NCBI GenBank assembly: GCA_951406725.2
Contig: OX597818.1
Span: forward strand, 11,346,001 to 11,410,000
Source of the DNA: Octopus vulgaris
Taxonomy: Eukaryota
Length of the DNA stretch: 64,000 bases
Direction of reading: 5' to 3'
Below are positions 1 to 64,000 of the stretch, one piece after another. How positions within the stretch are numbered: the first letter of the stretch is position 1; every line of letters starts with the position of its first letter. The notes under the pieces are model-generated. The model was not told the origin of the DNA. It did not search any database and saw only the letters and a program-made list of their open reading frames with translations. The position numbers and the translations under genes were made by a program.

Positions 1-1609
1 CCTTCTGACATCATTAATCTGAAGTAAATAATTTCTTTGGTTTTGTTGTTGAATCAAGCATGCCTATTGTTGTTGTTGAATCAAGTATTCAAGTATACAT
101 ATCATCAAAAATCTTCTGGATATAGTGGTTACAGTTTCCTATATATCACTCCTATTTTTAAGACTGTAGGTTTTAATCTGAGTGTGAGCTTTATTGACTT
201 TTCTAGCAGAATGAGCAACCTAATATGAGCTCCATTACACTGAAGCAATGCTGATTCACTAGTTATGATCATTTATACCTATCCTAGTACCTGACTGATA
301 CTTTATTTTATCACTTGAACAAGCATGAAAAAAATGTTAGCCTGAGTAGTTTTTGAACTCAAAATATAACCAAAACCACAACAGAAAAAGAAAAAAAATG
401 TTCAATACTCTAACAATTCTGCCAATTTATCATGATTGTTGCCTGTTTCTCAGTAATAAAGCAAATATACAGACACAACTTTTGAAGACATATGTGAAGA
501 AAGGTACTGTACTAACAATGGTCAGGTAGAGGTCATTCAGTCTTAAAACCCAGTGTTGAATAATATCTGCTGGATATTTGAAGCTACATCTAATGATCTA
601 GGTATATTTTTTACTCTACTGCAGAGTATGTTTAGTTGAATAGTGTAGACTGCCAATAGTTTCATTTGTAATGTGATTGCTTTATAGTAACTTTCTTTCA
701 TTTATTCATCAAATTTTGCTAACTGAAAGAGGTAGTGACCTTCCTAACTCAGTGAAATTGATGTCATTAACATTCCACTCAAATTGTTGTTGCAAGTTAA
801 CTCTAATGAAAAAACATGCAAGGAGAGAATTCCAGAGGGCTGATGTTCTGGGTATAGTGGTTCATGTGAGTCTTGGCTATTAGACACAATACAGGTAATA
901 AAAGGAAGAGAAGTGAGTTGAGATTGCTTGAGTGGTAGTGATGGTGGTAGAGGTATAAAATCATCCTGCTCTGAGGAACAGAGGCCAATGTATTAACAAT
1001 GGCAAAAGCAGTGAGAAGACACATGTCTGTGGGTCAGAAAGTGGAGTGTGTTTGTGAATGATTTCATGTCATTTAGTTGAGAGGCCTTTCTCTGAATACA
1101 GTTTAATTTGTCTGTGTGTGTGGTAGCAGCATTGTCCCAGATGGGGCAGCAGTACTCCATTATGCATCTTACTTGAGCTTTGAAGAGGTTTAGTGGTTCT
1201 CAACTTAAACTTTACAGAAGCTTTGTAGTTCTCTGTCTGTCTCTTCTTCCCCTCCATTCCTCTTGTACTCTCTCATTCTCTATCTTTGTACTTCCTTCCA
1301 CTCTCGCTATGATATATTATAGTTGCAGTTTAATTCAGATGCATAACTAGATATATGACAGCTATACACATATGATCAAGGAGCTGCTATATGGTTGGTA
1401 GACCTGCTAGAAATAGCAACTAAGTCTCCTTCAAATCATATTTTACTGTCCTATGCAAAAGAGGAAAATAGTCTGTCTGATTAGGGGTCAAACATACCTC
1501 CCAAGTGGTATCTGTCTATTAGCTGTCCAATAGAAGTTAGTTAATACTGTCTATGGCTACCATCTTCAGACTTATACCATTAAGCATTATTACTTCATAG
1601 ACATAATAA

Positions 1610-1760
1610 CTAATATAATTCAGGATTCACATCATGATAATTCATGATATTATTATATTCTAAGATTATATCATGATAATCTGTGATTGTAACATGGTAA
1701 TCTGAATTTATATCATGTTAATCCAACTTTATATCATGATAACATCAGATTATATCAGGC
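1610..1760. repeat. Degenerate ~21-bp minisatellite (ATTATATCATGATAATCTGAG-like)
   Basis: About six diverged copies of (T)TATATCATG(A/G/T)TAAT seen in tandem. Confidence 0.6.
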
Positions 1761-2511
1761 TAGGTATCTTGGAACCATATTGCATATCACCATGTTTATA
1801 TTTTTTATTGTGCATTTTGTTTCTCTTCTGATTTTTATTGCTTCAGTTTTTATGTACATGAGTGACAGCACATTTATTTCTTCCTATTTTAGAAGTATCT
1901 TTTGATAGCACTCTTTGGTTCTCTGGCCATCTTCATCTGTTCTACTACTTCTGTTGCATATAATCTACACACATTGTTACTCAGCTCTTGTTCACTGTTT
2001 CACTTCTACTCAGTAACTTCATTGTTGGCTAAGAAATTGTGGAAGCACACTTCAGTAGCCCAAGGGGGAAAGCTCCTCTCATTCTTATTATGAACCACAC
2101 TGTTTATTTCAAATTGGAGTAGTTTCTTTACAATGGATACAAAGAGAAAGGAGAAATAGAGAAATGGAGAGATCTATATGGATCTGAAGTCAGAGTTGGG
2201 GGGAGTGATACATCCAGGATAGAAAGAGAAATTTGGGAAAATTAAAGGGAGTAAGGAATGAGTGATATATTTTATAATTCTTTGCCTGGTGGGTTTGTCT
2301 ATTTGTTTATTTTCTTAGTGTTGTTCATGCAACTGCTTTTCCATCTGATTTCTAGAGGTCTCAGTTCACTTACGTTTAGAACAGGTCGCTGAAGGTCTTT
2401 CCACAGAACATAAGCTTCTTAAAGCAGTATCAGACAATTGATTTTCTGTCCTACATTTTCTTTTGTTACTGCTGAAATTTTCATAAATCATGGAACAGTC
2501 ATTTGCCCATG

Positions 2512-2569
<58 letters not shown>

Positions 2570-2645
2570 CATTTCTCTATATATTTATCTATCTATCTAT
2601 CTATCCATTTCTCTATCTATTTATCTATCTATCTATCTATCTATC
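2512..2645. repeat. (TCTA)n microsatellite
   Basis: Direct reading of the tetranucleotide array. Confidence 0.95.
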
Positions 2646-3644
2646 TTATAGATATATGTTTATGTGTGTGTGTGTGCATCATCTTCATAATTCAACATCC
2701 ATGTTCCATGTTGGTATGTGTGTATATATATATATATATGTATAGCTTTGAACAAATATATATATATATATTTGTTCAAAGCTAGATTCACTCCATTGCT
2801 ATGAGCTTTACGAACTGTAGCTTTGTTCAAGTCACAAACAGTTTCATTGAATTAATAAATATAAACTAAAACATATACCAAGCACTTTTTCTTCCATTTT
2901 TACACCCAAATATATACATTGATACACTCACCCATACATGTGTGTGTATGTGCATACAAACACCAATACATATATAGATGTGATACAAGCACATAAGCAC
3001 AGTATACATAATTACAGTCACACACGCACACATATGAACTTATCTATTTAGTCAGTTTTGATGTACAGTATATTATAATTATAAGCATTTTTGACATGAC
3101 CATCTCATCACTTTATTGTCAGTTTTTGTATATCTGATATTATATTGTCCTATATATCCTTCTTCTGCTAAGGCAGTAGGGTGAGGTCTGGTGGTGATTT
3201 GGCTGCTATGTCTGACAAGTTGAGTGATAACATTGAAACTTTCTTATTTAGCTTCAATAGATCTAGTTTTCAACTGAAGGTTGAATTAAAAATAACAATT
3301 TCAAATAATCTAATATTTCTTTTTTCCCCTGTTTTATTTGAGGAATTCTGTTAATATATTTTTCTTTGTTGAAAAACAAAAACATTATCTGTTATTTTCT
3401 CTATTTGTTTCTCACTCTTTTGCACACACTCTAGATATCTATCTGTCTGGCTGTGTATTTATCTATATTATCTTGCAGTCTGTCTTCCTTTTTCTCATTG
3501 GTTCATAACCAATATCTAAATATCTAAAACAGCAATACCTACATCCAAATAAATAGAGTCATTTCTTTATAGAAATATTTCTTTGAAATTTTATAATAGA
3601 TTGTGAATGTATGCAACATGTATGTGATTGTATAATTGTGTGCA

Positions 3645-3689
<45 letters not shown>

Positions 3690-3696
<7 letters not shown>

Positions 3697-3844
3697 CGAC
3701 AGGCTTCTTTCTGTTTCTATCTACCATATCCACTCACAAGGCTTGGTTGGCCCGAGGCCATAGTAGAAGACACTTGCCCAAGGTGCCACACAGTGGGACT
3801 GAACCCGGAACAATGTGGTTGGTAAGCAAGCTACTTACCACACA

Positions 3845-3845
<1 letters not shown>
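3690..3845 (-). mobile_element. SINE family A (tRNA-derived, CORE-like), 5' half
   Basis: Reverse complement TGTGGTAAGTAGCTTGCTTACCAACCAC..GGTTCAGTCCC (B box)..GGCACCTTGGGCAAGTGTC matches the copy at 48583-48965. Confidence 0.85.
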
Positions 3846-3875
<30 letters not shown>

Positions 3876-3893
3876 TATATATTTATATATAAT

Positions 3894-3941
<48 letters not shown>

Positions 3942-4817
3942 TGAGGTCTGATCAATAAGTATCCAAGTTGTTGCCATAGTAACGAAGCTAAAGCACAGAG
4001 GGAAGTAACTTTGCAAAGATTCACCTGCACACTAAGTTTTAATGTTCTAGCTCACTTCTGCTGTTTACTGCAGCACTTGGAAGGAAGGTGTGTAGCATGT
4101 GACTGTCGCATTGACCATGACAGAGAAAGTTGTCTTGACGATACCTGCTCAGACGTCTATGCAAAGTTGGAGAAAGTGTATAGAGAGGGGTGTATGAGAT
4201 GCACACAAGTGTACAAGTGGTTCAGATATTTTTAAGATGGCCAAAAATTGTCCATATTGATGAACGTTCTCTTGAGACGTGCAATCACTAGAACTAAGAA
4301 AAACATCACAGTTGTGATTGCAGCTGTGAGGGGAAATCGTCGACTTACAATCCATGAGTTATCTGAGGATGTGCAGATTAGTTACAGTTCAGTTCAGTCC
4401 ATTATCACTGAAGATTTGGGTATGAGACACGTGTCTGCCAAGTTTGTGCCAAAACTGCTTCAAGCTGACCAAAAAGACTCTCGGGTTTCAGTTGCACAAG
4501 AGTTCCTTGATTGTGTTGAGAATGATGTAGACTTTTTGAAAACGTTGCATAGGCTTCTGAGCAGGTCTCGCCAAGCTTTTGGCAAAATTTGATGCAGATT
4601 CTCCGCTCAGCATTCTCTGTCATGGTCAATGCAACGATCACATGCTACACACCTTCCTTCCAATCACTGCTGTAAACAGCAGACGTGAGCTAGAGCGTTA
4701 AAACTTAGTGCACATGCACAGCAGAGTTCAAGGTTAATCTGTGACAAGCAGTTTTACTCTGCATGCTTTAGCTTTATTATTATGACAACAGTCTGGATAC
4801 ACATTCATCAGATCATG
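3942..4817. mobile_element. Non-autonomous mariner derivative with two 5' ends (foldback)
   Basis: Inverted arms 3942-4169 / 4541-4817 begin with a mariner-type TIR (GAGGTCTGATCAATAAGTATCC). The + strand encodes a transposase HTH region (QVYKWFRYF; RRLTIHELSEDVQISYSSVQSIITEDLGMRHVSAKFVPKLL). The - strand arm encodes MTENAERRICIKFCQKLG. No DD34D catalytic domain is present. Confidence 0.9.
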
Positions 4818-5329
4818 TATATATGTATTATAATGGGGGAGGCTGGTTTACATTAACTGCTCCACATCTTAGAGTGTGCTTCTCTAGATTTATGTTTTTC
4901 TACAAATTATATATATATATATATATATAGATAGATAGATAGATATATTATAACCTCTTCTCTATCATCACTGTCTCTCTTCTTTCACTCGGTTACATTG
5001 ATGTAACAAATGAGACAACATAGAGTAGTAGGAACTCTTTGGCTATTCTGGCTTAAAACAATGTCACTAGTGTTTAGTGTCAGGATAGGATATCCCTCAT
5101 ACACTTCATAAACTGGTTGGCATACAAACAGAGACACTGTAGTGTTGAAATGATGACTGCAGGGTTGACTTAATTCTTGCCAAGGTGCAGAACACCCTCT
5201 TTAGTGCTTTCAGCTAGTATAGGAGCAGTATATATAGTCTTTAGTTAGTAACACTTTTATGTAAACAAATGGATTGAAAATTACAAACATGATAAACAGT
5301 TGGGACATTTTTAGTAAAAATATCTGGAG

Positions 5330-5740
5330 GAGACCCGTCAAAACCAAGTGAAATTGTTGTCATGGCCAATGCCAATGTTGCGTAATTGGCACCTGTGCTG
5401 GTTACATGTAAAAAGCACCCCTTGAATGTTGGACCTCATGGAGTAAGTGACAAGAGACCGAGACATTTGGTGATGTACCATGCTTGAGAAGACTTGTCGA
5501 GCCAAGTGATATCATAGTCATGGCCAGTGCTGGTGTTGTGTAACTGGTAGCCATACCAATGGCATGTGAAAAGCACCCACTATACTCTTGGAGTAGTTGG
5601 CATTAGGAAGGGCATCCAGCCATAGAAACCATGCCAAATCAGACTGGAGCCTGGTGCAGCTTACCAGTTTTCAGTCAAACCGTCCAGCCCATGCCAGCAG
5701 GGAAGCTGGATGTTTAATGATGAGGATGATGATGATGATC
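5330..5740 (+). mobile_element. SINE-like family D with RTE-type 3' tail and internal ~150-bp tandem duplication
   Basis: TTGGCATTAGGAAGGGCATCCAGC motif; tail CCATGCCAGC..(GAT)n resembles the RTE 3' end near 28980; other copies at 18262-18645, 33868-34080, 62780-62990, 63850-64000. Confidence 0.75.
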
Positions 5741-5809
5741 TGTGACAAAATTTTCATGGTATCATGTTGAGACTTTGCAAGTGATGTTGAGGCTTTGGAG
5801 TGAACAAAT

Positions 5810-6015
5810 ATTGGTTTCAAGGACAGCAACTTTGGGGGAAGAGGGTAAGTTGATTACTTCAATCCCATTGCTTAACTGGTACTTATTATATGGACCCCCA
5901 AAGGGATGAAAGGTAAAGTTGACCACAGTGGAATTTCAACTCATAATGTAAAGACAGACGAAATGCCACTAAGCATTTTGTCTGTCTTGCTCATGACTCT
6001 GTCAGCTTGCTATCT
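5810..6015 (-). mobile_element. SINE family B
   Basis: Reverse complement matches the family motif GAGTTCAAATTCC..GTCGACTTTGCCTTTCATCCTTTCGGGGTCGATAAAATAAGTACCAG seen more than 10 times in the window. Confidence 0.8.
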
Positions 6016-6058
6016 TAGAGCGAACAAATATTATAAGTATAGATGATTTCTATACGTA

Positions 6059-6796
6059 CAAGTTTCATGGCCCAAAGCAATCTAATAATTGAACATTGCC
6101 ACTTGAAAGAACATATGTGTGTTAGTCATGTAACAAATTTTGTCTGTCTGTTGGTAGTCTGCAGAAACATGTCTCTTTACACAACACCAATTGTCATGAT
6201 TCTATATTGCATTTAACTGAGAAGAGATGTGAGTTATGGTATAAGCTTGTAGACTGTGGCTTGACATACATTATATTATACTGTACATCAAGCCATCATT
6301 TCTATGGAAAATGGTAGAATTTCAAGGTATCTACTTTACTGGGAATATTCTGGTAAAAGACCCATCTCACAAACTCAAGTTAAGATAGACTATTTTAAAT
6401 CTGATCTGTAGAAAGTATTATTTGTATGGAATGAAAAAAAAGAGAAAAGATATTGACTGGGCATCATGGAAAAAAATTATTTAAAGTATTCAAGTATTTT
6501 GAAGAGAAATGAAACAAGATATAAGAAAAGAAATTAGGCATTAATAATCTCTCCAAATATTCTACTGGCAATTCTAAGTCTTTCTGAGATAGGTCTAGTT
6601 AGCCATTCAAGTCTCATGACCCAAAGCAACCTACTAGTTAACCATTGCTACTTGAAATAATGTATGTGTGTTACTCATGCAACAGGTTTTATCTGTCTCC
6701 TGGTAGTCTGCAGAGACATGTCACTTTATACAGCATCAGTTGTGATGATTCTACATTGCATTTAACAAGGAAGAGATCTGAGTTATGGTACAAGCT
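6059..6796. repeat. Diverged ~190-bp direct repeat pair (6059-6247 and 6608-6796)
   Basis: Both copies run CAAGT.TCATG.CCCAAAGCAA ... GGTAGTCTGCAGA.ACATGTC ... GAGTTATGGTA.AAGCT, roughly 80% identical by eye. Confidence 0.85.
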
Positions 6797-7182
6797 ACAA
6801 AGGAAAAAAAATCAGCTAGGCTAAAAAGTCTGCTTCACCTTGATGCTCATTATGAAGCAATGATCATGCCCTTTATTGAGTTTGTTAACTTCTCTTTTTA
6901 TCTTTTGCTTGTTTCAGTCATTAGACTGTGGCCAAGCTTAATCAAACTAATCCACCCCTGTACTTACTTTTTAAGTTCTGTACTTATTTCATCAGGCTCT
7001 TTGGCTGGACCACAGGTTAAGGGTATGTAAACAAACCAACAAAGGTTGTCAAGCAGTGGTGAGAGACAAGCAAATACACATAGACACCCACTCATAGAAA
7101 TATATATATATGGAAAAGTGGATGTTAAAATGATCATGCTGATGATATGTATATACACTTGTGTAGGTACTGATATATATAA

Positions 7183-7233
<51 letters not shown>

Positions 7234-8069
7234 CATGCATACATACATATATATATACATATATATACACACACACACATATATATAGGCACATACCTAC
7301 ACTTACATAAATACATACTTAGACATAAAGCAAAATAGAAGGATACAGATAAACAGGGAGCAGAGAGAGAACAACATAAAGACAGGAGGAAGGCAGTAAT
7401 GCTGAACAGAAGATATGCTTGCTATGAAGAAAGAATACACTCAACCCTGGAATCAATATATTTACCTTCTTTATCGTTTGATACAATGCATCCCCAGTGA
7501 CTTCACTGTACTATGTATATCAATAACAAGCAACTTAGTTTATCTCAGCAAGGAAAGCTAAGATAATGAAAGCATAGCGGAAAGTGCATAAAAAATGCAA
7601 TAAAACACTAAAAGAAGAGGAAGTAGAAAGACTATCGCTACCATGACCAGTTTTGTACCTTAGTATCATCTTCTACCTTACTCTCACCTCTACTCTTCAT
7701 CTTCTGCCTCTCTCCTTTTTCAATTTTATAATAGTCTTAGTATAAAAGATATGCTCCCAAACAGAATGAATAAGGCTGTAGTTAGAAAATATGAAACTCA
7801 CACACACACAGACTAAAGCACACACAAATGCAAAAACTGGCACTCATACTTTCAGATGTGTTTTTTTTTTCCAATGTGTTGGTCTTATGTCATTTGTAAC
7901 AGATATGTTATTACTCAAATATGAAGCTAAGTAATAATGTGTTAATCTCTACATTCACCATATTTGTATACTTATATTTTATTCTTCACCTGTATTGAGT
8001 ACAGTTTGTTGATGTAAGTTCCTTTACAATACTAAATGCATGCACATGATTGCTTATAATATATTGTGA

Positions 8070-8255
8070 AGGCACATGGCTTAGTGGTTAGGTATTTAGC
8101 TCATAATCATAAGGGTGTGTGTTCTTTTCCTGGTGGTACATTTTGTGCTTGAGCAAGACACTTTATTTCATATTGCTCCAGTCTGCTCAGCTGGCAAAAA
8201 ACATGTAGTACCTGTATTTCAAAGAGTTAGCCTTGTCGTAATTGACAGAGTGCCA
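8070..8255 (+). mobile_element. SINE family C (tRNA head + CORE-like), partial
   Basis: A-box-like TGGCTTAGTGG, TTGAGCAAGACACTTTATTTCA; similar to 18694-18990. Confidence 0.75.
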
Positions 8256-8258
8256 TTT

Positions 8259-8297
<39 letters not shown>

Positions 8298-8298
<1 letters not shown>

Positions 8299-8537
8299 TT
8301 TACTTGTTTCAGTCATTTGACTGTGACCATGCTGGGGCACTACCTTGAAATTTTAGTTGAATGTACTTAATTTTTTTAAAGCCTGGTACTTACTCTATCA
8401 GTCCCTTGTACCCAATCACTAAGTTACATGGATGTAAACGCACCAGTTGTCAAGTGCTGGTTAGGGACAAACACGGAAACAAAGAAATACATACACACAC
8501 ATACATACATACATACACACACACATATATATATATA

Positions 8538-8603
<66 letters not shown>

Positions 8604-8756
8604 ATGGGCTTTTTTCAGTTTCTGTCTACCAAATCCACTCATAAGGTTTTGGTTGGCCCGAGGCTATAGTAGAAGACTTACCCAAGGTGCCATGTAGTGG
8701 GACTGAACCCAGAACCATGTGGTTGATAAGCAAGCTTCTTAACCGCGCAGCCATGT
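8298..8756 (-). mobile_element. SINE family A, full length with internal TA/CA microsatellite
   Basis: Both the tail (TTTCAGTCATTTGACTGTG..) and the tRNA-like head match 48583-48965. Confidence 0.85.
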
Positions 8757-9873
8757 CTGTGTCTATGCATACAAATATATATATCTATAAATATGCACAC
8801 AAATACACACATCTATACATGCACACACACACTCACATATATATAAATATATATACAAATTTTGGCAGTATTCTCATGATCTGTATTCCCTCTAAGCTAT
8901 GTACTTGTGTACACACATACACTCACTTTACAATAAGTACACCAAAAAAAAAAAAAAGTGCACACAATGTTTTTTTCATGATGAAATCAAATTTTGGGGG
9001 TTTAAAGAAGTTTGAACAGTAGTTACTTACATTGAGGTGCACATGCTTTGCAAAGAAAGACAAAATTTACATACATGCAAATTTATGTGCACATCCACAG
9101 CAAAAAAAAAAAAATTACAGGGGAGTTAGCTCATGTTTGTGTGTGTGTATATATGTGTAAGTATATTGCTTCAACATGGAAACATAATATAGTCAAGTAT
9201 ATATATATTATAATACACACACATTTTATATATGCTCTCCCTAGAGATGGACCCATTTTTCTGGCATTAATGTGTATATAAAATTAGGTGCAGATGAGAA
9301 CATTATATATGCAGTTTGAGAGTATTATTGATTTTTTATACATGCCAGTTTTGCCACAATCTTTTTGCTGGTCTTGTTAAATTCTACTGGAATCTACCAT
9401 GACCAGCAAAAAATTTGAGAAAACTCAATACTATCTCTCTGTTTACAATCCAGTTGCTTACTTAAACTACAGAATTGAACATCAATGATTGAATTCATAA
9501 GAAGGCTATAATGTTATTCGTGAAGGGAAATTCCATAGATATTCTTTTATGTTTTACTTGTTTCAGTCATTAGACTGTGGCCATGGTGGGGCACCACCAT
9601 GAAGAATTTTTTGTTGAATGAATTGACCCCAGTACTTAATTTTTGTTAAGCTTGGTGCTTATTCTATTGGTCTGTTTTGCTGAACTGCTAAGTTACAGGG
9701 GTGTAAACATAGTAACACTGGTTGCCAAGTGCTGGTGGGGACAAACACATGTGGCTAAGAGTTATTTTGACTCTTATTTCTAGCAGTGCTGGTGCTAACT
9801 TGCACCCTTAGTCACTTCAGTGACAACTGTTCTTGTGCCTTTTGCTTGTAAATTGCAACTAGCCACATTAATA

Positions 9874-9919
<46 letters not shown>

Positions 9920-9932
9920 GTGTGTGTGTATG

Positions 9933-9972
<40 letters not shown>

Positions 9973-12229
9973 CAGAGAGAAACAGAGAAATTTATATGTC
10001 TAATATAGTAAATGCGAAAACTAATTTCTGTGTGTCAGTGTCACACTTTGACCCCCCACTCACTATTCAATGACACTTCCTCGTTCTGGGGTGAGAGTAA
10101 TAGTTGGCATAGAGACAGTGAGGGTGGTGGCAAAGACAGACAGACAGAGAGTGAGAGAAAGAAAGAAAGAAAAAGAGCGGGAGAGAGAGACTAAGAAATT
10201 TAGGGAGAGTTGATGATGTTTTATTAAAAGTAATAATGAGAGAGAGTGGGTATATGGGAGAAAGAGAGGGATTATGTACTACTTTCCTGGACGGAAATTC
10301 CTGTGGCCAGCATACTGAACACTATCATTTTATATATATACATGTGTGTGTGTGTGTACATATATACATGTACATACACACACATATATGTATATAAAAT
10401 ACACTTTAATTGAAATACATTTATCAAATCCACTCACAAGGCCTTAGTTGGCCCAAGATTATTGTAAAAGACACTTGCTCACAAAATAGTCATCTATTCA
10501 CAAAGCAAGGGTCAACCTGACGGTATACTAAATAACACTTAACCAAGATACTGGAATCAAACCCAGTACTTCATGATAGTGAAACAAACGTTTTAACCAC
10601 ACTAACATAGATTCATACATACACATGAAGGAAGAAATCAAGAAAATAAATGACTTTGAGACGGAATTGGAGGGAGACAGTTAAGGAAGAGAAAGAGACA
10701 GACAGACTTTTTATCTATCTGACTATCTATGACCACATTATTCAGTGTCTTTTCTGTTTTAAGACATAATCTATTATGTATAGACGTGTGTGTATATTCT
10801 GGTTTGGTCTAAAATTAGGGGATGTGCCCATAGCATTTGCAGAGTCTCTGAGATAGGAAGATTGATACACTAATATTCTACTTACACTGTTGCCAGTTAA
10901 TAGTTGCAAGAAAAGCCCAGACAGGGTAGAAATTCTAGAGAATTGCATTTTGGATGGTTTGGATGTTACAGCAGGGGGTTTGAGAGTTGAACACAGTATT
11001 GGTAACAAGAGGGAAAAGAGTCAAGGGAGTCTGAGTAAAGTTTGTTTGAGACCAACCTTCTCTGCAGAGTAGAGGTAATTATAGTTGCAGCACAAAAAGT
11101 ATAGAGGAGACAACACATCTGTGTGTAAGCAGTTAAAGTGTTGATGAACAACTTCATGCCAATCAGTTGGATAGTATTGCATTGCAGTCTAAGATATTTG
11201 TATGTGAGTGGTCACAGTAGCATGATCAAAGATATAGGGGCAGTGCTCTTTGTTGGGTCTAAAATGTGCTTTGAAAAAAGTGTTAGTCATTGGTGAGGAA
11301 CTGAACCATTGTCTGGCTATGAAGAGGAAAGTTAGTCTTTGAGATATTGTCTTAGCTGTGATGAAGATGTGTCCACTAGGAGAGATCTTTAGTAATTTGG
11401 GGATCCTTGGTGCTGTTGATTTTTTTTTATTAATTTTTTTACGTTAAACCCAGAGGAAACTGTGGCATATTAATGAGGTGTGAATACAGATAGAATAATT
11501 TGCTGTATCCTGCTTCCTGATATACAAACTCTTAAACTATATATGTTCTATTTAAGTGTGAACCATAGGCAAACAGCCTCAAAACATTAATATCATGAGT
11601 ATTTTGAAAAACAGTGACAAATGTGATATTAAAAACTGAAATTACTAAAAATTTATTTTCATGCAATTTACTGTCTATTTAACTGCAATTTGTAGTCCAT
11701 TTAGATGCATTTTTTGGTGCACTCAACTGTTAATGAAAAGAACATTTTCTTCTCATGACAAAAAGATATAACTAATATAGATTTTTTTGCTATTTAATTC
11801 AGAGAGAATCTTTACATGTGTGTGTACATGTAGGGAGGGAGAGACATAGTTTTGAACTGTAGGCCTATGTATTCATGTCCATAAAACTGTTTGGGCATTT
11901 ATGAATGTATGTATGATTAGAATGTAATATAAGTCTGTGTAGGGTAGAATGATTTCTTGATTGGTTTTAGAATTTTTTTTTTTAACCTGCCATCTACTTG
12001 GTTGCTTGGTTTCTTTTTACAAAATGTGTTTTGGAATATAGTAACATTGCCAATGCTTGTGTGTTTACATATGTATATGTACCTATAGATCATTGGCATG
12101 ACCAAATGTTTGCTTTGCATTTATGAGATCCTAGGTTTGATCCTTTGGGCAATCAAACATTTCTGCCAAAGCAAGATATGTGAGTGAAATCAGGTAAATG
12201 GAAATTGTATGGAATCCCATTGGATGGAC

Positions 12230-12686
12230 TACCTGCAACTCAGAGAGCCAACCTTAGGAAATAATATGTTAAAATATATACACATACACATGTTAAAAGA
12301 ATACTGGCAAGATATCCCTGTCATGACTTTGATAAAATGCAAATACAGCAGACCAGACATAATGATCTGGGATAGTGAAAGAAACTATCTACTGTGGTTG
12401 AAATCAGATGCCCAGCAGATGTCAACATAAAGTTCAAGATTAGTGTAAAAGGACATCTATGCCAAAATGATGAGAAATCTGCAAGTACTCCATCCAGAAT
12501 GTATAACTTTAAGATTTCTATCAATGATTAATGGGGCATCTAACAATGTGACTTACTACCTCAGTATCCGTCTTGAGAAGCAGTGATTTCCAAAACCAAA
12601 AGGAGATACCTGATCAGATTTATAACTACAAGCTGTCATAGATACTGTCAAAACAAGCTAAGCATTCTTGAAGTTCAGCATGTAAT
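12230..12686 (+). mobile_element. 3' fragment of a restriction-like-endonuclease (RLE) LINE, frameshifted
   Basis: Translates to KEYWQDIPV..KYSRPDIMIWD..TVVEIRCPADVNIK..IYAKMMRNLQVL..QAVIDTVK..FLKFSM*, matching the PD..E/D-type RLE C-terminus of R4/NeSL-group elements. Confidence 0.8.
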
Positions 12687-14168
12687 ATGATTCATATTGG
12701 CAATACTATTCATATCTGTGCCCATTTACACAGGTACACATGTTTGCATGCATGTATACATATATATATGCATGTATGTGCACACAAGGCTTTTCTGTCT
12801 GATGTTATCCAAATTCCAAGGGTCTTGTTTCTAGGCTAGAAATCAGTAATTTTTCCATTGGTGAGAAAAATTAAGATCAAAAATGAGCATATATACATAT
12901 GTGTAGATAAGCACATGTATACACACATACATGCACAAACAAACCAATAATAAGCCATCTTTGTCATCACAGTCTTTACTAGAAATAGCAACCATTCATC
13001 AAATGCACCTTACTTTATTGTAGCCCATACTACATTACATCTGAAAAGAAAAACAAACAGAATGATCATGGCTGGAAGGTCTTTCATTGAGTCTGCATGA
13101 TCAATCCAGACAGAGTTAAACAATAACATATGCAATCACTTGCACGCATACATAGTCATACAAATACAGCACAACAGAGACAGGGAAAAGAAGTTATACA
13201 CAGCAGTAGAAACCAGTTGTCCAGTGGATGTTAACATAATGTTAAAGAGAAAAACAATAAAAATATCTATGGTGAGCTAATGAGAAATCAGCAGATATGA
13301 CATTGAGTGTAGAACTAAAGATTTGTAGATGTGATTATTGAAATATTTGCTTATGTAATTAACTGCGCTAGTACTAATCTTTAGAAGCTGGTTTTACAAA
13401 ACCAGAATGGATATGGCTAATGAGAAAATTACAATTATAAGCCAATAATGGAATTGTAAATGTAAGACTTACCTGAGGTCTAGTCTGTGTTATGTACATA
13501 CATACATACATACATACATGCCCATTAAATATCTTAAATATGTTTAGAATTTAGAAACAAACCCTTAATCCTAAATATATATATATTTTCAATATTATTT
13601 TCTATCATCTTAAATTGCCTAATTTCCGTTATCTTGATCCTAGTGGATCGAAGAACACAATAAATGGGTTCCCATGAAAGAATGCAGAATGCATGATATA
13701 TAGGAAAAGGAAAAGAAAAGCCAGAAGCCAAGGCATGAGAAGAATAGGCTGAATCTTACAGCTGTCCTTTATTATCTAGCAGGTGAGGGATGGGTGATTC
13801 TTTACTTGCCTGTGATCACATGATCTTGGCTAGACCTCTTGAGAGGAATTCTTGCTCTGTTCCGACTCAAGATTGAAAACCTTTTCTATAATCAATAGAG
13901 CAAGAGCCGTTCATCTAATTTTGTAATTTTGTATGTGTGCATACGCATACATACATGTATATACTTGCATACTTACACACATATATGCATCTACATAAAC
14001 ATGTACTCACAAGCACATACATGTGTACATATGTATATACACATGTATTTATGTGTGTGTGTGTGTGTGTGTATATATACACACACACACACACACACAA
14101 ATACACATATATTTAAACAAACATATTTACCTACACACACATATATATATATAAATATATAAGTAGGT

Positions 14169-14182
14169 ATGCATTTGTGTGT

Positions 14183-14259
<77 letters not shown>

Positions 14260-14343
14260 CATGCATACATGTATATATGTATATATCTATATATATATTC
14301 AAATATATATATATATATACATGTACATGTATATATGTATATA

Positions 14344-14396
<53 letters not shown>

Positions 14397-14399
14397 GTT

Positions 14400-14483
<84 letters not shown>

Positions 14484-14500
14484 AGGTATGTATGTGTGTG
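14169..14500. repeat. Compound (TA)n/(CATA)n microsatellite
   Basis: Direct reading. Confidence 0.95.
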
Positions 14501-14842
14501 TTCTATGTTGACTATAGCAAATTTGTTGACATGGGCTCTTTTTTCCCTAGCCAAGCTGCCACTGACAACAGCTCTCTAAGTTACTGCAACCACTTCCACT
14601 GCAGTTTGCATCTATTGAGGCTGCTACTGCTACCATCACCACCACTACCAGTACTACTATGGCTGCTGCTGTTGTTGCCAGCATCTTAAGAGTTGTTAAG
14701 CTGTCAATGAAATAAGTAGTAGATTTTTCAGTTATATTGTTTGACCAATTATTGATAGACCTATTGAAATACTGCATCTTAATACATTGAATACTCACAT
14801 TCTATTCTATTTCTTTCATTTTTCCTTTGTTATTCTTTATAC

Positions 14843-14887
<45 letters not shown>

Positions 14888-15598
14888 TGTATATACATAC
14901 ATATATACTTATATGTGTGTTATAGGGGAAGGAGAGCAAGTTTATATGTACATTGTGTGTGTATCTTTACTTATTCTTCATGCTCTAATCTGGAGGGAAA
15001 GACAAAAGGAGGTTGACTAGTTCAAGAGAAAGTGTGAGAAAAACACGTGTGTGTGTGTGTATGTGTGTTTTTACTGTCCTTTCGTCATTCTAATCTGGGA
15101 AGAGTATGAAACGCAGAGAAAAAATAAATAGTGTGAAAGAAGGATGAATGAACATATATTCAAAGGAAATAAGCATACCCTCTCTCTCTCTCACACACAC
15201 ATGTACATATGCTCAATCATGCACATGTGTGTATTAGATGTGGAATGAAGTGAGCAGTGACAGATAATGAGTGAAGAAGGGGGTGAGATCGAGGTATTGA
15301 GAGAGAGAGAGAGAGAGAGAGAAAGCGAGAGGAAGTGACAAAAACGTAATGTGGAAGGAGAGGCATTTAAGGAAGAAACAAGCAGCAGAAAGCATAGGAA
15401 TGAAGAAAGAAGGTAGGAAATGAGAAAGGAAGAGAGAAAGACAGAGAGAAGGAAGAAGAGCAAAAGATAGTCACAGAGATAGATAAAGAGAGAGGGGGAG
15501 GAGTGTGAGTGGGATGTATACATTTACCAGAAACATGACACAGAACGTTCAATATACCTTATCTGCTGTTGCAATAATACCATAGGTTTTCTCTGTCA

Positions 15599-16235
15599 GT
15601 GGTCAATAAGTAGCCATAGCTACACCACAAAGAGCCACACACACACACACATATTGTCAATAGGTAACAGTGATGATGATGATGGTGGTGATGATGCCAC
15701 CTCCATCATTTTGGACGATAGGCATTCAGTTGGTTGCTCAATCAACAGAAGTATTTACACATTGAATAAACATGTAAGTGTTTGAGTATTAAAACAGCCA
15801 CACATGTATCCTTAATGTAATTCTCAGGTCAAAACCATTGTAACATAATATTTGAGAAAGCTGAACCTTTGAACAATCCAACTGACTGACTCCTGCTCAG
15901 TGTCCATTCACTTGGTTTTACTCACAATGTTTTAACTGACCTGTGTCTATAGAAAAGACACTTAAACCAGAGCTTCATAATTGCAAAACAAACTTCTTAA
16001 ACTTTCGACCATGGTGTGTCCACCATAGTTACACATACACTGTTAGTGGTCAAGAAGTAACCATAGTTACATACGCACCCTGTGGTCAGTAAGTAAATAT
16101 AGCTAAACTCTCTCTCCTAATGATGAAGAAATCACTATAGCCATACAGATGCACTCCTATGCACACCCTCAATAGTCAATAGGTGACCATATCTATACAA
16201 ACACTGTTGTAGATCATTAAATTACCATACTACCA
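15599..16235. repeat. Degenerate ~35-45-bp minisatellite (GTGGTCAATAAGTAACCATAGCTACAC-like), interrupted
   Basis: Motif recurs at about 15599, 15655, 16047, 16082, 16173 and 16210. Confidence 0.6.
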
Positions 16236-17053
16236 ACATATTAACAGCTGATATGTGGGTATTTAAAAATACATCATGAAGTGATGACCATGCTCTACAT
16301 CATTGTGGGCTGCTCTTTGGCAAGGCATAACACCTGTTCAGCCACCATGCCAGGGATACGGCAAAGACATGAGAATGCAACATGGTGGATTGTGGAGAGG
16401 TATCAGAAGAGCTCAGCTGACTTATTAGTGGTGCTTACCTTGATGCTGAGTGGAGGAATCCTAGAAGATCAATGGTCAGGATCACCAAGTTCTATTAAGA
16501 GAGTAACTGCAATGCATCCATAGGGGTGGCGTCTATGGTTGTGTATCTAGCAAATGAAGATTCACTATGACTCAAACTCCCAATTCAAATCCATAATAAT
16601 GGAATTGGATGGTGACAAAAAATCTTGGGAATCTGTGAAAGCAGCAAAAAGAGAAAAACAGTAGTTAATAAGTTACCATATGACCCAAACACTACTTGGC
16701 CAATAAATGAGTAAACCAAGACTTCACTTGACTCAACAGGTCTTCACAAGCACAGGTTATTGCCCAATGATTGAAGGGTACTCTTAAATGGGCCAGTTAT
16801 ACTGCACTAGCATAGGCCACGGTTACGGTTTCAGCTGCAAAATTTACTCACAAAGCTTTGGTCAAACTAAGGCTGTAAAGCATGACACTTTGCCAAAGTT
16901 GCTGTGCAATGGGACTGAACCTGCAACCAGGTGGTTGGGAAACGAACTTCTTCACCAGACAATTTTACTTGTACCTATACATCATCTGTAAACCAATCTT
17001 TCACTTATAAGCCATAAATGCATTTGCATTGTGTGTGTGTATTTTTATATATA

Positions 17054-17261
17054 CAGTAATCCCTCGTCTATTGCAAGTGTTACTTTCCAAAACCTCCCAT
17101 GATTGGTGAAAATTCGCGATGTAGAAACAGTACTGTACTGTATATTTATGTCATTATTTTTATAATTTGTATATATTTATTTTATTATAAATACAAAACA
17201 ACACCATGGAGGAATCGACATAATCTTAAATAATAAACCGTGATATGGCAAGGGATTACTG
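17054..17261. mobile_element. pogo/Tigger-type MITE
   Basis: TA|CAGTAATCCCTCG ... CAAGGGATTACTG|TA: terminal inverted repeats starting CAGT with a TA target duplication. Confidence 0.85.
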
Positions 17262-17694
17262 TATATACACACACACACACATGCATAGGTACAGGCATGG
17301 CTCTGAAGAAAAGCATAATGCTTGTATGAGTGTGTGTGTATTTATATATATATATATATTACATACACACAATAAACTCTATGTATCTGTCAGATATTTA
17401 ATGATTAGAATATAGTGATGTTGATAATGTATATGATGATGTTCATTGGGATCCCTGCAGCATTTTCCATATAAAATTGCCATATATTTGAAATGAAATA
17501 AGAAATAAAAGAAATTTAGAAGGAAATAAAGAAAATTTTTTTGAAAATAAGTAAAATATGTTTTCCCCACCCAAAAAGAAATTTCCACAGATTAGTTTAT
17601 TAGTGTTACCACACATTTCCATGCATGTTTTGTTTTGTTTTTTACATTGCTTTTCTTCTTCCCGATTGCTGTTTCCTAACTGCTACATTCACAG

Positions 17695-17715
17695 TTATTT
17701 CATTACCATTCCATG
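17695..17715 (+). CDS. Candidate 21-nt microexon (xISLPFHx, phase 1-1) of an unidentified host gene
   Basis: Long AG-free pyrimidine tract, CTAAC branch point, TGC motif, CACAG acceptor; ATG|GTATAG donor; length divisible by 3. Confidence 0.4.
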
Positions 17716-18261
17716 GTATAGTCCTCCCTGTCTGCTGCTGTTATGGCAATAGCTCTCTATTAACTACCACTCTTAGCCGTTGTTACATTTATACTTTGTG
17801 TTTTCACACAATTACTCATTGCCAATTGTACTTCATATAGTTTCTTCCTAGCAAATACATTTTTAGATTTTCCCCTCCACCCTTTTTTTTTTTTTGTTAT
17901 CTAAAATAACAACAACAGCAACAACTACTGTACTGTTTTCTTCACCTCTATGGCCACTATTTTACCTGTTATCTCCTTCAGGGTTGATAAAGTAAATATC
18001 AGTCTTGTACAGGTATTGCTATAATTGACTGTTGCCTCTGTCCAAAAATTTTGCCCATTAGATTGTTAGATTATTATCATTATTACTATTGTTTTTAAGT
18101 GGTGAAATGAGAGACTCATTGAAATGTTGCCTTGTGGTATTTATTCTGGATCATTACATTCTGAGTCCAAATCCTACTAAGGTCACCTTTGCCTTTCATC
18201 CTTCTGGGGTCATTGTGCCAGTCAAGTTCTTACAGACAACTCAAAATCACTATCATTATCA

Positions 18262-18645
18262 TCATCATCGTTTAACGTCTGTTTTCCGTGCTAGCACAGG
18301 TTGGACGGTTCAACCGGGGTCTGGGAAGCCAGGAGGCTGCACCAGGCTCCAGTCTGATCTAGCAGTGTTTCTACAGCTGGATGCCCTTCCTAACGCCAAG
18401 CACTCCGTGAGTGTAGTGGGTGCTTTTTATGTGCCGCCGGCACAGATGCCAGGGGAAGCTGGCAGTGGCCATGATCAGTTGGTGCTTTTTACATGCCACC
18501 AGCACAGAAGCCAGTCAAAGTGGTGCTGGCATCAGCCACGTTTGGATGGTGCTTTTTATGTGCCACCGGCACAGGTATCACAACTACAATTTCCATTTGA
18601 TATTTATTTTGATGTTGATGTACTTGACTCAATAGGTCTCCTCAA
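18262..18645 (-). mobile_element. SINE-like family D
   Basis: (CAT)n-CGTTTAACGTC..GGATGCCCTTCCTAACGCCAA, with internal repeats of GGTGCTTTTTATGTGCCACC. Confidence 0.8.
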
Positions 18646-18693
18646 GACTCTTGTACCTAAATGTAAAACTTATTATCATCATCATCATCATAG

Positions 18694-18990
18694 AGGCATG
18701 TAGCTTAGTGGTTAGAGTACTTGGCTCATAACTGCAAGGTCATGAGTTTAATTCCCAGCAATACTTTATTTCACGTTGCTTCAGTCTGCTCAACTGGCAA
18801 AGATTATTAGTAACTGTATTTCAAACGGCTAGCCTTGTCACATTCTGTATCATGCTGAATCTCCCTCAGAACTACATTAAGGGTACATCTGTCTGTGAAG
18901 TGCTCAGCTACATGCATGTTAACTTCACAATCAGGCTGTTCCGTTGATCAGATCAACTGGAACTCGTGTCGTCATAACCAACAGAATGGC
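18694..18990 (+). mobile_element. SINE family C
   Basis: tRNA-like head TAGCTTAGTGGTTAGAG..GAGTTTAATTCC, then a body shared with 8070-8255. Confidence 0.75.
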
Positions 18991-19654
18991 AGTTTTATCA
19001 TCACCATGATGATAATAATTTTGGTTTGAAATTTTGGCACAAGGCCAGCAGCTTTGGGGGAGGGGGTAAGTCAATTACATCAACCCAAGTGCTCAACTGG
19101 GACTTATTTTATTGACCCTGAAAGGATGAAGGGTAAAATCAACGTCTACAGAATTTGGAATCAGAACATAAAGACAGAGGCAAAATGTTACTAAACATTT
19201 TGATCATCATAATAATTTTAACTGTTGTATGTGCATTTCAACTGCACTATCAGCTTCATGTTGGTGTTATTGGACTTTGTGCAACATTTTCTTCTAGAGT
19301 ATAGAACTGTGGTAGTATATTTCATCAGTTTTGCTTTGTTGTAGGATTTGGTTTGGTTGTTATGTCTGTTTGTTGTGTATAATATTTGCAATATATCTTA
19401 TTTTATTTGGTGGTATGTGTATGTGTTTCATATGTAGTTTGTGATTGGTGATATTTTAATGTTGGCTAGTGATTGTGTAGGCTATGTGCTATGTAGAATG
19501 TGTTTTATTATTGTGTGGCAACTATGTAGAATGCGTGTTATTGTTGAGTATTGATTATGTAAATGTTTGTATTGTGTTATTTAATTAGATAGTGATTGTG
19601 TTTCATATATGCTCTGTACATTGGTGTTCTATGTTTTAATACTGGATGGTGATA

Positions 19655-19875
19655 AAGGCAGCAAGCTGGTACGATCATTAGCATGCTGGGCAAAATGCTT
19701 AGTGGCATTTCATTCATCTTTGCATTCTGCATTGAAATTCCACTGAGGTCGACTTCGCCTTTCATCCCTTCGGGATCAGTAAAATGAGTATCAGTTGAGC
19801 ATTGGGTGGGGAAGTCAATGTAATTGACTTACCCCTCTCCGAAACTTGTAGGCCTTGTGCCAAAATTTCAATCCA
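19655..19875 (+). mobile_element. SINE family B
   Basis: GGCAGCAAGCTGG..GAAATTCCACTGAGGTCGACTTCGCCTTTCATCCCTTCGGG..GGCCTTGTGCCAAAATTT; an oppositely oriented copy lies at 19020-19205. Confidence 0.85.
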
Positions 19876-20559
19876 ATACAGAATGGTAATCACGATTACT
19901 ATGTGTGCTGTGTAGATTGTAATATATTATTGGGTGGTGCTTGAGTAGAATATGAGTTATATGAGCTATTGATTGAGTGTGGGAAATGTGAGCAGAATTA
20001 ATAAAGTAATGGACAATATACTTTATATTACTGTGTTCAGCCCCATCACATTCCTATTTGAGATCTTCTTGGAGTTGACACTCCGAGTTGAAATAAATAA
20101 GTACCATTATGATGGAGGAATACATTGGTAAAAATAGCACAGTAGCATACAAAGTACCTTGTAGAATTTAGTTCTTTGCTTCTCTTTACATTTCAAATTG
20201 TAATCACAAGTCAGACTCAGCCTTAATAATTGAATACTAGTAATGTACTGAGGTTGATAGAATCAACTGCTTTGTCCACTGTCTTGCTTCCTTGTTTTTC
20301 AGTTTTTTATTATTTATATATCTATTTTTTATTCTTTATATTTATATTCTTTATTCTTAACTTTTGTATTTTTTTTTATTGTATTTGTTTCATCTTGCTC
20401 TGCTTTCTTGCTCTTTTTCTCCTTCATTCTGGTCTTTTTATTTTTCCTCTCATTCCTCTTTTCTCCTTCTCCTCCTCCTTGTTACATACTATATCAGTTG
20501 CTTCCCCTTCCTCCTTTCTTTTGCTCTGCTTCCCTCCCTTTTTTTTTCTTGCACTTATC

Positions 20560-20720
20560 TAGACACTTGCCTAACGTTTCATCCTTCTTTGCCACCAGCC
20601 CACTTGTATGTAAGAGACCACATCAAGGTTGTCTCCAAGTGTCAGCTGATCCAATGAAAACCACCCAATTGATGTGTATTTAAAGGAAATCCAAGTATGG
20701 GTATTCAGATATTCAGTTGC
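20560..20720 (+). mobile_element. Small decayed Penelope-like fragment (RT-EN linker)
   Basis: Translates LTFHPSLPP..VRDH..(VF)KGNP, resembling the PLE 'TFHP.L...I..H...F...P' linker. Confidence 0.35.
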
Positions 20721-20919
20721 CTAAGGAGCAAGAAAAAGAGATTCCAAGTTCTGACTCATGCAGACTCAGCTTTGAATAAATGTTATTACACTTTACTTAC
20801 CAGTATTGAGTACTTTTTTTTCACTTCATTGAAATTCACACCAGTGTGAACCCATAATCATCTCTACACGAGTATGTATATGTGTGTGCATGCGCATGTG
20901 CTCAGGCATTTATATGTAC

Positions 20920-20982
<63 letters not shown>

Positions 20983-21241
20983 TGTTTACGTACACACACA
21001 CACATATATATATATATACATAAATATATAAATATATATATACACACACACACACATATATACGCATACACATGTATGTATATATACATAAATATACATA
21101 TATATATAAACACACACACATATATATACACACATACATACACACACACGCACACACACATACATATAGATATATTGTTTTTAGAAACGCATAAATCCAG
21201 AGAAGCACACCCTAAGAAGTAGAGCAGTATATATTTTTCCC

Positions 21242-21316
21242 GGTCTATGGGGTTACCTTGGGTTTCCCATCCATAAAGGGTTTAACTTTATGGCATATCA
21301 TCAGATCCCAAGATCT
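21242..21316 (-). ncRNA. Type I hammerhead ribozyme
   Basis: - strand: AGAUCUUGGGAU CUGAUGA UAUGCCAUAAAG-loop-CUUUAUGGAUGG GAAA CC CAA GG UA^ ACCCCAUAGACC. The core is intact and stems I, II and III can form. Confidence 0.85.
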
Positions 21317-22034
21317 ATTGGCCTATGACCTCTTTAAAATATGGCAGGGAAAAGTCTGGATTGTCTTCCTTTGCCAATGGCTATCGGCTTCCAGCCATAC
21401 TGCCATCGTTTGACTGTGATGGAGAGCAATAGGGGATTGTCTCCCTCTCCCGTTAGCTATCAACTTTTGACAATTCCCAAAAGGCCAGCAGAAATCTCCT
21501 AAAATGCAAACATGACCCAAAAACTTCTGTTCTGGTGTTAAGTATAGCCCTTGGTTTGAGTGAGTCCCTTAGGATTCTCATGCATTCAGCTATGCATAGC
21601 TTGCAGCATTTCGTCTTGTTGATGTAGGGGCCTGAGTTTTCGAGAATTTTCCATGAGATTGAGTGTGGAACTCCGTTGTCTTTTAGTTGCCAAACGTGGC
21701 TGGCCAGTGATGTTGCATATCTCCTTTCTGGAACTCTGATAGAGGATCCATGGTTCCAACCATACTTAACCCCAGAATGGAGATTTTGGGGCCATGTTTG
21801 CATTTTTGGGGATTTATGCTAGCCTTTTGGTAACTGCCAGAAGTTGGCAGCTAACAGGAGGGAGAGACATTCACCTATTGTTTACCATCAAAGCTGAATG
21901 ATGGCAGTACGGTCAGAAGTTGATAGCCATTAGCAAAGGGAGACAATCCAAACTTTCTCCTCCATATTTTAATGAGGTCATAGGCCAACAGGTCTTGGGG
22001 GTCTGACAATATACAATAAAGTTAATCCTTTTAT
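21242..22034 (-). mobile_element. 5'-truncated Penelope-like element with an inverted copy of its 3' end
   Basis: ORF 21453-21803(-) has the GIY-YIG C-terminal signature TSLASHVWQLK..ISWKIL..Y..CKLCIAECMRI..LNTRTEVFGSCLH. Inverted arms about 21272-21546 / 21761-22034. A hammerhead sits in the 3' UTR. Confidence 0.88.
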
Positions 22035-22099
22035 GTACCAGCCTTCACCAAGAAAAAAATATATATGTATATATATATATATATGTATATGTATGCATG

Positions 22100-22168
<69 letters not shown>

Positions 22169-22181
22169 GTATGCATGTATG

Positions 22182-22238
<57 letters not shown>

Positions 22239-22251
22239 GTATGCATGTATG

Positions 22252-22296
<45 letters not shown>

Positions 22297-22312
22297 ACAT
22301 ATATATATATAT

Positions 22313-22349
<37 letters not shown>

Positions 22350-22356
<7 letters not shown>

Positions 22357-22585
22357 CAAATCAGAAAGTCGAGAGGATACAAAATCAACAGACATCAGCC
22401 GGTAAACATTCTAGTATGTCTATTTATTCCAATGCATTAGATGAATACATGTATTAGTAGTACAGAAATGAGTAATACATGTGTACGTATACATCTAATA
22501 CACTGGAATAAATAGGCATACTAGAATGTTTACCGGCTGATATCTGTCGATTTTGCATCCTCTCCACTTTCTTATTTGCCATATA
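22350..22585. repeat. Foldback (palindromic) element with ~100-bp arms
   Basis: GGCAAATCAGAAAGTCGAGAGGATACAAAATCAACAGACATCAGCCGGTAAACATTCTAGTATG.. is reverse-complemented at 22484-22585; starts directly at the end of a (TA)n array. Confidence 0.92.
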
Positions 22586-22800
22586 AATCAAGGGTGTAAC
22601 ACTCAATTGCAAGTTTGCCATGCAATAACTAGCACTTGGGTAAGAATAATTGGATACACTGCTAGTAATAAATTGGAAAGATACTATACCTTAGTTGTTT
22701 TCTCAACCTCTAACTCACACAGAAATATATATATATGTGTGTGTATGTATATATGTGTGTGTGTATATATATATGTATATATGTGTGTGTGTGTATATAT

Positions 22801-25800
22801 AGGGGAAAAGTAAAAAGAAAAAGAAAATGCACATTAGATATAAAAAATAAAGGCTTTTTTAAGAAAAGCAAAGTTATATACATACAATTAGATGACTTGA
22901 GGTGGAATTATCAAGTATAAAAATTATTATTATGAATCATTATAGAGAATCAAATTCATACCGGTATCATCAGAGCTGATCACTGGCTTTGAATGAACAC
23001 CAATTTCCAAACAGTGTTGGGTCTAATAGTACCTAAGTGAAAAGATTACATGCAAGGAAAGTAAGCAGTTCTGGAAGTGATGCAATTAAGGTAGATATAA
23101 ATACTGGAATATGAATGGTGTATGGGATATATGGATATTAATGAGATTATTGGTGGTATTGGTAAGGCTAGTAGTGTCCTGTATTAAGTTGTGTGTTCAT
23201 GTTGAGTTGTGGATGATATTTATTAATGAAAGTTGCCTCTTTATTTATTTTGCTGTACTGAGGTATTCTGTGAACATTGATAAAAAGGGAAAATTAGGAA
23301 GTTCAGTTTAAGGTTCCCAGCACATCTTTCTATGTTCTCACTGACCTCTGTCTGTCTATATTGTGGGTGGCGGATTTGTTCTTTGTGAAGAGCTATTCTT
23401 CGTCAGAGTGATATTTCTGTTTGGCCTCAGCAGGTAATAGCATAGATTAAGTTTTCAGAAGCACAGGTGAACTTTGATTTTATCTTAAATATTTCACCTT
23501 GTTTGAAGTGAAACTCTGTACCCTCCAAAAGATGAGGGCATGTGCCACAGGCTGCATTTTTTCACTTTTGGTTTCATTGTTAATGAATATAGTCTTGCAC
23601 TGGTTAATATTTTTTCAATGATTTCTGTTGCATTTTGCTCTTGATAATTTTGTGTGAGCCTAAAATTTTGTTCATTGTTTTATCGCCAGTGAGAATGGGT
23701 AGATTTTGGATGATGATGTTTAAGGCCTCTTCGTTTCTAGGGTTGTGTGTGGAGATGTATGGGAGTATTTTTAAATCTGGTGTAATATTTCGGTTAACTT
23801 CCCTTAATGTTTGTGTCTATTTCCTTTGCTCGTTTAATCCCATCATTTATTAATGATGTTGGGTAATGTCTCCTGATTAGTGTTGATTTAAGTTCAAGGA
23901 GTCTTCATTCATGAGTATTGATATCTGAAACTATGGTACAGATTCTTTTCACTAGCTTATAAGGTATATTAATTTTTATATGTTTGGGGTGGCATGAGTT
24001 GAATAATAGGTATTGTTTTGAATCTATGGGTTTATAGAAGTTGTCCATTTTGATGTGGTTATTGATTATTTTAATTAGAATGTCAAGAATAGGAAGTTTT
24101 TTTATTGCTGTGTTCCATGGTGAATTGTATGTTGCTATTGATATTGTTGAGCATTATTTTGAAATCAAGGACTTTGTCCATGCTATTGTTCCAAATTATA
24201 AAGCAATCATCTAAGTATCTCTTCCAGTTCTCCTTTAAATAGCAATGAAATGAGGTACCATATTTTTGTAGTGATGATTGGTATATTTTAAGTTCTAGGT
24301 AACCCATTACAAGGTTCACAATCACTGGTGCAGCTCGAATTCCCATTCCAATTCCACATTTTTGTTGATAGTAAACTATATCGAACATGAAATAGTTGTT
24401 CTGTAGGATAAATTTCAGTGCTGCAATTATGAAGTTGTGGTTGATGAGTCCTGGGTTCTCTTCTGGGTATTTTTCTAGCCAGAAGGAGATTGCTTCTATA
24501 CCATAATCATGTGAGATACTGGTGTACAAGTTCACCACATTGAATGATACTAACAGGGTTCCTTCATTTATTGTTTTCAGGAGTTAAGCATGTCTAAATC
24601 ATCCCTGATGAAGCTTTTCACATATTTTTTAAATGGTTTGAGTTAGATGTTGAGGAAATTGCTCAAACGGTGGGTTTCACAAGCAGGGCCACCAGCCAAG
24701 ATGGGTGTTAGTTTGAGGTCAGTAGTGGGAGAATCTTTGCAAGCTTTAGAAATATGTAGATATTTGTGTATTTTAGGTAATCCATAGAATAGACTTGGTC
24801 TGTATTTAAAATTTGATAAATAATCATTTTTTTTTTTAATGAGGCCCTTTCCATGTATTTGAAGTAAGGAGGATAAGATTTTAAGTGTCTTCTGTGGGTT
24901 ATAGCGCTCTATCTTCTCATAGTAAATATTGTTTTCCAGCATGGAGAGTATTTAATTTTCATAGTACTCTGTGTCCATCACTACTACCACACTTCCTTTA
25001 TTGGCTTCTTTAATGGTCAGGCTTATATCATTTTTTAACTTGATTAGCTTTTTCCATTCATTTGTGTTGAAGTTGGATTTAATTCACTGTTTTTGTTGGG
25101 TATTAAATGGGAAATTGGTAATGTTTCACAAAAGTCATCAAGTGCTTTATTTCTGCCTTTTGTAGGACAATATTCGCTTTTGTTTTTTTGCTATTGAGTC
25201 ATCTTCACTGGTGTAGTTGTGAAGTGCTTCTGTGAGGCACAATTTTCGGCAAAAATCCATAGTGTTATCCTTGATTTCATTTGGGTTCAATCTGCAAGGG
25301 GTTGGTGTGAACTTCAAACCGCTTGCTAGAATTTTTGTTTGTGTAATACTTGGGATTTTCTTTGATAAGTTGATATTTCCAGTTGTTCATGTATATTTTG
25401 TTCCATTTCACATCTCTGTTTCTCTGATTTAGGTCTAAAAAATGGTTGTAGTAGGTGGATTGTTGTGGAAAGTCTTGTATTTAGTTTGGTGTGGAATAAT
25501 TGGGTGTAAAGTGCATCTGTGGTAGTATATTTGTTGTGGAGTGACTGTGTTGTGGACTAGATTGTGGTTATTATGAGGGTTGTTATATTGTCTATGGTTG
25601 ATGTGGTTTGGGTTAAATTTACTGCTAATTTTGTAAAGCAGACAGAGGGTGAAGTTATGTTGCTTAGTTAGGTTATGTCTAGTTGAATGCTTGAAGTATC
25701 CATGTTGAAAGTCAAGTCTCGGAGGCAAATTTTTCCATTGTCTGTCAGGCGATGGAGGTAGATTGGTAGGTAATGGTTCTTGAAAGTTTTGGTTAGTCTG

Positions 25801-25938
25801 GAGGCTTTGATGGATCTTTTGATTTGTGTCAGTGAGCACATAGAAAGATGTGCTAGGAACCTTAAACCGAACTTCCTAATTTTCCCTTTTTATCAATATT
25901 CACAGAATACCTCAGTACAGCAACGATTAAATAAAGAG
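22801..25938 (-). mobile_element. Near-full-length decayed Penelope-like retroelement (Neptune-like; RT + GIY-YIG)
   Basis: Frameshifted - strand motifs in order: INLS..GLKFTPTP, NKGSVVVVMD, FYGLPKIHK, NLYTSI, GIGMG, RYLDDCF, FNSCHPKH, CGTC linker, FTCASENLIYAITC, KEATFINKYHPQLN. An inverted copy of 23238-23345 lies at 25828-25938. Confidence 0.93.
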
Positions 25939-26061
25939 TCAATATACAAAGAATATTAAATTTCATACAAAAAATGTATATATGTAAACATACAAAAAAG
26001 TCCAGCTTGCATAGAATAGAATTGATATCAAGAATTAAAGGGGTTGAAAAAGAGTATGACA

Positions 26062-26158
26062 AATTCAACAGCTGTTTCTGGGAGCTAGGTGGTCCAAAAT
26101 AATGATGATAAATTGATTCCATTGTCAGATGATATAAGCTTCCATCTTCAGGGAAGAA
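26062..26158 (-). ncRNA. Hammerhead-like motif with long loop 2 (degenerate stem I)
   Basis: - strand CUGAAGA UGGAAGCU..50 nt..AGCUCCCA GAAA CAGCUG UU; stem II pairs 7/8, stem III is palindromic, stem I is poor. Confidence 0.55.
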
Positions 26159-26255
26159 ATCTTACATTTGAGATGTTAACAGAAAGGAGATTAAAGATGG
26201 AATATGTATATACATATATATGTGTGTACACACACACGCACACACACACTCATAT

Positions 26256-26318
<63 letters not shown>

Positions 26319-26468
26319 CAAACACACACTCACACACATATATGTACATATATACATATATATACAGAGATAAATATATATATATATAAGAATAGAAAAC
26401 TGTGGGACACAAGTGGAATTTCAGGTGCAATGAACTCTCATCCTTACATTCATGTGTGTGTGTGTATG

Positions 26469-26517
<49 letters not shown>

Positions 26518-27040
26518 ATATATATACACACACACATTTATATATGCATACATATGTATATATGTGTGTATATACTAGTATATACATATGTATGTTTTCG
26601 TGTGTGTGTGTTCTAGTATATATACATATATTTATACATAATCATTTCTAATTGTAATTGTCATATTAAACAGATCGCTGGCAGGGAAGAAGGCCTTTAG
26701 CTATGATAATTACATATACCTAGCAAGGAAGTGTTCTATCAATGTACTAACATGACAGTTGTTTTGATGTACTGACATCACACTTCATTACCAACAACCA
26801 TCATTTCAAGATGCTGTTGCCATACTAATGTTGCTAATAAAATATGAGCAACAGTATATATGTGTGTGTGTGTGTAATACATTGTAACCTACAGTGCATT
26901 CAGTTCTAACTTTCACTATGTAGTCAATAATGCAATAATGGAACTTAGTTTACATTGTCTCATACATATACATACATATTTAGAGATATAGATGTATGTG
27001 TTTGAGATACATTGTATATTTATATACTCTGTGATATATA

Positions 27041-27095
<55 letters not shown>

Positions 27096-27785
27096 TCTCC
27101 TACCTCAAGTAACCGCAAGGAAGATGTATATCATAACACTGCACTAGGAATCTCTGTCCCCCCATTAGTTTTTTTGCTAGCTCTCCGTGTCATGCTGTTT
27201 CTGCCAATGACACCAGTGCCACTGATTGGTCTTTGCCCTCTTTTAGAGTACAGAAGACTTCAAAATATAATGTGTGTGTGTATGTGTGCATGCATGTATA
27301 TATATATATATATATATATGTGTGTAAAGCATAATTATATGATTAAGAAAAGAATTAGCAGACATGTGATACTTGTTGTGCTTGTGCTACAATGGTGTAC
27401 TGCTGATGTTCATTAGCCAATTTCATAATGAGAAAGCTCCAAGAACATTTCTTAGATAAGACTATCTTACTGTAACCTCCACTGACCACGAGAAGGCAAA
27501 CTTGACCAAATACCACACTATGTAGTCTATTTGTTGTTTTAAAAAATTGGACATTGATGAGTGGCATGAAATAGTCATGCAAGCCATGTACCAGTATATT
27601 GTAATGAGTCCAACAAGGGGTTTAACATGCAGTATATGCCCATCAGAGCTCAGTTCTAAGCACCCACATATTTATCATAGTTTTCCAAGGTATAATACTG
27701 GAGTTTAATAAGCCTTGTTGTTTATGGGTTTTGTACATTAATAATTTAGTTCTCATAGCTGAATCTGTAAAAGATTTAAGACAAG

Positions 27786-28014
27786 CTTCATTTTTATATT
27801 TGGTTTGCAAGATTCTTTATGTGAATTCATTTGTAAAAACAAATTTTGTTGTGCCTTAGGAAAGTCATTATGCCAATATTAAGAACACACGCACTGGTTC
27901 AATTCCACTCCTTGACTGATTGTAAAGGAGTTGAATTGAACCAGTGCATAGTGGAACTGAAGCAGTGCATGTGTTATTAATATTGGCATAATGACTCTCC
28001 CAAGGCACAAGAAA
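27786..28014. mobile_element. Hairpin insertion flanked by a 12-bp target-site duplication
   Basis: ATTTAAGACAAG at 27774-27785 and 28015-28026; inverted arms 27841-27913 / 27925-28018, with a 21-bp tandem duplication in the right arm. Confidence 0.85.
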
Positions 28015-28222
28015 ATTTAAGACAAGAAATTTTAAATAAGGAGGCATATCCCAGAAGGAAGAGACTTCAAAGAAGACAGGACTTTATTGCTACTGGGGAG
28101 GTGTTCGTGTTTAATATGCAGAAAAGAACCAGATATGAACTCTGTTCTTTATAGAAAATGTAAATATGATGATTGACAGAGAATGAAGATCTGTATGTAA
28201 CTGATACACAGAAGTTATTATA

Positions 28223-28429
28223 CAGAGTGCTGCAGAAATACCTCCCACATTTTAAACATTCACCTATGTGTTGCTAATGAACTTATGCAAGTGCCAATGA
28301 TATTTTCATTTAGCTAATGAACAAAAACTGTAACCCTTTTTTTAAACAACAGTAAAATTAATTTTTCGTAAATGTTGTTTCTTTTTCCTTTAGTCAACCT
28401 TTCAAATGTGGGTTTTCTGCTGCACCCTG
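28223..28429. mobile_element. Tc1/mariner-type MITE nested in the RTE
   Basis: TA|CAGAGTGCTGCAGAAA..CCCACATTT ... AAATGTGGG.TTTCTGCTGCACCCTG|TA. Confidence 0.85.
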
Positions 28430-29020
28430 TAGTAAGAGCAACTAGAAAATACGATTCTTTCAAAGAACCAAATGGTTTCCCCATAAGTACGTCAGGGTGT
28501 TCTGAAGACTTGGAAGCTAGAGTAAGAAAAGGGCTGTAAAAAAGTTCTGGGAGCTAGTACCTTTCCTAGTAACAAGGAGATTCTCTCTCTGAATGGAGAG
28601 GTGGATTTTATGATGATTCTTGTGTATGAAATGTGACATTACATGGTAGCAAAATATTGGCTCTTAATGCAGACAATGTGTAACGGCAAGAGAAAATAAG
28701 GCAAGCATACCCTACTGGATGTGTAATGATCAAATGAGCTGAAAGATAAATGGTACATGAGTGGAAGCAGATTTAGTGTGTGAAAGATATTTCACTGGTA
28801 CAGGCATGTGATGCATATGGAAGCACAATACTCAAGTGCAAAAAATGTCAAGAGATGAATGTGGAAAGAACTTAAAGAGGAGGAAAACTGAGGAAGACAC
28901 TGGAGGATGTTGTGAAAATTCGCTGAACCTCAGAAAGTAGATAGCAAATGGCAAGGCATTGTGCTAAAGAAGACACATCCAACCCATGCAATCATGGAAA
29001 ATCAAATGTAAAATGACATA

Positions 29021-29598
29021 TATGAGGATAAGCCTTTCAGTAACTGCAGTTTGTTTATAATTATTTTTCTTGATGGAATATTTCTTGCCTACATATCACT
29101 AAATAGTGTCTCACTCTAATCACTATGGCATACGTATGACCTCCATATTTCAATTAGGAAAATCAGTAATCCCTTTTCTGTGGGCAGCAGGTGCATCAAT
29201 AGTTAAAATCCATAGAAGGCTTTCTGTACAGTATGGAAACAGCTTTATGCTGCATGTCTATGTATAGTTTGCAAAATGGCTGCATAAGAAACTATTTGGT
29301 CGCATATATCAAGAAGGAACAGGATACTTGATCCCTTCCTATTCTGATGACAGCATTAAAAGAGTCCAAGATATGATTCCGTTCAACAGACAGGTAATTA
29401 TAGATGAGATGTCAAAAATTATACAAGTTAATCATGGTTCTGCCTATCAAACCGTCCACAACAGAGTTGGCCATAGTTAATGCATTGCAGCAACTAGAAG
29501 GAGACCACATTTAGTGATACACATGCTACTAATCTTTCTACCTTAAAAGAATAAAAAGAAAAGTGCATTGCGAATAATTACTGGTCCATTTTTGTTAC
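29021..29598 (+). mobile_element. Internally deleted, decayed mariner
   Basis: SVIPFLWAAG..IHRRLSVQYG..SIKRVQDMI..NRQVIIDEM..IQVNHGSAYQTVHNRVG is a mariner N-terminal HTH region; weak TIR remnants at both ends. Confidence 0.75.
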
Positions 29599-30388
29599 AT
29601 GCATACACCCGCATGAATATTGTTGCTTTTACTCTCTTGCATTTATTATAACCATGCTATGCTTAAAATATTGGTTCTTCTTCAGTCACCATATTTAAGC
29701 AGTGCTTTGTCTAGTAAGTACCTAGATGGATGACTGCTTGAAATTTTTGAGTACTATAAGTGCCTTTATAGAATAAAGAATTTGTCAATGTTGCTGTGAT
29801 TATGATGATAGCAGCAAGCTGATGGAACTATTAGCATGCCAGACAAAATGTTAGCAGAATTTTACCTGCTTTTATTTTCCTGAGGACTACTCTGCCTTTC
29901 ATCTTTATGGGGTCGATCAAATAAGGACCAATTGAGCTCTGGAGTCAATCTAATCAACATGTCTTGTGCTATATTAGAAAGGATGATTATTAGTATTAAG
30001 ACAACAAGCTGGCAGAATCATTACCTTCCAAGTGGACAAATGGCATTTCATCAATCTTTACATTCTGAGTTCGTATTCTTCTGAGGTTGACTTTGCCTTT
30101 CATTCTTTTAGGGTTGATAAAATAAGTATCAGTTTAGTACTGGGATTGATGTTATCACCTTACCCCTCCCCAAAATTGCTGGCTTTATACCAAATTGTGA
30201 AACCATTATTATTGCTACTACTTCTACTGCTGCTTATTTTTTCCTGACATATCAATAACAGTTATGTATGGTGGTGTAATATTTTTTTTTACAATTTGGA
30301 CATCACAGTCTTTCCTGAGATTGAAGTATATGTGTATATATATGTATATGTATATATGTATGTATGTATATATATATAGTCCATTCTA

Positions 30389-30440
30389 GCAAAAACTGTC
30401 CGATGAACGGCAACGGGAAACTCAGAGTAACAGGTTTTGT
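30389..30440 (+). ncRNA. Minimal hammerhead ribozyme motif (U4C variant) in a short insert between (TA)n arrays
   Basis: GCAAAAACUGU CCGAUGA ACG GCAA CGG GAAA CUC A GAG UA^ ACAGGUUUUGU; stem I pairs 10/11, GCAA-capped mini stem II, palindromic stem III. Confidence 0.75.
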
Positions 30441-30464
30441 TGAATTTTCTGCTGCTTTAAATAA

Positions 30465-30512
<48 letters not shown>

Positions 30513-32195
30513 AACAAGCTTGTATGCATGCTACACTGAACAGAACCACTGTTCAGAGATAATCCATGTTTATCTGGCAGTAATTAACTTATATACTTAT
30601 CTATATTGCATGACTATGGCTAAGAAGTTTGGTTCACAAGCACAAGCTTTTGAATTTTTATCCCAATGTGTGGCACCTTAGGCAGATGTCTTCTACTACA
30701 GTGTCAAGTTGACCAATACTTTGTGAGTGAAATTTAGTAAAAGAAAAACTGAACTAAAGCCTATTATATATACACAGGTTTGCATGTGTGTATGTGTGTT
30801 TGCACGTCTGCACCAATAGGGCAGTGGTGTTTGTTTTTTTCTCTATAAATTATGTCCCACAGCTTGGCAGTTCAACACACGAAAGCTGATAGTATAAAAC
30901 ACTTAACTTGGAAATAAAGGTTGATGTTAGGAGAGGCATCCAGCTATAGAATAGTTACTCTAAGAAGCCGCATCCAGCCCAGGCCATCATGGGAAAAGTG
31001 TATATAAAAATGCTGATGGAAATGATAATTGTATACATATTTATATATACATTTTGGTTCATCTACCTTTCTATCTATTTGCTTATCTAACTCTCTGTTT
31101 ACATACTTATCTATTTATATATCTATATATACACAGATACATGTGTGTATGTATGTGTGTGTATATATGTGTGTGTGTGTGTATGTAGGTATGTATGTGT
31201 GTGTGTGTGTTATATATATATATATATATATATATTCTTCTGCATTTCTAATTTAATTTATGCTGTATATTTAACTTATTTTTACTAGTTTTTGCTTAGC
31301 TTTTATGTATGACCTGATTAATATCTTTTGATATCCAACATTGATATTCATACTTATATTGAAAACATTTCTCACCATCCCATTCCTGTATTCCAATCCG
31401 TATTTCATTAGTATTATCACCAAAATATTGAAATTACGTCGAAGAAATTCCCCAAACAAAATTTTTGAATTATTTTGCCCTCTTTTTCATTGTTTGTTTT
31501 TCATTGGAATGTTTGGTTTGCCTTTTTGTCGTTTATGTTTTTTGCTTATTTTTCACTAGATTTTAAATAATTAACTTGAGTGTATATTTGAATTGAATTT
31601 TTTTTTATATATATATATTACTTAATCCTATTTATTCATATTCTTTTACTTGTTTCAGTCATTGGGGTACCATCTTCAAAGGTTTAAAATTATTATATTG
31701 ATTTTAGTATTATTCTTTTACTTCTTTATCAAACTTGTATGATGGTGTGGCAAAGTTGACCTGGAGATAAAGGGACAGAACTGGGATTGAACAAATAATA
31801 CTGCTAGATAGTTTTACTCAATGCACCAATTCTGCAATCTGACAGCAATATATGTCAATGAATATATACAGATGCATATACACACATGCACGCACACACA
31901 CACTCAGAGCTTTTAATCAATTTCCATTGTTCAAATTTCTGTCGCTTGGCTTTGGTCTACCTAGTTATTGTAGAAAACACTTGCCTTAAATACTAGGCAG
32001 TGGAATTAACCCAGAGTTATAGGATCACAAAACGACATCTTTAACATCATGCTATATTTATATCTCTTTTCACTATAAACACTGAAATTTTTTTTTTGTC
32101 TGATCTGCTTTTTTTTTTTTAAATTCAAGTCTGCATATCCTGTTGTTTTCAAGTCTGTATATATCTGTTGTTTTTTCTATCATAACCTTACTTAG

Positions 32196-32263
32196 TTCTC
32201 ATTGATATGATACAGGATTCCGATTTAAGTGAAGATGATATACATTACCATCGAATTGATAAG
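32196..32263 (+). CDS. Candidate 68-nt internal exon (xLIDMIQDSDLSEDDIHYHRIDK), host gene unidentified
   Basis: Pyrimidine tract + CTTAG acceptor, AAG|GTAAAA donor, open frame (phase 1 to 0), CpGs retained in a CpG-poor, non-repetitive context. Confidence 0.5.
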
Positions 32264-32609
32264 GTAAAACATTTTTAAACAAATAAGAATAACTAAAGAA
32301 TATTCAAATAAACCTCAACATTTTGGCCAAATCTTCAACTAACCTGATTTGTTTGTGAATGTCAGAAAAATCCCTTACAACATCTCCTCACTTGTAACTG
32401 TGTATGTATGAATATGGATGTATATGTTTTACTAGTTTCAGTCTTTGGACTGCAGCCATGTTGTAGCGAATGGTGTAAAGTTTCAGCTCCAGATATGTAA
32501 ATAAGTTGTTATATGCAATAAGTAATTTCTCATTTCATTTATAAATCCAAATGTCTATGCATGTTTTAACTCATACAAGAACTATATCAGACACTCACTT
32601 TCTCTCCTC

Positions 32610-33090
32610 CCTTCTCTCTCCATCATGCCTTCCTTGATCTCCTCCTTCCACTACTTCCATCCACTTCTTATACAGCTGTTGGCATCCTTATTCATCACAT
32701 TACCATACCACTGCAGCCTTCTTTCTTGACCATACCACTGCAGCCTTCTCTCTTGACCATACTACTGCAGTCTTCTCTCTTGACCATACCACTGCAGTTT
32801 TCTTTCTTGCGCACCACATCTGATTCTTTTTATGCCCAATTTTCCTGGCACCATATCTGCATTTTGTCCTACATGTGCACTGATGTAGCACACCCATCAG
32901 AAAATACTTGCTTCATTTATTTCTAGTGTTCACATATCTTCTGCATTCAGAACCTAAGTCTACCTACAATGTAGCATTGCTGTTTGTACACAAGCATGCA
33001 ATCTACATTTCATTCTGAGGGAGAGATTTTTTGTTACCAATTAAGGTAATAACTCCCTGATATTTTCTATCTTTTTCTTATTCTAGCAAC
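32610..33090 (-). mobile_element. Decayed RTE LINE fragment with 4x 27-bp tandem amplification
   Basis: - strand LSLRMKCRL..ACVQTAMLH..(QERRLQWYG)x4 NVM; the repeat lies at about 32702-32809. Confidence 0.8.
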
Positions 33091-36000
33091 TATATATATA
33101 GACACTGATATAATCCTTGTATAAGTAAAAGCATGTTCTCAGTTGTTATAGTTACTCACATTGTATCTTGAGCAATATAAATTGTAAATTAAATGTCTAA
33201 ATGTATGAGATGAGTTACTTTTAACAAAATTATAATTTTCTAATCTATGAATTTCAATCATTAGAGAAGAAAGTTATAATACTTACATCTGCATAACATT
33301 CCAATCATTTTGATCTTAAATCATTATTAGGTGTCTTGTTCTTTGATGTGTTCATAGTACCAGACTAGATTCAAATTAGTAATATTTTGTCTAAACTAAA
33401 ATTATTAAATTTTAACTACTAAATGTGTAGCAGTATTTTACACATATCAGTGGACTATTAGATAAAGGTATTATTAGTCTCAACTAATATAGAGTCTGAG
33501 TTCAAATCCAATCTGATATTATGTTTACACATCTAGAAACAAGACATCTGATGCAGAATGAGATCTCAACAATTAAAACATAGTATAGATATGTTAAAAC
33601 ATTTTTCATCGCTAAAGATGGGATTACTAGTTTGAACATCTATAACTTTATTTGCAAAAGTTTGTGTTTAGTTGACATTACTCTGAGTGTTTGCATGCAA
33701 AATTTGTAATCTTATATCAGATACTACATCAGGATTAAAATATACATTTACGCATATGTAATAATCACTAAACCACTTTTTCTCACCCTCCAGTTGTGTG
33801 TGGAGAGGGTGGGGGTGATGTAACTCTGATATGTTCTCAAACAAAACACCTTTTGATCAAATAAATATATCATCACCATCACCCTTTAACGTCTGATTTC
33901 TATGCTAGCATGGGTTGGACAGTTTGACCAAAGCTGGACAACTGATCAGGTTCCAGTCTGATTTGGCTTGGTTTCTACAGTTGGGTGCTCTTCCTAATGC
34001 CAACCACTTTACAGTGTGTGCTGGGCGCTTTCACGTGACACCAGCATGGGTTCCTTTTATGTGGTACCAGGCACAGGAATCTTGCCGGCCAATCATCTTC
34101 ACCAGGGTATGTCATCTTAACACTTCTGCTGTGGAGGATGGGTCTTTAAATTATGTGACAAGAGTAAGTTCAATACTTGCTCACAAATGATTTGATCAAC
34201 ATAGGAATTGTATCCTTCTTTTGCTAAGATGATAGGTTGAGATTTAGAAAATTAAGTTTCCCACCACCAAACACAAATTGATCAGCTGCCTAGAAATCTG
34301 CTGTTCCAAGTGTTTTGTCATGTATTTTATATGAGAGTAAGTCTCCAATTGAATGCCAATACAGCAATTTATTCTTAGATAAAAAAAAAAAAGAAACAGC
34401 TGATTTTTAATTAATGATTAATGAGAAATTATGAATACAATAGTTAAGCTGGCAAAATTCTAGCCCTCTTTCTTTTTTATTGCAGCTTTTATTATTTGTT
34501 TATCAATTAATTAGTTCTAGTTAAATTTTGTGGAAATGTTCCACAAAAATATTGAAATAAAGCTACTTTTCCTTCCTTGACTTCAGGAGTTATTCAATGT
34601 TTTAGAAGTTGAAGAGGGTCAGTCGGTTGGTTGGTTGGTTAGTTAGGTGGGTAGTTAGTCTGTTAACATGGGGTCAGTAGAATGGGTGGGGCATCTTATA
34701 TAATATCTAGTTATTATTTTTCATTTTTATACCTCATTTTTCCTTTGCCCCCTTTTTCCTATTGCGTTTTTATTTAATTTATTGTTATAGATTTCTTTTT
34801 TGATTAACATTTTAATTTCTTCTGAAGAAAAACACTGAATTTTCATCTGTTTTTGCTTGGTTTGCACAGAAATATTGATCCAATACACAAGGGAGAGTGA
34901 TGTATGCATGTGCTTGTGAGAGAACATGGGCATATCTGTATATGTGATCACTGTTGCTGTCTAACTCTTGATCAGTAGTTTACCTGGCTTTTTTTTTTTT
35001 TTTGTCTTAGATATATTTTATCTAGATAATGCTGGGAAGGGAAATGGGATGAAATGGTTAGGTCATGGGCTGAAGAATAAAATAATCACTGGGTGAGAAG
35101 AATAATAGAAATGAATGTGGAAGAATGTTGGAGAAAGATAACACAGAGAAAGACATGACTAAAGGTAATGGAAGAGAAAATGAGGGAAAGGGATTTAATG
35201 ATGAGAGATGTAAGGGATAGGACAAAATGGAGAAGATATCCAAGGTTCCCCTGAAAGCTAGCATTTGTTTTGGCTGGAAAAATGGTCTTAAACTTTGTTG
35301 CTTTTATTTGCTCTGGGATATAATTATATGTTTGGGATATATTTATTTGATATTCTTAGCAGGTCATGTCAGAACATTAAACTTCTCTTTCTGGCTAAAA
35401 TATTATTGTTGCTGTTGTTTATTCCCCAGGTTAACTCTCATATAGTAGACCTGTTGTAAAGGCAACACAGCTGTGACCATCTTGTTATTTTAAGAGTATC
35501 TAGGAGTACAATACCTAATGCACCTGTGATTTGAAGGAGGCTCTTTGAACTATATTTGTAGCAGGTCAAGCAACTATTCAGAAACTTCATGTATGTGTAA
35601 TTCTGTCTCTATATAGGTATATGAATAGGTGTACAGATAAGTCAGTTAAAAATAAAATGGAACAGTGGAGGAGCAGAAGCAAAAAAGGGGAAATAGAGGA
35701 ACATATATTGTTAAGATGGTCAGGTGCTTGCACTTTACCTTTGCTGCCCTCAGAATAATGGAGAAGTGTTTTCTTTTAAAAAAGAAAAGCCCCTTTCATC
35801 ATCCATCCTGTAAAAGGAATACTCCAATAAATTACTGCAGCATGGCATGGCATGAATAAATATCTATACATTGTGTGTGTGTATATATACACACATACAT
35901 GTATGTATGTGTGTATGCATAGTACATTGTGTTGGATGTGTCTATATGTGTATGATAAAAATCCTGTAAGCATGAAACTTAGTGGCAGTGCTGGTGGGGA

Positions 36001-36694
36001 TGATGATGGTCTTGACAATGGTTATGATCATGATGATCATGAAAAAGGTAAATATCTAGTTGTCATTGAATTCTGGCTCATACCTGATCTAACAAAGCTA
36101 TGATCAAATGCATTTTTGCTATGGTCTTCCTGCTCCATATTTTGTTTTCCCTCTTTTTTTTTTTTTGTTTTGTTCCACATATTGTATTTGTTACTTGCTT
36201 TTCCAATGTTTCATTTATTTTTCAAGATGGCAGAGTGTAATTTCAAAGAAATGTATTTACTCTCTTTAGCTGATCAAGCAACTCTTATTGGGTCATGAAC
36301 GAGCTATACTTTTTCAAGTACAAATTAATCTCAAATCAAATTAAAATAAACCTGAAGTAAATTAAAATTGTCATGAAGCAAATTAAAATAAACTCAAAAT
36401 ATTTTAAATCTGTTCTCTAATTAAATAGTTCCATCAAAACACATTTCTGTTGCCTTTATCTAATGAGTAATAAATTAAAGTTTAAATTTGTCTTGCAAAA
36501 CGTCTTAAACATGTATCAAAAAATCTTTCTTGAGTTCACTGGAATCATCTGTTTTGGAATTGTTATTCTAACTCTGAAAGCAATTGGCTTCAGTGAAATC
36601 ATTCTTTCATCGATGACTTCTTATAAATAGTTTGTGGGGACACTATCCATATATCAAGAGTAAATGTTCTTATTCTTCAATATTAATTGTCAGT

Positions 36695-36918
36695 AAGGTG
36701 ATAAGCTGCCCGAATCATTAGCATGCTGGAGACGATGCTTGGTGACATTTTGACCGTCTTTATGTTCTGAGTTCAAATTCCAGTGAGGTCTGAGGTCACA
36801 TTTATCTTTCATCCTTTTGGGATTGATAAAGTAAGTACCAGTTGATCACTAGAGTTGTTGTAATCGACTTAGCCCTTCTCCTAAAATTGCTAGGCTTGTG
36901 CTAAAATTTGAAACCAGT
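36695..36918 (+). mobile_element. SINE family B nested in the TIR element
   Basis: AAGGTGATAAGCTG..GAGTTCAAATTCC..CTTTCATCCTTTTGGGATTGATAAAGTAAGTACCAG..AAAATTTGAAACC. Confidence 0.85.
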
Positions 36919-37059
36919 ATTAATTGTGAGTATTCACAGGGCCTATAAGATGAGGATTAGCCGTACATCAGTCCTGGGCCCATGATTATTTGCTATGTCA
37001 TTCTCTAAAGTCAAAATCTTCACAGCCTACTTGAATTTTATTTAAGTAGACCTCCCACT

Positions 37060-37164
37060 TTCCTATACCCACAGAGCACATTATCAAATTTCTCTCTGAT
37101 ACTCTGAGTATTCCTATACACACAGAGCACATTATCAAATTTCTCTCTGATACTCTGAGTATTC
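37060..37164. repeat. Near-perfect 51-bp tandem duplication
   Basis: TTCCTATAC(C/A)CACAGAGCACATTATCAAATTTCTCTCTGATACTCTGAGTA twice. Confidence 0.95.
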
Positions 37165-38835
37165 ATTTTAACCATGCCTCGACCATTTCCAGAGTTCCAG
37201 AGTGATACATGAACTCTGTACATTCAGTTACATGCTGTTATTTTCTTAATAGTGTGTGCCGCAGTAATGGATCCCCAATCTTCTCATTCAGCAGTAGGTG
37301 GTACAATATATTAAAGTCTCAAGTGCATATTTCTTGTGTATTCCAACAACCCTTTTGCTTCTCTTTTTGACACCCTATGAAATATCAGTTCTCATAACTT
37401 AAAATAAGTCATCATTACTTTGAGATTGACTTTTGTTATTCATATGTAAATGTGACATTGTAAGTCTGATGACGATATGGATTGAAATTTAAAAGGAATC
37501 AGCATAAGTGCAAACAATTCAAATAGATATCTGCTATGTTTTATCTAAATATCTACTATTCAATTTGCTCCTAGATTGTTTTAATTTGCTCTGAGATTAT
37601 TTTAATTTGCCCTGGGATTATTTTGATTTGCTTTGAGGTCATTATAATTTGCTTCAAATATATATTGATTTGCTTTGAGATTATTTTAATTTGTTCTTAA
37701 ATAGGTGTAGTATTTGCTATAGAGTGATAAAACAGAATGCAGATTTTATGTATTTTCAATTGCTTTGTTCAAGCGTCTTTATACTTTTGCGATTAGCTAA
37801 AGCAAAAAGGAAAATAATTAACAACTGTTTAATGATATATACAGTGTCAGTGCTGTATACAGCAGTGAACCAAACCTTCTTATGAAATTTATTTACATCT
37901 AGTGAACTGAGCCAGTGAGAGTTAACAGTCTTGTCCACATACTTTGTATATAACCTGTAAAATTAATATCAACCTTCAATCCTTCAGCTAATTTCCTACC
38001 AGGTTATCAATTCTGACAGCAGTAAATTCAGTAGAAATCCACATGTGCTTGCACATGCATATATGCATGTGTGTGTAGTTGTATATATGTGCACCTTTGT
38101 GCATGTACATATATCTGTATATGTGAGTGTGTGTGTGTGTGTGCACACATGCTGAAACAGACACTCACACACATATGTAAACATATATATATATATATAT
38201 ACTCTGTGTGTGTTTTTATATACACACACACAAACATTTGATTTGATATGACCAAACCCATAAAAATAAATGCTTTAACGATATACTCTAATAGAATTAA
38301 ACATTCCTATATTTACCAAAATTTATTTCTATTCTCTATTTAACATTAGATGAAAGATATCAAAAACTAATTGTCTGTTTGCATTAATTAACCATGCACC
38401 ATTTGATGAGTTTGGGGTTTTTTTGCTGTTTTATTGTATTTAATTCCTTATTTTTTTCTTTGTGAGTAACCCCTGCAGCTTCTTTTATGCCTCCTCCTAC
38501 TTTCGATTCTTTTTTCTCTCTTTTTCCTTCTAAATCTTTTTCATTCCTATTGTGTCTACTTCTTCCACTTTCTTTCACATTGTTTCTTCCTTTTCTTATA
38601 GTTATTTTCTCTCTTTTTTGCTTTATCTTTTTCTTCTCTTTTCTTATTCTGTCTTTCCCTTTCTTATTCAATCTTTTCCCTTCATTTTCCTTCCTCTTCT
38701 TACTACTGCTACTATTATTGCCACTACAACTACTAATATTTTTATTTTTTATTTATTTTTTTCCTTAAATTTTTTCCATATCTATTTTCAAATAACAATA
38801 GTAACACAGACACAATTCAATAGAAAAACAAAATG

Positions 38836-38867
38836 CATTATTATTATTATTATCATTATCATTATTA

Positions 38868-38926
<59 letters not shown>

Positions 38927-38940
38927 GTTGTTGTTGTTAC
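38836..38940. repeat. (ATT)n microsatellite within a long pyrimidine-rich low-complexity tract
   Basis: Direct reading; a similar array lies at 46330-46442. Confidence 0.95.
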
Positions 38941-39612
38941 TATTGTCATTATTATTAATCCACTTCCATTCTCATTCCCTAATTTTTCCTTCTCATTCAT
39001 GCTCCTTCCTTTTTCATTTTATTCTTTGCTATTTTTAAAAAACTTTGTTGTCTTTATTTTTGTATCTTTTACTTGCTTATTTTCTTTTTCTTTACCTCCT
39101 CTTCCATTCCCCTTATTTTACCTACTCTTCCCCTTTTTACCCCTTCCTCTCTTTTCCTCTTCCATTTCTATTTTCCATCATATTCATCTAATTCTTTTTT
39201 TATGTCTTTCTTATCAATCTTTTATTATTATTATATTATTATTATTTTTGTTGTTTAGTCTATTTTGCCCTTCTTTCCTTCTCACAGAAACATCTCAAAT
39301 GAATGCCTCTCAGCTAATTCTTGAAACTAATCAATTAGATATATTGTAAAATTATTTTAAAATATTCTGACCGTGCCATCATCGTTATTACCAGTGCCAT
39401 CCATGCCTTTTGTTTGGTTTCTCCAGCTGTTGTTGAATGTTTCAACCACTCTGGGACAATACACCACCAACTTTTGTCCTCGTACTGTGTCAACCATCCA
39501 ACAAGCCTACTACTATTGGAACTACTGCTGCTGCTGCTATTCATTCTTTTCAGAATCTGAATGTCACATGTTCATTGTTTCTCTGTTCATCTTGCACTTG
39601 TATGTGAACTTC

Positions 39613-39667
<55 letters not shown>

Positions 39668-40369
39668 ATGTGTTGTTGTTGTTGTTCTCATACAAGAAAA
39701 CTGATATTTGGAGCTTCAAGGATAGCTGAAGCTGACTATGACAGTTATTTGTCTAAGTAAGCTCTCCTGAGAATTTGTGTGTGTGTGTGTGTTCTGCTCA
39801 TACAATAAGTGATATTTGTAACAAAAGTAGTATATAAATACAGTATTTATTTCATTATTTAATCTGAAGACAAGGAACAATACCTTTGGCCTTTGCAAGC
39901 CTTCACAGACTGATATAGTTGTTTTGTTTTTTAGTCTCAAGTCAGTGCTAATCAAGCAGACATACAATCAAAGGCATCCTATCCGTGACCATTTTCTCTT
40001 TTTTCTGTATATTAGTGAGTGTAGTTGTCAATTTAGTGCCGCTATTTCTAGCAGGTCAAGTGACCATTATAAAGTCTTGGTGTGCTTAATGCTGGTAGTT
40101 TGAACCTCTACAGATGCATGTCACTTAAGAGAATATGGAGAGGGCGGGATGGAGGGAGCAGAAGTCAGTACTGAGGAGGAAGGGTTGGGTGAAATGTCTA
40201 GTGTGGATTCCTGTAAGACACTAGGATGGAATCAGTGGTAAACAGTTCTCTGTGTATAAACAGCAGGAATAATTTGTCAAATGAAGAGACAAAAGGAGAA
40301 TACAGTGCTGTGTTAGGTTCATGGTCCTAGCATATAGGTAAATGAAGGCTACATAGGTTTAGTATCATA

Positions 40370-40745
40370 TTGCACTCCTACCTCTGATCATTCACCATTT
40401 CACTCTAACTTCTGGTTCATACAAGCATTGTCTATTTGATCTGTCTTTTCTAACTCAATTTCAGTGACTTTCTAATCCTCAGAGCTAGCTGGTTCCAAAC
40501 TACCTTCATACATGAATATACACTTAGGCCCTCCTCTTCACTCATCTCTCTTCCTCTCATGGCTTATATTGTATCTGCCCACCAGAATCTGTACTTATGA
40601 CTTCACCCAGTCTCTCAGAACATCATTCCTCCAGTATCCCCCTTTGTCCTCAGGTTTTTTTTTTCCATATCTCCAGTTTTTGGCTTTCAATTATTCAAGA
40701 AGAATAGCAGTTACATCAACCTCACCTGGTCAGCAAAGGCCATGA
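40370..40745 (+). mobile_element. Possible heavily decayed Penelope-like fragment (post-RT region)
   Basis: Traces S.HSP.HS..IQAL and FF.YLQFLAF..NL..HLV resemble PLE thumb/linker motifs; many frameshifts. Confidence 0.3.
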
Positions 40746-42317
40746 GCTCACCCACTTCTCTATTAAAAATAACTGTAAATTTATGCATTGATTTCTCCCT
40801 TTCTTGGTTTCAAATTCAAAATCTACCAGAGTCAGCTTTGTCTTTTATTTCTCCAGGTTTGATCTTATAAAAACCAGTAAATTATAACTGTTACTAAGAA
40901 TTGAACTTAACTAATTGAATGAAAAAAGGATCTTTATATTTTGTCAAATGTATTTTTGATATGGGGTACATATTCCATCAACCAAATTCACTCAATAGAC
41001 ATTGGTTGACCCAGGTACACTTAACAACGTTTATTACTGTCATTATCATCATGATTATCATTTAACATCCATTTTTCTAAGCTTTCTCAAGCATATGTCC
41101 CACCACATATTTTGTACTTCTTCATCTGTATAGTAGTACTGCTTGGTACTTCTTTACTCAATTGTCATCCTTCTTTGCCAGCACAGACTTGTGATGCAGA
41201 CTGCATCTGAATCCTCTTATACCCACCATTCATGCACATTAGAATAACACATTAACAGAGCTTACTCACCTCATTTCTTTCCATACTTGTAGGGAGTCAA
41301 AGACTATTTAATGTGTCCTTTCCTGAAACATTGGAGCATTAAGGATTTAAGGAAGATTTAGTTGTTGTTTCTAGCACATAAAATCTCCCTTTTTGGCTCA
41401 TGACTATATTAGAAGCTATGTGCATGTCTGTGTATGTTTTTTGCATGCATGATTTTGTGTGTGTGCGTGTATGTGAAAAGCAGTAATAGCTTCTTCAGTT
41501 GTAACTCAAGGTTAGGCAATGTAAATTTTAACCTACTGGTGTTTTTTCACATTATTGTTTTATTTACATTTACTCTCCATCCAAATATATCTCCATGACT
41601 CCAGTTCATTCCCTTCTAAATTTAAATGCCAAAATGTCAAATTCCCTCTGAGTCCCTGTCTACTTTTCCTACCTTCACCTTCATTCCAACCATTACCATT
41701 AAATTTTGATCACAACTGAAATTTTCAACAACTTTCACTTGTTGTTGTTATTACCATTGAGCCTTCAGGACAAAGCACAGACATCCCTGTCATAACTATC
41801 TACTGCTTTTTTTTTGTTTGTTTTCTCATTGTCTCCTTTTTGTTTCAGACATTAGAATGTTGTCATGCTGAGGCACTGTGTTAAAGGGTTTAGTTGAACA
41901 AGTCAACCCTAGAGCTTATTTTTTTTAAAGTCTAGTACTTATTCTATCAGTCTCCTTCTCCAAACTGCTAACTTGTGGTTGTCAAACTGGGAAACACACA
42001 CACACACATATATGTGCATGATGATCTTCCATACAGTTTCCATCAACCAAAATTCACTCAAGGGATATTGGTCGGCCCAGGGTTGAACTGGAAGATGCTA
42101 TGCAGTAGGACTGAACCTGAAACCACTTGGTTGAAAAGTGATCTTCTTAACCATACTTATTGTTATTATTATTATTAATAATAATAGTAATAATAATATA
42201 ATCAGCTTCAGCTATTTAAAAAAAAAGGATAGGAATATTTATATTTGTATGATTCTTTTTATAGTCAGACTATCTTGCATACTTCAGTCTCACCCCGCTG
42301 CTCTCTGTATACATGCT

Positions 42318-42369
<52 letters not shown>

Positions 42370-43557
42370 TACATACATACATACCCACCCACCCCACTTG
42401 TTGTTAGGCTATCAAAAGCATGTTTGAAGACAGACATTTTGACTCTTATCTGAGGCTGATTCTCCTAGTTGAGTCAGTTGAAAAACTCCAAGGGAAGCTT
42501 GCAATCTGATACAGACATGCACATATTTATTTACATATACACATTTGTATAAACCACACTGAAACACACATTTTGAACAGACATGTCTTGCAAATGCCTT
42601 CATATTTTATTTATACTGTTGAAATCATTTCCATACATTACAAGGTGGCATTTTTCAATATATCTGCTGCAAAATTTTGTATAAACTGAAAATAAAATTA
42701 ATTAGAATAGAACTTAATATATTAATAATATATCAATCTGGTATGTTAACTCTAGTGAAAGAAAAAGTCTTAATCAATAACAGCATCTTTTATTATGTTG
42801 CCAACCAATCTTTCTTTTACTATTTTGCTGATTTCAATCATTGGATTGCAGCCATGCTGTGGCACCAGCTTCAAGGAGTGAATGTTAGAGTTGCTTTTTG
42901 TCATTTTACCTGCAAGAAATAGAAGCCAAATTTTCTAAATCATCTTCAGATCCTATCCTGCTGTCTTAATCAAAGATATGACAGGCATTGTAGATTTTGG
43001 TTTAAAACAGGTCACAGACAGAATGCTTTCAATTACAGGTTTTAAAGGGTTTGCCTGGATCTAAAACAATAGAAATAGCAATAATAACAATGACCACCTT
43101 CATTTAGTTGATTATAGTTACCCTTATAATTGTAGTTTGTTATATCATTTATCAACTTGAGAAGGATGAAATGCAATGTGGACCAGGGTAGGAATCCAAA
43201 CTCATATGGAAAGGGAATAACTAAATACCACGTGGTGTTTAGCACAATACTCCCCTAATTTGCTGTAACATTACTTATTCATTGGATCAACAGGTCCATT
43301 GTTTCAACTTGAACTTCTAACTTGATTATTTGCTGTACAGCCACATTAGTATTTACACTACAAACAGAATGAAGCAAAAAAAAGTTAAAAAAAACAAAAC
43401 AATGTCATCCATTTTCAAGGCAAAAAAAAATAACAAACAAAAAAGGGAGGGGAGTTGATCACCATTTTGTTTAGTGTTCTTTTTGTTTTGTTTTGTTCTT
43501 TTTTTTTTATTTCTTTCTATTGTTTATCATTTTGCACCTTTGACAACTCCGATACAG

Positions 43558-43608
43558 GTATCTTCAGACTGCAGTCAGTGTATACATTATTGCCACATGG
43601 AACCTCAG
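43558..43608 (+). CDS. Candidate 51-nt symmetric cassette exon (VSSDCSQCIHYCHMEPQ or GIFRLQSVYTLLPHGTS)
   Basis: AG-free pyrimidine tract of more than 70 nt ending GATACAG, CAG|GTAAAC donor, length divisible by 3, open in two frames. Confidence 0.5.
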
Positions 43609-43976
43609 GTAAACATAGTTTAGCTTTTGTGAATATAAGTGGGTGACTGAGGGGGCATGTTTGCATGGACATACGTCTGAGTGTCTACATGAATGTGTAA
43701 TAACATATTATCACATACATACATATTATGACATATATATTATGATATATGTATGTGTATGTATACATATGCATGTATATGTGTCTTATATATATACACA
43801 CATATATTTTTTGCTTTCCAAGATAGGGATGAACACCAGTGTCCCATGAGGCAAGCATGATAGTTGCTGAGTTTTGTCTCAGCATGTTAACCCACAAATA
43901 AAGAATATTTATCCACCAATGCAGTGTTGAGCACTCATTCTCAGTGTTCGATAATAGCATGTGTGTATGAGTGTTA

Positions 43977-44011
<35 letters not shown>

Positions 44012-44284
44012 GCACACACACGCATATAGTAACATATTGTATAGCTACAAAAATTGTTAGCTTCAAAATTTTAAGAATATCACCTATTACCACAGGATCA
44101 CCTGAATAACACCAGAGAATATAACAGCTGAAATGTTAGATGTCTGTCATATTCAATAATTTTTTTTTTTATATATATTTCGAACCAAACATTTTATTCA
44201 GTCTATGGAAGTAGATTCTGTCTATGCCAGATATTAGCTATTCTCATGTTTTTGATGTTTCTTGAATATACCTAGTGTTTGTGT

Positions 44285-44339
<55 letters not shown>

Positions 44340-44797
44340 CTTCACTGACTCAGAAAAATATCTGACAATCTATTCTAGTGAATTGAATAAAGGGTTTGAA
44401 ATTCTGAGAACTTTACGAAATGTAGCAGGCAGCTGATGAAGGCTGCTGAGTACAAAAGCCAAAACATTATCTGTGCAACAACAACTGGTTTGAGAACTCT
44501 AGTTGGTATATATTAGTGTATAATATTTCTTTATCTTAGATAGTAATTATTCATCCCAGAAATTCAAACAAATTTTACTTAACCATTACTTTTAAGTAGC
44601 ATTATATTTATGTCTTGTAATAACTTTGTAGAGAACATAAGATTGACTAAATGTAATATTTCTGATCTATAGTTCTCAGGATAACATACAGATAGCTTTT
44701 TATTTAATACCAAACTCTCAGTTTTGATTACAAATGTACAGTAGGATGAAACTATTATTTATGCATGTATGCCCGTGTGAGGGAGAGAGTGACTTTA

Positions 44798-44840
<43 letters not shown>

Positions 44841-45419
44841 TACCAACTCAGATACTCCAATAACTGGTGCAATACTTTAACAAGATTACTAACAGATTTG
44901 AAAGAAAGTTATATCTATATCTTTCTTTGTTTCTATGCGATATCTTTAAATACTGTGGCCAATTTTTTGTTTTTAAAATTTCTTTTGAAATATAACACAG
45001 ATATCTTCCACAGAAGTAACCTATAAAGCTATTGTTAAACCTGAGAGGAAGGTAACTATTTTATGTCTCAGCTTGTTTTGTTTCAAGCATTATGATGATA
45101 ATGATGCTGATGATGATCACATGAAAGAATGCATTCTGTTGCTTAAAACAATAATTATAATAATAGGAGAAATTGTAATTATCAATAATGATTTCTTTAT
45201 AAAAGTAATCAACAACAAAAGCAACAATATTGACAAAATTAACAGTAGTAATTATAAGAATATTAATATTGATATCAGTAGTTATAGTAGTAGTAGTAGT
45301 TGTTGTTGTAGTGGTGGCGGTGGTGGTAGTGGTATTACCTTTTCCTCATTTTTGTTGCATTTATTTATTTTGTTAAATTTATTTAGATGATGATGATAAT
45401 AATAATAATAATAATAATA

Positions 45420-45870
45420 ATAATCCTTTCTACTATAGACACAAAGCCTGAAATTTGGGGGAGGCAGTAGTCAATTACATCGACCTCTGTACTCAACTGG
45501 TATTATTTTGTAGACCACAAAAGGATGAAAGGCAAAGTCAACCTCAGCTGAATTTGAACTCAGAAAATGAAGACATATGAAAGGCTGCTAAGCATTTCAC
45601 CCATCATTCAAATGATTCTGCCAGCTAAATAATAATGGTTTCAAATTTTGGCACAAAACCAGCAAATGATTTTAAATTTTGGCAATTCTGAGAGTAAGGA
45701 GAAGTTGACTAACATTGACTCCAGTGCTTAAATGGTACTTATTTCATTGTCCCCCATAAGATGAAAAGCAAAGTCAACCTCAGTGGAATTTGAACTCAGA
45801 ACATAAAGACAAATGAAATTCCACTGACATTTTGCCCAGCATGTTAATGGTTCTGCCAGCTCACTGCCTT
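45420..45870 (-). mobile_element. Two tandem SINE family B copies in (AAT)n context
   Basis: GATGAAAGGCAAAGTCAACCTC..GAATTTGAACTCAG..GATTCTGCCAGCT twice; a similar tandem pair lies at 51290-51685 and on the + strand at 29810-30205. Confidence 0.85.
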
Positions 45871-46340
45871 ATAATAATATAAATAATAATAATATATTGC
45901 CATCTGTAAATAACACACACTGAACACATTTAACTGATGTGTTGAACCACATGAGACTTGAATACAGATGCTATAAGAGGATAATCAACTACAGTTTGTA
46001 TGTAGATGACCATGTTACATGATACAGATGAGAAATACTTAGAAACACAGATTTAATACAAGGATTCATATTAGAAAAATTCATTGAGGCAACCTTGAAA
46101 AGAAATAAATTAAACCAGATATATTATGCTGGGTAAAGAAGCAAATACTTTGGAATCAATGAACTTGATGAATGATAGTATACATGACTGAAAGAAAGGT
46201 TTGGAAAAGAACATCATAAATACTTAAATTGTGCTAAATACAAAAATTACAAAAAAAAAAAGGTATTAATACTGTAGCTGTCCCAGCACTAAGTTGTAAT
46301 ATTCTCAGTTTGAACACTAAAGACATAACAATTATTATTA

Positions 46341-46371
<31 letters not shown>

Positions 46372-46388
46372 TATTAATATCATTATTA

Positions 46389-46442
<54 letters not shown>

Positions 46443-46562
46443 GTGTCTAATCTAACAAATTCCCAAAGGTATTATTAAACCTGAGGGGAAAATAGCTATT
46501 TTGTATCTCATCTTGTTTTTATCTCGAGCATGATAATAATGATAGACAAACAAAACAGAAAA

Positions 46563-47430
46563 TCAGGACTCAAAGTTGAGACTGGAGGATTTGTGTTTGT
46601 TGTACAGGATCAAAGCCTTCCTGCTAGAAACTACCAGAAGCATGTAATAAAGTAGAATACATTTAAGACATTGCAGAATATGATGAGTTTTGAAAGAAAC
46701 AACTATGTTATTGCTGGCTGCCCAGTTTTAAACATGAGAGAATATGTTTACATGTATGATACAAGCTGGAACTATCATACACTGGGACATTGTACCAGCA
46801 TTATGAAATACCAACAGAAAATAAATGATATAAAGATATACTAGAAAAGGTATCAGAATGACCAAATCATCACACTCTGGGATAGGCTAATTCACAGACA
46901 GGAATACCAAATTTAATTGACTAGATACTGTTAAGAACTTCCAGGATATGAAATGTCTCTTATTTGAAATATGTAACCCTAACTCAACAGATTATAATGA
47001 ATCTCATGTAGAAAAGATAAAATTATCCAAAGATAAAGATCAGAAAACAGACATTACCCAAATCTGGAACTGAAATCAGAAACAATCTCTATAATAAAAG
47101 GTGCAAAACCCAGGAGTTGCACAAAATATCTGAGGGATCTTTATGAAGTAGAAATAAATGTTTTCAAGAAACAACTTGATTTCCTGCTGTCCACGATCCC
47201 AGATGAAACTATACCGTAGATAGAAACTCAAAAGAGAGCAGCAGTATCAAACTCCCTTCTTTACCAAATGCCAATCACATAAGAACGGTCATTGAAAAAG
47301 TGATTACACTGATGGTGCCCCAGAATGGTTGAGGCCTATGGGATGATGTGTATTAAAGAATAAAAGAGCAATATGCAGAAAATAGCAATACTAAGCACTG
47401 TGCATATATAATATAGAGTATTCGCATTGT
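46563..47430 (+). mobile_element. R4/Dong-like RLE LINE 3' fragment, decayed
   Basis: GLKVETGGFVFVVQDQSLPARNYQKHV, CRI..YVIAGCPVL (CCHC knuckle remnant), IHWDI, TLWDRLIH, KLSKDKD, and terminal MQKIAILSTVHI. Confidence 0.82.
47105..47365 (+). mobile_element. CR1/L2-group LINE 3' end nested in the R4-like element
   Basis: KYLRDL..VFKKQLDFLLSTIPDE..RAAVSNSLLYQ is typical of CR1-group RT C-termini, followed by a short 3' UTR; it splits the host between IIKGA and MQKIAIL. Confidence 0.75.
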
Positions 47431-47674
47431 GACAGAAGGAACAAAACATTATGTCTGAAGGTATAACAGCAGCTACAACACAAATACAACTATTTGTTGG
47501 ATGCCATTCCTGTCACCAACCCTCAAAGAAGATGCCACTTCTCCATAACCAAACATGTTTTCATAGAAGATAAGTAATGAAGGACGCTACTTGTGTTATG
47601 TTAACAAGTACCATGCTATTACAAGAGAAGGAGAAACAAATACGTCCATAGATGTGTGTGCATGGTGTGTGTGA

Positions 47675-47753
<79 letters not shown>

Positions 47754-48582
47754 AAGGAACAAAACAGGTTTCTTTCAGTTTCAGTCTGTCAAATCTACTC
47801 ACAAATCTTTTGCTAGCCCAGGGCATAGCAGTAGATGCCCAGGAGCCACAAAGGCATGCTAGCACCTTACAACTACATGCCTACTACTGTAAAATAATCA
47901 AAACAATAATAGTAATACTTCTGCTAATAACAATTGTAGTCATTATAGCTTGCTGAAACATTCAAATCTATTTTAAAATTTGCACTATTCTGTTTCATCA
48001 GCTATAAATCCATTTTCCTATGATACAATTGTAGATTGGTTTGTTTTAGTTTGTAGTACAAATAGTTGTAGGCTTGATTTATTGGTTGGGCATGTTCTTT
48101 GTTTAGTTCCTTTACTATCAGTTTGTTTCATTTCTGTTTTTCTTTGTTTTATTTTTTTTTTGTTTTGTTTTTTTTTCAATTTATTTGGAGGAGAGGAAGC
48201 AATTTTCTCTTTGTTATTTCCAATAATTAAACTAATTATTGTAAGTAATTAGTTGTTTGTATTTTACATTTCACACACTCTCATTTAGTTTGACAAATAA
48301 TAGTAATTCTAGCATCTCTTAACAGCTGTATGATTAAGTTTATGCTTTATGGCCTCCCAGTTCTGAGTTGAATTTCATTTGTTTGTGCGGCACAATGGGC
48401 AAATGACCAATGTCTTGTGAAATTTGGTAGATAGAAATTGTGTTAGACCTCTTTACACACTCTCTCTCTCTCTCTCACACACACACATGTTTGTGTGTGA
48501 ATGGATATATATATTCTGTAAATGCAATGTGTGTGTGAAAAATGACCAAAAATTATTGCTTCAATTAAAAAAATTGCCTATA

Positions 48583-48965
48583 CTCTTTTATTTGTTTCAG
48601 TCATTTGACTGTGGCCATGCTGGAGCACCGGCTTTAGTCAAGCAAATCGACCCCAGGACTTATTCTTTGTAAGTCTAGTACTTATTCTATCGGTCTCTCT
48701 TGCCGAACCGCTAAGTTATGGGGACATAAACACACCACCATCGGTTGTCAAGTAATGTTGGTGGGGACAAACATAAACACACACATACATATATATACAT
48801 ATATACGATGGGCTTCTTTCAGTTTCTGTCTACCAAATCCACTCACAAAGCTTTGGTTGGCCTAAGGCTGTAGTAGAAGACACTTGCCCAAGGTGCCACA
48901 TAGTGGGAATGAACCCGGAACCATGTGGTTGGTAAGCAAGCTACTTACCACACAGCCACTCCTGC
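48583..48965 (-). mobile_element. SINE family A, best-preserved copy (tRNA head, CORE-like segment, internal microsatellite)
   Basis: Reverse complement starts AGGAGTGGCTGTGTGG (A box)..GGTTCATTCCC (B box)..GGCACCTTGGGCAAGTGTCTT; resembles octopus OK/OR-type SINEs. Confidence 0.9.
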
Positions 48966-51900
48966 ACCTATGAGTATTTTATTTCTTTACCCCCACCTAC
49001 ACACACACACACACACACTCTCATGTTGTGCATAGACTCCCTTGTCAGAAATGCAGTGGAACGATAATTGGCATTTCTAGAAACTTATAACCAATGGTGC
49101 TATTGTTCACAAATGCCTGATACAAAAGTTTTTTGTTCAATTATGAACATATCTAAATAATAGCAGTTCAAGGCAGTTAGGAAGCATATACATGTTCACT
49201 TGACCTGCTTGAAATTGCTACCCCATTTCTCTCATATAACACTCAACCATCTTAAATATGCAAGGGACACATTGGATAATATAAAGTCTAGCTATATAAT
49301 GATAGAAATTTGGGGGAAAGGAGGTTACTTGATTATTTTTATCAACCCCAGTACTTGACTGGTACTTATTTTATCAAGCCCCAAAGGGATGAAAGGCAAA
49401 GTCAATCTTATCAGAATTTGATCTCAGAATATAAAGCCAGAAAAATGTCATTAAGCATTTTGTCTAGCATGCTAATGATTCTGCCAGCTCTTTGCCTTAA
49501 TTCTAGATATTTAATGGATGTGAAACACGAGATGTTTGTGGATGGAAGACTTTTGAACATAACTTTTCTTTGTCAGAGTCGACCAGGTGTTAAATAAGAA
49601 TTGTAACAACAGTTTATTTAAGGAACAGTTCTTAACTAAAGCAAAAATAAGACGTAGAGTAAATTTTGTTGATTTGTTTTTTAAATATCTTCTGATAGAT
49701 GTTGAATATGAGATAGGAATACATATAATTGAATGGGTGTCTAAGTTATTTTCTCAACAATTATACCTCCATATGCCAAAGAGTGTACATCAATTAATTA
49801 CTAATTCTCTTATCACCACTTCATTAAGTACAATGAATTCTATGGCTTACTGATGAGCTTATAATATGACTGAAACATGTCTTCTGTTCTTGTTGAAATA
49901 ATTGAAATAATATAGAACATTGACTTATGTTTTACTTTCTTCTGATTTTTTTTCAATTATTTGTTGTTAGATTTATAATGCCATTAAATATTTTAGCTTT
50001 AAAGCATTATATATGTTGATATTGTGATTACTAGAGAACCAATGCAGTATGGGCTATGAATGAATAAATAAATATATGAAATGATAACTTTATGTATTTA
50101 GTTTCTTTCTGAAATTAGATGCCACACAAGGGTTGCTTGGCAGATTGGGGTCTGGATTGAACCAATGTGTTCCATTGCCACTTAACTCATTATAGTCCAC
50201 ATACCTCTCTCTCCCAAACTGCAAAATGGTAGAAGCAGAAGACCACTTATTAAAATGTAAGCAAGTATCTACCTAAGTACAAACTCATTTCCATAATGGT
50301 ACATGGACAAGGGCAAGACAATAATTACTTGTGTGTTGATACTGAGTAGGTTATGAATAAATAAAGCTACATATGAATTAGGCTCCATGTTTAGTACAAG
50401 TATTTTGTCATGCTGTGAAATTGGGTCCTGTCAAAGCTTGGAATGAGAATTGATTAGCAACTCATTCCTGATTAGTTGTTGAGGAACTAACAAAACTGGT
50501 TGGTTTGATCCTCATCATAAGGTGACAAGGTTCTCATGGAGCCTAACTTTATACAGTAAGACTAAATACAGTAAACATGACTCTAGTTCATCTTGTCTTC
50601 ATTCACATATCTGGTGTATTATGGGAGCATAAATCCCTCAACTACTTGATTGATATTTTATCAATGCTGGAAGGAGGAAAGGTGTAGCTGACCTTCATAA
50701 AATTTGAACTCAGTACATAGTGCGCCATAACTAAATATAATTAGATTTTTGTTATGTTTTTTTTTTTTAATATGAGGTCAAGAAAGACAAACTACTCTTG
50801 TCTGAATTCAATTGTTTTGGTCAACCTAATGAATTTTATTTAACAAATTTTGGCAGTGCTCTTTAGTACTTAAATAACACTGCTTTACAACTTAGCTAAT
50901 TTTCAGTGGTTGAGTTTCCTGTTACCAAAAGCAAAAGAAATTAAGAGAAAATCAACATCCACAATTTGTTATATAGATAAAAAATCAAGAAACACACGCT
51001 TATGTAAATGGTTTAGTTAGAGCTGAAGGGGAGTACCTATTGCCCTTTTCAAGGTCTTCATGATAAGTTGGAGGAAGAGAGAAATTTATGCTTAATCTTG
51101 TTATTTTGTAGCATACAGAATAGAATAATTTATAAAATAAAATTTATTCACATTCTTCTCTACAAAAGTGAATGAATCCAAACATGCCATATTAGAAACA
51201 TTTGAACCAAATATTTTGCTTCACTTATCTCCTTATTACACTAGTGGGTTTTTGTAAATATATTTTGGTGGAATAATTATATAAATAGTTTCGAACTTTA
51301 GCACAAGGCCAGCAATTTCAGTGCTTTACTGGTACCCACATTATTGACCCCCACCCAAGGTTAAAAGGCAAAGTCAACCTCAGAATGTATGAACCAAAAG
51401 AAATACTGCACAGCATTTTTTACTGATGTTCTAACAATTCTGCCAGCTTTCCACCTTTGTAATAATAGTAGTGGTAACAATAATTCTTTCAAATTTTGGC
51501 ACTTGGTAAGCAATTTTTAGGGGAAGGAGGTTAGTTAATTGACCCTAGTGGTTGATTGGTAATTTATTTAATCATCTCCCACTCCCCCTAAGATAAAAGG
51601 CAAAGTTGGCCTTGGCAGGATTTGAACAAATAATGCAAAGCATCTTTTTCCTGAAACTTTTATGATTTTACCAACTTACTGCCAGAAAAAAAAAAAAAAC
51701 CCTTGTGTATTTTTATTCTACAGAAAAGACCTGAAGGGAAAGTAACAGATTTTATTGGTAGGAATATGACACAAAGAATATTCAAAGAACCAGTCTCAAA
51801 GGCACAACACTGCCAGTAAATAGAACCAAGAATTAGCTTTGATGTAAAGTGATAAATGTTTATGCATTTTCTTTCAAACTAACTGAGATAAGTATTCTTA

Positions 51901-52720
51901 CCTATAATTATAGACTGTGGTGATTATAGTCTAGCTTGGCTCAGCACACTTCATACAAATCAAACAAGACATGACTATGTATGAGGCACAGGAATTTTGA
52001 TGGATGTTTTACCAACCAGAGTATTCAAGTCAGTTTTAGTGGGGAAATACTTAATAATAAAGCAGCAAAAGACTTTATCATGATCGTCAATATTTTAATG
52101 TCCATTTTTCCATGCTAACTTGGGGGTTGAACAGGTGTGAAATATAACATCTCGACACTCATTATTGTGTAATTATGTCACAGGTTCATTATCTTAAGAT
52201 TTTACATTGCCTTTTTCTGCCAGTTTTTGTTTTTTTTTATCTTCATCTGCCAATAATTCATTTCTCTTTTGCCCAACACTCATCTCTTTGGCATCACATA
52301 TCTATACCAGCACAGTCATCCCTCCTACAAACAAGTGTCTTTGATGCTTGGCCTCTCTCTCTCTCTCTCTCTCCTCATTCATGCTCCACTAATCTTGCAA
52401 GTTAATGTTACACATTCAAAATATCAAGCTGCTCATGAATCTCTCCAGCTGGCCTCATTTGATGTACATGTCACATTACAAAATAGCTTCATACTCCTTA
52501 CACACTATCGCTTACCATCTTTCCTGTCAGTACTGCTGTTGCTGAATATTATAGTTCACTTCTTCTATTGATGCTGGCATTTTAAGATGTACTGATTGAC
52601 TTGAATGCTGCACAGATCTGAAAAACTGTTTATAACAGGAAGCATAATTCTTAGCAAGCTTAAGTAAATCATGAAGGTAAAATAAAAATACTACACAAAA
52701 TCCTTATTTAAATACATGTA

Positions 52721-53025
52721 CAGGGGTTGGATGAAATAATGGAAACACCTTAAAATTTCGAACAAATTTCTTTTAATATGGGGTAGGACTGCCTTTGGCA
52801 GTAATTACAGCTTGAATTCTATGAGGTACGGACTCGTACAAAGTTTGAATTGTTTCCAAAGGAATTTTTCTCCATTCTTCAGCTTAAATAGTCTCCAGTT
52901 CTTGTAGTGATGATGGCGGAAGATATCGACTCCTTACTTGTTTTTCTAAAAATGCACCATAAATGTTCAATAATATTGAGATCTGAGGACAGTGGTGGCC
53001 AGATAAAATGTTCAACTTCACTAGA
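52721..53025 (-). mobile_element. Tc1-family transposon 3' end fragment
   Basis: - strand WPPLSSDLNIIEHLW..SLQELE..EEWRKIPLETIQTLYESVPHRIQAVITAKGSPTPY*, then a TIR ending at TA|CAGGGGTTGG. Confidence 0.9.
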
Positions 53026-56000
53026 ATTAGAGTTAACAGTTCTATCTAAATTCTTCCATTGCGCAATATACACACATTGGTGTACAATTGTGTTTACACT
53101 TATATATATAATTTGCATCCACACACTTCACAGTTACAAAAACATTGAACTTATGAATGAATAGAAATTTGTGCTATCTTGTTAAATTAGGTATGCTCAA
53201 AGTGGATATTGCTTTAGAGAAAGAGTTGTTTGTTCATGTAACATAAGTGATTTAAAAATAGCTGCAGGTGTAAGAGTGTTCCATTCCTATGGACAGTCAG
53301 ATCTTGAAAAAAGTTATTCCACAGATTCTGATTTAATTTCAATTTCAATGAGCTTGTTCATAAAAATGGGGTTAAGTTAGGTTGAGAATACTGGATGAAA
53401 GACTAAACTTCAAGGTGGATAGTGCTGAATAGTTTCACACAGTTGTATGTTTGTATATTTGTTTACAAAATACATCCTTTACATTTTCAGAACCTTATAT
53501 CAGAAACTATTTAATTAAAAAAACAATTGTTGACAGCCAGAAAGAATCAAGAATTGATTTCCTTATTTGAAATATATTCCTTCATTGTATTTGAGTACAT
53601 ATCACAAGGCTAACAAGGAAAAACAGTTAATTTCTTATGTTATTGTGTTGTTTTGCTCTTCTTCTTTTTTTTCTGGTTGAATCAAGTTGTAGAAATTTGC
53701 TTTTAATTTGTATTTTTGCAATGGAAACTTTGAAATTTACTTTGAAGAGTTCAGTAATACACATAAACTCATACAACAAATTATATATGCATATATATAC
53801 ATATATATATGTATGTATGTATGTATGTGTGTATACACACATATACAAACATACTACATACACTTTGTCACGTTTTACAACCATTTTTACATTTAGAATT
53901 ACTCATCAGGTTAATTTATGTAAAGCATTATATATTTTTCTTTTTCTTGTTAACAATTAACTTGTTCATGACATTCTTTGGAGACATTTAACTTGCTTTT
54001 TTCCATTTCTTATTCACTTTCTGTTAAAGTTTCTACAATTTTATAATACACTGTTTCAAATTAAATGTCTCACACTACACAAACCATATGTAAGTTGGTC
54101 ATTCCTACCTCACCTTCAGCAGTTATAAAAGTATTGGTTTATCTTAAGTAGTATAAAGACTTAAGTTGATAGATTCACAAGAAAATCTAATTTTTCAAGT
54201 TAAATTACATAGAACAAGTTTATATTATAAGAAAATGTCCATCTGTCTAATAGTCTGGCAACATTCTTCACCAACACTACAACCATTTACCAGACAATTT
54301 CCTCTGCACCTCCTCTGCCTCTTCTATTTTTATAACAAATATAACATTGGTTTCTGCTCCTCTGAACTTACTGACCATGTACCACTCAACCATTTTACTC
54401 AACTCTACTGTATTCTTTCCCACAAGACCTGATAATAAACTACATATTCCTATCTTTCTTCAAAACTCTCTCTCTCTCTCTCTATCTCATATTGTGAATA
54501 TAATAACGTAGGATTTCTAAATCTCACAAAGCTGCCTGTTTTTCCCAGTCTATAATGTTCTAAAAGTGCTTTAGGTGCAACTTTTCCATGTCAAAATAAT
54601 TTACAAAAAAAATTAAAATAGAACAAAATCAATATAGCATAAAAAATTAGCTACTATAATCAATTTTTAAAAAACTGAAAATTTTTTGGCAGGTGAAATA
54701 AGTTAATACAAAACCTAAATGTTTCATGTTCTATAATTAATTAAAGTTATTTTTATTATGGTATGGCAGTCAGATATCTCTCTCTTTAATTTATTTTTTT
54801 CTATATAATTCCATTCTTTGAATTTACTGTTTAAGTTATATGAGTTGTCTTTTGCAGAAAATAGGAATTAATGTATATTAAAATATGTTTGAAAACATTC
54901 TGTTAGTAACAATATAGGTAACAGTTATACCATAGTTATGAGGCTTGAAAATTTATTTATTAACACTTCACCCAACATTTTGGAATTGCTATTTTACTGT
55001 TTGAAAGATAATATCATGTTTCAGGACATGGGTGATGCAAATATCATCTCATGCCCTACTAGGGCAGAATCTCTCTATGTAGCATAGCTGGAAAAAGTTT
55101 TGTTCAGATTCTTATCAACAAACTGTAGAAGTTGGCTATACATGAAAGGGCAGTAAGAGGCACTGTGACTTCTAGTGTATGACTTTTTACTAGTGTTTAT
55201 TGATTATAATTACGGTATTGAAAATATTTGCTCATCTTGTAGAATAGCCCAATTTTTACCAGTTCTTCAAAATTGGTACTCAATTTTGTGAAATGTCACA
55301 ATGTCATACTTTAATATAACTAGCTGTGGAACAATGAGAAATGTATCTGTATTTCATATTCATGATAGAGATAGAACCCAGTTCACTTGCAGAATTAATT
55401 TCCAACTGGAAATCTGGGTGATTCTACATGAGAGCCATATAATCAAATGTTAGGCTATTTTAATATAAAGGATTTTTTTTTGTTTTTTTTTCTGTTATAA
55501 AACAGATTTTCATCATTTTAAAGAAACTGCTTTACTTTTCAATAATTATCAATGGTTTCTATGCCAACCCAGAAATTCTTTGCTATCTACCATTGGCTTC
55601 CACTAACACCTCACTTCCTTATCTATCTCTATTTCTAGCTGACCTTTGTTGACCTCGACCTGACCAGGAATGTCTCCTCAGTTGTCTCTTTTCTGGATAC
55701 CTATTTAACAAGCACAACTGTGTCTCTCCACAAGGCAGATTCTTCTCACTTACTCACACCTACCACACAAGCCAACACTGACACCTTCCTCCCCACTGCT
55801 AGCGCAGATAGTATATGTAAAGCATCTACTTCTCGTGGCACACAAACAACTAGAAATAGTTCTTTACCTATCACATCACCTTTCACCCACTATCACTGCT
55901 TTGCACTCAGCAAAGACTTTCAATAATTCCCAGCCTAGCTGCACTATGCACTCTTCATTATCTACTGCTGCAACTAAGCTTTCAGGTAGATGTCACTATC

Positions 56001-58749
56001 TCATTCCCTGTCCAAAAGTATTTGATATTCACAAAGCCAACCATGTAGATCTTATATATAAAAATTATTGCATATGATCATTATGGTAGACTATGAAATA
56101 TAATAGTTCTCAGTTTTCAGTTCTAGTTACTTTGTTTTATGCTTTTTTTCCCTTTTTTCTTTTCTTTTTTTCACAAAACATCAAGTGAAAAGAAATCGTA
56201 TAAAGATACCATGGATGACTAAGTCACACATTAAAATGATAGAGCTGCTATTGCTATATGCTTCATGATATCACAAAGTCTTTACTATAACTTTGAATTT
56301 TGGAATTTTCTTTCAGATTTTCTGTGTTTAGAGTTATATGAGACTTCACAAGTGGTTTGAGTTCTACAAGAAGAAAAGAAAACAAATTATTGAATGTTTA
56401 AAACTATTGATTTATAGATATAGTGTGTCTGCAGACTACAAGTAACCTATCATCTCCACTAAAATTACAAGATTTTTCCTTTTTAACTTGCCGATAGCTA
56501 TAAGAAGTTTTGTATTAATGTAATCAAGACATTTTTTTTTCCTATTGTATAAACTAAAATATATGACAGCTTTTGTGACACAGACTTGTCATTAATATAA
56601 AAAATATATAATATAGACAAATAAAATATTTTAATCTGAGTTTTGTCTTTCCACTATAACATAATTATACATAATATTATCTAAAAGTATACATTTTAAG
56701 CAAATTCATTATCTAATATAGAACACTTGGCAATTAGTTCTTAGAATCAGTCAAAGTTATCCCCTAAGCTATCAAGAGAAAATGATTTCATAATGAGGCA
56801 AGTAATGAGGAATCTAGGAAATAACTGGGTAATTCTGGAGGTGCTTATTTATTATTTACTTTGAAATCTATGTTAAATATAATTGGATAGAATTGTGTTC
56901 CTATTACCAATTTGCTTTCAACCATTTGAAGTTTGTTCATTTAGATAACATTAATGATGTACAAGGTGAAACTATTTTAGAACCGAATACAGATATTGAT
57001 ATTCATTTTTGTTTTTATGCTTCTTCTAAGATTCATCAATAAGAAATGCTTTTACTTCTTTTCCTTAATCACAAATCATCAAATATAAAGATAGATAACT
57101 TTACCTTGATCACAAACAAAATGATAAACAAAAAGAAATTTCTATTTTTATTAATAGTTGCCTTAATCATAAACTTATATGAAACATTGCTTTTGGGTTT
57201 ATCTTGATAAAAAAAATCAATAGGTATAGAAATTTTAGTATGATAACCTTTAGCCCCAGATAAGCAATATAATCAAGAGATCAAAGAATATTTCCTATAT
57301 TTGAATTATTTGGAGAGCTTGTGTTTAATTTAAGTTTCTATAGCATTTAGCTGATCGGAGACAGCATTTGCTCCTGGATAAGATTGCAGTCTATTACAGA
57401 CAAATTCTCTAAAAAGCTCTGGTTTCTATTATTTAAACTAGTTGGAGCTAAATGTATAAAGTGTCTCATCCAGAAACACAACAAAATGCCTCACAAGCCA
57501 GGAATCAATACACTATCTTCACCACAAATCAGTTAATGTAGAAATTTTCTATTATAAACTTTATGCTCTGATAAGCAGCAATAATATATAATCCTTAGAA
57601 AGATATCTTAAATCCCACATGAGCTCATATAATATATTTCCCTTTAATGCAGTCTTGACCTTTTAACCATAGGCATAGAAATGTTACTATTGTAAACGTT
57701 ATCCTCATAAAACTGATATAATACATTGGCCTTTATATTGGCATAACCTTAAATCAATATTTTGAGAAATTTGCTATTATAAACCTTACTTTAAATCACA
57801 GATGAACTGATACACTTTGGATTTTCAACTATATTTCATTTGCACATTACATTTAAATATTGTATTCTATAAACAGTATACATCTATCTGACTCATTGCT
57901 TTAAATGACTCGCAAATTCAACATATGCATATTCAAAAATTTCTTCCTAGCTTATTAATTTTTTTCTCTTTTCCTTTTATTTGTTTTATCTGGGGTTTTT
58001 TAACTTTAAATTCTTAGTACTGCCACCACCACTATCTTATATTCATTTTCTAATTTGATTTGATTCCACATAATCATTCCATTTCAATTAATCTTGCAAT
58101 TTCGAAACTTATCTTCAGCATATCTTCTGAAGGTCACAAATGTTCCCATTAAAGAGCTTAATTTCATTTCTTAAGCCAAATTTTATTATCTTTCTTGTAG
58201 ACTGGCACAGCTTAATTTTCTATACTCAATGATATAAAGACAGAAAAATAAATTAAAAAACAAACTAAAAATTACATTTTTTGACATCAAATTTCCAAAG
58301 TCAGCTAATTCCATAGAAAGTAATTAAAATATACATTTGATTCTAATGTAGGCTATTAAGAACAAATTCTTTATGAGTTATATAAACAGATTTGTGGGGG
58401 TTAGATAAGAAAATGTTTTATATATATTGGCTATCCAGACGATGTCTAGAATTACATATTAGCTTTTGTATGTGTGTGTGTGTGTGTGTCCACACATGTG
58501 CATTTGTGTTTGGGGGGAATCTTATTACCAAGGCTAGTGTTATTGACATAGTTTAGAATCCAAACTACTTGCAATACCATATTTAAAGTTCATTGGTTCC
58601 AAGTTCTGAGTCCATACCTTGCAGAGAGGAATCAGTTTGGTTTTCATCTTAGTATAATTGAAATAACTAATAGTTAAATACTGTGGTTGACTGAGTGTTC
58701 TATACAGCCCCTCACTCTTAAGCATATTAGTTTTCTTACTAATTTGGTT

Positions 58750-58939
58750 TTGTAGTAAGAAATTTGCTTCCCAACCACATGGTTCCAGGTTCAGTCCCAA
58801 TGCATTGTACCTTGAGCAAGCATCTTCTTCTATAGCCTTGGCTGACCAAAGCCTTTTGAGTGAATTTGGTTGATAGAAATTGAAAAACTGAAAGAAGCCT
58901 GTTGCACATATATGTATGTCTTTATATATGTGTGTATAT

Positions 58940-58980
<41 letters not shown>

Positions 58981-59192
58981 TGTGTTTCTGTTTGCCCCCT
59001 CCTCAACTGCTTGACAACTGGTGTTGGTGTGTTTACATCCCAATCACTTGGCAGTTTAGCAAAATACACTGATTGAATAGTACCAGGCTTTAAAAAAATT
59101 AGTACTGGGGTCAATTAATTTAACTAAAATTCTTCAAAGCACTGCCCTAGCATGGCCTTAGTCTAATGACTGAAGCAAGTAAAAGATAAAAG
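58750..59192 (+). mobile_element. SINE family A, full length
   Basis: CCAACCACATGGTTCCAGGTTCAGTCCC head, TA array, tail ..AATGACTGAAGCAAGTAAAAGATAAAAG. Confidence 0.85.
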
Positions 59193-59737
59193 ATACTTAT
59201 AATGCTTTAGCCCACTCTGATGAGGTAGAATCATTAGGGAGTCAATCAAAATGCTTTGTTTTGTTCTGGCTCTTTACAGTGTAAGTTCAAATTTGGCTGA
59301 GGTGAACTTTATCATTCATTGTTTTGCAGTTGATAAAATAAAGTACCAGTCTATTGGTGTCTTGCACTTTGTTCCAGCTTTTATTGTTCTCAGTTTGCCT
59401 GGCTACCAGCCTTTGCCTTACCCATGTGCAACAGCAACAGAATAGAGAACAGTGGCCTACAAGCTTAGGTAACTGCTGGTCTCCTGTTAAAACTAAAAGA
59501 AAACAAAACTTTGCTCCAGCCTGAGCCATGGAGAGAAACTTTTCCAGGTGTAGATACATGATCAACATGGACCAAGTGAGGTCACAGATTATAAATGATG
59601 ATAATGTCTTTATTTTTACCACTTGGACTACTTGGTTAGAGAAAAACCACTGAACAAATTCATCCACTGTTGCTGTTGTTGGTCACAGGGTTTGTGGAGA
59701 GAGCTACAGAATGTGGGGAAGGAAGTAAGCCTATATG

Positions 59738-59778
<41 letters not shown>

Positions 59779-60124
59779 GTGTATTTAAGTCAATGTATGA
59801 ATTCGAGTAATCCAGTAGTGCTCATAATAAAAGCTCTTTAATGTATCATTGTGCAAACCATATAGAATATATAATAATATACAAGAGAAAAGGATAAGGA
59901 GTATATAAAGTCATTAATGATAGAGAAATATTTAGATGAACTTTTATTTAACAAAAGAAATATCCAAATATTCACAACAAAAATTTATGCAAATAACTTA
60001 AATTGTCATATTTAATAATGAATAAATTACTTATATGTCTGCATTATTGCAAAATGCAAAAACTCATTTAAAATAACACAGAAGTATATATTATGTCTTA
60101 GCAACTGAGGCTGTATTAATACAG

Positions 60125-60276
60125 AGAGGTAATATTTATGCCCACTTAAATGTGAATGTTCAGTTAGGGAAAATTATAACTAGACCAATCCATGACAGTT
60201 TCTCTCATGGTATCTTCCACAGTATAGTTTGTCCTAACAGAACACCCATGTTTAGGTGGGCATAAATATTACCTCT
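60125..60276. repeat. Foldback element with ~54-bp arms abutting a TA/TATG array
   Basis: AGAGGTAATATTTATGCCCACTTAAATGTG.. versus ..CATGTTTAGGTGGGCATAAATATTACCTCT. Confidence 0.9.
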
Positions 60277-60280
60277 AAAG

Positions 60281-60301
60281 ATATATATATATGTATGTAT
60301 G

Positions 60302-60356
<55 letters not shown>

Positions 60357-60511
60357 ATATATGTATGTATGTATATATATATATATATGTATGTATATAT
60401 ATATATGTATGTATATATATATATATATGTATGTATATATATATATATGTATGTATATATATATATGTATGTATATATATATGTATGTATATATATATGT
60501 ATGTATATATG

Positions 60512-60543
<32 letters not shown>

Positions 60544-60647
60544 TATATGTATGTATATATATATATGTATGTATATATATATATATGTATGTATATATAT
60601 ATATATGTATGTATATATATATATGTATGTATATATATATGTATGTA

Positions 60648-60680
<33 letters not shown>

Positions 60681-61005
60681 ATATGTATGTATGTATGTAT
60701 ATATGTATGTATGTATATATGTATGTATGTATATATATATATGTATGTATGTATATATGTATGTATGTATATATATATGTATGTATGTATATATATATGT
60801 ATGTGTATGTATGTATAAATGTATGTATATATATGTGTATGTATGTATATATGTATGTATGTATATATGTATGTATGTATATATATGTATATATATGTAT
60901 GTATATATATATATATGTATTTATATGTATGTATATATATATGTATGTATGTATATATATATGTATGTGTATGTATGTATATATATATGTATGTATATGT
61001 GTATG

Positions 61006-61057
<52 letters not shown>

Positions 61058-61180
61058 TGTATGTATGTATATATATATATATTATTTATATGTATGTATA
61101 TATATATGTATGTATATATATATATATATATATTTATATGTATGTGTATATGTATGTATGTATATATATATACATATATA
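60281..61180. repeat. ~900-bp compound (TA)n/(TATG)n microsatellite
   Basis: Direct reading; source of the 300-aa spurious ORFs. Confidence 0.97.
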
Positions 61181-61235
61181 AGCAATAATAAATCTCTGAA
61201 CGCAGTGTAAACAGTAGCTGCACGACAATGTGAAG

Positions 61236-61378
61236 TATATTTGCCATTTAAATGTGGCTAACAACTAAGGGTGGATGCTACTGCAGCTTGTAGGTAGCTG
61301 GAGAAGATGTTCTCCTAGGGCTACAAGCTGCAGTAGCATCCACCCTTAGTAGTTAGCCACATTTAAATGGTAAATATA
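61236..61378. repeat. Near-perfect hairpin, 58-bp arms (56/58 complementary), 27-nt loop
   Basis: 61236-61293 is the reverse complement of 61321-61378; ends in (TA)n. Confidence 0.95.
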
Positions 61379-61419
61379 TATATATATAAATAGACAGGAT
61401 GTTTTTAAGTCTCATCTAG

Positions 61420-61700
61420 GGACATTAAACCACACTCAGTCAGGGAACCATCAGCACTAGACTTCCTAGGAGGATATCTCAGTCAATTGTTGTCTCTTAT
61501 TAGCTGTCACATATTAAGAATAAATAACATTTGCTTTTCCATGGTGGAATGGGCTTGGACAGAGTGTTATCAAAGGCTGTTCTTGTCAACCCTTGTGTGT
61601 CTCAAGGAAGCGAGTTCTTTATTCCAGCAGGTCTTTGAATGCACAGAATGATTGGTCATGATGTCAATATCAGCACCGCTTTACTCAAGTGGTGACAAGT
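61420..61700 (-). mobile_element. Decayed Penelope-like GIY-YIG fragment
   Basis: SKTCWNKELASLRH..NTLSKPI..TID*DIL resembles the PLE consensus FK.R..H..SFRH..T.LS.HIW..I.W.IL. Confidence 0.4.
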
Positions 61701-62004
61701 GTGGAAAATAAACATTCTCATGTATATAACACTCTCACGAATATACTTACTCATACATACAGACATACATGTGTATGTGTGTATATATATATAATATGGC
61801 AGGCGGTGAGCTGGCAGAAACATTAGCACAATCCCTTTGTCTGTCCTTATCCCCATGTTTATGTGGGCAGTAAAGAAATATATATATATAATACATACAT
61901 CATATATATATATATATATAAACAATAAGCATGCATTATATATATATATAATATGCATGCATATATATATATATATATATATATATAATTGTTAATTTAA
62001 TGTA

Positions 62005-62047
<43 letters not shown>

Positions 62048-62779
62048 TATGCATTTATAATATATATGTATGTATATTATGTATGCATACATATTAATGA
62101 ATATGCGTGCATATCCAATATCAAATATGCACACACATACACATGCACATGTTCACAACTATATAATCAATGAAATTCATACTTGTTAAAGGTAAAGAAA
62201 TAGATAAACATGTAACACGGGAAATGAATATTATGTGGTTATAGATTATCACTATATTTCATGCATCATGTGCAGAGGTAGCGGGGAGAGGGGAGGAAGA
62301 GGCAATTGCATTTATGTGTGCGAGAAAGAGAACTTTGCTTTTAAACTGAATACATAGCAATAAAATTAATGTTCCAATTTCTCTTAGATAACTTATTTCA
62401 GTGATGATCGAATAAAGGAATATGTGTATGTTTGTGTGTGTGAGTGTACACATATTTGGAAATATTGAAAACTCTTACAGCTTGCCATCTCTTCTTCATT
62501 GTGCAAGGTGGTTATATTTTGCTGTTTTTCTTTCTTTAGGATATCAACTATATCACATCATTGCCATCGCTTGAAAAAAAGAAATGTTGGCTATCCCAAT
62601 TGCCAGTATACTGACTTACAGATGTTACTGGAAAGCATGTGTTCCAATACCTTTGAAACAATACATCTCAAATATATAAGCTGATAATGTTCTGTTATCT
62701 TTTCCTTCTATCTTTATATATTTTGAAAATTATTTTCCATCATTGCCCTGGTTTGAATATTGAGCATGATTTATATATA

Positions 62780-62990
62780 TCATCATCAACAGCATTTAAT
62801 ATCTATTTTCTATGCTGGCATGGGTTGGATAGCTTGACAGTAACTGGCAAGGCCAGGGGCCACACCAGGTCCCATTGTCTTTTTTGGCTTGGTTTCTATG
62901 GCTAGATGTCCTTCTTAATGCCAACCACTCTAGAAAGTGTACTGGGTGCTTTTTATGTAGCACCATTACCAATGGTTTTTACGTGACACC
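62780..62990 (-). mobile_element. SINE-like family D
   Basis: CATCATCA..TGCTGGCATGGGTTGGA..TTCTTAATGCCAACCACT..GGGTGCTTTTTA; another copy runs off the window end at 63850-64000. Confidence 0.8.
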
Positions 62991-64000
62991 TATACACACA
63001 CAAGCATACTTAAATATAAAATGAACTCTTCCATTAACTTCAATGTATAAGAGCCCAACAGCCTTTTTTTTTTTGCTCTTAGGTACACACACAGATGCCT
63101 TTTTTCAGTAATGAAGGCTTATGTAGAACCAGTCATAGTTTTTTGAATTAGAAGGTTTGTGCAAATGTTTGCCACAAACTCAATGAAAAATATACTTCAG
63201 GCTTTTCTGTTGGAATTCTCCATCTCCTGTGTTAGTTGCTTTCACCACAGTTTAAAATCCAGTTTACCCTGGCAGGCTAAATATGTATTTGGGTACCAAA
63301 CCAGAAATTTCCACATATATTTATGCACATATATCAAATAAATGAATGACCATTGACTCTTGTGAATACTTTTGACAGGTCTTGTTTTTCTTCCTGCAGA
63401 GTGTCCAAAATCTCCCCTACACATCAAGCAGGCATGCTGGGTTATGTGTTACCTGTAGCACTGAAGAGCAATCTGACATTATACTAGGTGGGCCAAAAAT
63501 CACGCAAAAAAAAGTTCGATACACTCTGGAAGTGTCAAAGACATGCTTCAATTTTCCTAAAATTATTGAATAAAATAAATAAAATAATGATGAATACACA
63601 CATACTTGTACATGAATAACAAAATTAATAATAATAATAATAGCATAATATTAAAAAAATGTCAAATGTTTTGGTGCGTAACTTTTAGCCTATGTTGTAT
63701 AGATGTGTGTATTTATATTTGGCATAGACATTCCCCTGTGACTTTAAGCTTTATGATTGCTCAATCTATTGGGCAATGCTTAACTTTCATAGAAACCTAC
63801 TATAATCCAAGATTGCACTAGAGCCTTATCATTATCACTATTTATTTGTATGTTTTCTTTGCTGGTATGAATTGGATAGTTTGACAAGAATAGGCAAGTC
63901 AGAAGACTGTGCCAAGCTCTACTATCTGTTTTGTCATGGTTTTTTAGGTGGATGCCCTTCCAAACACCAATCACTTTAGAAAGTGTACTGGGTGCTTTTT

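Follow-up and report, generated by a model that had tools for sequence, protein, structure and literature searches.

Foldbacks beside TA arrays in the octopus genome: a Hydra-type PLE end joined to its inverted copy, and a probable insertion of the same kind

A 64,000-nucleotide stretch of Octopus vulgaris DNA (assembly GCA_951406725.2, contig OX597818.1, positions 11,346,001 to 11,410,000), called the window below, carries a foldback, P1, in which the 3' end of a Hydra-type Penelope-type element (PLE) lies head to head with its own inverted copy. A second foldback, P5, and possibly a third, P4, would be insertions of this kind derived from the end of another abundant repeat, likely mobilised by a PLE; the probability of this reading is about 0.68. 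The initial annotation had tentatively attributed five foldbacks, P1 to P5, to a Penelope-driven system generating hairpins at AT repeats. A PLE origin is established for P1 and likely for P5, but the system is not new, as its architecture and its preference for (TA)n are both described in the available text of PMC8557442 and PMC3846280. The architecture is already known; P1 and a further element, PLE2, add new octopus representatives to established kinds of PLE.

The window consists of AT-rich animal DNA and contains 92 tandem-repeat rows, and the named proteins that it matches indicate Octopus or a relative. It was scanned for palindromes by masked self-BLAST, and the arms were then compared base by base. 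All five palindromes were recovered where the initial annotation had placed them, and the window holds 13 inverted pairs with a spacer of at most 3 kb versus none in each of 10 local shuffles. The arms are identical at 222/273 positions in P1, 92/102 in P2, 62/70 in P3, 45/55 in P4 and 56/58 in P5. Compared with shuffled sequences, P5 and P4 fold with z scores of -18.8 and -9.8, respectively. The description of the palindromes as unrelated in sequence holds overall, except that weak short motifs are common to P2 and P5 and to P4 and P5 (shuffle p 0.008); 14 of the 925 pieces of the window, including P2 and P4, score as highly. The foldbacks other than P1 are:

22354-22583: P2 hairpin, found by masked self-BLAST at 22355-22580, with symmetric TATA-(G/T)GGCAAAT ends
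27841-28018: P3 hairpin, containing an internal duplication of 21 bp and without a TA array close by
60125-60276: P4 hairpin, within 60093-60276
60093-60124: candidate P4 tail, one-sided, 32 bp, ending at a short TA run
61241-61373: P5 palindrome as found by masked self-BLAST

A sixth, older palindrome of 79 bp lies at 9347-9425; on its left side, 36 bp away, is a (TA)3 run.

P1 and PLE2, two PLEs with inverted copies

P1 consists of the following parts:

21236-22035: P1 as a whole, a 5'-truncated Hydra-type PLE and its inverted copy, head to head
21761 to ~21236, minus strand: element copy (arm 21272-21545)
21762-22035: inverted copy (arm 21762-22035)
21453-21755, minus strand: C-terminal end of a Hydra-type GIY-YIG endonuclease
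21248-21309, minus strand: candidate type I hammerhead motif in the 3' end, found by descriptor

The claim that one of the palindromes derives from the 3' end of a PLE is borne out at P1 by the endonuclease end, its profile score and the hammerhead. The endonuclease fragment has 2203 relatives at E<=0.001, the closest being an O. bimaculoides model (71%). It scores 130 bits on a GIY-YIG profile of 149 Hydra-type proteins, a second profile being based on 16 Neptune-like ones; the fragment itself has no Pfam match. No RNA data set was listed as containing P1, which carries no weight as to its expression. Its invariant columns (CxxC, E, N, E, CxH) fit the description of the Hydra clade in the available text of PMC8557442, and by hand count 50 of 89 residues are identical to those of Hydra-1_Obim. 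The perfect-core hammerhead descriptor matches once in the 64 kb, at 21304 on the minus strand, and never in five shuffles. When one core mismatch is allowed, 7 matches are found in the window versus 0-2 in the shuffles. A hammerhead over P1 is not among the Rfam matches listed, and the best 150 of the 348 Rfam matches to the whole window are microsatellite-driven only.

Both copies in P1 face outward. The element copy is truncated inside the endonuclease, and the RWK and DKT motifs of the reverse transcriptase (RT) and the CxCX5C linker lie outside the remaining stretch. The inverted copy is also 5'-truncated, and its arm ends inside stem II of the hammerhead. Runs of (TA)3 or longer are found 37 bp to the left and 23 bp to the right of the arm ends. 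The extension of ~36 bp on the left against 23 bp on the right may represent a tail, or else a deletion in the right arm. P1 has an inverted 5'-truncated copy and lies at a (TA)n site, as do the EN+ PLEs. Separately, a 51-bp piece (86%) is common to 21178-21228, flanking P1, and 4856-4906, flanking a mariner derivative, and in each case lies beside a TA run.

A second PLE, absent from the initial annotation, is located between P2 and P3:

22805-25410, minus strand: PLE2, a decayed, near-full-length, putatively Neptune-like PLE with RT, Cys linker and GIY-YIG
25374-23201, minus strand: remains of the PLE2 ORF
25828-25942, plus strand: inverted copy of the ORF end, 93% identical to 23233-23345

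The pieces of PLE2 match residues 13-751 of P0003, a 752-residue RT plus GIY-YIG protein. A Cys-rich linker precedes the GIY-YIG domain, whose end scores 110 bits on the Neptune-like profile; PLE2 is probably Neptune-like. Its inverted copy (115 bp), upstream of the element, is atypical in that it stops short of the 3' UTR. A degenerate, hammerhead-like half motif is present near 22975 on the minus strand. As P1 and PLE2 each possess an inverted copy, two proven PLEs within 5 kb carry such copies.

P5 and the other foldbacks

Individual copies of P5 were studied by aligning run contigs, at 80% likeness, to positions 61182-61760 in 4 of 24 listed runs. The parts of P5 are:

61183-61293, minus strand (assigned by analogy with P1): left copy, the 111-bp end of an abundant repeat
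61183-61228, minus strand: optional tail of ~46 bp, part of the left copy
61296-61378, plus strand: right copy, 83 bp, inverted and tail-less, followed by (TA)7

The runs yielded 2764, 2224, 1258 and 936 contigs aligned to this stretch, counts that include a small second repeat at 61622-61721. The latter is a low-copy repeat whose depth is raised in all four runs. The summed depth of P5, which is not a copy number, is 10^3-10^6, compared with 4-85 for the single contigs listed. The P5 family is a very abundant repeat. The unique flank to the right of P5 has zero cover in three of the four runs and carries no evidential weight.

Contigs that run past 61293 without folding number 40, 51, 37 and 32 in the four runs, and past the fold they enter the mirror of the loop and beyond. 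On the other side, 22-25 contigs in three runs have upstream sequence ahead of 61296. These two observations show that the parent of P5 extends beyond the fold; it is visible to ~30 bases upstream. The loose-end consensus upstream of P5 ends distally in a hammerhead-like half core, which was rejected because the second half of the core is absent.

Loose ends with long, mixed AT-rich flanks occur at 61229/30 in each of the four runs. A second set, present in at least two of the four, occurs at 61183/4, a position placed within a few bases since the aligned stretch began at 61182. P5 therefore has two outer ends, ~46 bp apart. The outermost meets a 900-bp TA/TATG array. The ratio of tail depth to arm depth is 0.11-0.37, and the tail slightly exceeds the 30-40 bp published for PLEs. 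The right arm of P5 does not quite reach the common short end, stopping 7-8 bp before it.

Head-to-head joints account for 9 of 11 among the matches listed, and all nine are different, with a left copy of 19-111 bp and a right copy of 42-83 bp or more; one further head-to-head joint is present among the matches listed. Each joint is seen in a single contig, whose shorter side spans 20-32 bases at 80% likeness, and no joint is repeated between runs. Two "opposite strand" joints map to mirror positions, represent linear read-through and were removed from the fold count.

The run-on contigs, the two outer ends and the variable joints together indicate that P5 consists of two truncated copies of one end, head to head, one of them tailed. 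The initial annotation had raised variation of the fold point as a mark of PLE origin: in P5 the joints differ, the parent passes the fold and the tail is optional on one side. The fixed arms and constant fold that it had set against such an origin were not seen. P5 lacks the symmetric outer ends and constant interior of a fixed-end MITE, and its pattern fits the published PLE architecture better. P5 is thus probably a PLE-type insertion family, one whose motifs are absent from the octopus Naiad and Hydra consensus set in the available supplement of PMC8557442.

For P4 the chances of a PLE-type origin appear about even. P2 and P3 may be of the same PLE-type kind or may be ordinary TA-site MITEs, and for either of them the former is possible at somewhat less than even odds. 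Protein, profile and descriptor searches of the window gave no PLE protein match and no perfect-core hammerhead for P2-P5, and among 2442 translated frames no GIY-YIG profile scored above 2.7 bits in or near them. Five short motifs of P2, P4 and P5 have no relevant match in the available supplement of PMC8557442, where three chance matches fall in other taxa. Pattern scans gave 0 loci for P5 and P2 in viral contigs and 0 loci for P5 in metagenome contigs. The 18-residue frame at 60100-60180 in P4, which the initial annotation had likened to the end of a GIY-YIG ORF, is present in the sequence, yet it scores below 0 bits on both profiles, compared with 110-130 bits for real PLE ends, and has no Pfam match. 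Its inward orientation is also the reverse of that of the PLE in P1, and it was rejected as a GIY-YIG remnant.

TA arrays and alternative origins

Two long arrays separate pairs of foldbacks:

22059-22353: 295-bp TA/TATG array between P1 and P2
60281-61180: 900-bp TA/TATG array between P4 and P5

The distances to a long TA array are 23 bp for P1, 0 for P2, 521 for P3, 4 for P4 and 55 for P5. The nearest runs of (TA)3 or longer, to the left and right, respectively, are at 37 and 23 bp from P1, 0 and 141 from P2, 521 and 999 from P3, 33 and 4 from P4, and 55 and 0 from P5. The claim that four palindromes directly abut TA microsatellites is accurate for P2 and P4, and for P5 by way of its tail and of the (TA)7 on its right; P1 is separated by 23 bp and P3 by 521 bp. 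P1, P4 and P5 are bracketed by TA runs left and right, which is consistent with insertion into pre-existing arrays. The brackets are lopsided in all three, against 5 and 0 bp for the mariner foldback described below, and those of P4 (33 and 4 bp) suggest a weak resemblance to P5.

With the P5 tail included, four of the five foldbacks lie within 30 bp of an array, compared with ~5% for random placement, so that the association exceeds chance; the background for (TA)3 or longer is 9% within 40 bp. Array adjacency is not special to foldbacks. Two ordinary families adjoin arrays about as often, with 5/9 copies of one and 3/6 of the other within 30 bp, and two more have 0/10 and 0/5 copies near strictly alternating arrays. 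In the four families together, 8 of 30 copies have an array within 30 bp, and no copy is itself palindromic. The proposed enrichment of palindromes beside (TA)n stands against random placement and not against the first two of these families. The four families are dispersed and SINE-like, with copies at 3699-3844, 6896-7080, 5811-6011 and 5560-5704 among others, and number 9, 6, 10 and 5 copies, respectively.

Two of the three longest arrays have foldbacks on both sides and the third (14185-14483) has none. Larger targets suffice to explain this distribution without seeding, and the suggestion that hairpins seed microsatellite growth finds no support. The same applies to the suggested production of dsRNA, beyond the predicted folding.

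The window also contains foldbacks of another origin. A mariner derivative at 3939-4818 is folded on its own left end, with ~190-bp arms (75%) that include the start of its ORF. Its TA ends are symmetric and it adjoins an (AT)n array, with (TA)3 or longer runs 5 bp to the left and 0 bp to the right. This element shows that DDE transposons also form long-armed foldbacks at arrays here. Elsewhere, inverted ends (73%) made of 21-bp subrepeats surround 1.2 kb at 36304-37710; the interior has a 51-bp duplication and a copy of a dispersed repeat, and the whole resembles a TIR element that bears subterminal repeats. A DDE_3 transposase remnant (Pfam E 8e-6) lies at 52882-53127 on the minus strand.

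The mariner foldback lends some weight to the idea that P1 alone is PLE-derived and that P2-P5 are internally deleted MITE or foldback derivatives of long-TIR, TA-inserting DNA transposons. Run-on reads and variable joints would also be expected from long TIRs with random internal deletions, and the ends of P2 are symmetric. TIR elements that target TA microsatellites, such as MuTAnT, exist in plants (PMC4486113, available text), and recent activity is assigned to 65 MITE and 49 unclassified TIR families in the O. vulgaris annotation (PMC13282606, available text). For P2-P5 together this origin is nevertheless unlikely; for P2 and P3 it may well apply. The two alternative outer ends of P5 and the one-sided 46-bp extension of some copies are not the behavior of TIRs, the right side of P5 does not show the other half of a split target, and P4 is lopsided as well.

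It is improbable that P5 is a non-autonomous derivative with unequal inverted ends, of a DIRS-like, Crypton-like or Helentron-like element. The inverted repeats of DIRS-type elements do have a one-sided extension, and small hairpins are frequent in the visible part of P5. However, P5 is very abundant, its inner truncation is extreme as well as variable and its tail depth is mostly well below half of the arm depth; no ORF of the DIRS, Crypton or Helentron type was seen for P5, and a literature search for CryptonV found nothing. The proximity of four foldbacks to arrays would also be expected if DNA breaks at cruciform-prone TA arrays, repaired by fold-back, had made hairpins after insertion from any adjoining repeat, but this is very improbable given the absence of palindromes among the ordinary families, P3 without an array, and P1 and PLE2 with the published PLE geometry.

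Formation of the hairpins and comparison with known elements

The preferred reading, insertion by a PLE, allows the formation of such hairpins to be described in some detail. In vitro, a PLE nicks both strands of AT-rich DNA and reverse transcription begins at two sites bounding the tail (PMC11167929, available text). The PLE endonuclease would accordingly nick AT-rich or (TA)n DNA in the octopus, and reverse transcription would start at either of the two sites. Both DNA ends may then be primed, or the template may prime itself; head-to-head PLE joints with palindromes have been interpreted as self-priming in the available text of PMC3846280. If copying halts early and the two short cDNAs are joined by their 5' ends, the product would be an almost perfect hairpin, tailed on a single side and lying within a pre-existing TA array. 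The construction of the inverted copy is named as unresolved in the available text of PMC8557442, and an abundant P5-like family would offer thousands of natural junctions for studying it.

It is conceivable, although doubtful, that the octopus has several abundant, possibly ribozyme-free, PLE-mobilised mini-elements, near-pure hairpins of 140-240 bp that are formed anew with every insertion into a (TA)n array. If so, a share of the families filed in octopus under "MITE" or "unclassified TIR" would in fact be stubs of retroelements, and would supply ADAR and the small-RNA pathways with perfect RNA stems throughout the genome. A role in dsRNA formation or microsatellite growth would bear on RNA editing and genome size in cephalopods; nothing here shows one. 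No description of PLE hairpin stubs in octopus was found in the literature searched, which lacked most subscription papers, and the curated O. vulgaris repeat library (Zenodo; PMC13282606, available text) may already hold these families.

Very short PLE-type insertions resemble MITEs, and only the ends of individual copies, with a one-sided tail and a variable fold, separate the two. MITEs have fixed, symmetric TIR ends. The ends of P5 are neither, those of P2 and P3 may be both, and the window shares with the MuTAnT-type MITEs and MULEs the presence of short foldbacks inside TA arrays (PMC4486113, available text).

According to the available text of PMC8557442, Naiad and Hydra PLEs are biased towards (TA)n, the linker of Neptune is proposed to mediate a bias of this type, and (TA)n is the listed target of the octopus family Hydra-1_Obim. 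P1 resembles Hydra-1_Obim in its CxxC...E...LNxRxE...CxH end, its TA flanks and its canonical hammerhead, in which stem III is short. It belongs to another family, as the 3' UTR and the hammerhead differ by eye; P1 has an inverted copy, whereas the available supplement of the same paper gives no pLTR for Hydra-1_Obim. PLE2 has the RT and the Cys-rich linker before GIY-YIG of Neptune-type PLEs, as well as an inverted terminal copy. It departs from them in that no perfect-core hammerhead was found in it and in the inverted copy stopping short of the 3' UTR.

The closest architecture is that of Pen2a_Av and other EN+ PLEs (available text of PMC3846280; PMC8557442, Fig. 2), in which an inverted 5'-truncated copy lies beside the 5' end and a tail of 30-40 bp is present at one end. 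The window shares with them the head-to-head inverted 5'-truncated copy, the optional one-sided tail, the palindromes at the joints and the AT-rich or (TA)n sites. Unlike them, P5 has a tail of ~46 bp, no ORF or hammerhead was seen in it, and it is cut to 111 + 83 bp, so that almost nothing but the mirror pair remains.

Follow-up and report, generated by a model that had tools for sequence, protein, structure and literature searches.

A probable Hydra-clade Penelope-like relic, folded back on itself, in a TA microsatellite of Octopus vulgaris

The 64-kb stretch of Octopus vulgaris DNA analyzed here (the window) contains a foldback that is very probably an old, 5'-truncated insertion of a Hydra-clade Penelope-like element (PLE) into a TA microsatellite, with the inverted copy that is usual for such elements and, probably, their usual tail. 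This copy is a dead relic and not a replicating unit. Its layout is already known for PLEs: their 5' end bears a 5'-truncated copy in inverted orientation, and a tail of 30-40 bp is often confined to one end (PMC8557442). The first-pass annotation is supported in its view of the locus as the remains of a PLE, whose hammerhead is of the pLTR type and whose 5' end bears its 3' end again in inverted form.

The annotation had also placed inverted arms of about 270 bp around a coding loop, and a BLAST comparison within the window gave two arms of 274 bp each, 81% identical (E 2.8e-68). By BLAST and local alignment, 21272-21545 and 21762-22035 share 273 aligned positions with 51 mismatches and 2 single-base gaps (Table 1). 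A repeat-pair search of the window yielded only microsatellites among the best 25 of 814 pairs, and the arms were not among these. The 3' ends of both arms face outward, as expected if the 5' end bears an inverted copy that is itself 5'-truncated. The loop and the left arm together read as the C-terminal end of an endonuclease, then a 3' UTR in which a type I hammerhead motif is present. In both arms the 3' UTR contains an internal 76-nt duplication (21358-21466 and 21833-21948). A hairpin of 760 bp had been given for 21242-22034; the foldback is real, but the element is probably longer, about 21178-22065 (~880 bp), with the right end at 22050-22065. The window is AT-rich (GC 25-41%) with many TA and CA microsatellites, and a TA-rich microsatellite lies on either side of the foldback; no target duplication was readable within these flanking repeats.

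Contigs from four of 24 DNA runs, each of a different study, were mapped at 80% likeness, one run being read to 76%; one of the four may be the window's own source. An assembly artefact is ruled out, given arms that differ by 19% and a right arm that single-locus contigs from two runs of different studies reproduce with 0 differences over 21773-22050.

Table 1. Features of the foldback in window coordinates
Feature	Position	Strand	Content	Basis
Probable one-sided 3' tail	21178-21227	-	~50 nt	second copy at 4856-4906; contigs of other loci
Family 3' end on left arm	21228-21243	-	followed by A-run and TA run	loose ends of other copies
Putative type I hammerhead homologue	21242-21316	-		core letters; motif scan and folding
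Left arm	21272-21545	-	last 29 codons, stop, 3' UTR with internal 76-nt duplication, hammerhead 5' half	
Open frame, assigned to the C-terminal Hydra-clade PLE endonuclease	21459-21761	-	101 aa, stop 21458-21456	
Loop	21546-21761	-	216 nt, single-copy in the element	arm alignment
Two overlapping 14-nt quasi-palindromes at head-to-head junction	21744-21763	.	second, 21750-21763, spans the junction	
Right arm	21762-22037	+	inverted 5'-truncated copy: premature stop, UTR, hammerhead 5' half with damaged core (CUGACAA)	
Family 3' end after apparent 26-nt deletion	22038-22065	+	A-run, TA microsatellite, no tail	loose-end consensus

The open frame carries C53, C56, E59, N75, C84 and H86, that is, the signature CxxC/E/N/CxH; in the Hydra clade CxxC and CxH flank a conserved E and N (PMC8557442). 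A Pfam scan of the 101 residues gave no match, and neither did a word-index protein search with the frame, for longer or for near-length proteins. In the phmmer search 2396 relatives were found at E<=1e-3, and among the best 150 of them the order CxxC..E..N..E..CxH is present in 129 and a CxCx4-5C linker in 30, many relatives being short fragments. The protein ends no more than 30 residues past CxH in 105 of the 131 CxH-bearing relatives of this set, and only two run on for more than 100 residues. In agreement with this, the stop lies 15 residues past CxH here and is followed by the UTR and the hammerhead, the motif of which lies ~150 nt downstream. Among the matches listed, the closest relative, named from Octopus bimaculoides, is 70% identical over 80 residues. 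Upstream of the matched part, the relative P0122 (Argonauta hians) has a reverse transcriptase (RT) and a CxCX5C linker, and it matches the GIY-YIG domain weakly (Pfam, E 0.0023, below the cut-off); P0099 also has an RT upstream of its endonuclease part. The closest protein, P0002, bears a long Asn/Ser/Thr-rich stretch ahead of the endonuclease, which recalls the N-rich inserts of rotifer PLEs (PMC3846280). Searches of viral and metagenome contigs with the protein, and with a hammerhead pattern of 21 nt, turned up no relatives.

The Hydra-clade signature, the C-terminal position of the endonuclease and the TA-repeat flanks point to a Hydra-clade PLE and identify the frame as the C-terminus of its endonuclease, an assignment made from a fragment, with the region of the GIY-YIG motif, the CxCX5C linker, RWK/DKT and the absence of CCHH lying upstream of the truncation. 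The loop had been described as encoding a PLE GIY-YIG tail. It does belong to the C-terminus of a PLE endonuclease, but the GIY-YIG motif itself is missing from the locus because of the 5' truncation, and the frame is not confined to the loop, reaching 29 codons into the arms. A Naiad PLE, with an N-terminal endonuclease followed by an RT and with no canonical hammerhead (PMC8557442), is ruled out by the stop and UTR that follow the endonuclease here.

Comparison with Hydra-1_Obim of Octopus bimaculoides (PMC8557442, sequence as given there) revealed 54 identical residues of 93 (58%, ungapped hand count), with the blocks RVPERR, CKLC..E and LN.RTE..GSC.HF in common and a 3' UTR stretch that looks similar by eye. 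Both have a TA-repeat target and a hammerhead near the 3' end. However, the Hydra-1_Obim hammerhead differs in stems I-III, no 76-nt UTR duplication is seen in it by eye, and the locus described here is a fragment without an RT. Judging from this identity level and the different hammerhead, the present family appears to be a sister of Hydra-1_Obim and not the same family. Penelope-13_HM, another Hydra-clade element (Repbase entry in PMC8557442), likewise bears an inverted copy at its 5' end, with a hammerhead on either strand; its two hammerheads are listed as identical and its ORF is long, whereas the octopus arms differ by 19% and only one of the two hammerheads is unbroken. Non-LTR retrozymes (bioRxiv 10.64898/2026.07.22.740005) resemble the foldback in being non-autonomous and PLE-derived with a type I hammerhead, but consist of non-coding units repeated directly in tandem, every one of them with a complete hammerhead; the inverted pair, the single intact core and the coding remnant exclude the present element from this class. 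In the literature covered, which left aside most subscription papers and Repbase, no report was found of this octopod family or of a foldback non-autonomous PLE family.

The hammerhead is probably the pLTR ribozyme of the parent family. On the minus strand the 5' strand of stem I (21316-21305) is followed by CUGAUGA (21304-21298), an extra U (21297), stem II (21296-21267), GAAAC (21266-21262), a short stem III with a CAA loop, GUA with A17 at 21254, and the 3' strand of stem I (21253-21242). According to PMC4209133, an extra base after position 9 is shared by PLE hammerheads. A scan of the whole window for the motif, on either strand, gave this match and no other; among 100 locally shuffled versions, 2 gave a match. 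The left arm had been credited with a complete hammerhead. Its core letters and GUA site are indeed intact and stem III has 3 bp, but stem II lacks the closing G10.1-C11.1 pair, which PMC4209133 names as conserved, and its first four positions are not Watson-Crick. The non-canonical stem II may be the family form instead of a product of decay, because only one loop position within 21246-21311 occurs among the best 40 of 383 differences from the family majority; several published Hydra hammerheads are also without a G-C pair at 10.1-11.1 (PMC8557442). The covariance-model check proposed in the first-pass annotation came out negative: Rfam models run over the window gave 0 matches at the gathering threshold and 8 chance matches at E<=10, none of them a hammerhead.

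The right arm carries, as had been noticed before, a broken half of the hammerhead, with a damaged core and without the 3' half. Its 5' strand pairs with the stem I partner at -17.5 kcal/mol, compared with -7.8 kcal/mol for the left arm's own 5' strand; stem I of the left hammerhead is weak. This bears out the earlier observation that the right-arm strand is the better partner, as well as the suggestion that both arms jointly reflect an ancestral ribozyme, one with a better-paired stem I. In the monomer the active-like structure lies 7.9 kcal/mol above the minimum, and in the predicted fold of the whole-element transcript the hammerhead core is paired to the other arm with a probability of about 1.0. 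We take the left hammerhead to be a true homologue that is unlikely to cleave in this copy, and an active ribozyme here is doubtful. Metazoan PLE hammerheads cleave weakly in vitro, as dimers (PMC4209133), and the hammerhead of the anole PAc element needs protein and is dispensable for insertion in vitro (PMC11167929).

The left arm is followed by a probable one-sided tail of the family, 21178-21227, past a short internal TA run. It is 86% identical to 4856-4906 (E 3.5e-11), and the 40 nt before this second copy contain an inverted match to the last letters of the right arm (11 of 13), which none of 1571 control tiles equals. Sequencing depth forms one continuous high stretch from 21180 to about 21345. 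Three of the best 31 of 5510 contig pieces run from 21181-21213 through 21514 at single-locus depth, and these could be one other locus sampled in three runs. The proposed link of the tail to the family draws on few loci. Matches of a 17-nt tail pattern in 10 prokaryotic loci were discarded as chance, none extending beyond 26 nt. The segment 4828-4908 is itself an ~80-bp element between TA repeats, in which an inverted family 3' end (4834-4853) stands head to head with the tail (4856-4906) without overlap; it may be a minimal two-ended insertion of the same family.

The family 3' end on the left arm is apparently about 10 nt short. Loose ends at 21240-21246 indicate that other copies have extra letters there, and one contig has 5 letters inserted behind 21239 that match the end of the right arm. 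At the other end of the foldback, the letters 22038-22050 agree with the 3' end of the family as deduced from loose ends of other copies. Together with the register of the two arms, this suggests that the 3' half of the right hammerhead was lost by an internal deletion of 26 nt, bordered by two GA-like dinucleotides, and not by an early end; a tail-less copy ending in stem II is ruled out by the same match. The loose ends of other family copies in the DNA runs contain TA-rich letters. Among the loose ends over 21240-21345, those of some copies share the hammerhead end but diverge beyond 21344, on its upstream side, or within stem II (at 21278 and 21301), which may reflect several subfamilies, or short elements, with one common 3' end.

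The arms decayed neutrally. Their K2P distance is 0.22, or about 0.11 per arm if they were initially identical, with 39 transitions and 12 transversions among the mismatches; in the 30 shared codons there are 12 non-synonymous or stop differences and 3 synonymous ones. Mismatches that yield G-U pairs are split evenly between the plus (20) and minus (19) strands, and the arm mismatches thus give no hint that the hairpin was under selection or that A-to-I editing preceded insertion, so that an ADAR-edited or selected hairpin is ruled out. CCGG in the left arm and CCAG in the right, with CTGG in the family majority, would fit CpG decay.

Copies of the parent family are abundant, above all those of its last ~170 nt. 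Per run, 936-1681 contigs were placed; summed contig depth, which is no copy number and misses siblings more than 20% diverged, was 6,280-90,144 at hammerhead stem II and 530-10,300 over the loop in the four runs. In one run a joint omitting one 76-nt period occurs at ~10x single-locus depth, which suggests unit variants in the family. The differences from the family majority also speak to the history of the two arms: among the best 40 of 383, the letter is that of the right arm in 14, that of the left arm in 6 and that of neither in 2, while 4 sites have one letter in both arms and another in the majority. This pattern fits one template copied twice and then decaying separately.

The first-pass annotation had left the choice between a single truncated insertion and an amplified MITE-like family. 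The single insertion is favored, and such a family with this structure is unlikely, because the bin with the broken right end has depths of 30, 47, 74 and 8.6, about 1-2x the single-locus contig depth of about 12-19, 24-47, 35-51 and 3.5-9 in all four runs, and because other inversion joints have other breakpoints. Four of the best 15 of 115 joints are inversions in the left arm and loop with breakpoints other than this junction, at about 1-3x single-locus depth. None of the best 31 of 5510 contig pieces crosses the junction 21761/21762, not even from this locus. Four opposite-strand joints between the left and right arms were dropped as foldbacks, being explained by same-sense copies that fit each arm in part.

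Among the rivals, the best surviving one, though distinctly improbable, is that the foldback moves as a non-autonomous unit, being transcribed anew and inserted again in trans through the RT of the family, and makes up a small or ancient MITE-like family. Two of the inversion joints listed do end at 21761, one of them in 2 contigs, siblings of the same age would fall near the 80% placement limit, and trans-mobilized cargo flanked by pLTRs has been reported for a rotifer PLE (PMC3846280). The shared endpoint may arise from the edge of the reference, from a hot spot or from shared descent. However, besides the low depth of the right end, other joints break at 21552 and 21585 and not at 21545, the hammerhead core would be sequestered by the other arm in whole-element RNA, and nothing in the arms points to selection for pairing.

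It is very improbable that two members of the family inserted separately, in head-to-head orientation, into one TA repeat or were fused by a later deletion. While the abundance of the family, its targeting of TA repeats and the 19% distance between the arms would allow this, the junction has no TA spacer and is spanned by a palindrome, the arms share 4 letters against the family majority, and the two-ended layout is seen again at 4828-4908. Least probable of all is that the relic was kept for host use, whether as a working ribozyme or as long double-stranded RNA that serves as a substrate for editing or for small RNAs: about 250 long-range pairs are predicted (-414 kcal/mol on either strand) and the left core letters are intact, but the G-U pairs have no strand bias, the codon changes are neutral, Pfam gave no host exon among 145 of 317 window frames scanned, and hairpin and ribozyme are mutually exclusive in one transcript.

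The preferred reading of one old truncated insertion suggests the following origin. As established for the clade, the RT-endonuclease of an autonomous partner would have nicked TA-rich DNA and reverse-transcribed the 3' end of the element. A first cDNA, begun at an outer start site and including the tail, may have halted after about 580 nt inside the endonuclease, and a second, tail-less copy of about 290 nt may have begun at an inner start site. A short palindrome would then be where the two were joined in head-to-head orientation, through priming on both nicked strands or through fold-back self-priming with a template jump. The element contains 3 quasi-palindromic 14-mers among 797, and two of the three lie at the junction. 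Afterwards the arms diverged without selection, the right arm losing its hammerhead 3' half and the left arm retaining its core in a poorly folding context. In the anole PAc both strands are nicked and extended and two start sites define the tail (PMC11167929), and optional tails and palindromes at inverted junctions have been read as self-priming (PMC3846280). Like the octopus foldback, Adineta vaga Pen2 (PMC3846280) and anole PAc (PMC11167929) show a head-to-head inverted copy, a junction palindrome and a tail at one end, which is probable for the foldback; they belong to other clades, and the putative tail here is about 50 nt and not 30-40.

A more specific proposal, which we consider unlikely, is that the palindrome 21750-21763 is a recurrent fold-back hot spot, three different inversion junctions ending at 21761; it also draws on 4828-4908, where tailed and tail-less ends stand head to head. 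In its boldest form the foldback, or the ~170-nt hammerhead-plus-tail end, would spread as a non-autonomous element of its own, with a hammerhead variant whose stem II would open with four non-canonical pairs.

Several other elements were observed in the window. A second, unrelated, decayed and near-full-length PLE lies at ~22950-25972 on the minus strand, with an RT at 24083-24583 (Pfam RVT_1, E 1.5e-4), its own inverted 5' copy (25840-25972 against 23207-23333) and, at 22973, a CUGAUGA that is not part of a full hammerhead; by its motifs it is probably Neptune-like. Its RT is ruled out as the partner of the foldback, Hydra proteins giving no tblastn match to it at E<=0.01. A DNA-transposon remnant is present at 52882-53127 on the minus strand (DDE_3 match, E 8e-6). 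The frame at 4236-4592 (-), without a Pfam match, is presumably another such remnant, mariner-like by its motifs, and the pieces at 8645-9022 (+) and 58540-59043 (-) resemble an octopus SINE. Just right of the foldback, an inverted repeat seen by eye at 22354-22560 (about 22357-22430 against 22500-22580) is possibly a small foldback DNA element.

The locus itself, one decayed copy with a textbook PLE layout, matters little. It marks an abundant Hydra-clade family distinct from the sole cephalopod Hydra family in PMC8557442, which describes the clade as having few known families. The live lead is the family, with the shared 21761 endpoint, the junction palindrome, the 4828-4908 copy and the excess of hammerhead-plus-tail ends. 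Should the palindrome prove to be where junctions accumulate, this genome would supply natural replicates in large number for studying the origin of the PLE inverted copy and tail, and a genome-scale record of how PLE inversions form, with two start sites and self-priming.

What the first reader, a model, noticed from the sequence alone, without database searches (positions are those of the whole stretch)
30379..30470. 90-bp insert between two (TA)n arrays that is almost entirely a minimal hammerhead
Seen: stem I AAAAACUGU/ACAGGUUUU, core CCGAUGA (U4 to C), a 2-bp stem II capped by GCAA, GAAA, palindromic stem III CUC-A-GAG and a GUA cleavage triplet, followed by AATAAA. Known: PLE and retrozyme minimal hammerheads have tiny palindromic stem III and cleave as dimers. 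Inference: a very short TA-targeting ribozyme retroposon or PLE end. It lies sense to the candidate host exons, so it could affect the pre-mRNA if active.
Basis: partly seen in the sequence, partly recalled or inferred. Interest (0 to 1): 0.75.

Follow-up and report, generated by a model that had tools for sequence, protein, structure and literature searches.

The report
Ribozyme stub of a Penelope retrotransposon
This 90-base insert is one of about ten thousand short copies of the hammerhead-ribozyme end of a TA-repeat-targeting Penelope-like jumping gene, likely made when the element's enzyme copied only the front of its own RNA, and its ribozyme is predicted to cut weakly or not at all on its own.

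Summary
The hammerhead-shaped motif is real and at the stated coordinates. It is not a free-standing mini-retroposon. It is the pLTR segment of a Hydra-clade Penelope-like element (PLE): a 3.43-kb unit with intact 710-711-aa RT/GIY-YIG ORFs elsewhere in the genome, inserting in (TA)n. The stem-III motif has 14,287 exact genomic hits (control 2). U4C is not decay of this copy: 5,131 of 9,884 cores carry C4, fixed in older ORF-linked subfamilies, while the subfamily with intact ORFs has U4. Copies mostly sit as inverted pairs; 47 of 48 pairs join one arm ending 37 nt after the cleavage site to one ending 108 nt after it. The window holds a solo +37 arm. 5' ends pile up 42-51 nt before the cleavage site, and only 2 of 124 arms begin at it, so templates were mostly uncut. 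Likely mechanism: reverse transcription starts inside the 5' leader and runs off the capped RNA end. Stems are conserved but show no real covariation within the family. Cleavage is untested, and no host exon was found. Verdict: new member of a known kind, with useful mechanistic statistics.

The parts
30326..30378 (.). left target microsatellite, impure (TA)n/(TATG)n
30379..30379 (+). G matching neither the TA flank nor the element (which has T here); candidate copy of the RNA cap (inferred)
30380..30466 (+). pLTR segment of a Hydra-clade PLE, positions -49 to +37 relative to the hammerhead cleavage site; subfamily B; solo tail-less arm
   Evidence: median 0 mismatches to 15 B-type arms over 58 nt
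30388..30399 (+). 5' strand of extended stem I (11 pairs, one A.G mismatch)
30400..30406 (+). core CCGAUGA with U4C, fixed in subfamilies B, B' and C
30407..30416 (+). stem II: A.G mismatch, two pairs, GCAA loop (GGAA and an A-U closing pair in the oldest subfamily)
30417..30429 (+). GAAA, palindromic stem III ACUC-A-GAGU, cleavage triplet GUA (predicted cut 30429/30430)
30430..30441 (+). 3' strand of stem I
30460..30466 (+). AATAAAG, the fixed tail-less end (+37), inferred first RT start site; in other arms it runs on through a 71-nt tail to ACTCCGG (+108) and, in full-length copies, into the 5' UTR and ATG
30467..30468 (+). TT between element and TA array (extra T's seen in 11 of about 120 tail-less junctions)
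30469..30510 (.). right target microsatellite (TA)21

Best explanation
The insert is a solo, tail-less copy of the hammerhead-bearing pLTR of a (TA)n-targeting Hydra-clade Penelope-like retrotransposon, likely made by reverse transcription that started inside the element's 5' leader and ran off the capped RNA end, and its ribozyme is predicted to be nearly silent here. Shown: identity with the pLTR of ORF-bearing elements; two fixed 3' ends (+37, +108); one of each in 47 of 48 inverted pairs; a pile-up of 5' ends at -51 to -42; C4 fixed in older subfamilies. Inferred: (1) the GIY-YIG domain cuts both strands of (TA)n; (2) the two DNA ends prime RT, one at +37 and one at +108 (about 75%); (3) most template RNAs start near -46 to -50, so both cDNAs run off after about 85 and 155 nt and are joined head to head by microhomology, and long copies arise only when the downstream pLTR is used (about 60%); (4) here only the +37 arm was kept and joined back to TA, with a G copied from the cap (about 40% for the G); (5) the template was uncut at the ribozyme site, so cleavage is not part of insertion (about 80%). 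The hammerhead probably works, if at all, as a protein-assisted or dimeric ribozyme in element RNA.
For: Full-length copies read pLTR(HHR)-tail-5'UTR-ATG. L146 is a tandem with period 3,430 and two 710-aa ORFs; L147 and L148 are C4-type pLTR-ORF-pLTR copies. RWK, DKT, CxCX5C (CNCKNESSC in L147/L148), CKLC and CRH motifs match the Hydra definition in PMC8557442 section 11. 47 of 48 pairs are tailed plus tail-less, none tail/tail or tail-less/tail-less. 40 of 124 5' ends lie in 10 nt (-51..-42) against 6 in the next 49 nt upstream, which hold more 4-bp palindromes. 105 of 124 arms span the cleavage site and 2 start at it. Internal RT initiation at two sites bounding the tail, and no need for HHR cleavage, were shown in vitro for an Anolis PLE (PMC11167929). 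The TSS lies in the pLTR of Penelope and Chlamys-3. G precedes CCATTC in 36 of 51 non-templated junctions and in 4 of 7 TA-joined solos.
Against: No RNA evidence for a start site was obtained. Many of the 36 G's can be supplied by the partner arm, so the cap signal rests on 4 of 7 cases. The commonest 5' end (-43, 13 of 124) is a CTAG palindrome. Frangieh et al. saw no strand difference in RT start in vitro. The unit is 3.43 kb whereas Hydra elements are 'generally' under 3 kb. Pfam and PDB gave no hit for the ORF, so domain calls rest on motifs read by eye, and no tree with reference Hydra proteins was built. Several of the 28 'solo' arms show a diverged partner upstream, so solo counts are too high.
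Confidence: 0.8

Rival explanations
1. Same element, but the insert is simply a 5'-truncated copy of the downstream pLTR: RT starts at the 3' end of a full-length RNA and stalls or is joined at the base of stem I, with no transcription start there.
For: 5' truncation is the usual PLE pattern. The pile-up coincides with the outer end of an 11-pair stem I (pair probabilities mostly 0.9-1.0) and with a CTAG palindrome.
Against: Tailed and tail-less arms stop at the same place despite different lengths. Only 9 of 124 ends fall between -52 and -470 while 13 go beyond. RT usually stalls on entering a helix, not on leaving it (own knowledge).
Confidence: 0.3
2. The short copies are a self-propagating non-autonomous family (SINE- or retrozyme-like) transcribed from short genomic copies and mobilised by the Hydra proteins.
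For: 102 of 124 arms are confined to the last 51 nt before the cleavage site or less. Penelope's promoter is internal. Animal retrozymes derive from pLTRs (bioRxiv 10.64898/2026.07.22.740005).
Against: No head-to-tail monomer arrays among the sampled loci. Each subfamily seen has ORF-linked copies with the same diagnostic letters. A tail-less solo such as this one ends at the first RT start site.
Confidence: 0.12
3. The C4 hammerhead self-cleaves a host pre-mRNA at 30429/30430 and affects the host gene.
For: All other core positions are canonical, and U4C keeps enough activity for a viroid in vivo (PMC3088659).
Against: Stem III cannot form as drawn in a monomer. Stem II has probability 0.09 because CCG of the core pairs with CGG. 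Metazoan PLE hammerheads cleave poorly even as dimers. No host exon was identified, and no second copy of this family lies in the window.
Confidence: 0.05

Closest known systems
Hydra clade of C-terminal EN+ PLEs (Craig et al. 2021, PMC8557442), e.g. Hydra-2_aMil, Hydra-1_aJap, Hydra-1_oBim
   Same: Single RT + GIY-YIG ORF with RWK, DKT, CxCX5C, CxxC and CxH; (TA)n target; type I minimal hammerhead in the pLTR. Hydra-2_aMil has the same stem I core (CUGU/ACAG) and stem III (ACUC-x-GAGU-A); a mismatch at the base of stem II is common in the list (File S2).
   Different: Unit 3.43 kb; stem II of only two pairs plus a GNRA loop (shortest listed: three); C4 in half the copies (all 26 Hydra rows listed have U4, which their descriptor required). 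Hydra-1_oBim has a different hammerhead, and this family's ORF start, stem III and tail strings are absent from the supplement text.
Poseidon PAc of Anolis carolinensis (Frangieh et al. 2024, PMC11167929)
   Same: Hammerhead near the ORF start; two fixed ends bounding a tail; AT-rich target; copies made from uncut RNA.
   Different: Different PLE clade. The tail here is 71 nt and lies wholly in the 5' UTR, with the ATG about 70 nt beyond it. Strict one-of-each use of the two ends per insertion was not described in the parts read.
Minimal PLE hammerheads (Cervera and de la Pena 2014, PMC4209133)
   Same: Palindromic tiny stem III, dimer-type architecture, thousands of dispersed truncated copies, some as close inverted pairs.
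   Different: No G10.1-C11.1 pair, much shorter stem II, and U4C (their reported core variant was U3-A8).
Non-LTR (animal) retrozymes
   Same: Short, non-coding, pLTR-related sequences with a type I hammerhead.
   Different: Retrozymes are head-to-tail tandem monomers. These are dispersed inverted pairs or solos that match the autonomous element base for base.

Membership tests
Hydra-clade PLE | single ORF with RT and C-terminal GIY-YIG endonuclease | tested here: met
   711-aa ORFs in L066, L071, L074 with GAYDGAELC, YRDDGL and GVVY...YTG; motifs read by eye, Pfam and PDB silent
Hydra-clade PLE | N-terminal RWK motif and DKT in place of DKG | tested here: met
   RRLRWKAFFF and NSDKTRN
Hydra-clade PLE | CxCX5C linker | tested here: met
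   CNCKNESSC in the C4-type copies L147 and L148 and in 12 of 65 matches; the second C is F in 44 of 65
Hydra-clade PLE | CxxC and CxH around conserved E and N; CCHH absent | tested here: met
   CKLC...EK...N.RSE...CRH; absence of CCHH judged by eye
Hydra-clade PLE | insertion into (TA)n | tested here: met
   109 of 124 arms
Hydra-clade PLE | pLTR partial tandems, inverted 5' copy, tail at one end | tested here: met
Hydra-clade PLE | canonical hammerhead in the pLTR | tested here: inconclusive
   canonical core in the subfamily with intact ORFs; U4C in this copy and in 5,131 of 9,884 cores
Hydra-clade PLE | RT phylogeny groups with reference Hydra families | not tested
   reference sequences could only be read in the supplement, not loaded
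Active hammerhead ribozyme | conserved core C3 U4 G5 A6 G8 A9, G12 A13 A14, A15.1-U16.1, H17 | tested here: not met
   all present except U4 (C here); U4C is a known weaker natural variant
Active hammerhead ribozyme | three helices supported by covariation | tested here: inconclusive
   92.5% of cells paired, but only 1 of 16 pairs has a two-sided change, no more than shuffles; related elements keep the shape with other letters
Active hammerhead ribozyme | site-specific self-cleavage | not testable with these tools
   bench assay needed
Non-LTR retrozyme | head-to-tail tandem monomers with no coding parent sequence | tested here: not met
   dispersed inverted pairs and solos; sequence collinear with the autonomous PLE
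Non-LTR retrozyme | abundant circular RNA | not testable with these tools
   no RNA reads were examined

The most novel reading that the evidence does not exclude
This family records the PLE insertion mechanism at genome scale. Each event uses both cut strands of a TA repeat, one primed at +37 and the other at +108 of the RNA, and most events copy only the capped 5' leader, which explains the inverted pLTR, the one-sided tail and the flood of 90/155-bp stubs. In addition a U4C hammerhead was kept through successive autonomous masters (and in a second, unrelated 10,000-copy family) before changing to U4, so C4 is a working or deliberately damped natural state of PLE ribozymes that standard descriptors miss.
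Probability: 0.45. Interest if true: 0.65.

Novelty: new member of a known kind. Interest (0 to 1): 0.42.

Why it matters
The single insert is ordinary. The family is useful because the origin of inverted pLTRs and tails, and the role of the hammerhead, are stated open questions for PLEs (PMC8557442, PMC11167929). Intact ORFs, about 10,000 young copies, two sharp 3' ends used one per strand and a sharp 5' boundary give precise predictions for an in vitro system and for CAGE data. Natural C4 and U4 versions of one ribozyme allow a direct test of whether cleavage strength matters for mobility, and show that CUGANGA-based searches would miss about half of this family's hammerheads.

Tried and rejected
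Rfam scan: no hammerhead family at E<=10, only repeat-driven hits. Folding z-score uninformative. U4C as private decay: rejected. Cleaved RNA as template: rejected, 2 of 124 arms start at the site. AATAAA as the cause of the tail-less end: unlikely, since the end is 1 nt after it and half the arms read through. U4-A11.1 / C4-G11.1 'covariation' (45 of 45 and 22 of 22 rows by hand count): a single subfamily transition, absent in subfamily C, so not counted as evidence. Within-family covariation: not above shuffles for two-sided changes. A search meant to read out 5' junctions was biased by its first letter towards long copies and was not used for counts. Host exons: none by Pfam among 51 selected ORF segments; short exons would be missed. 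Sequencing runs: no RNA holder listed on record; no reads were laid, so expression, RNA ends and the empty site remain open. Hammerheads behind the window's other endonuclease relic: 2 descriptor hits in 30 loci, neither shown to belong to that family. Earlier scan findings: none. Lunse et al. on PLE hammerhead variants is not held; it may already report C4 variants.

Full report
Observation. The described letters are all present at the stated places, between an impure TA array (30326-30378) and a pure one (30469-30510). The predicted cut falls at 30429/30430; positions below are relative to it. Rfam returned no hammerhead family at E<=10, and the 90-mer folds no better than shuffles (z +0.65), so the motif had to be judged from copies.

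Copies. The window lies in a 2.8-Gb assembly; that the host is an octopus is my inference from size and repeat content and comes from no call. A BLAST-type search gave 57 matches among 40 scored candidates. A 17-mer over stem III has 14,287 exact hits (reversed control 2), a pattern downstream of the cut site 13,064 (control 0), and a pattern spanning stem I to stem III 9,884 (control 1). These count arms, not insertions.

Parent element. Hits lying kilobases apart in inverted orientation enclosed RT/endonuclease ORFs. Of 30 loci fetched with an RT probe, L066, L071 and L074 hold 711-aa ORFs, and upstream they read hammerhead, AATAAAG, 71-nt tail, about 70 nt, ATG. L146 is a tandem of period 3,430 with two 710-aa ORFs. 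The protein has RWK, DKT, a CxCX5C linker (CNCKNESSC or CNCKNENSC in 12 of 65 matches including the C4-type L147/L148; C changed to F in 44), CKLC and CRH, the features that define Hydra PLEs in PMC8557442 section 11. Pfam and PDB gave no hit, so these are motif readings. A metagenome relative at 45% identity has a hammerhead in both pLTRs with different stem letters and ends in (TA)n. The paper's File S2 (part 2 of 59 of the supplement read, plus two term searches) lists 26 Hydra hammerhead rows, all U4; Hydra-2_aMil shares stems I and III with this family, and Hydra-1_oBim differs. This family's ORF start, stem III and tail strings were not found in the supplement text.

Position 4. C3-C4 is present in 5,131 of 9,884 cores. 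My hand count of the first 100 rows gave 45 A-type (all U4), 22 B-type (all C4), 6 B' (5 C4) and 27 C-type (23 C4). In 66 arms long enough to score, deviation from the column majority was 8.4% (C, 15 of 15 C4), 3.4% (B', 8 of 10), 0.9% (B, 15 of 15) and 1.3% (A, 25 of 26 U4); the window copy has a median of 0 mismatches to B over 58 nt. C4-type copies are joined to the 5' UTR and ORF (L111, L116, L133, L134, L140), and L147/L148 are full pLTR-ORF-pLTR. In a 15-row RT tree nine rows form a 100/99 clade in which every hammerhead seen is U4 (none was seen for L054 and L065); the C4-linked copies fall outside it, but the root hangs on one long branch. U4 is therefore probably derived. A second, unrelated (TA)n family has a C4 hammerhead in 80 of the first 100 rows (hand count) of 10,767 hits. 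U4C is known from a viroid, with much lower in vitro activity (PMC3088659, passage).

Structure. On 36 arms (35 chosen from the 45 distinct blocks, preferring ones with longer 5' ends, plus the window) 92.5% of cells pair, but only 1 of 16 pairs changes on both sides (395 of 500 shuffles reach that). Subfamily differences fall mainly on N7, the GNRA loop, position 11.1, loop III, the stem I mismatch and position 4, which fits constraint but is not covariation. In the window copy stem I is stable, stem II has probability 0.09 because the core's CCG pairs with CGG, and the stem III palindrome forms a -7.4 kcal/mol duplex between two molecules. No second copy of this family lies in the window.

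Insertion anatomy. I analysed 124 arms from 90 loci taken from the first hits on contig C1; a few listed places were not fetched, and four loci were first picked for wide spacing. 96 arms form 48 inverted pairs: 47 join a tailed arm (+108) to a tail-less arm (+37), one has an intermediate end, and none is like with like (about 2e-13 under independent choice, hand calculation). 28 arms scored as solo (20 tailed, 8 tail-less), an overcount because several show a diverged partner. In 8 pairs the tailed arm stops at +25 or later, near the other start site. 105 of 124 arms span the cleavage site and 2 begin within -2..+3. With six natural references, 5' ends number 40 in -51..-42, 6 in -100..-52, 3 in -470..-101 and 13 beyond. 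G precedes CCATTC in 36 of 51 non-templated junctions and TCCATTC in 10 of 22. In the 52 of those 73 that I inspected many G's can come from the partner arm; among 7 joined straight to TA, 4 have G (the window among them), 2 A and 1 C. Reading a 5' G as a copied cap rests on my own knowledge; a search found no paper with all terms.

Mechanism. The anole PLE protein cuts and extends both strands, starts RT at two internal sites that bound the tail, and does not need hammerhead cleavage (PMC11167929, parts 1-2 of 4). Penelope's TSS is in the pLTR (PMC2377424 and PMC8557442 passages). I infer that each insertion primes once at +37 and once at +108, that most templates begin near -46..-50 so that the cDNAs run off, and that the window kept only the +37 product. 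The main rival is ordinary truncation at the base of stem I. Metazoan PLE hammerheads cleave weakly even as dimers (PMC4209133, parts 1-2 of 4; PMC6765202 passages), so an effect of this solo C4 copy on a host RNA is unlikely, and no host exon was found among 51 ORF segments.

Novelty. Hydra PLEs, their hammerheads, TA targeting, one-sided tails and an octopus Hydra family are published. Searches showed no report of this family, of U4C fixed in a PLE, or of strict one-of-each ends. The library lacks most subscription papers and Lunse et al. (title seen only in a reference list), Repbase was not available, and the retrozyme preprint was read only as abstract and section 14, its supplements being closed. 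Verdict: new member of a known kind, interest 0.42.

Noticed in passing
G000 genome-wide; e.g. L307-L318: A second, unrelated ~190-bp (TA)n-flanked family with a hammerhead (CCGACGA core, 4-bp stem II, ACGU stem III): 10,767 exact hits, 80 of the first 100 with C4, and a shared 5' start in several copies. Probably another PLE stub; parent not sought.
   Followed up: partly
window 21453-21818 (-): Relic of a Hydra-type GIY-YIG endonuclease of another, older family; 17,083 first-look candidates, best relatives 60-78% identical.
   Followed up: partly
window 24083-24951 (-), probably extending from about 23244 to 25386: Degraded PLE-type reverse transcriptase (RVT_1 E=1.5e-4, below cut-off).
   Followed up: no
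window 3945-4592 (+) and 29268-29477 (+): Tc1/mariner transposase relics (weak HTH_Tnp_Tc3_2 hit for the first; the second judged by eye).
   Followed up: no
L157 and L106 (C1 near 5,392,730 and 4,122,390): The two arms of one inverted insertion differ at subfamily-diagnostic letters (loop GGAA versus GCAA; position 11.1), hinting that two RNA molecules serve one insertion.
   Followed up: no
intact subfamily A ORFs (L066, L071, L074): The second cysteine of the CxCX5C linker is F in most young copies, yet TA targeting persists.
   Followed up: partly
L195-L224: A very homogeneous young A-type variant with changed letters just upstream of the 5' pile-up, often in kilobase-long inverted or tandem insertions; the search that found it favoured long copies.
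   Followed up: no
L256 and L299; L145; L043: Further canonical hammerheads of other families with palindromic stem III.
   Followed up: no
window 29880-29960 and 30100-30160: Short dispersed repeats of the kind common in this genome flank the insert; label recalled, not tested.
   Followed up: no
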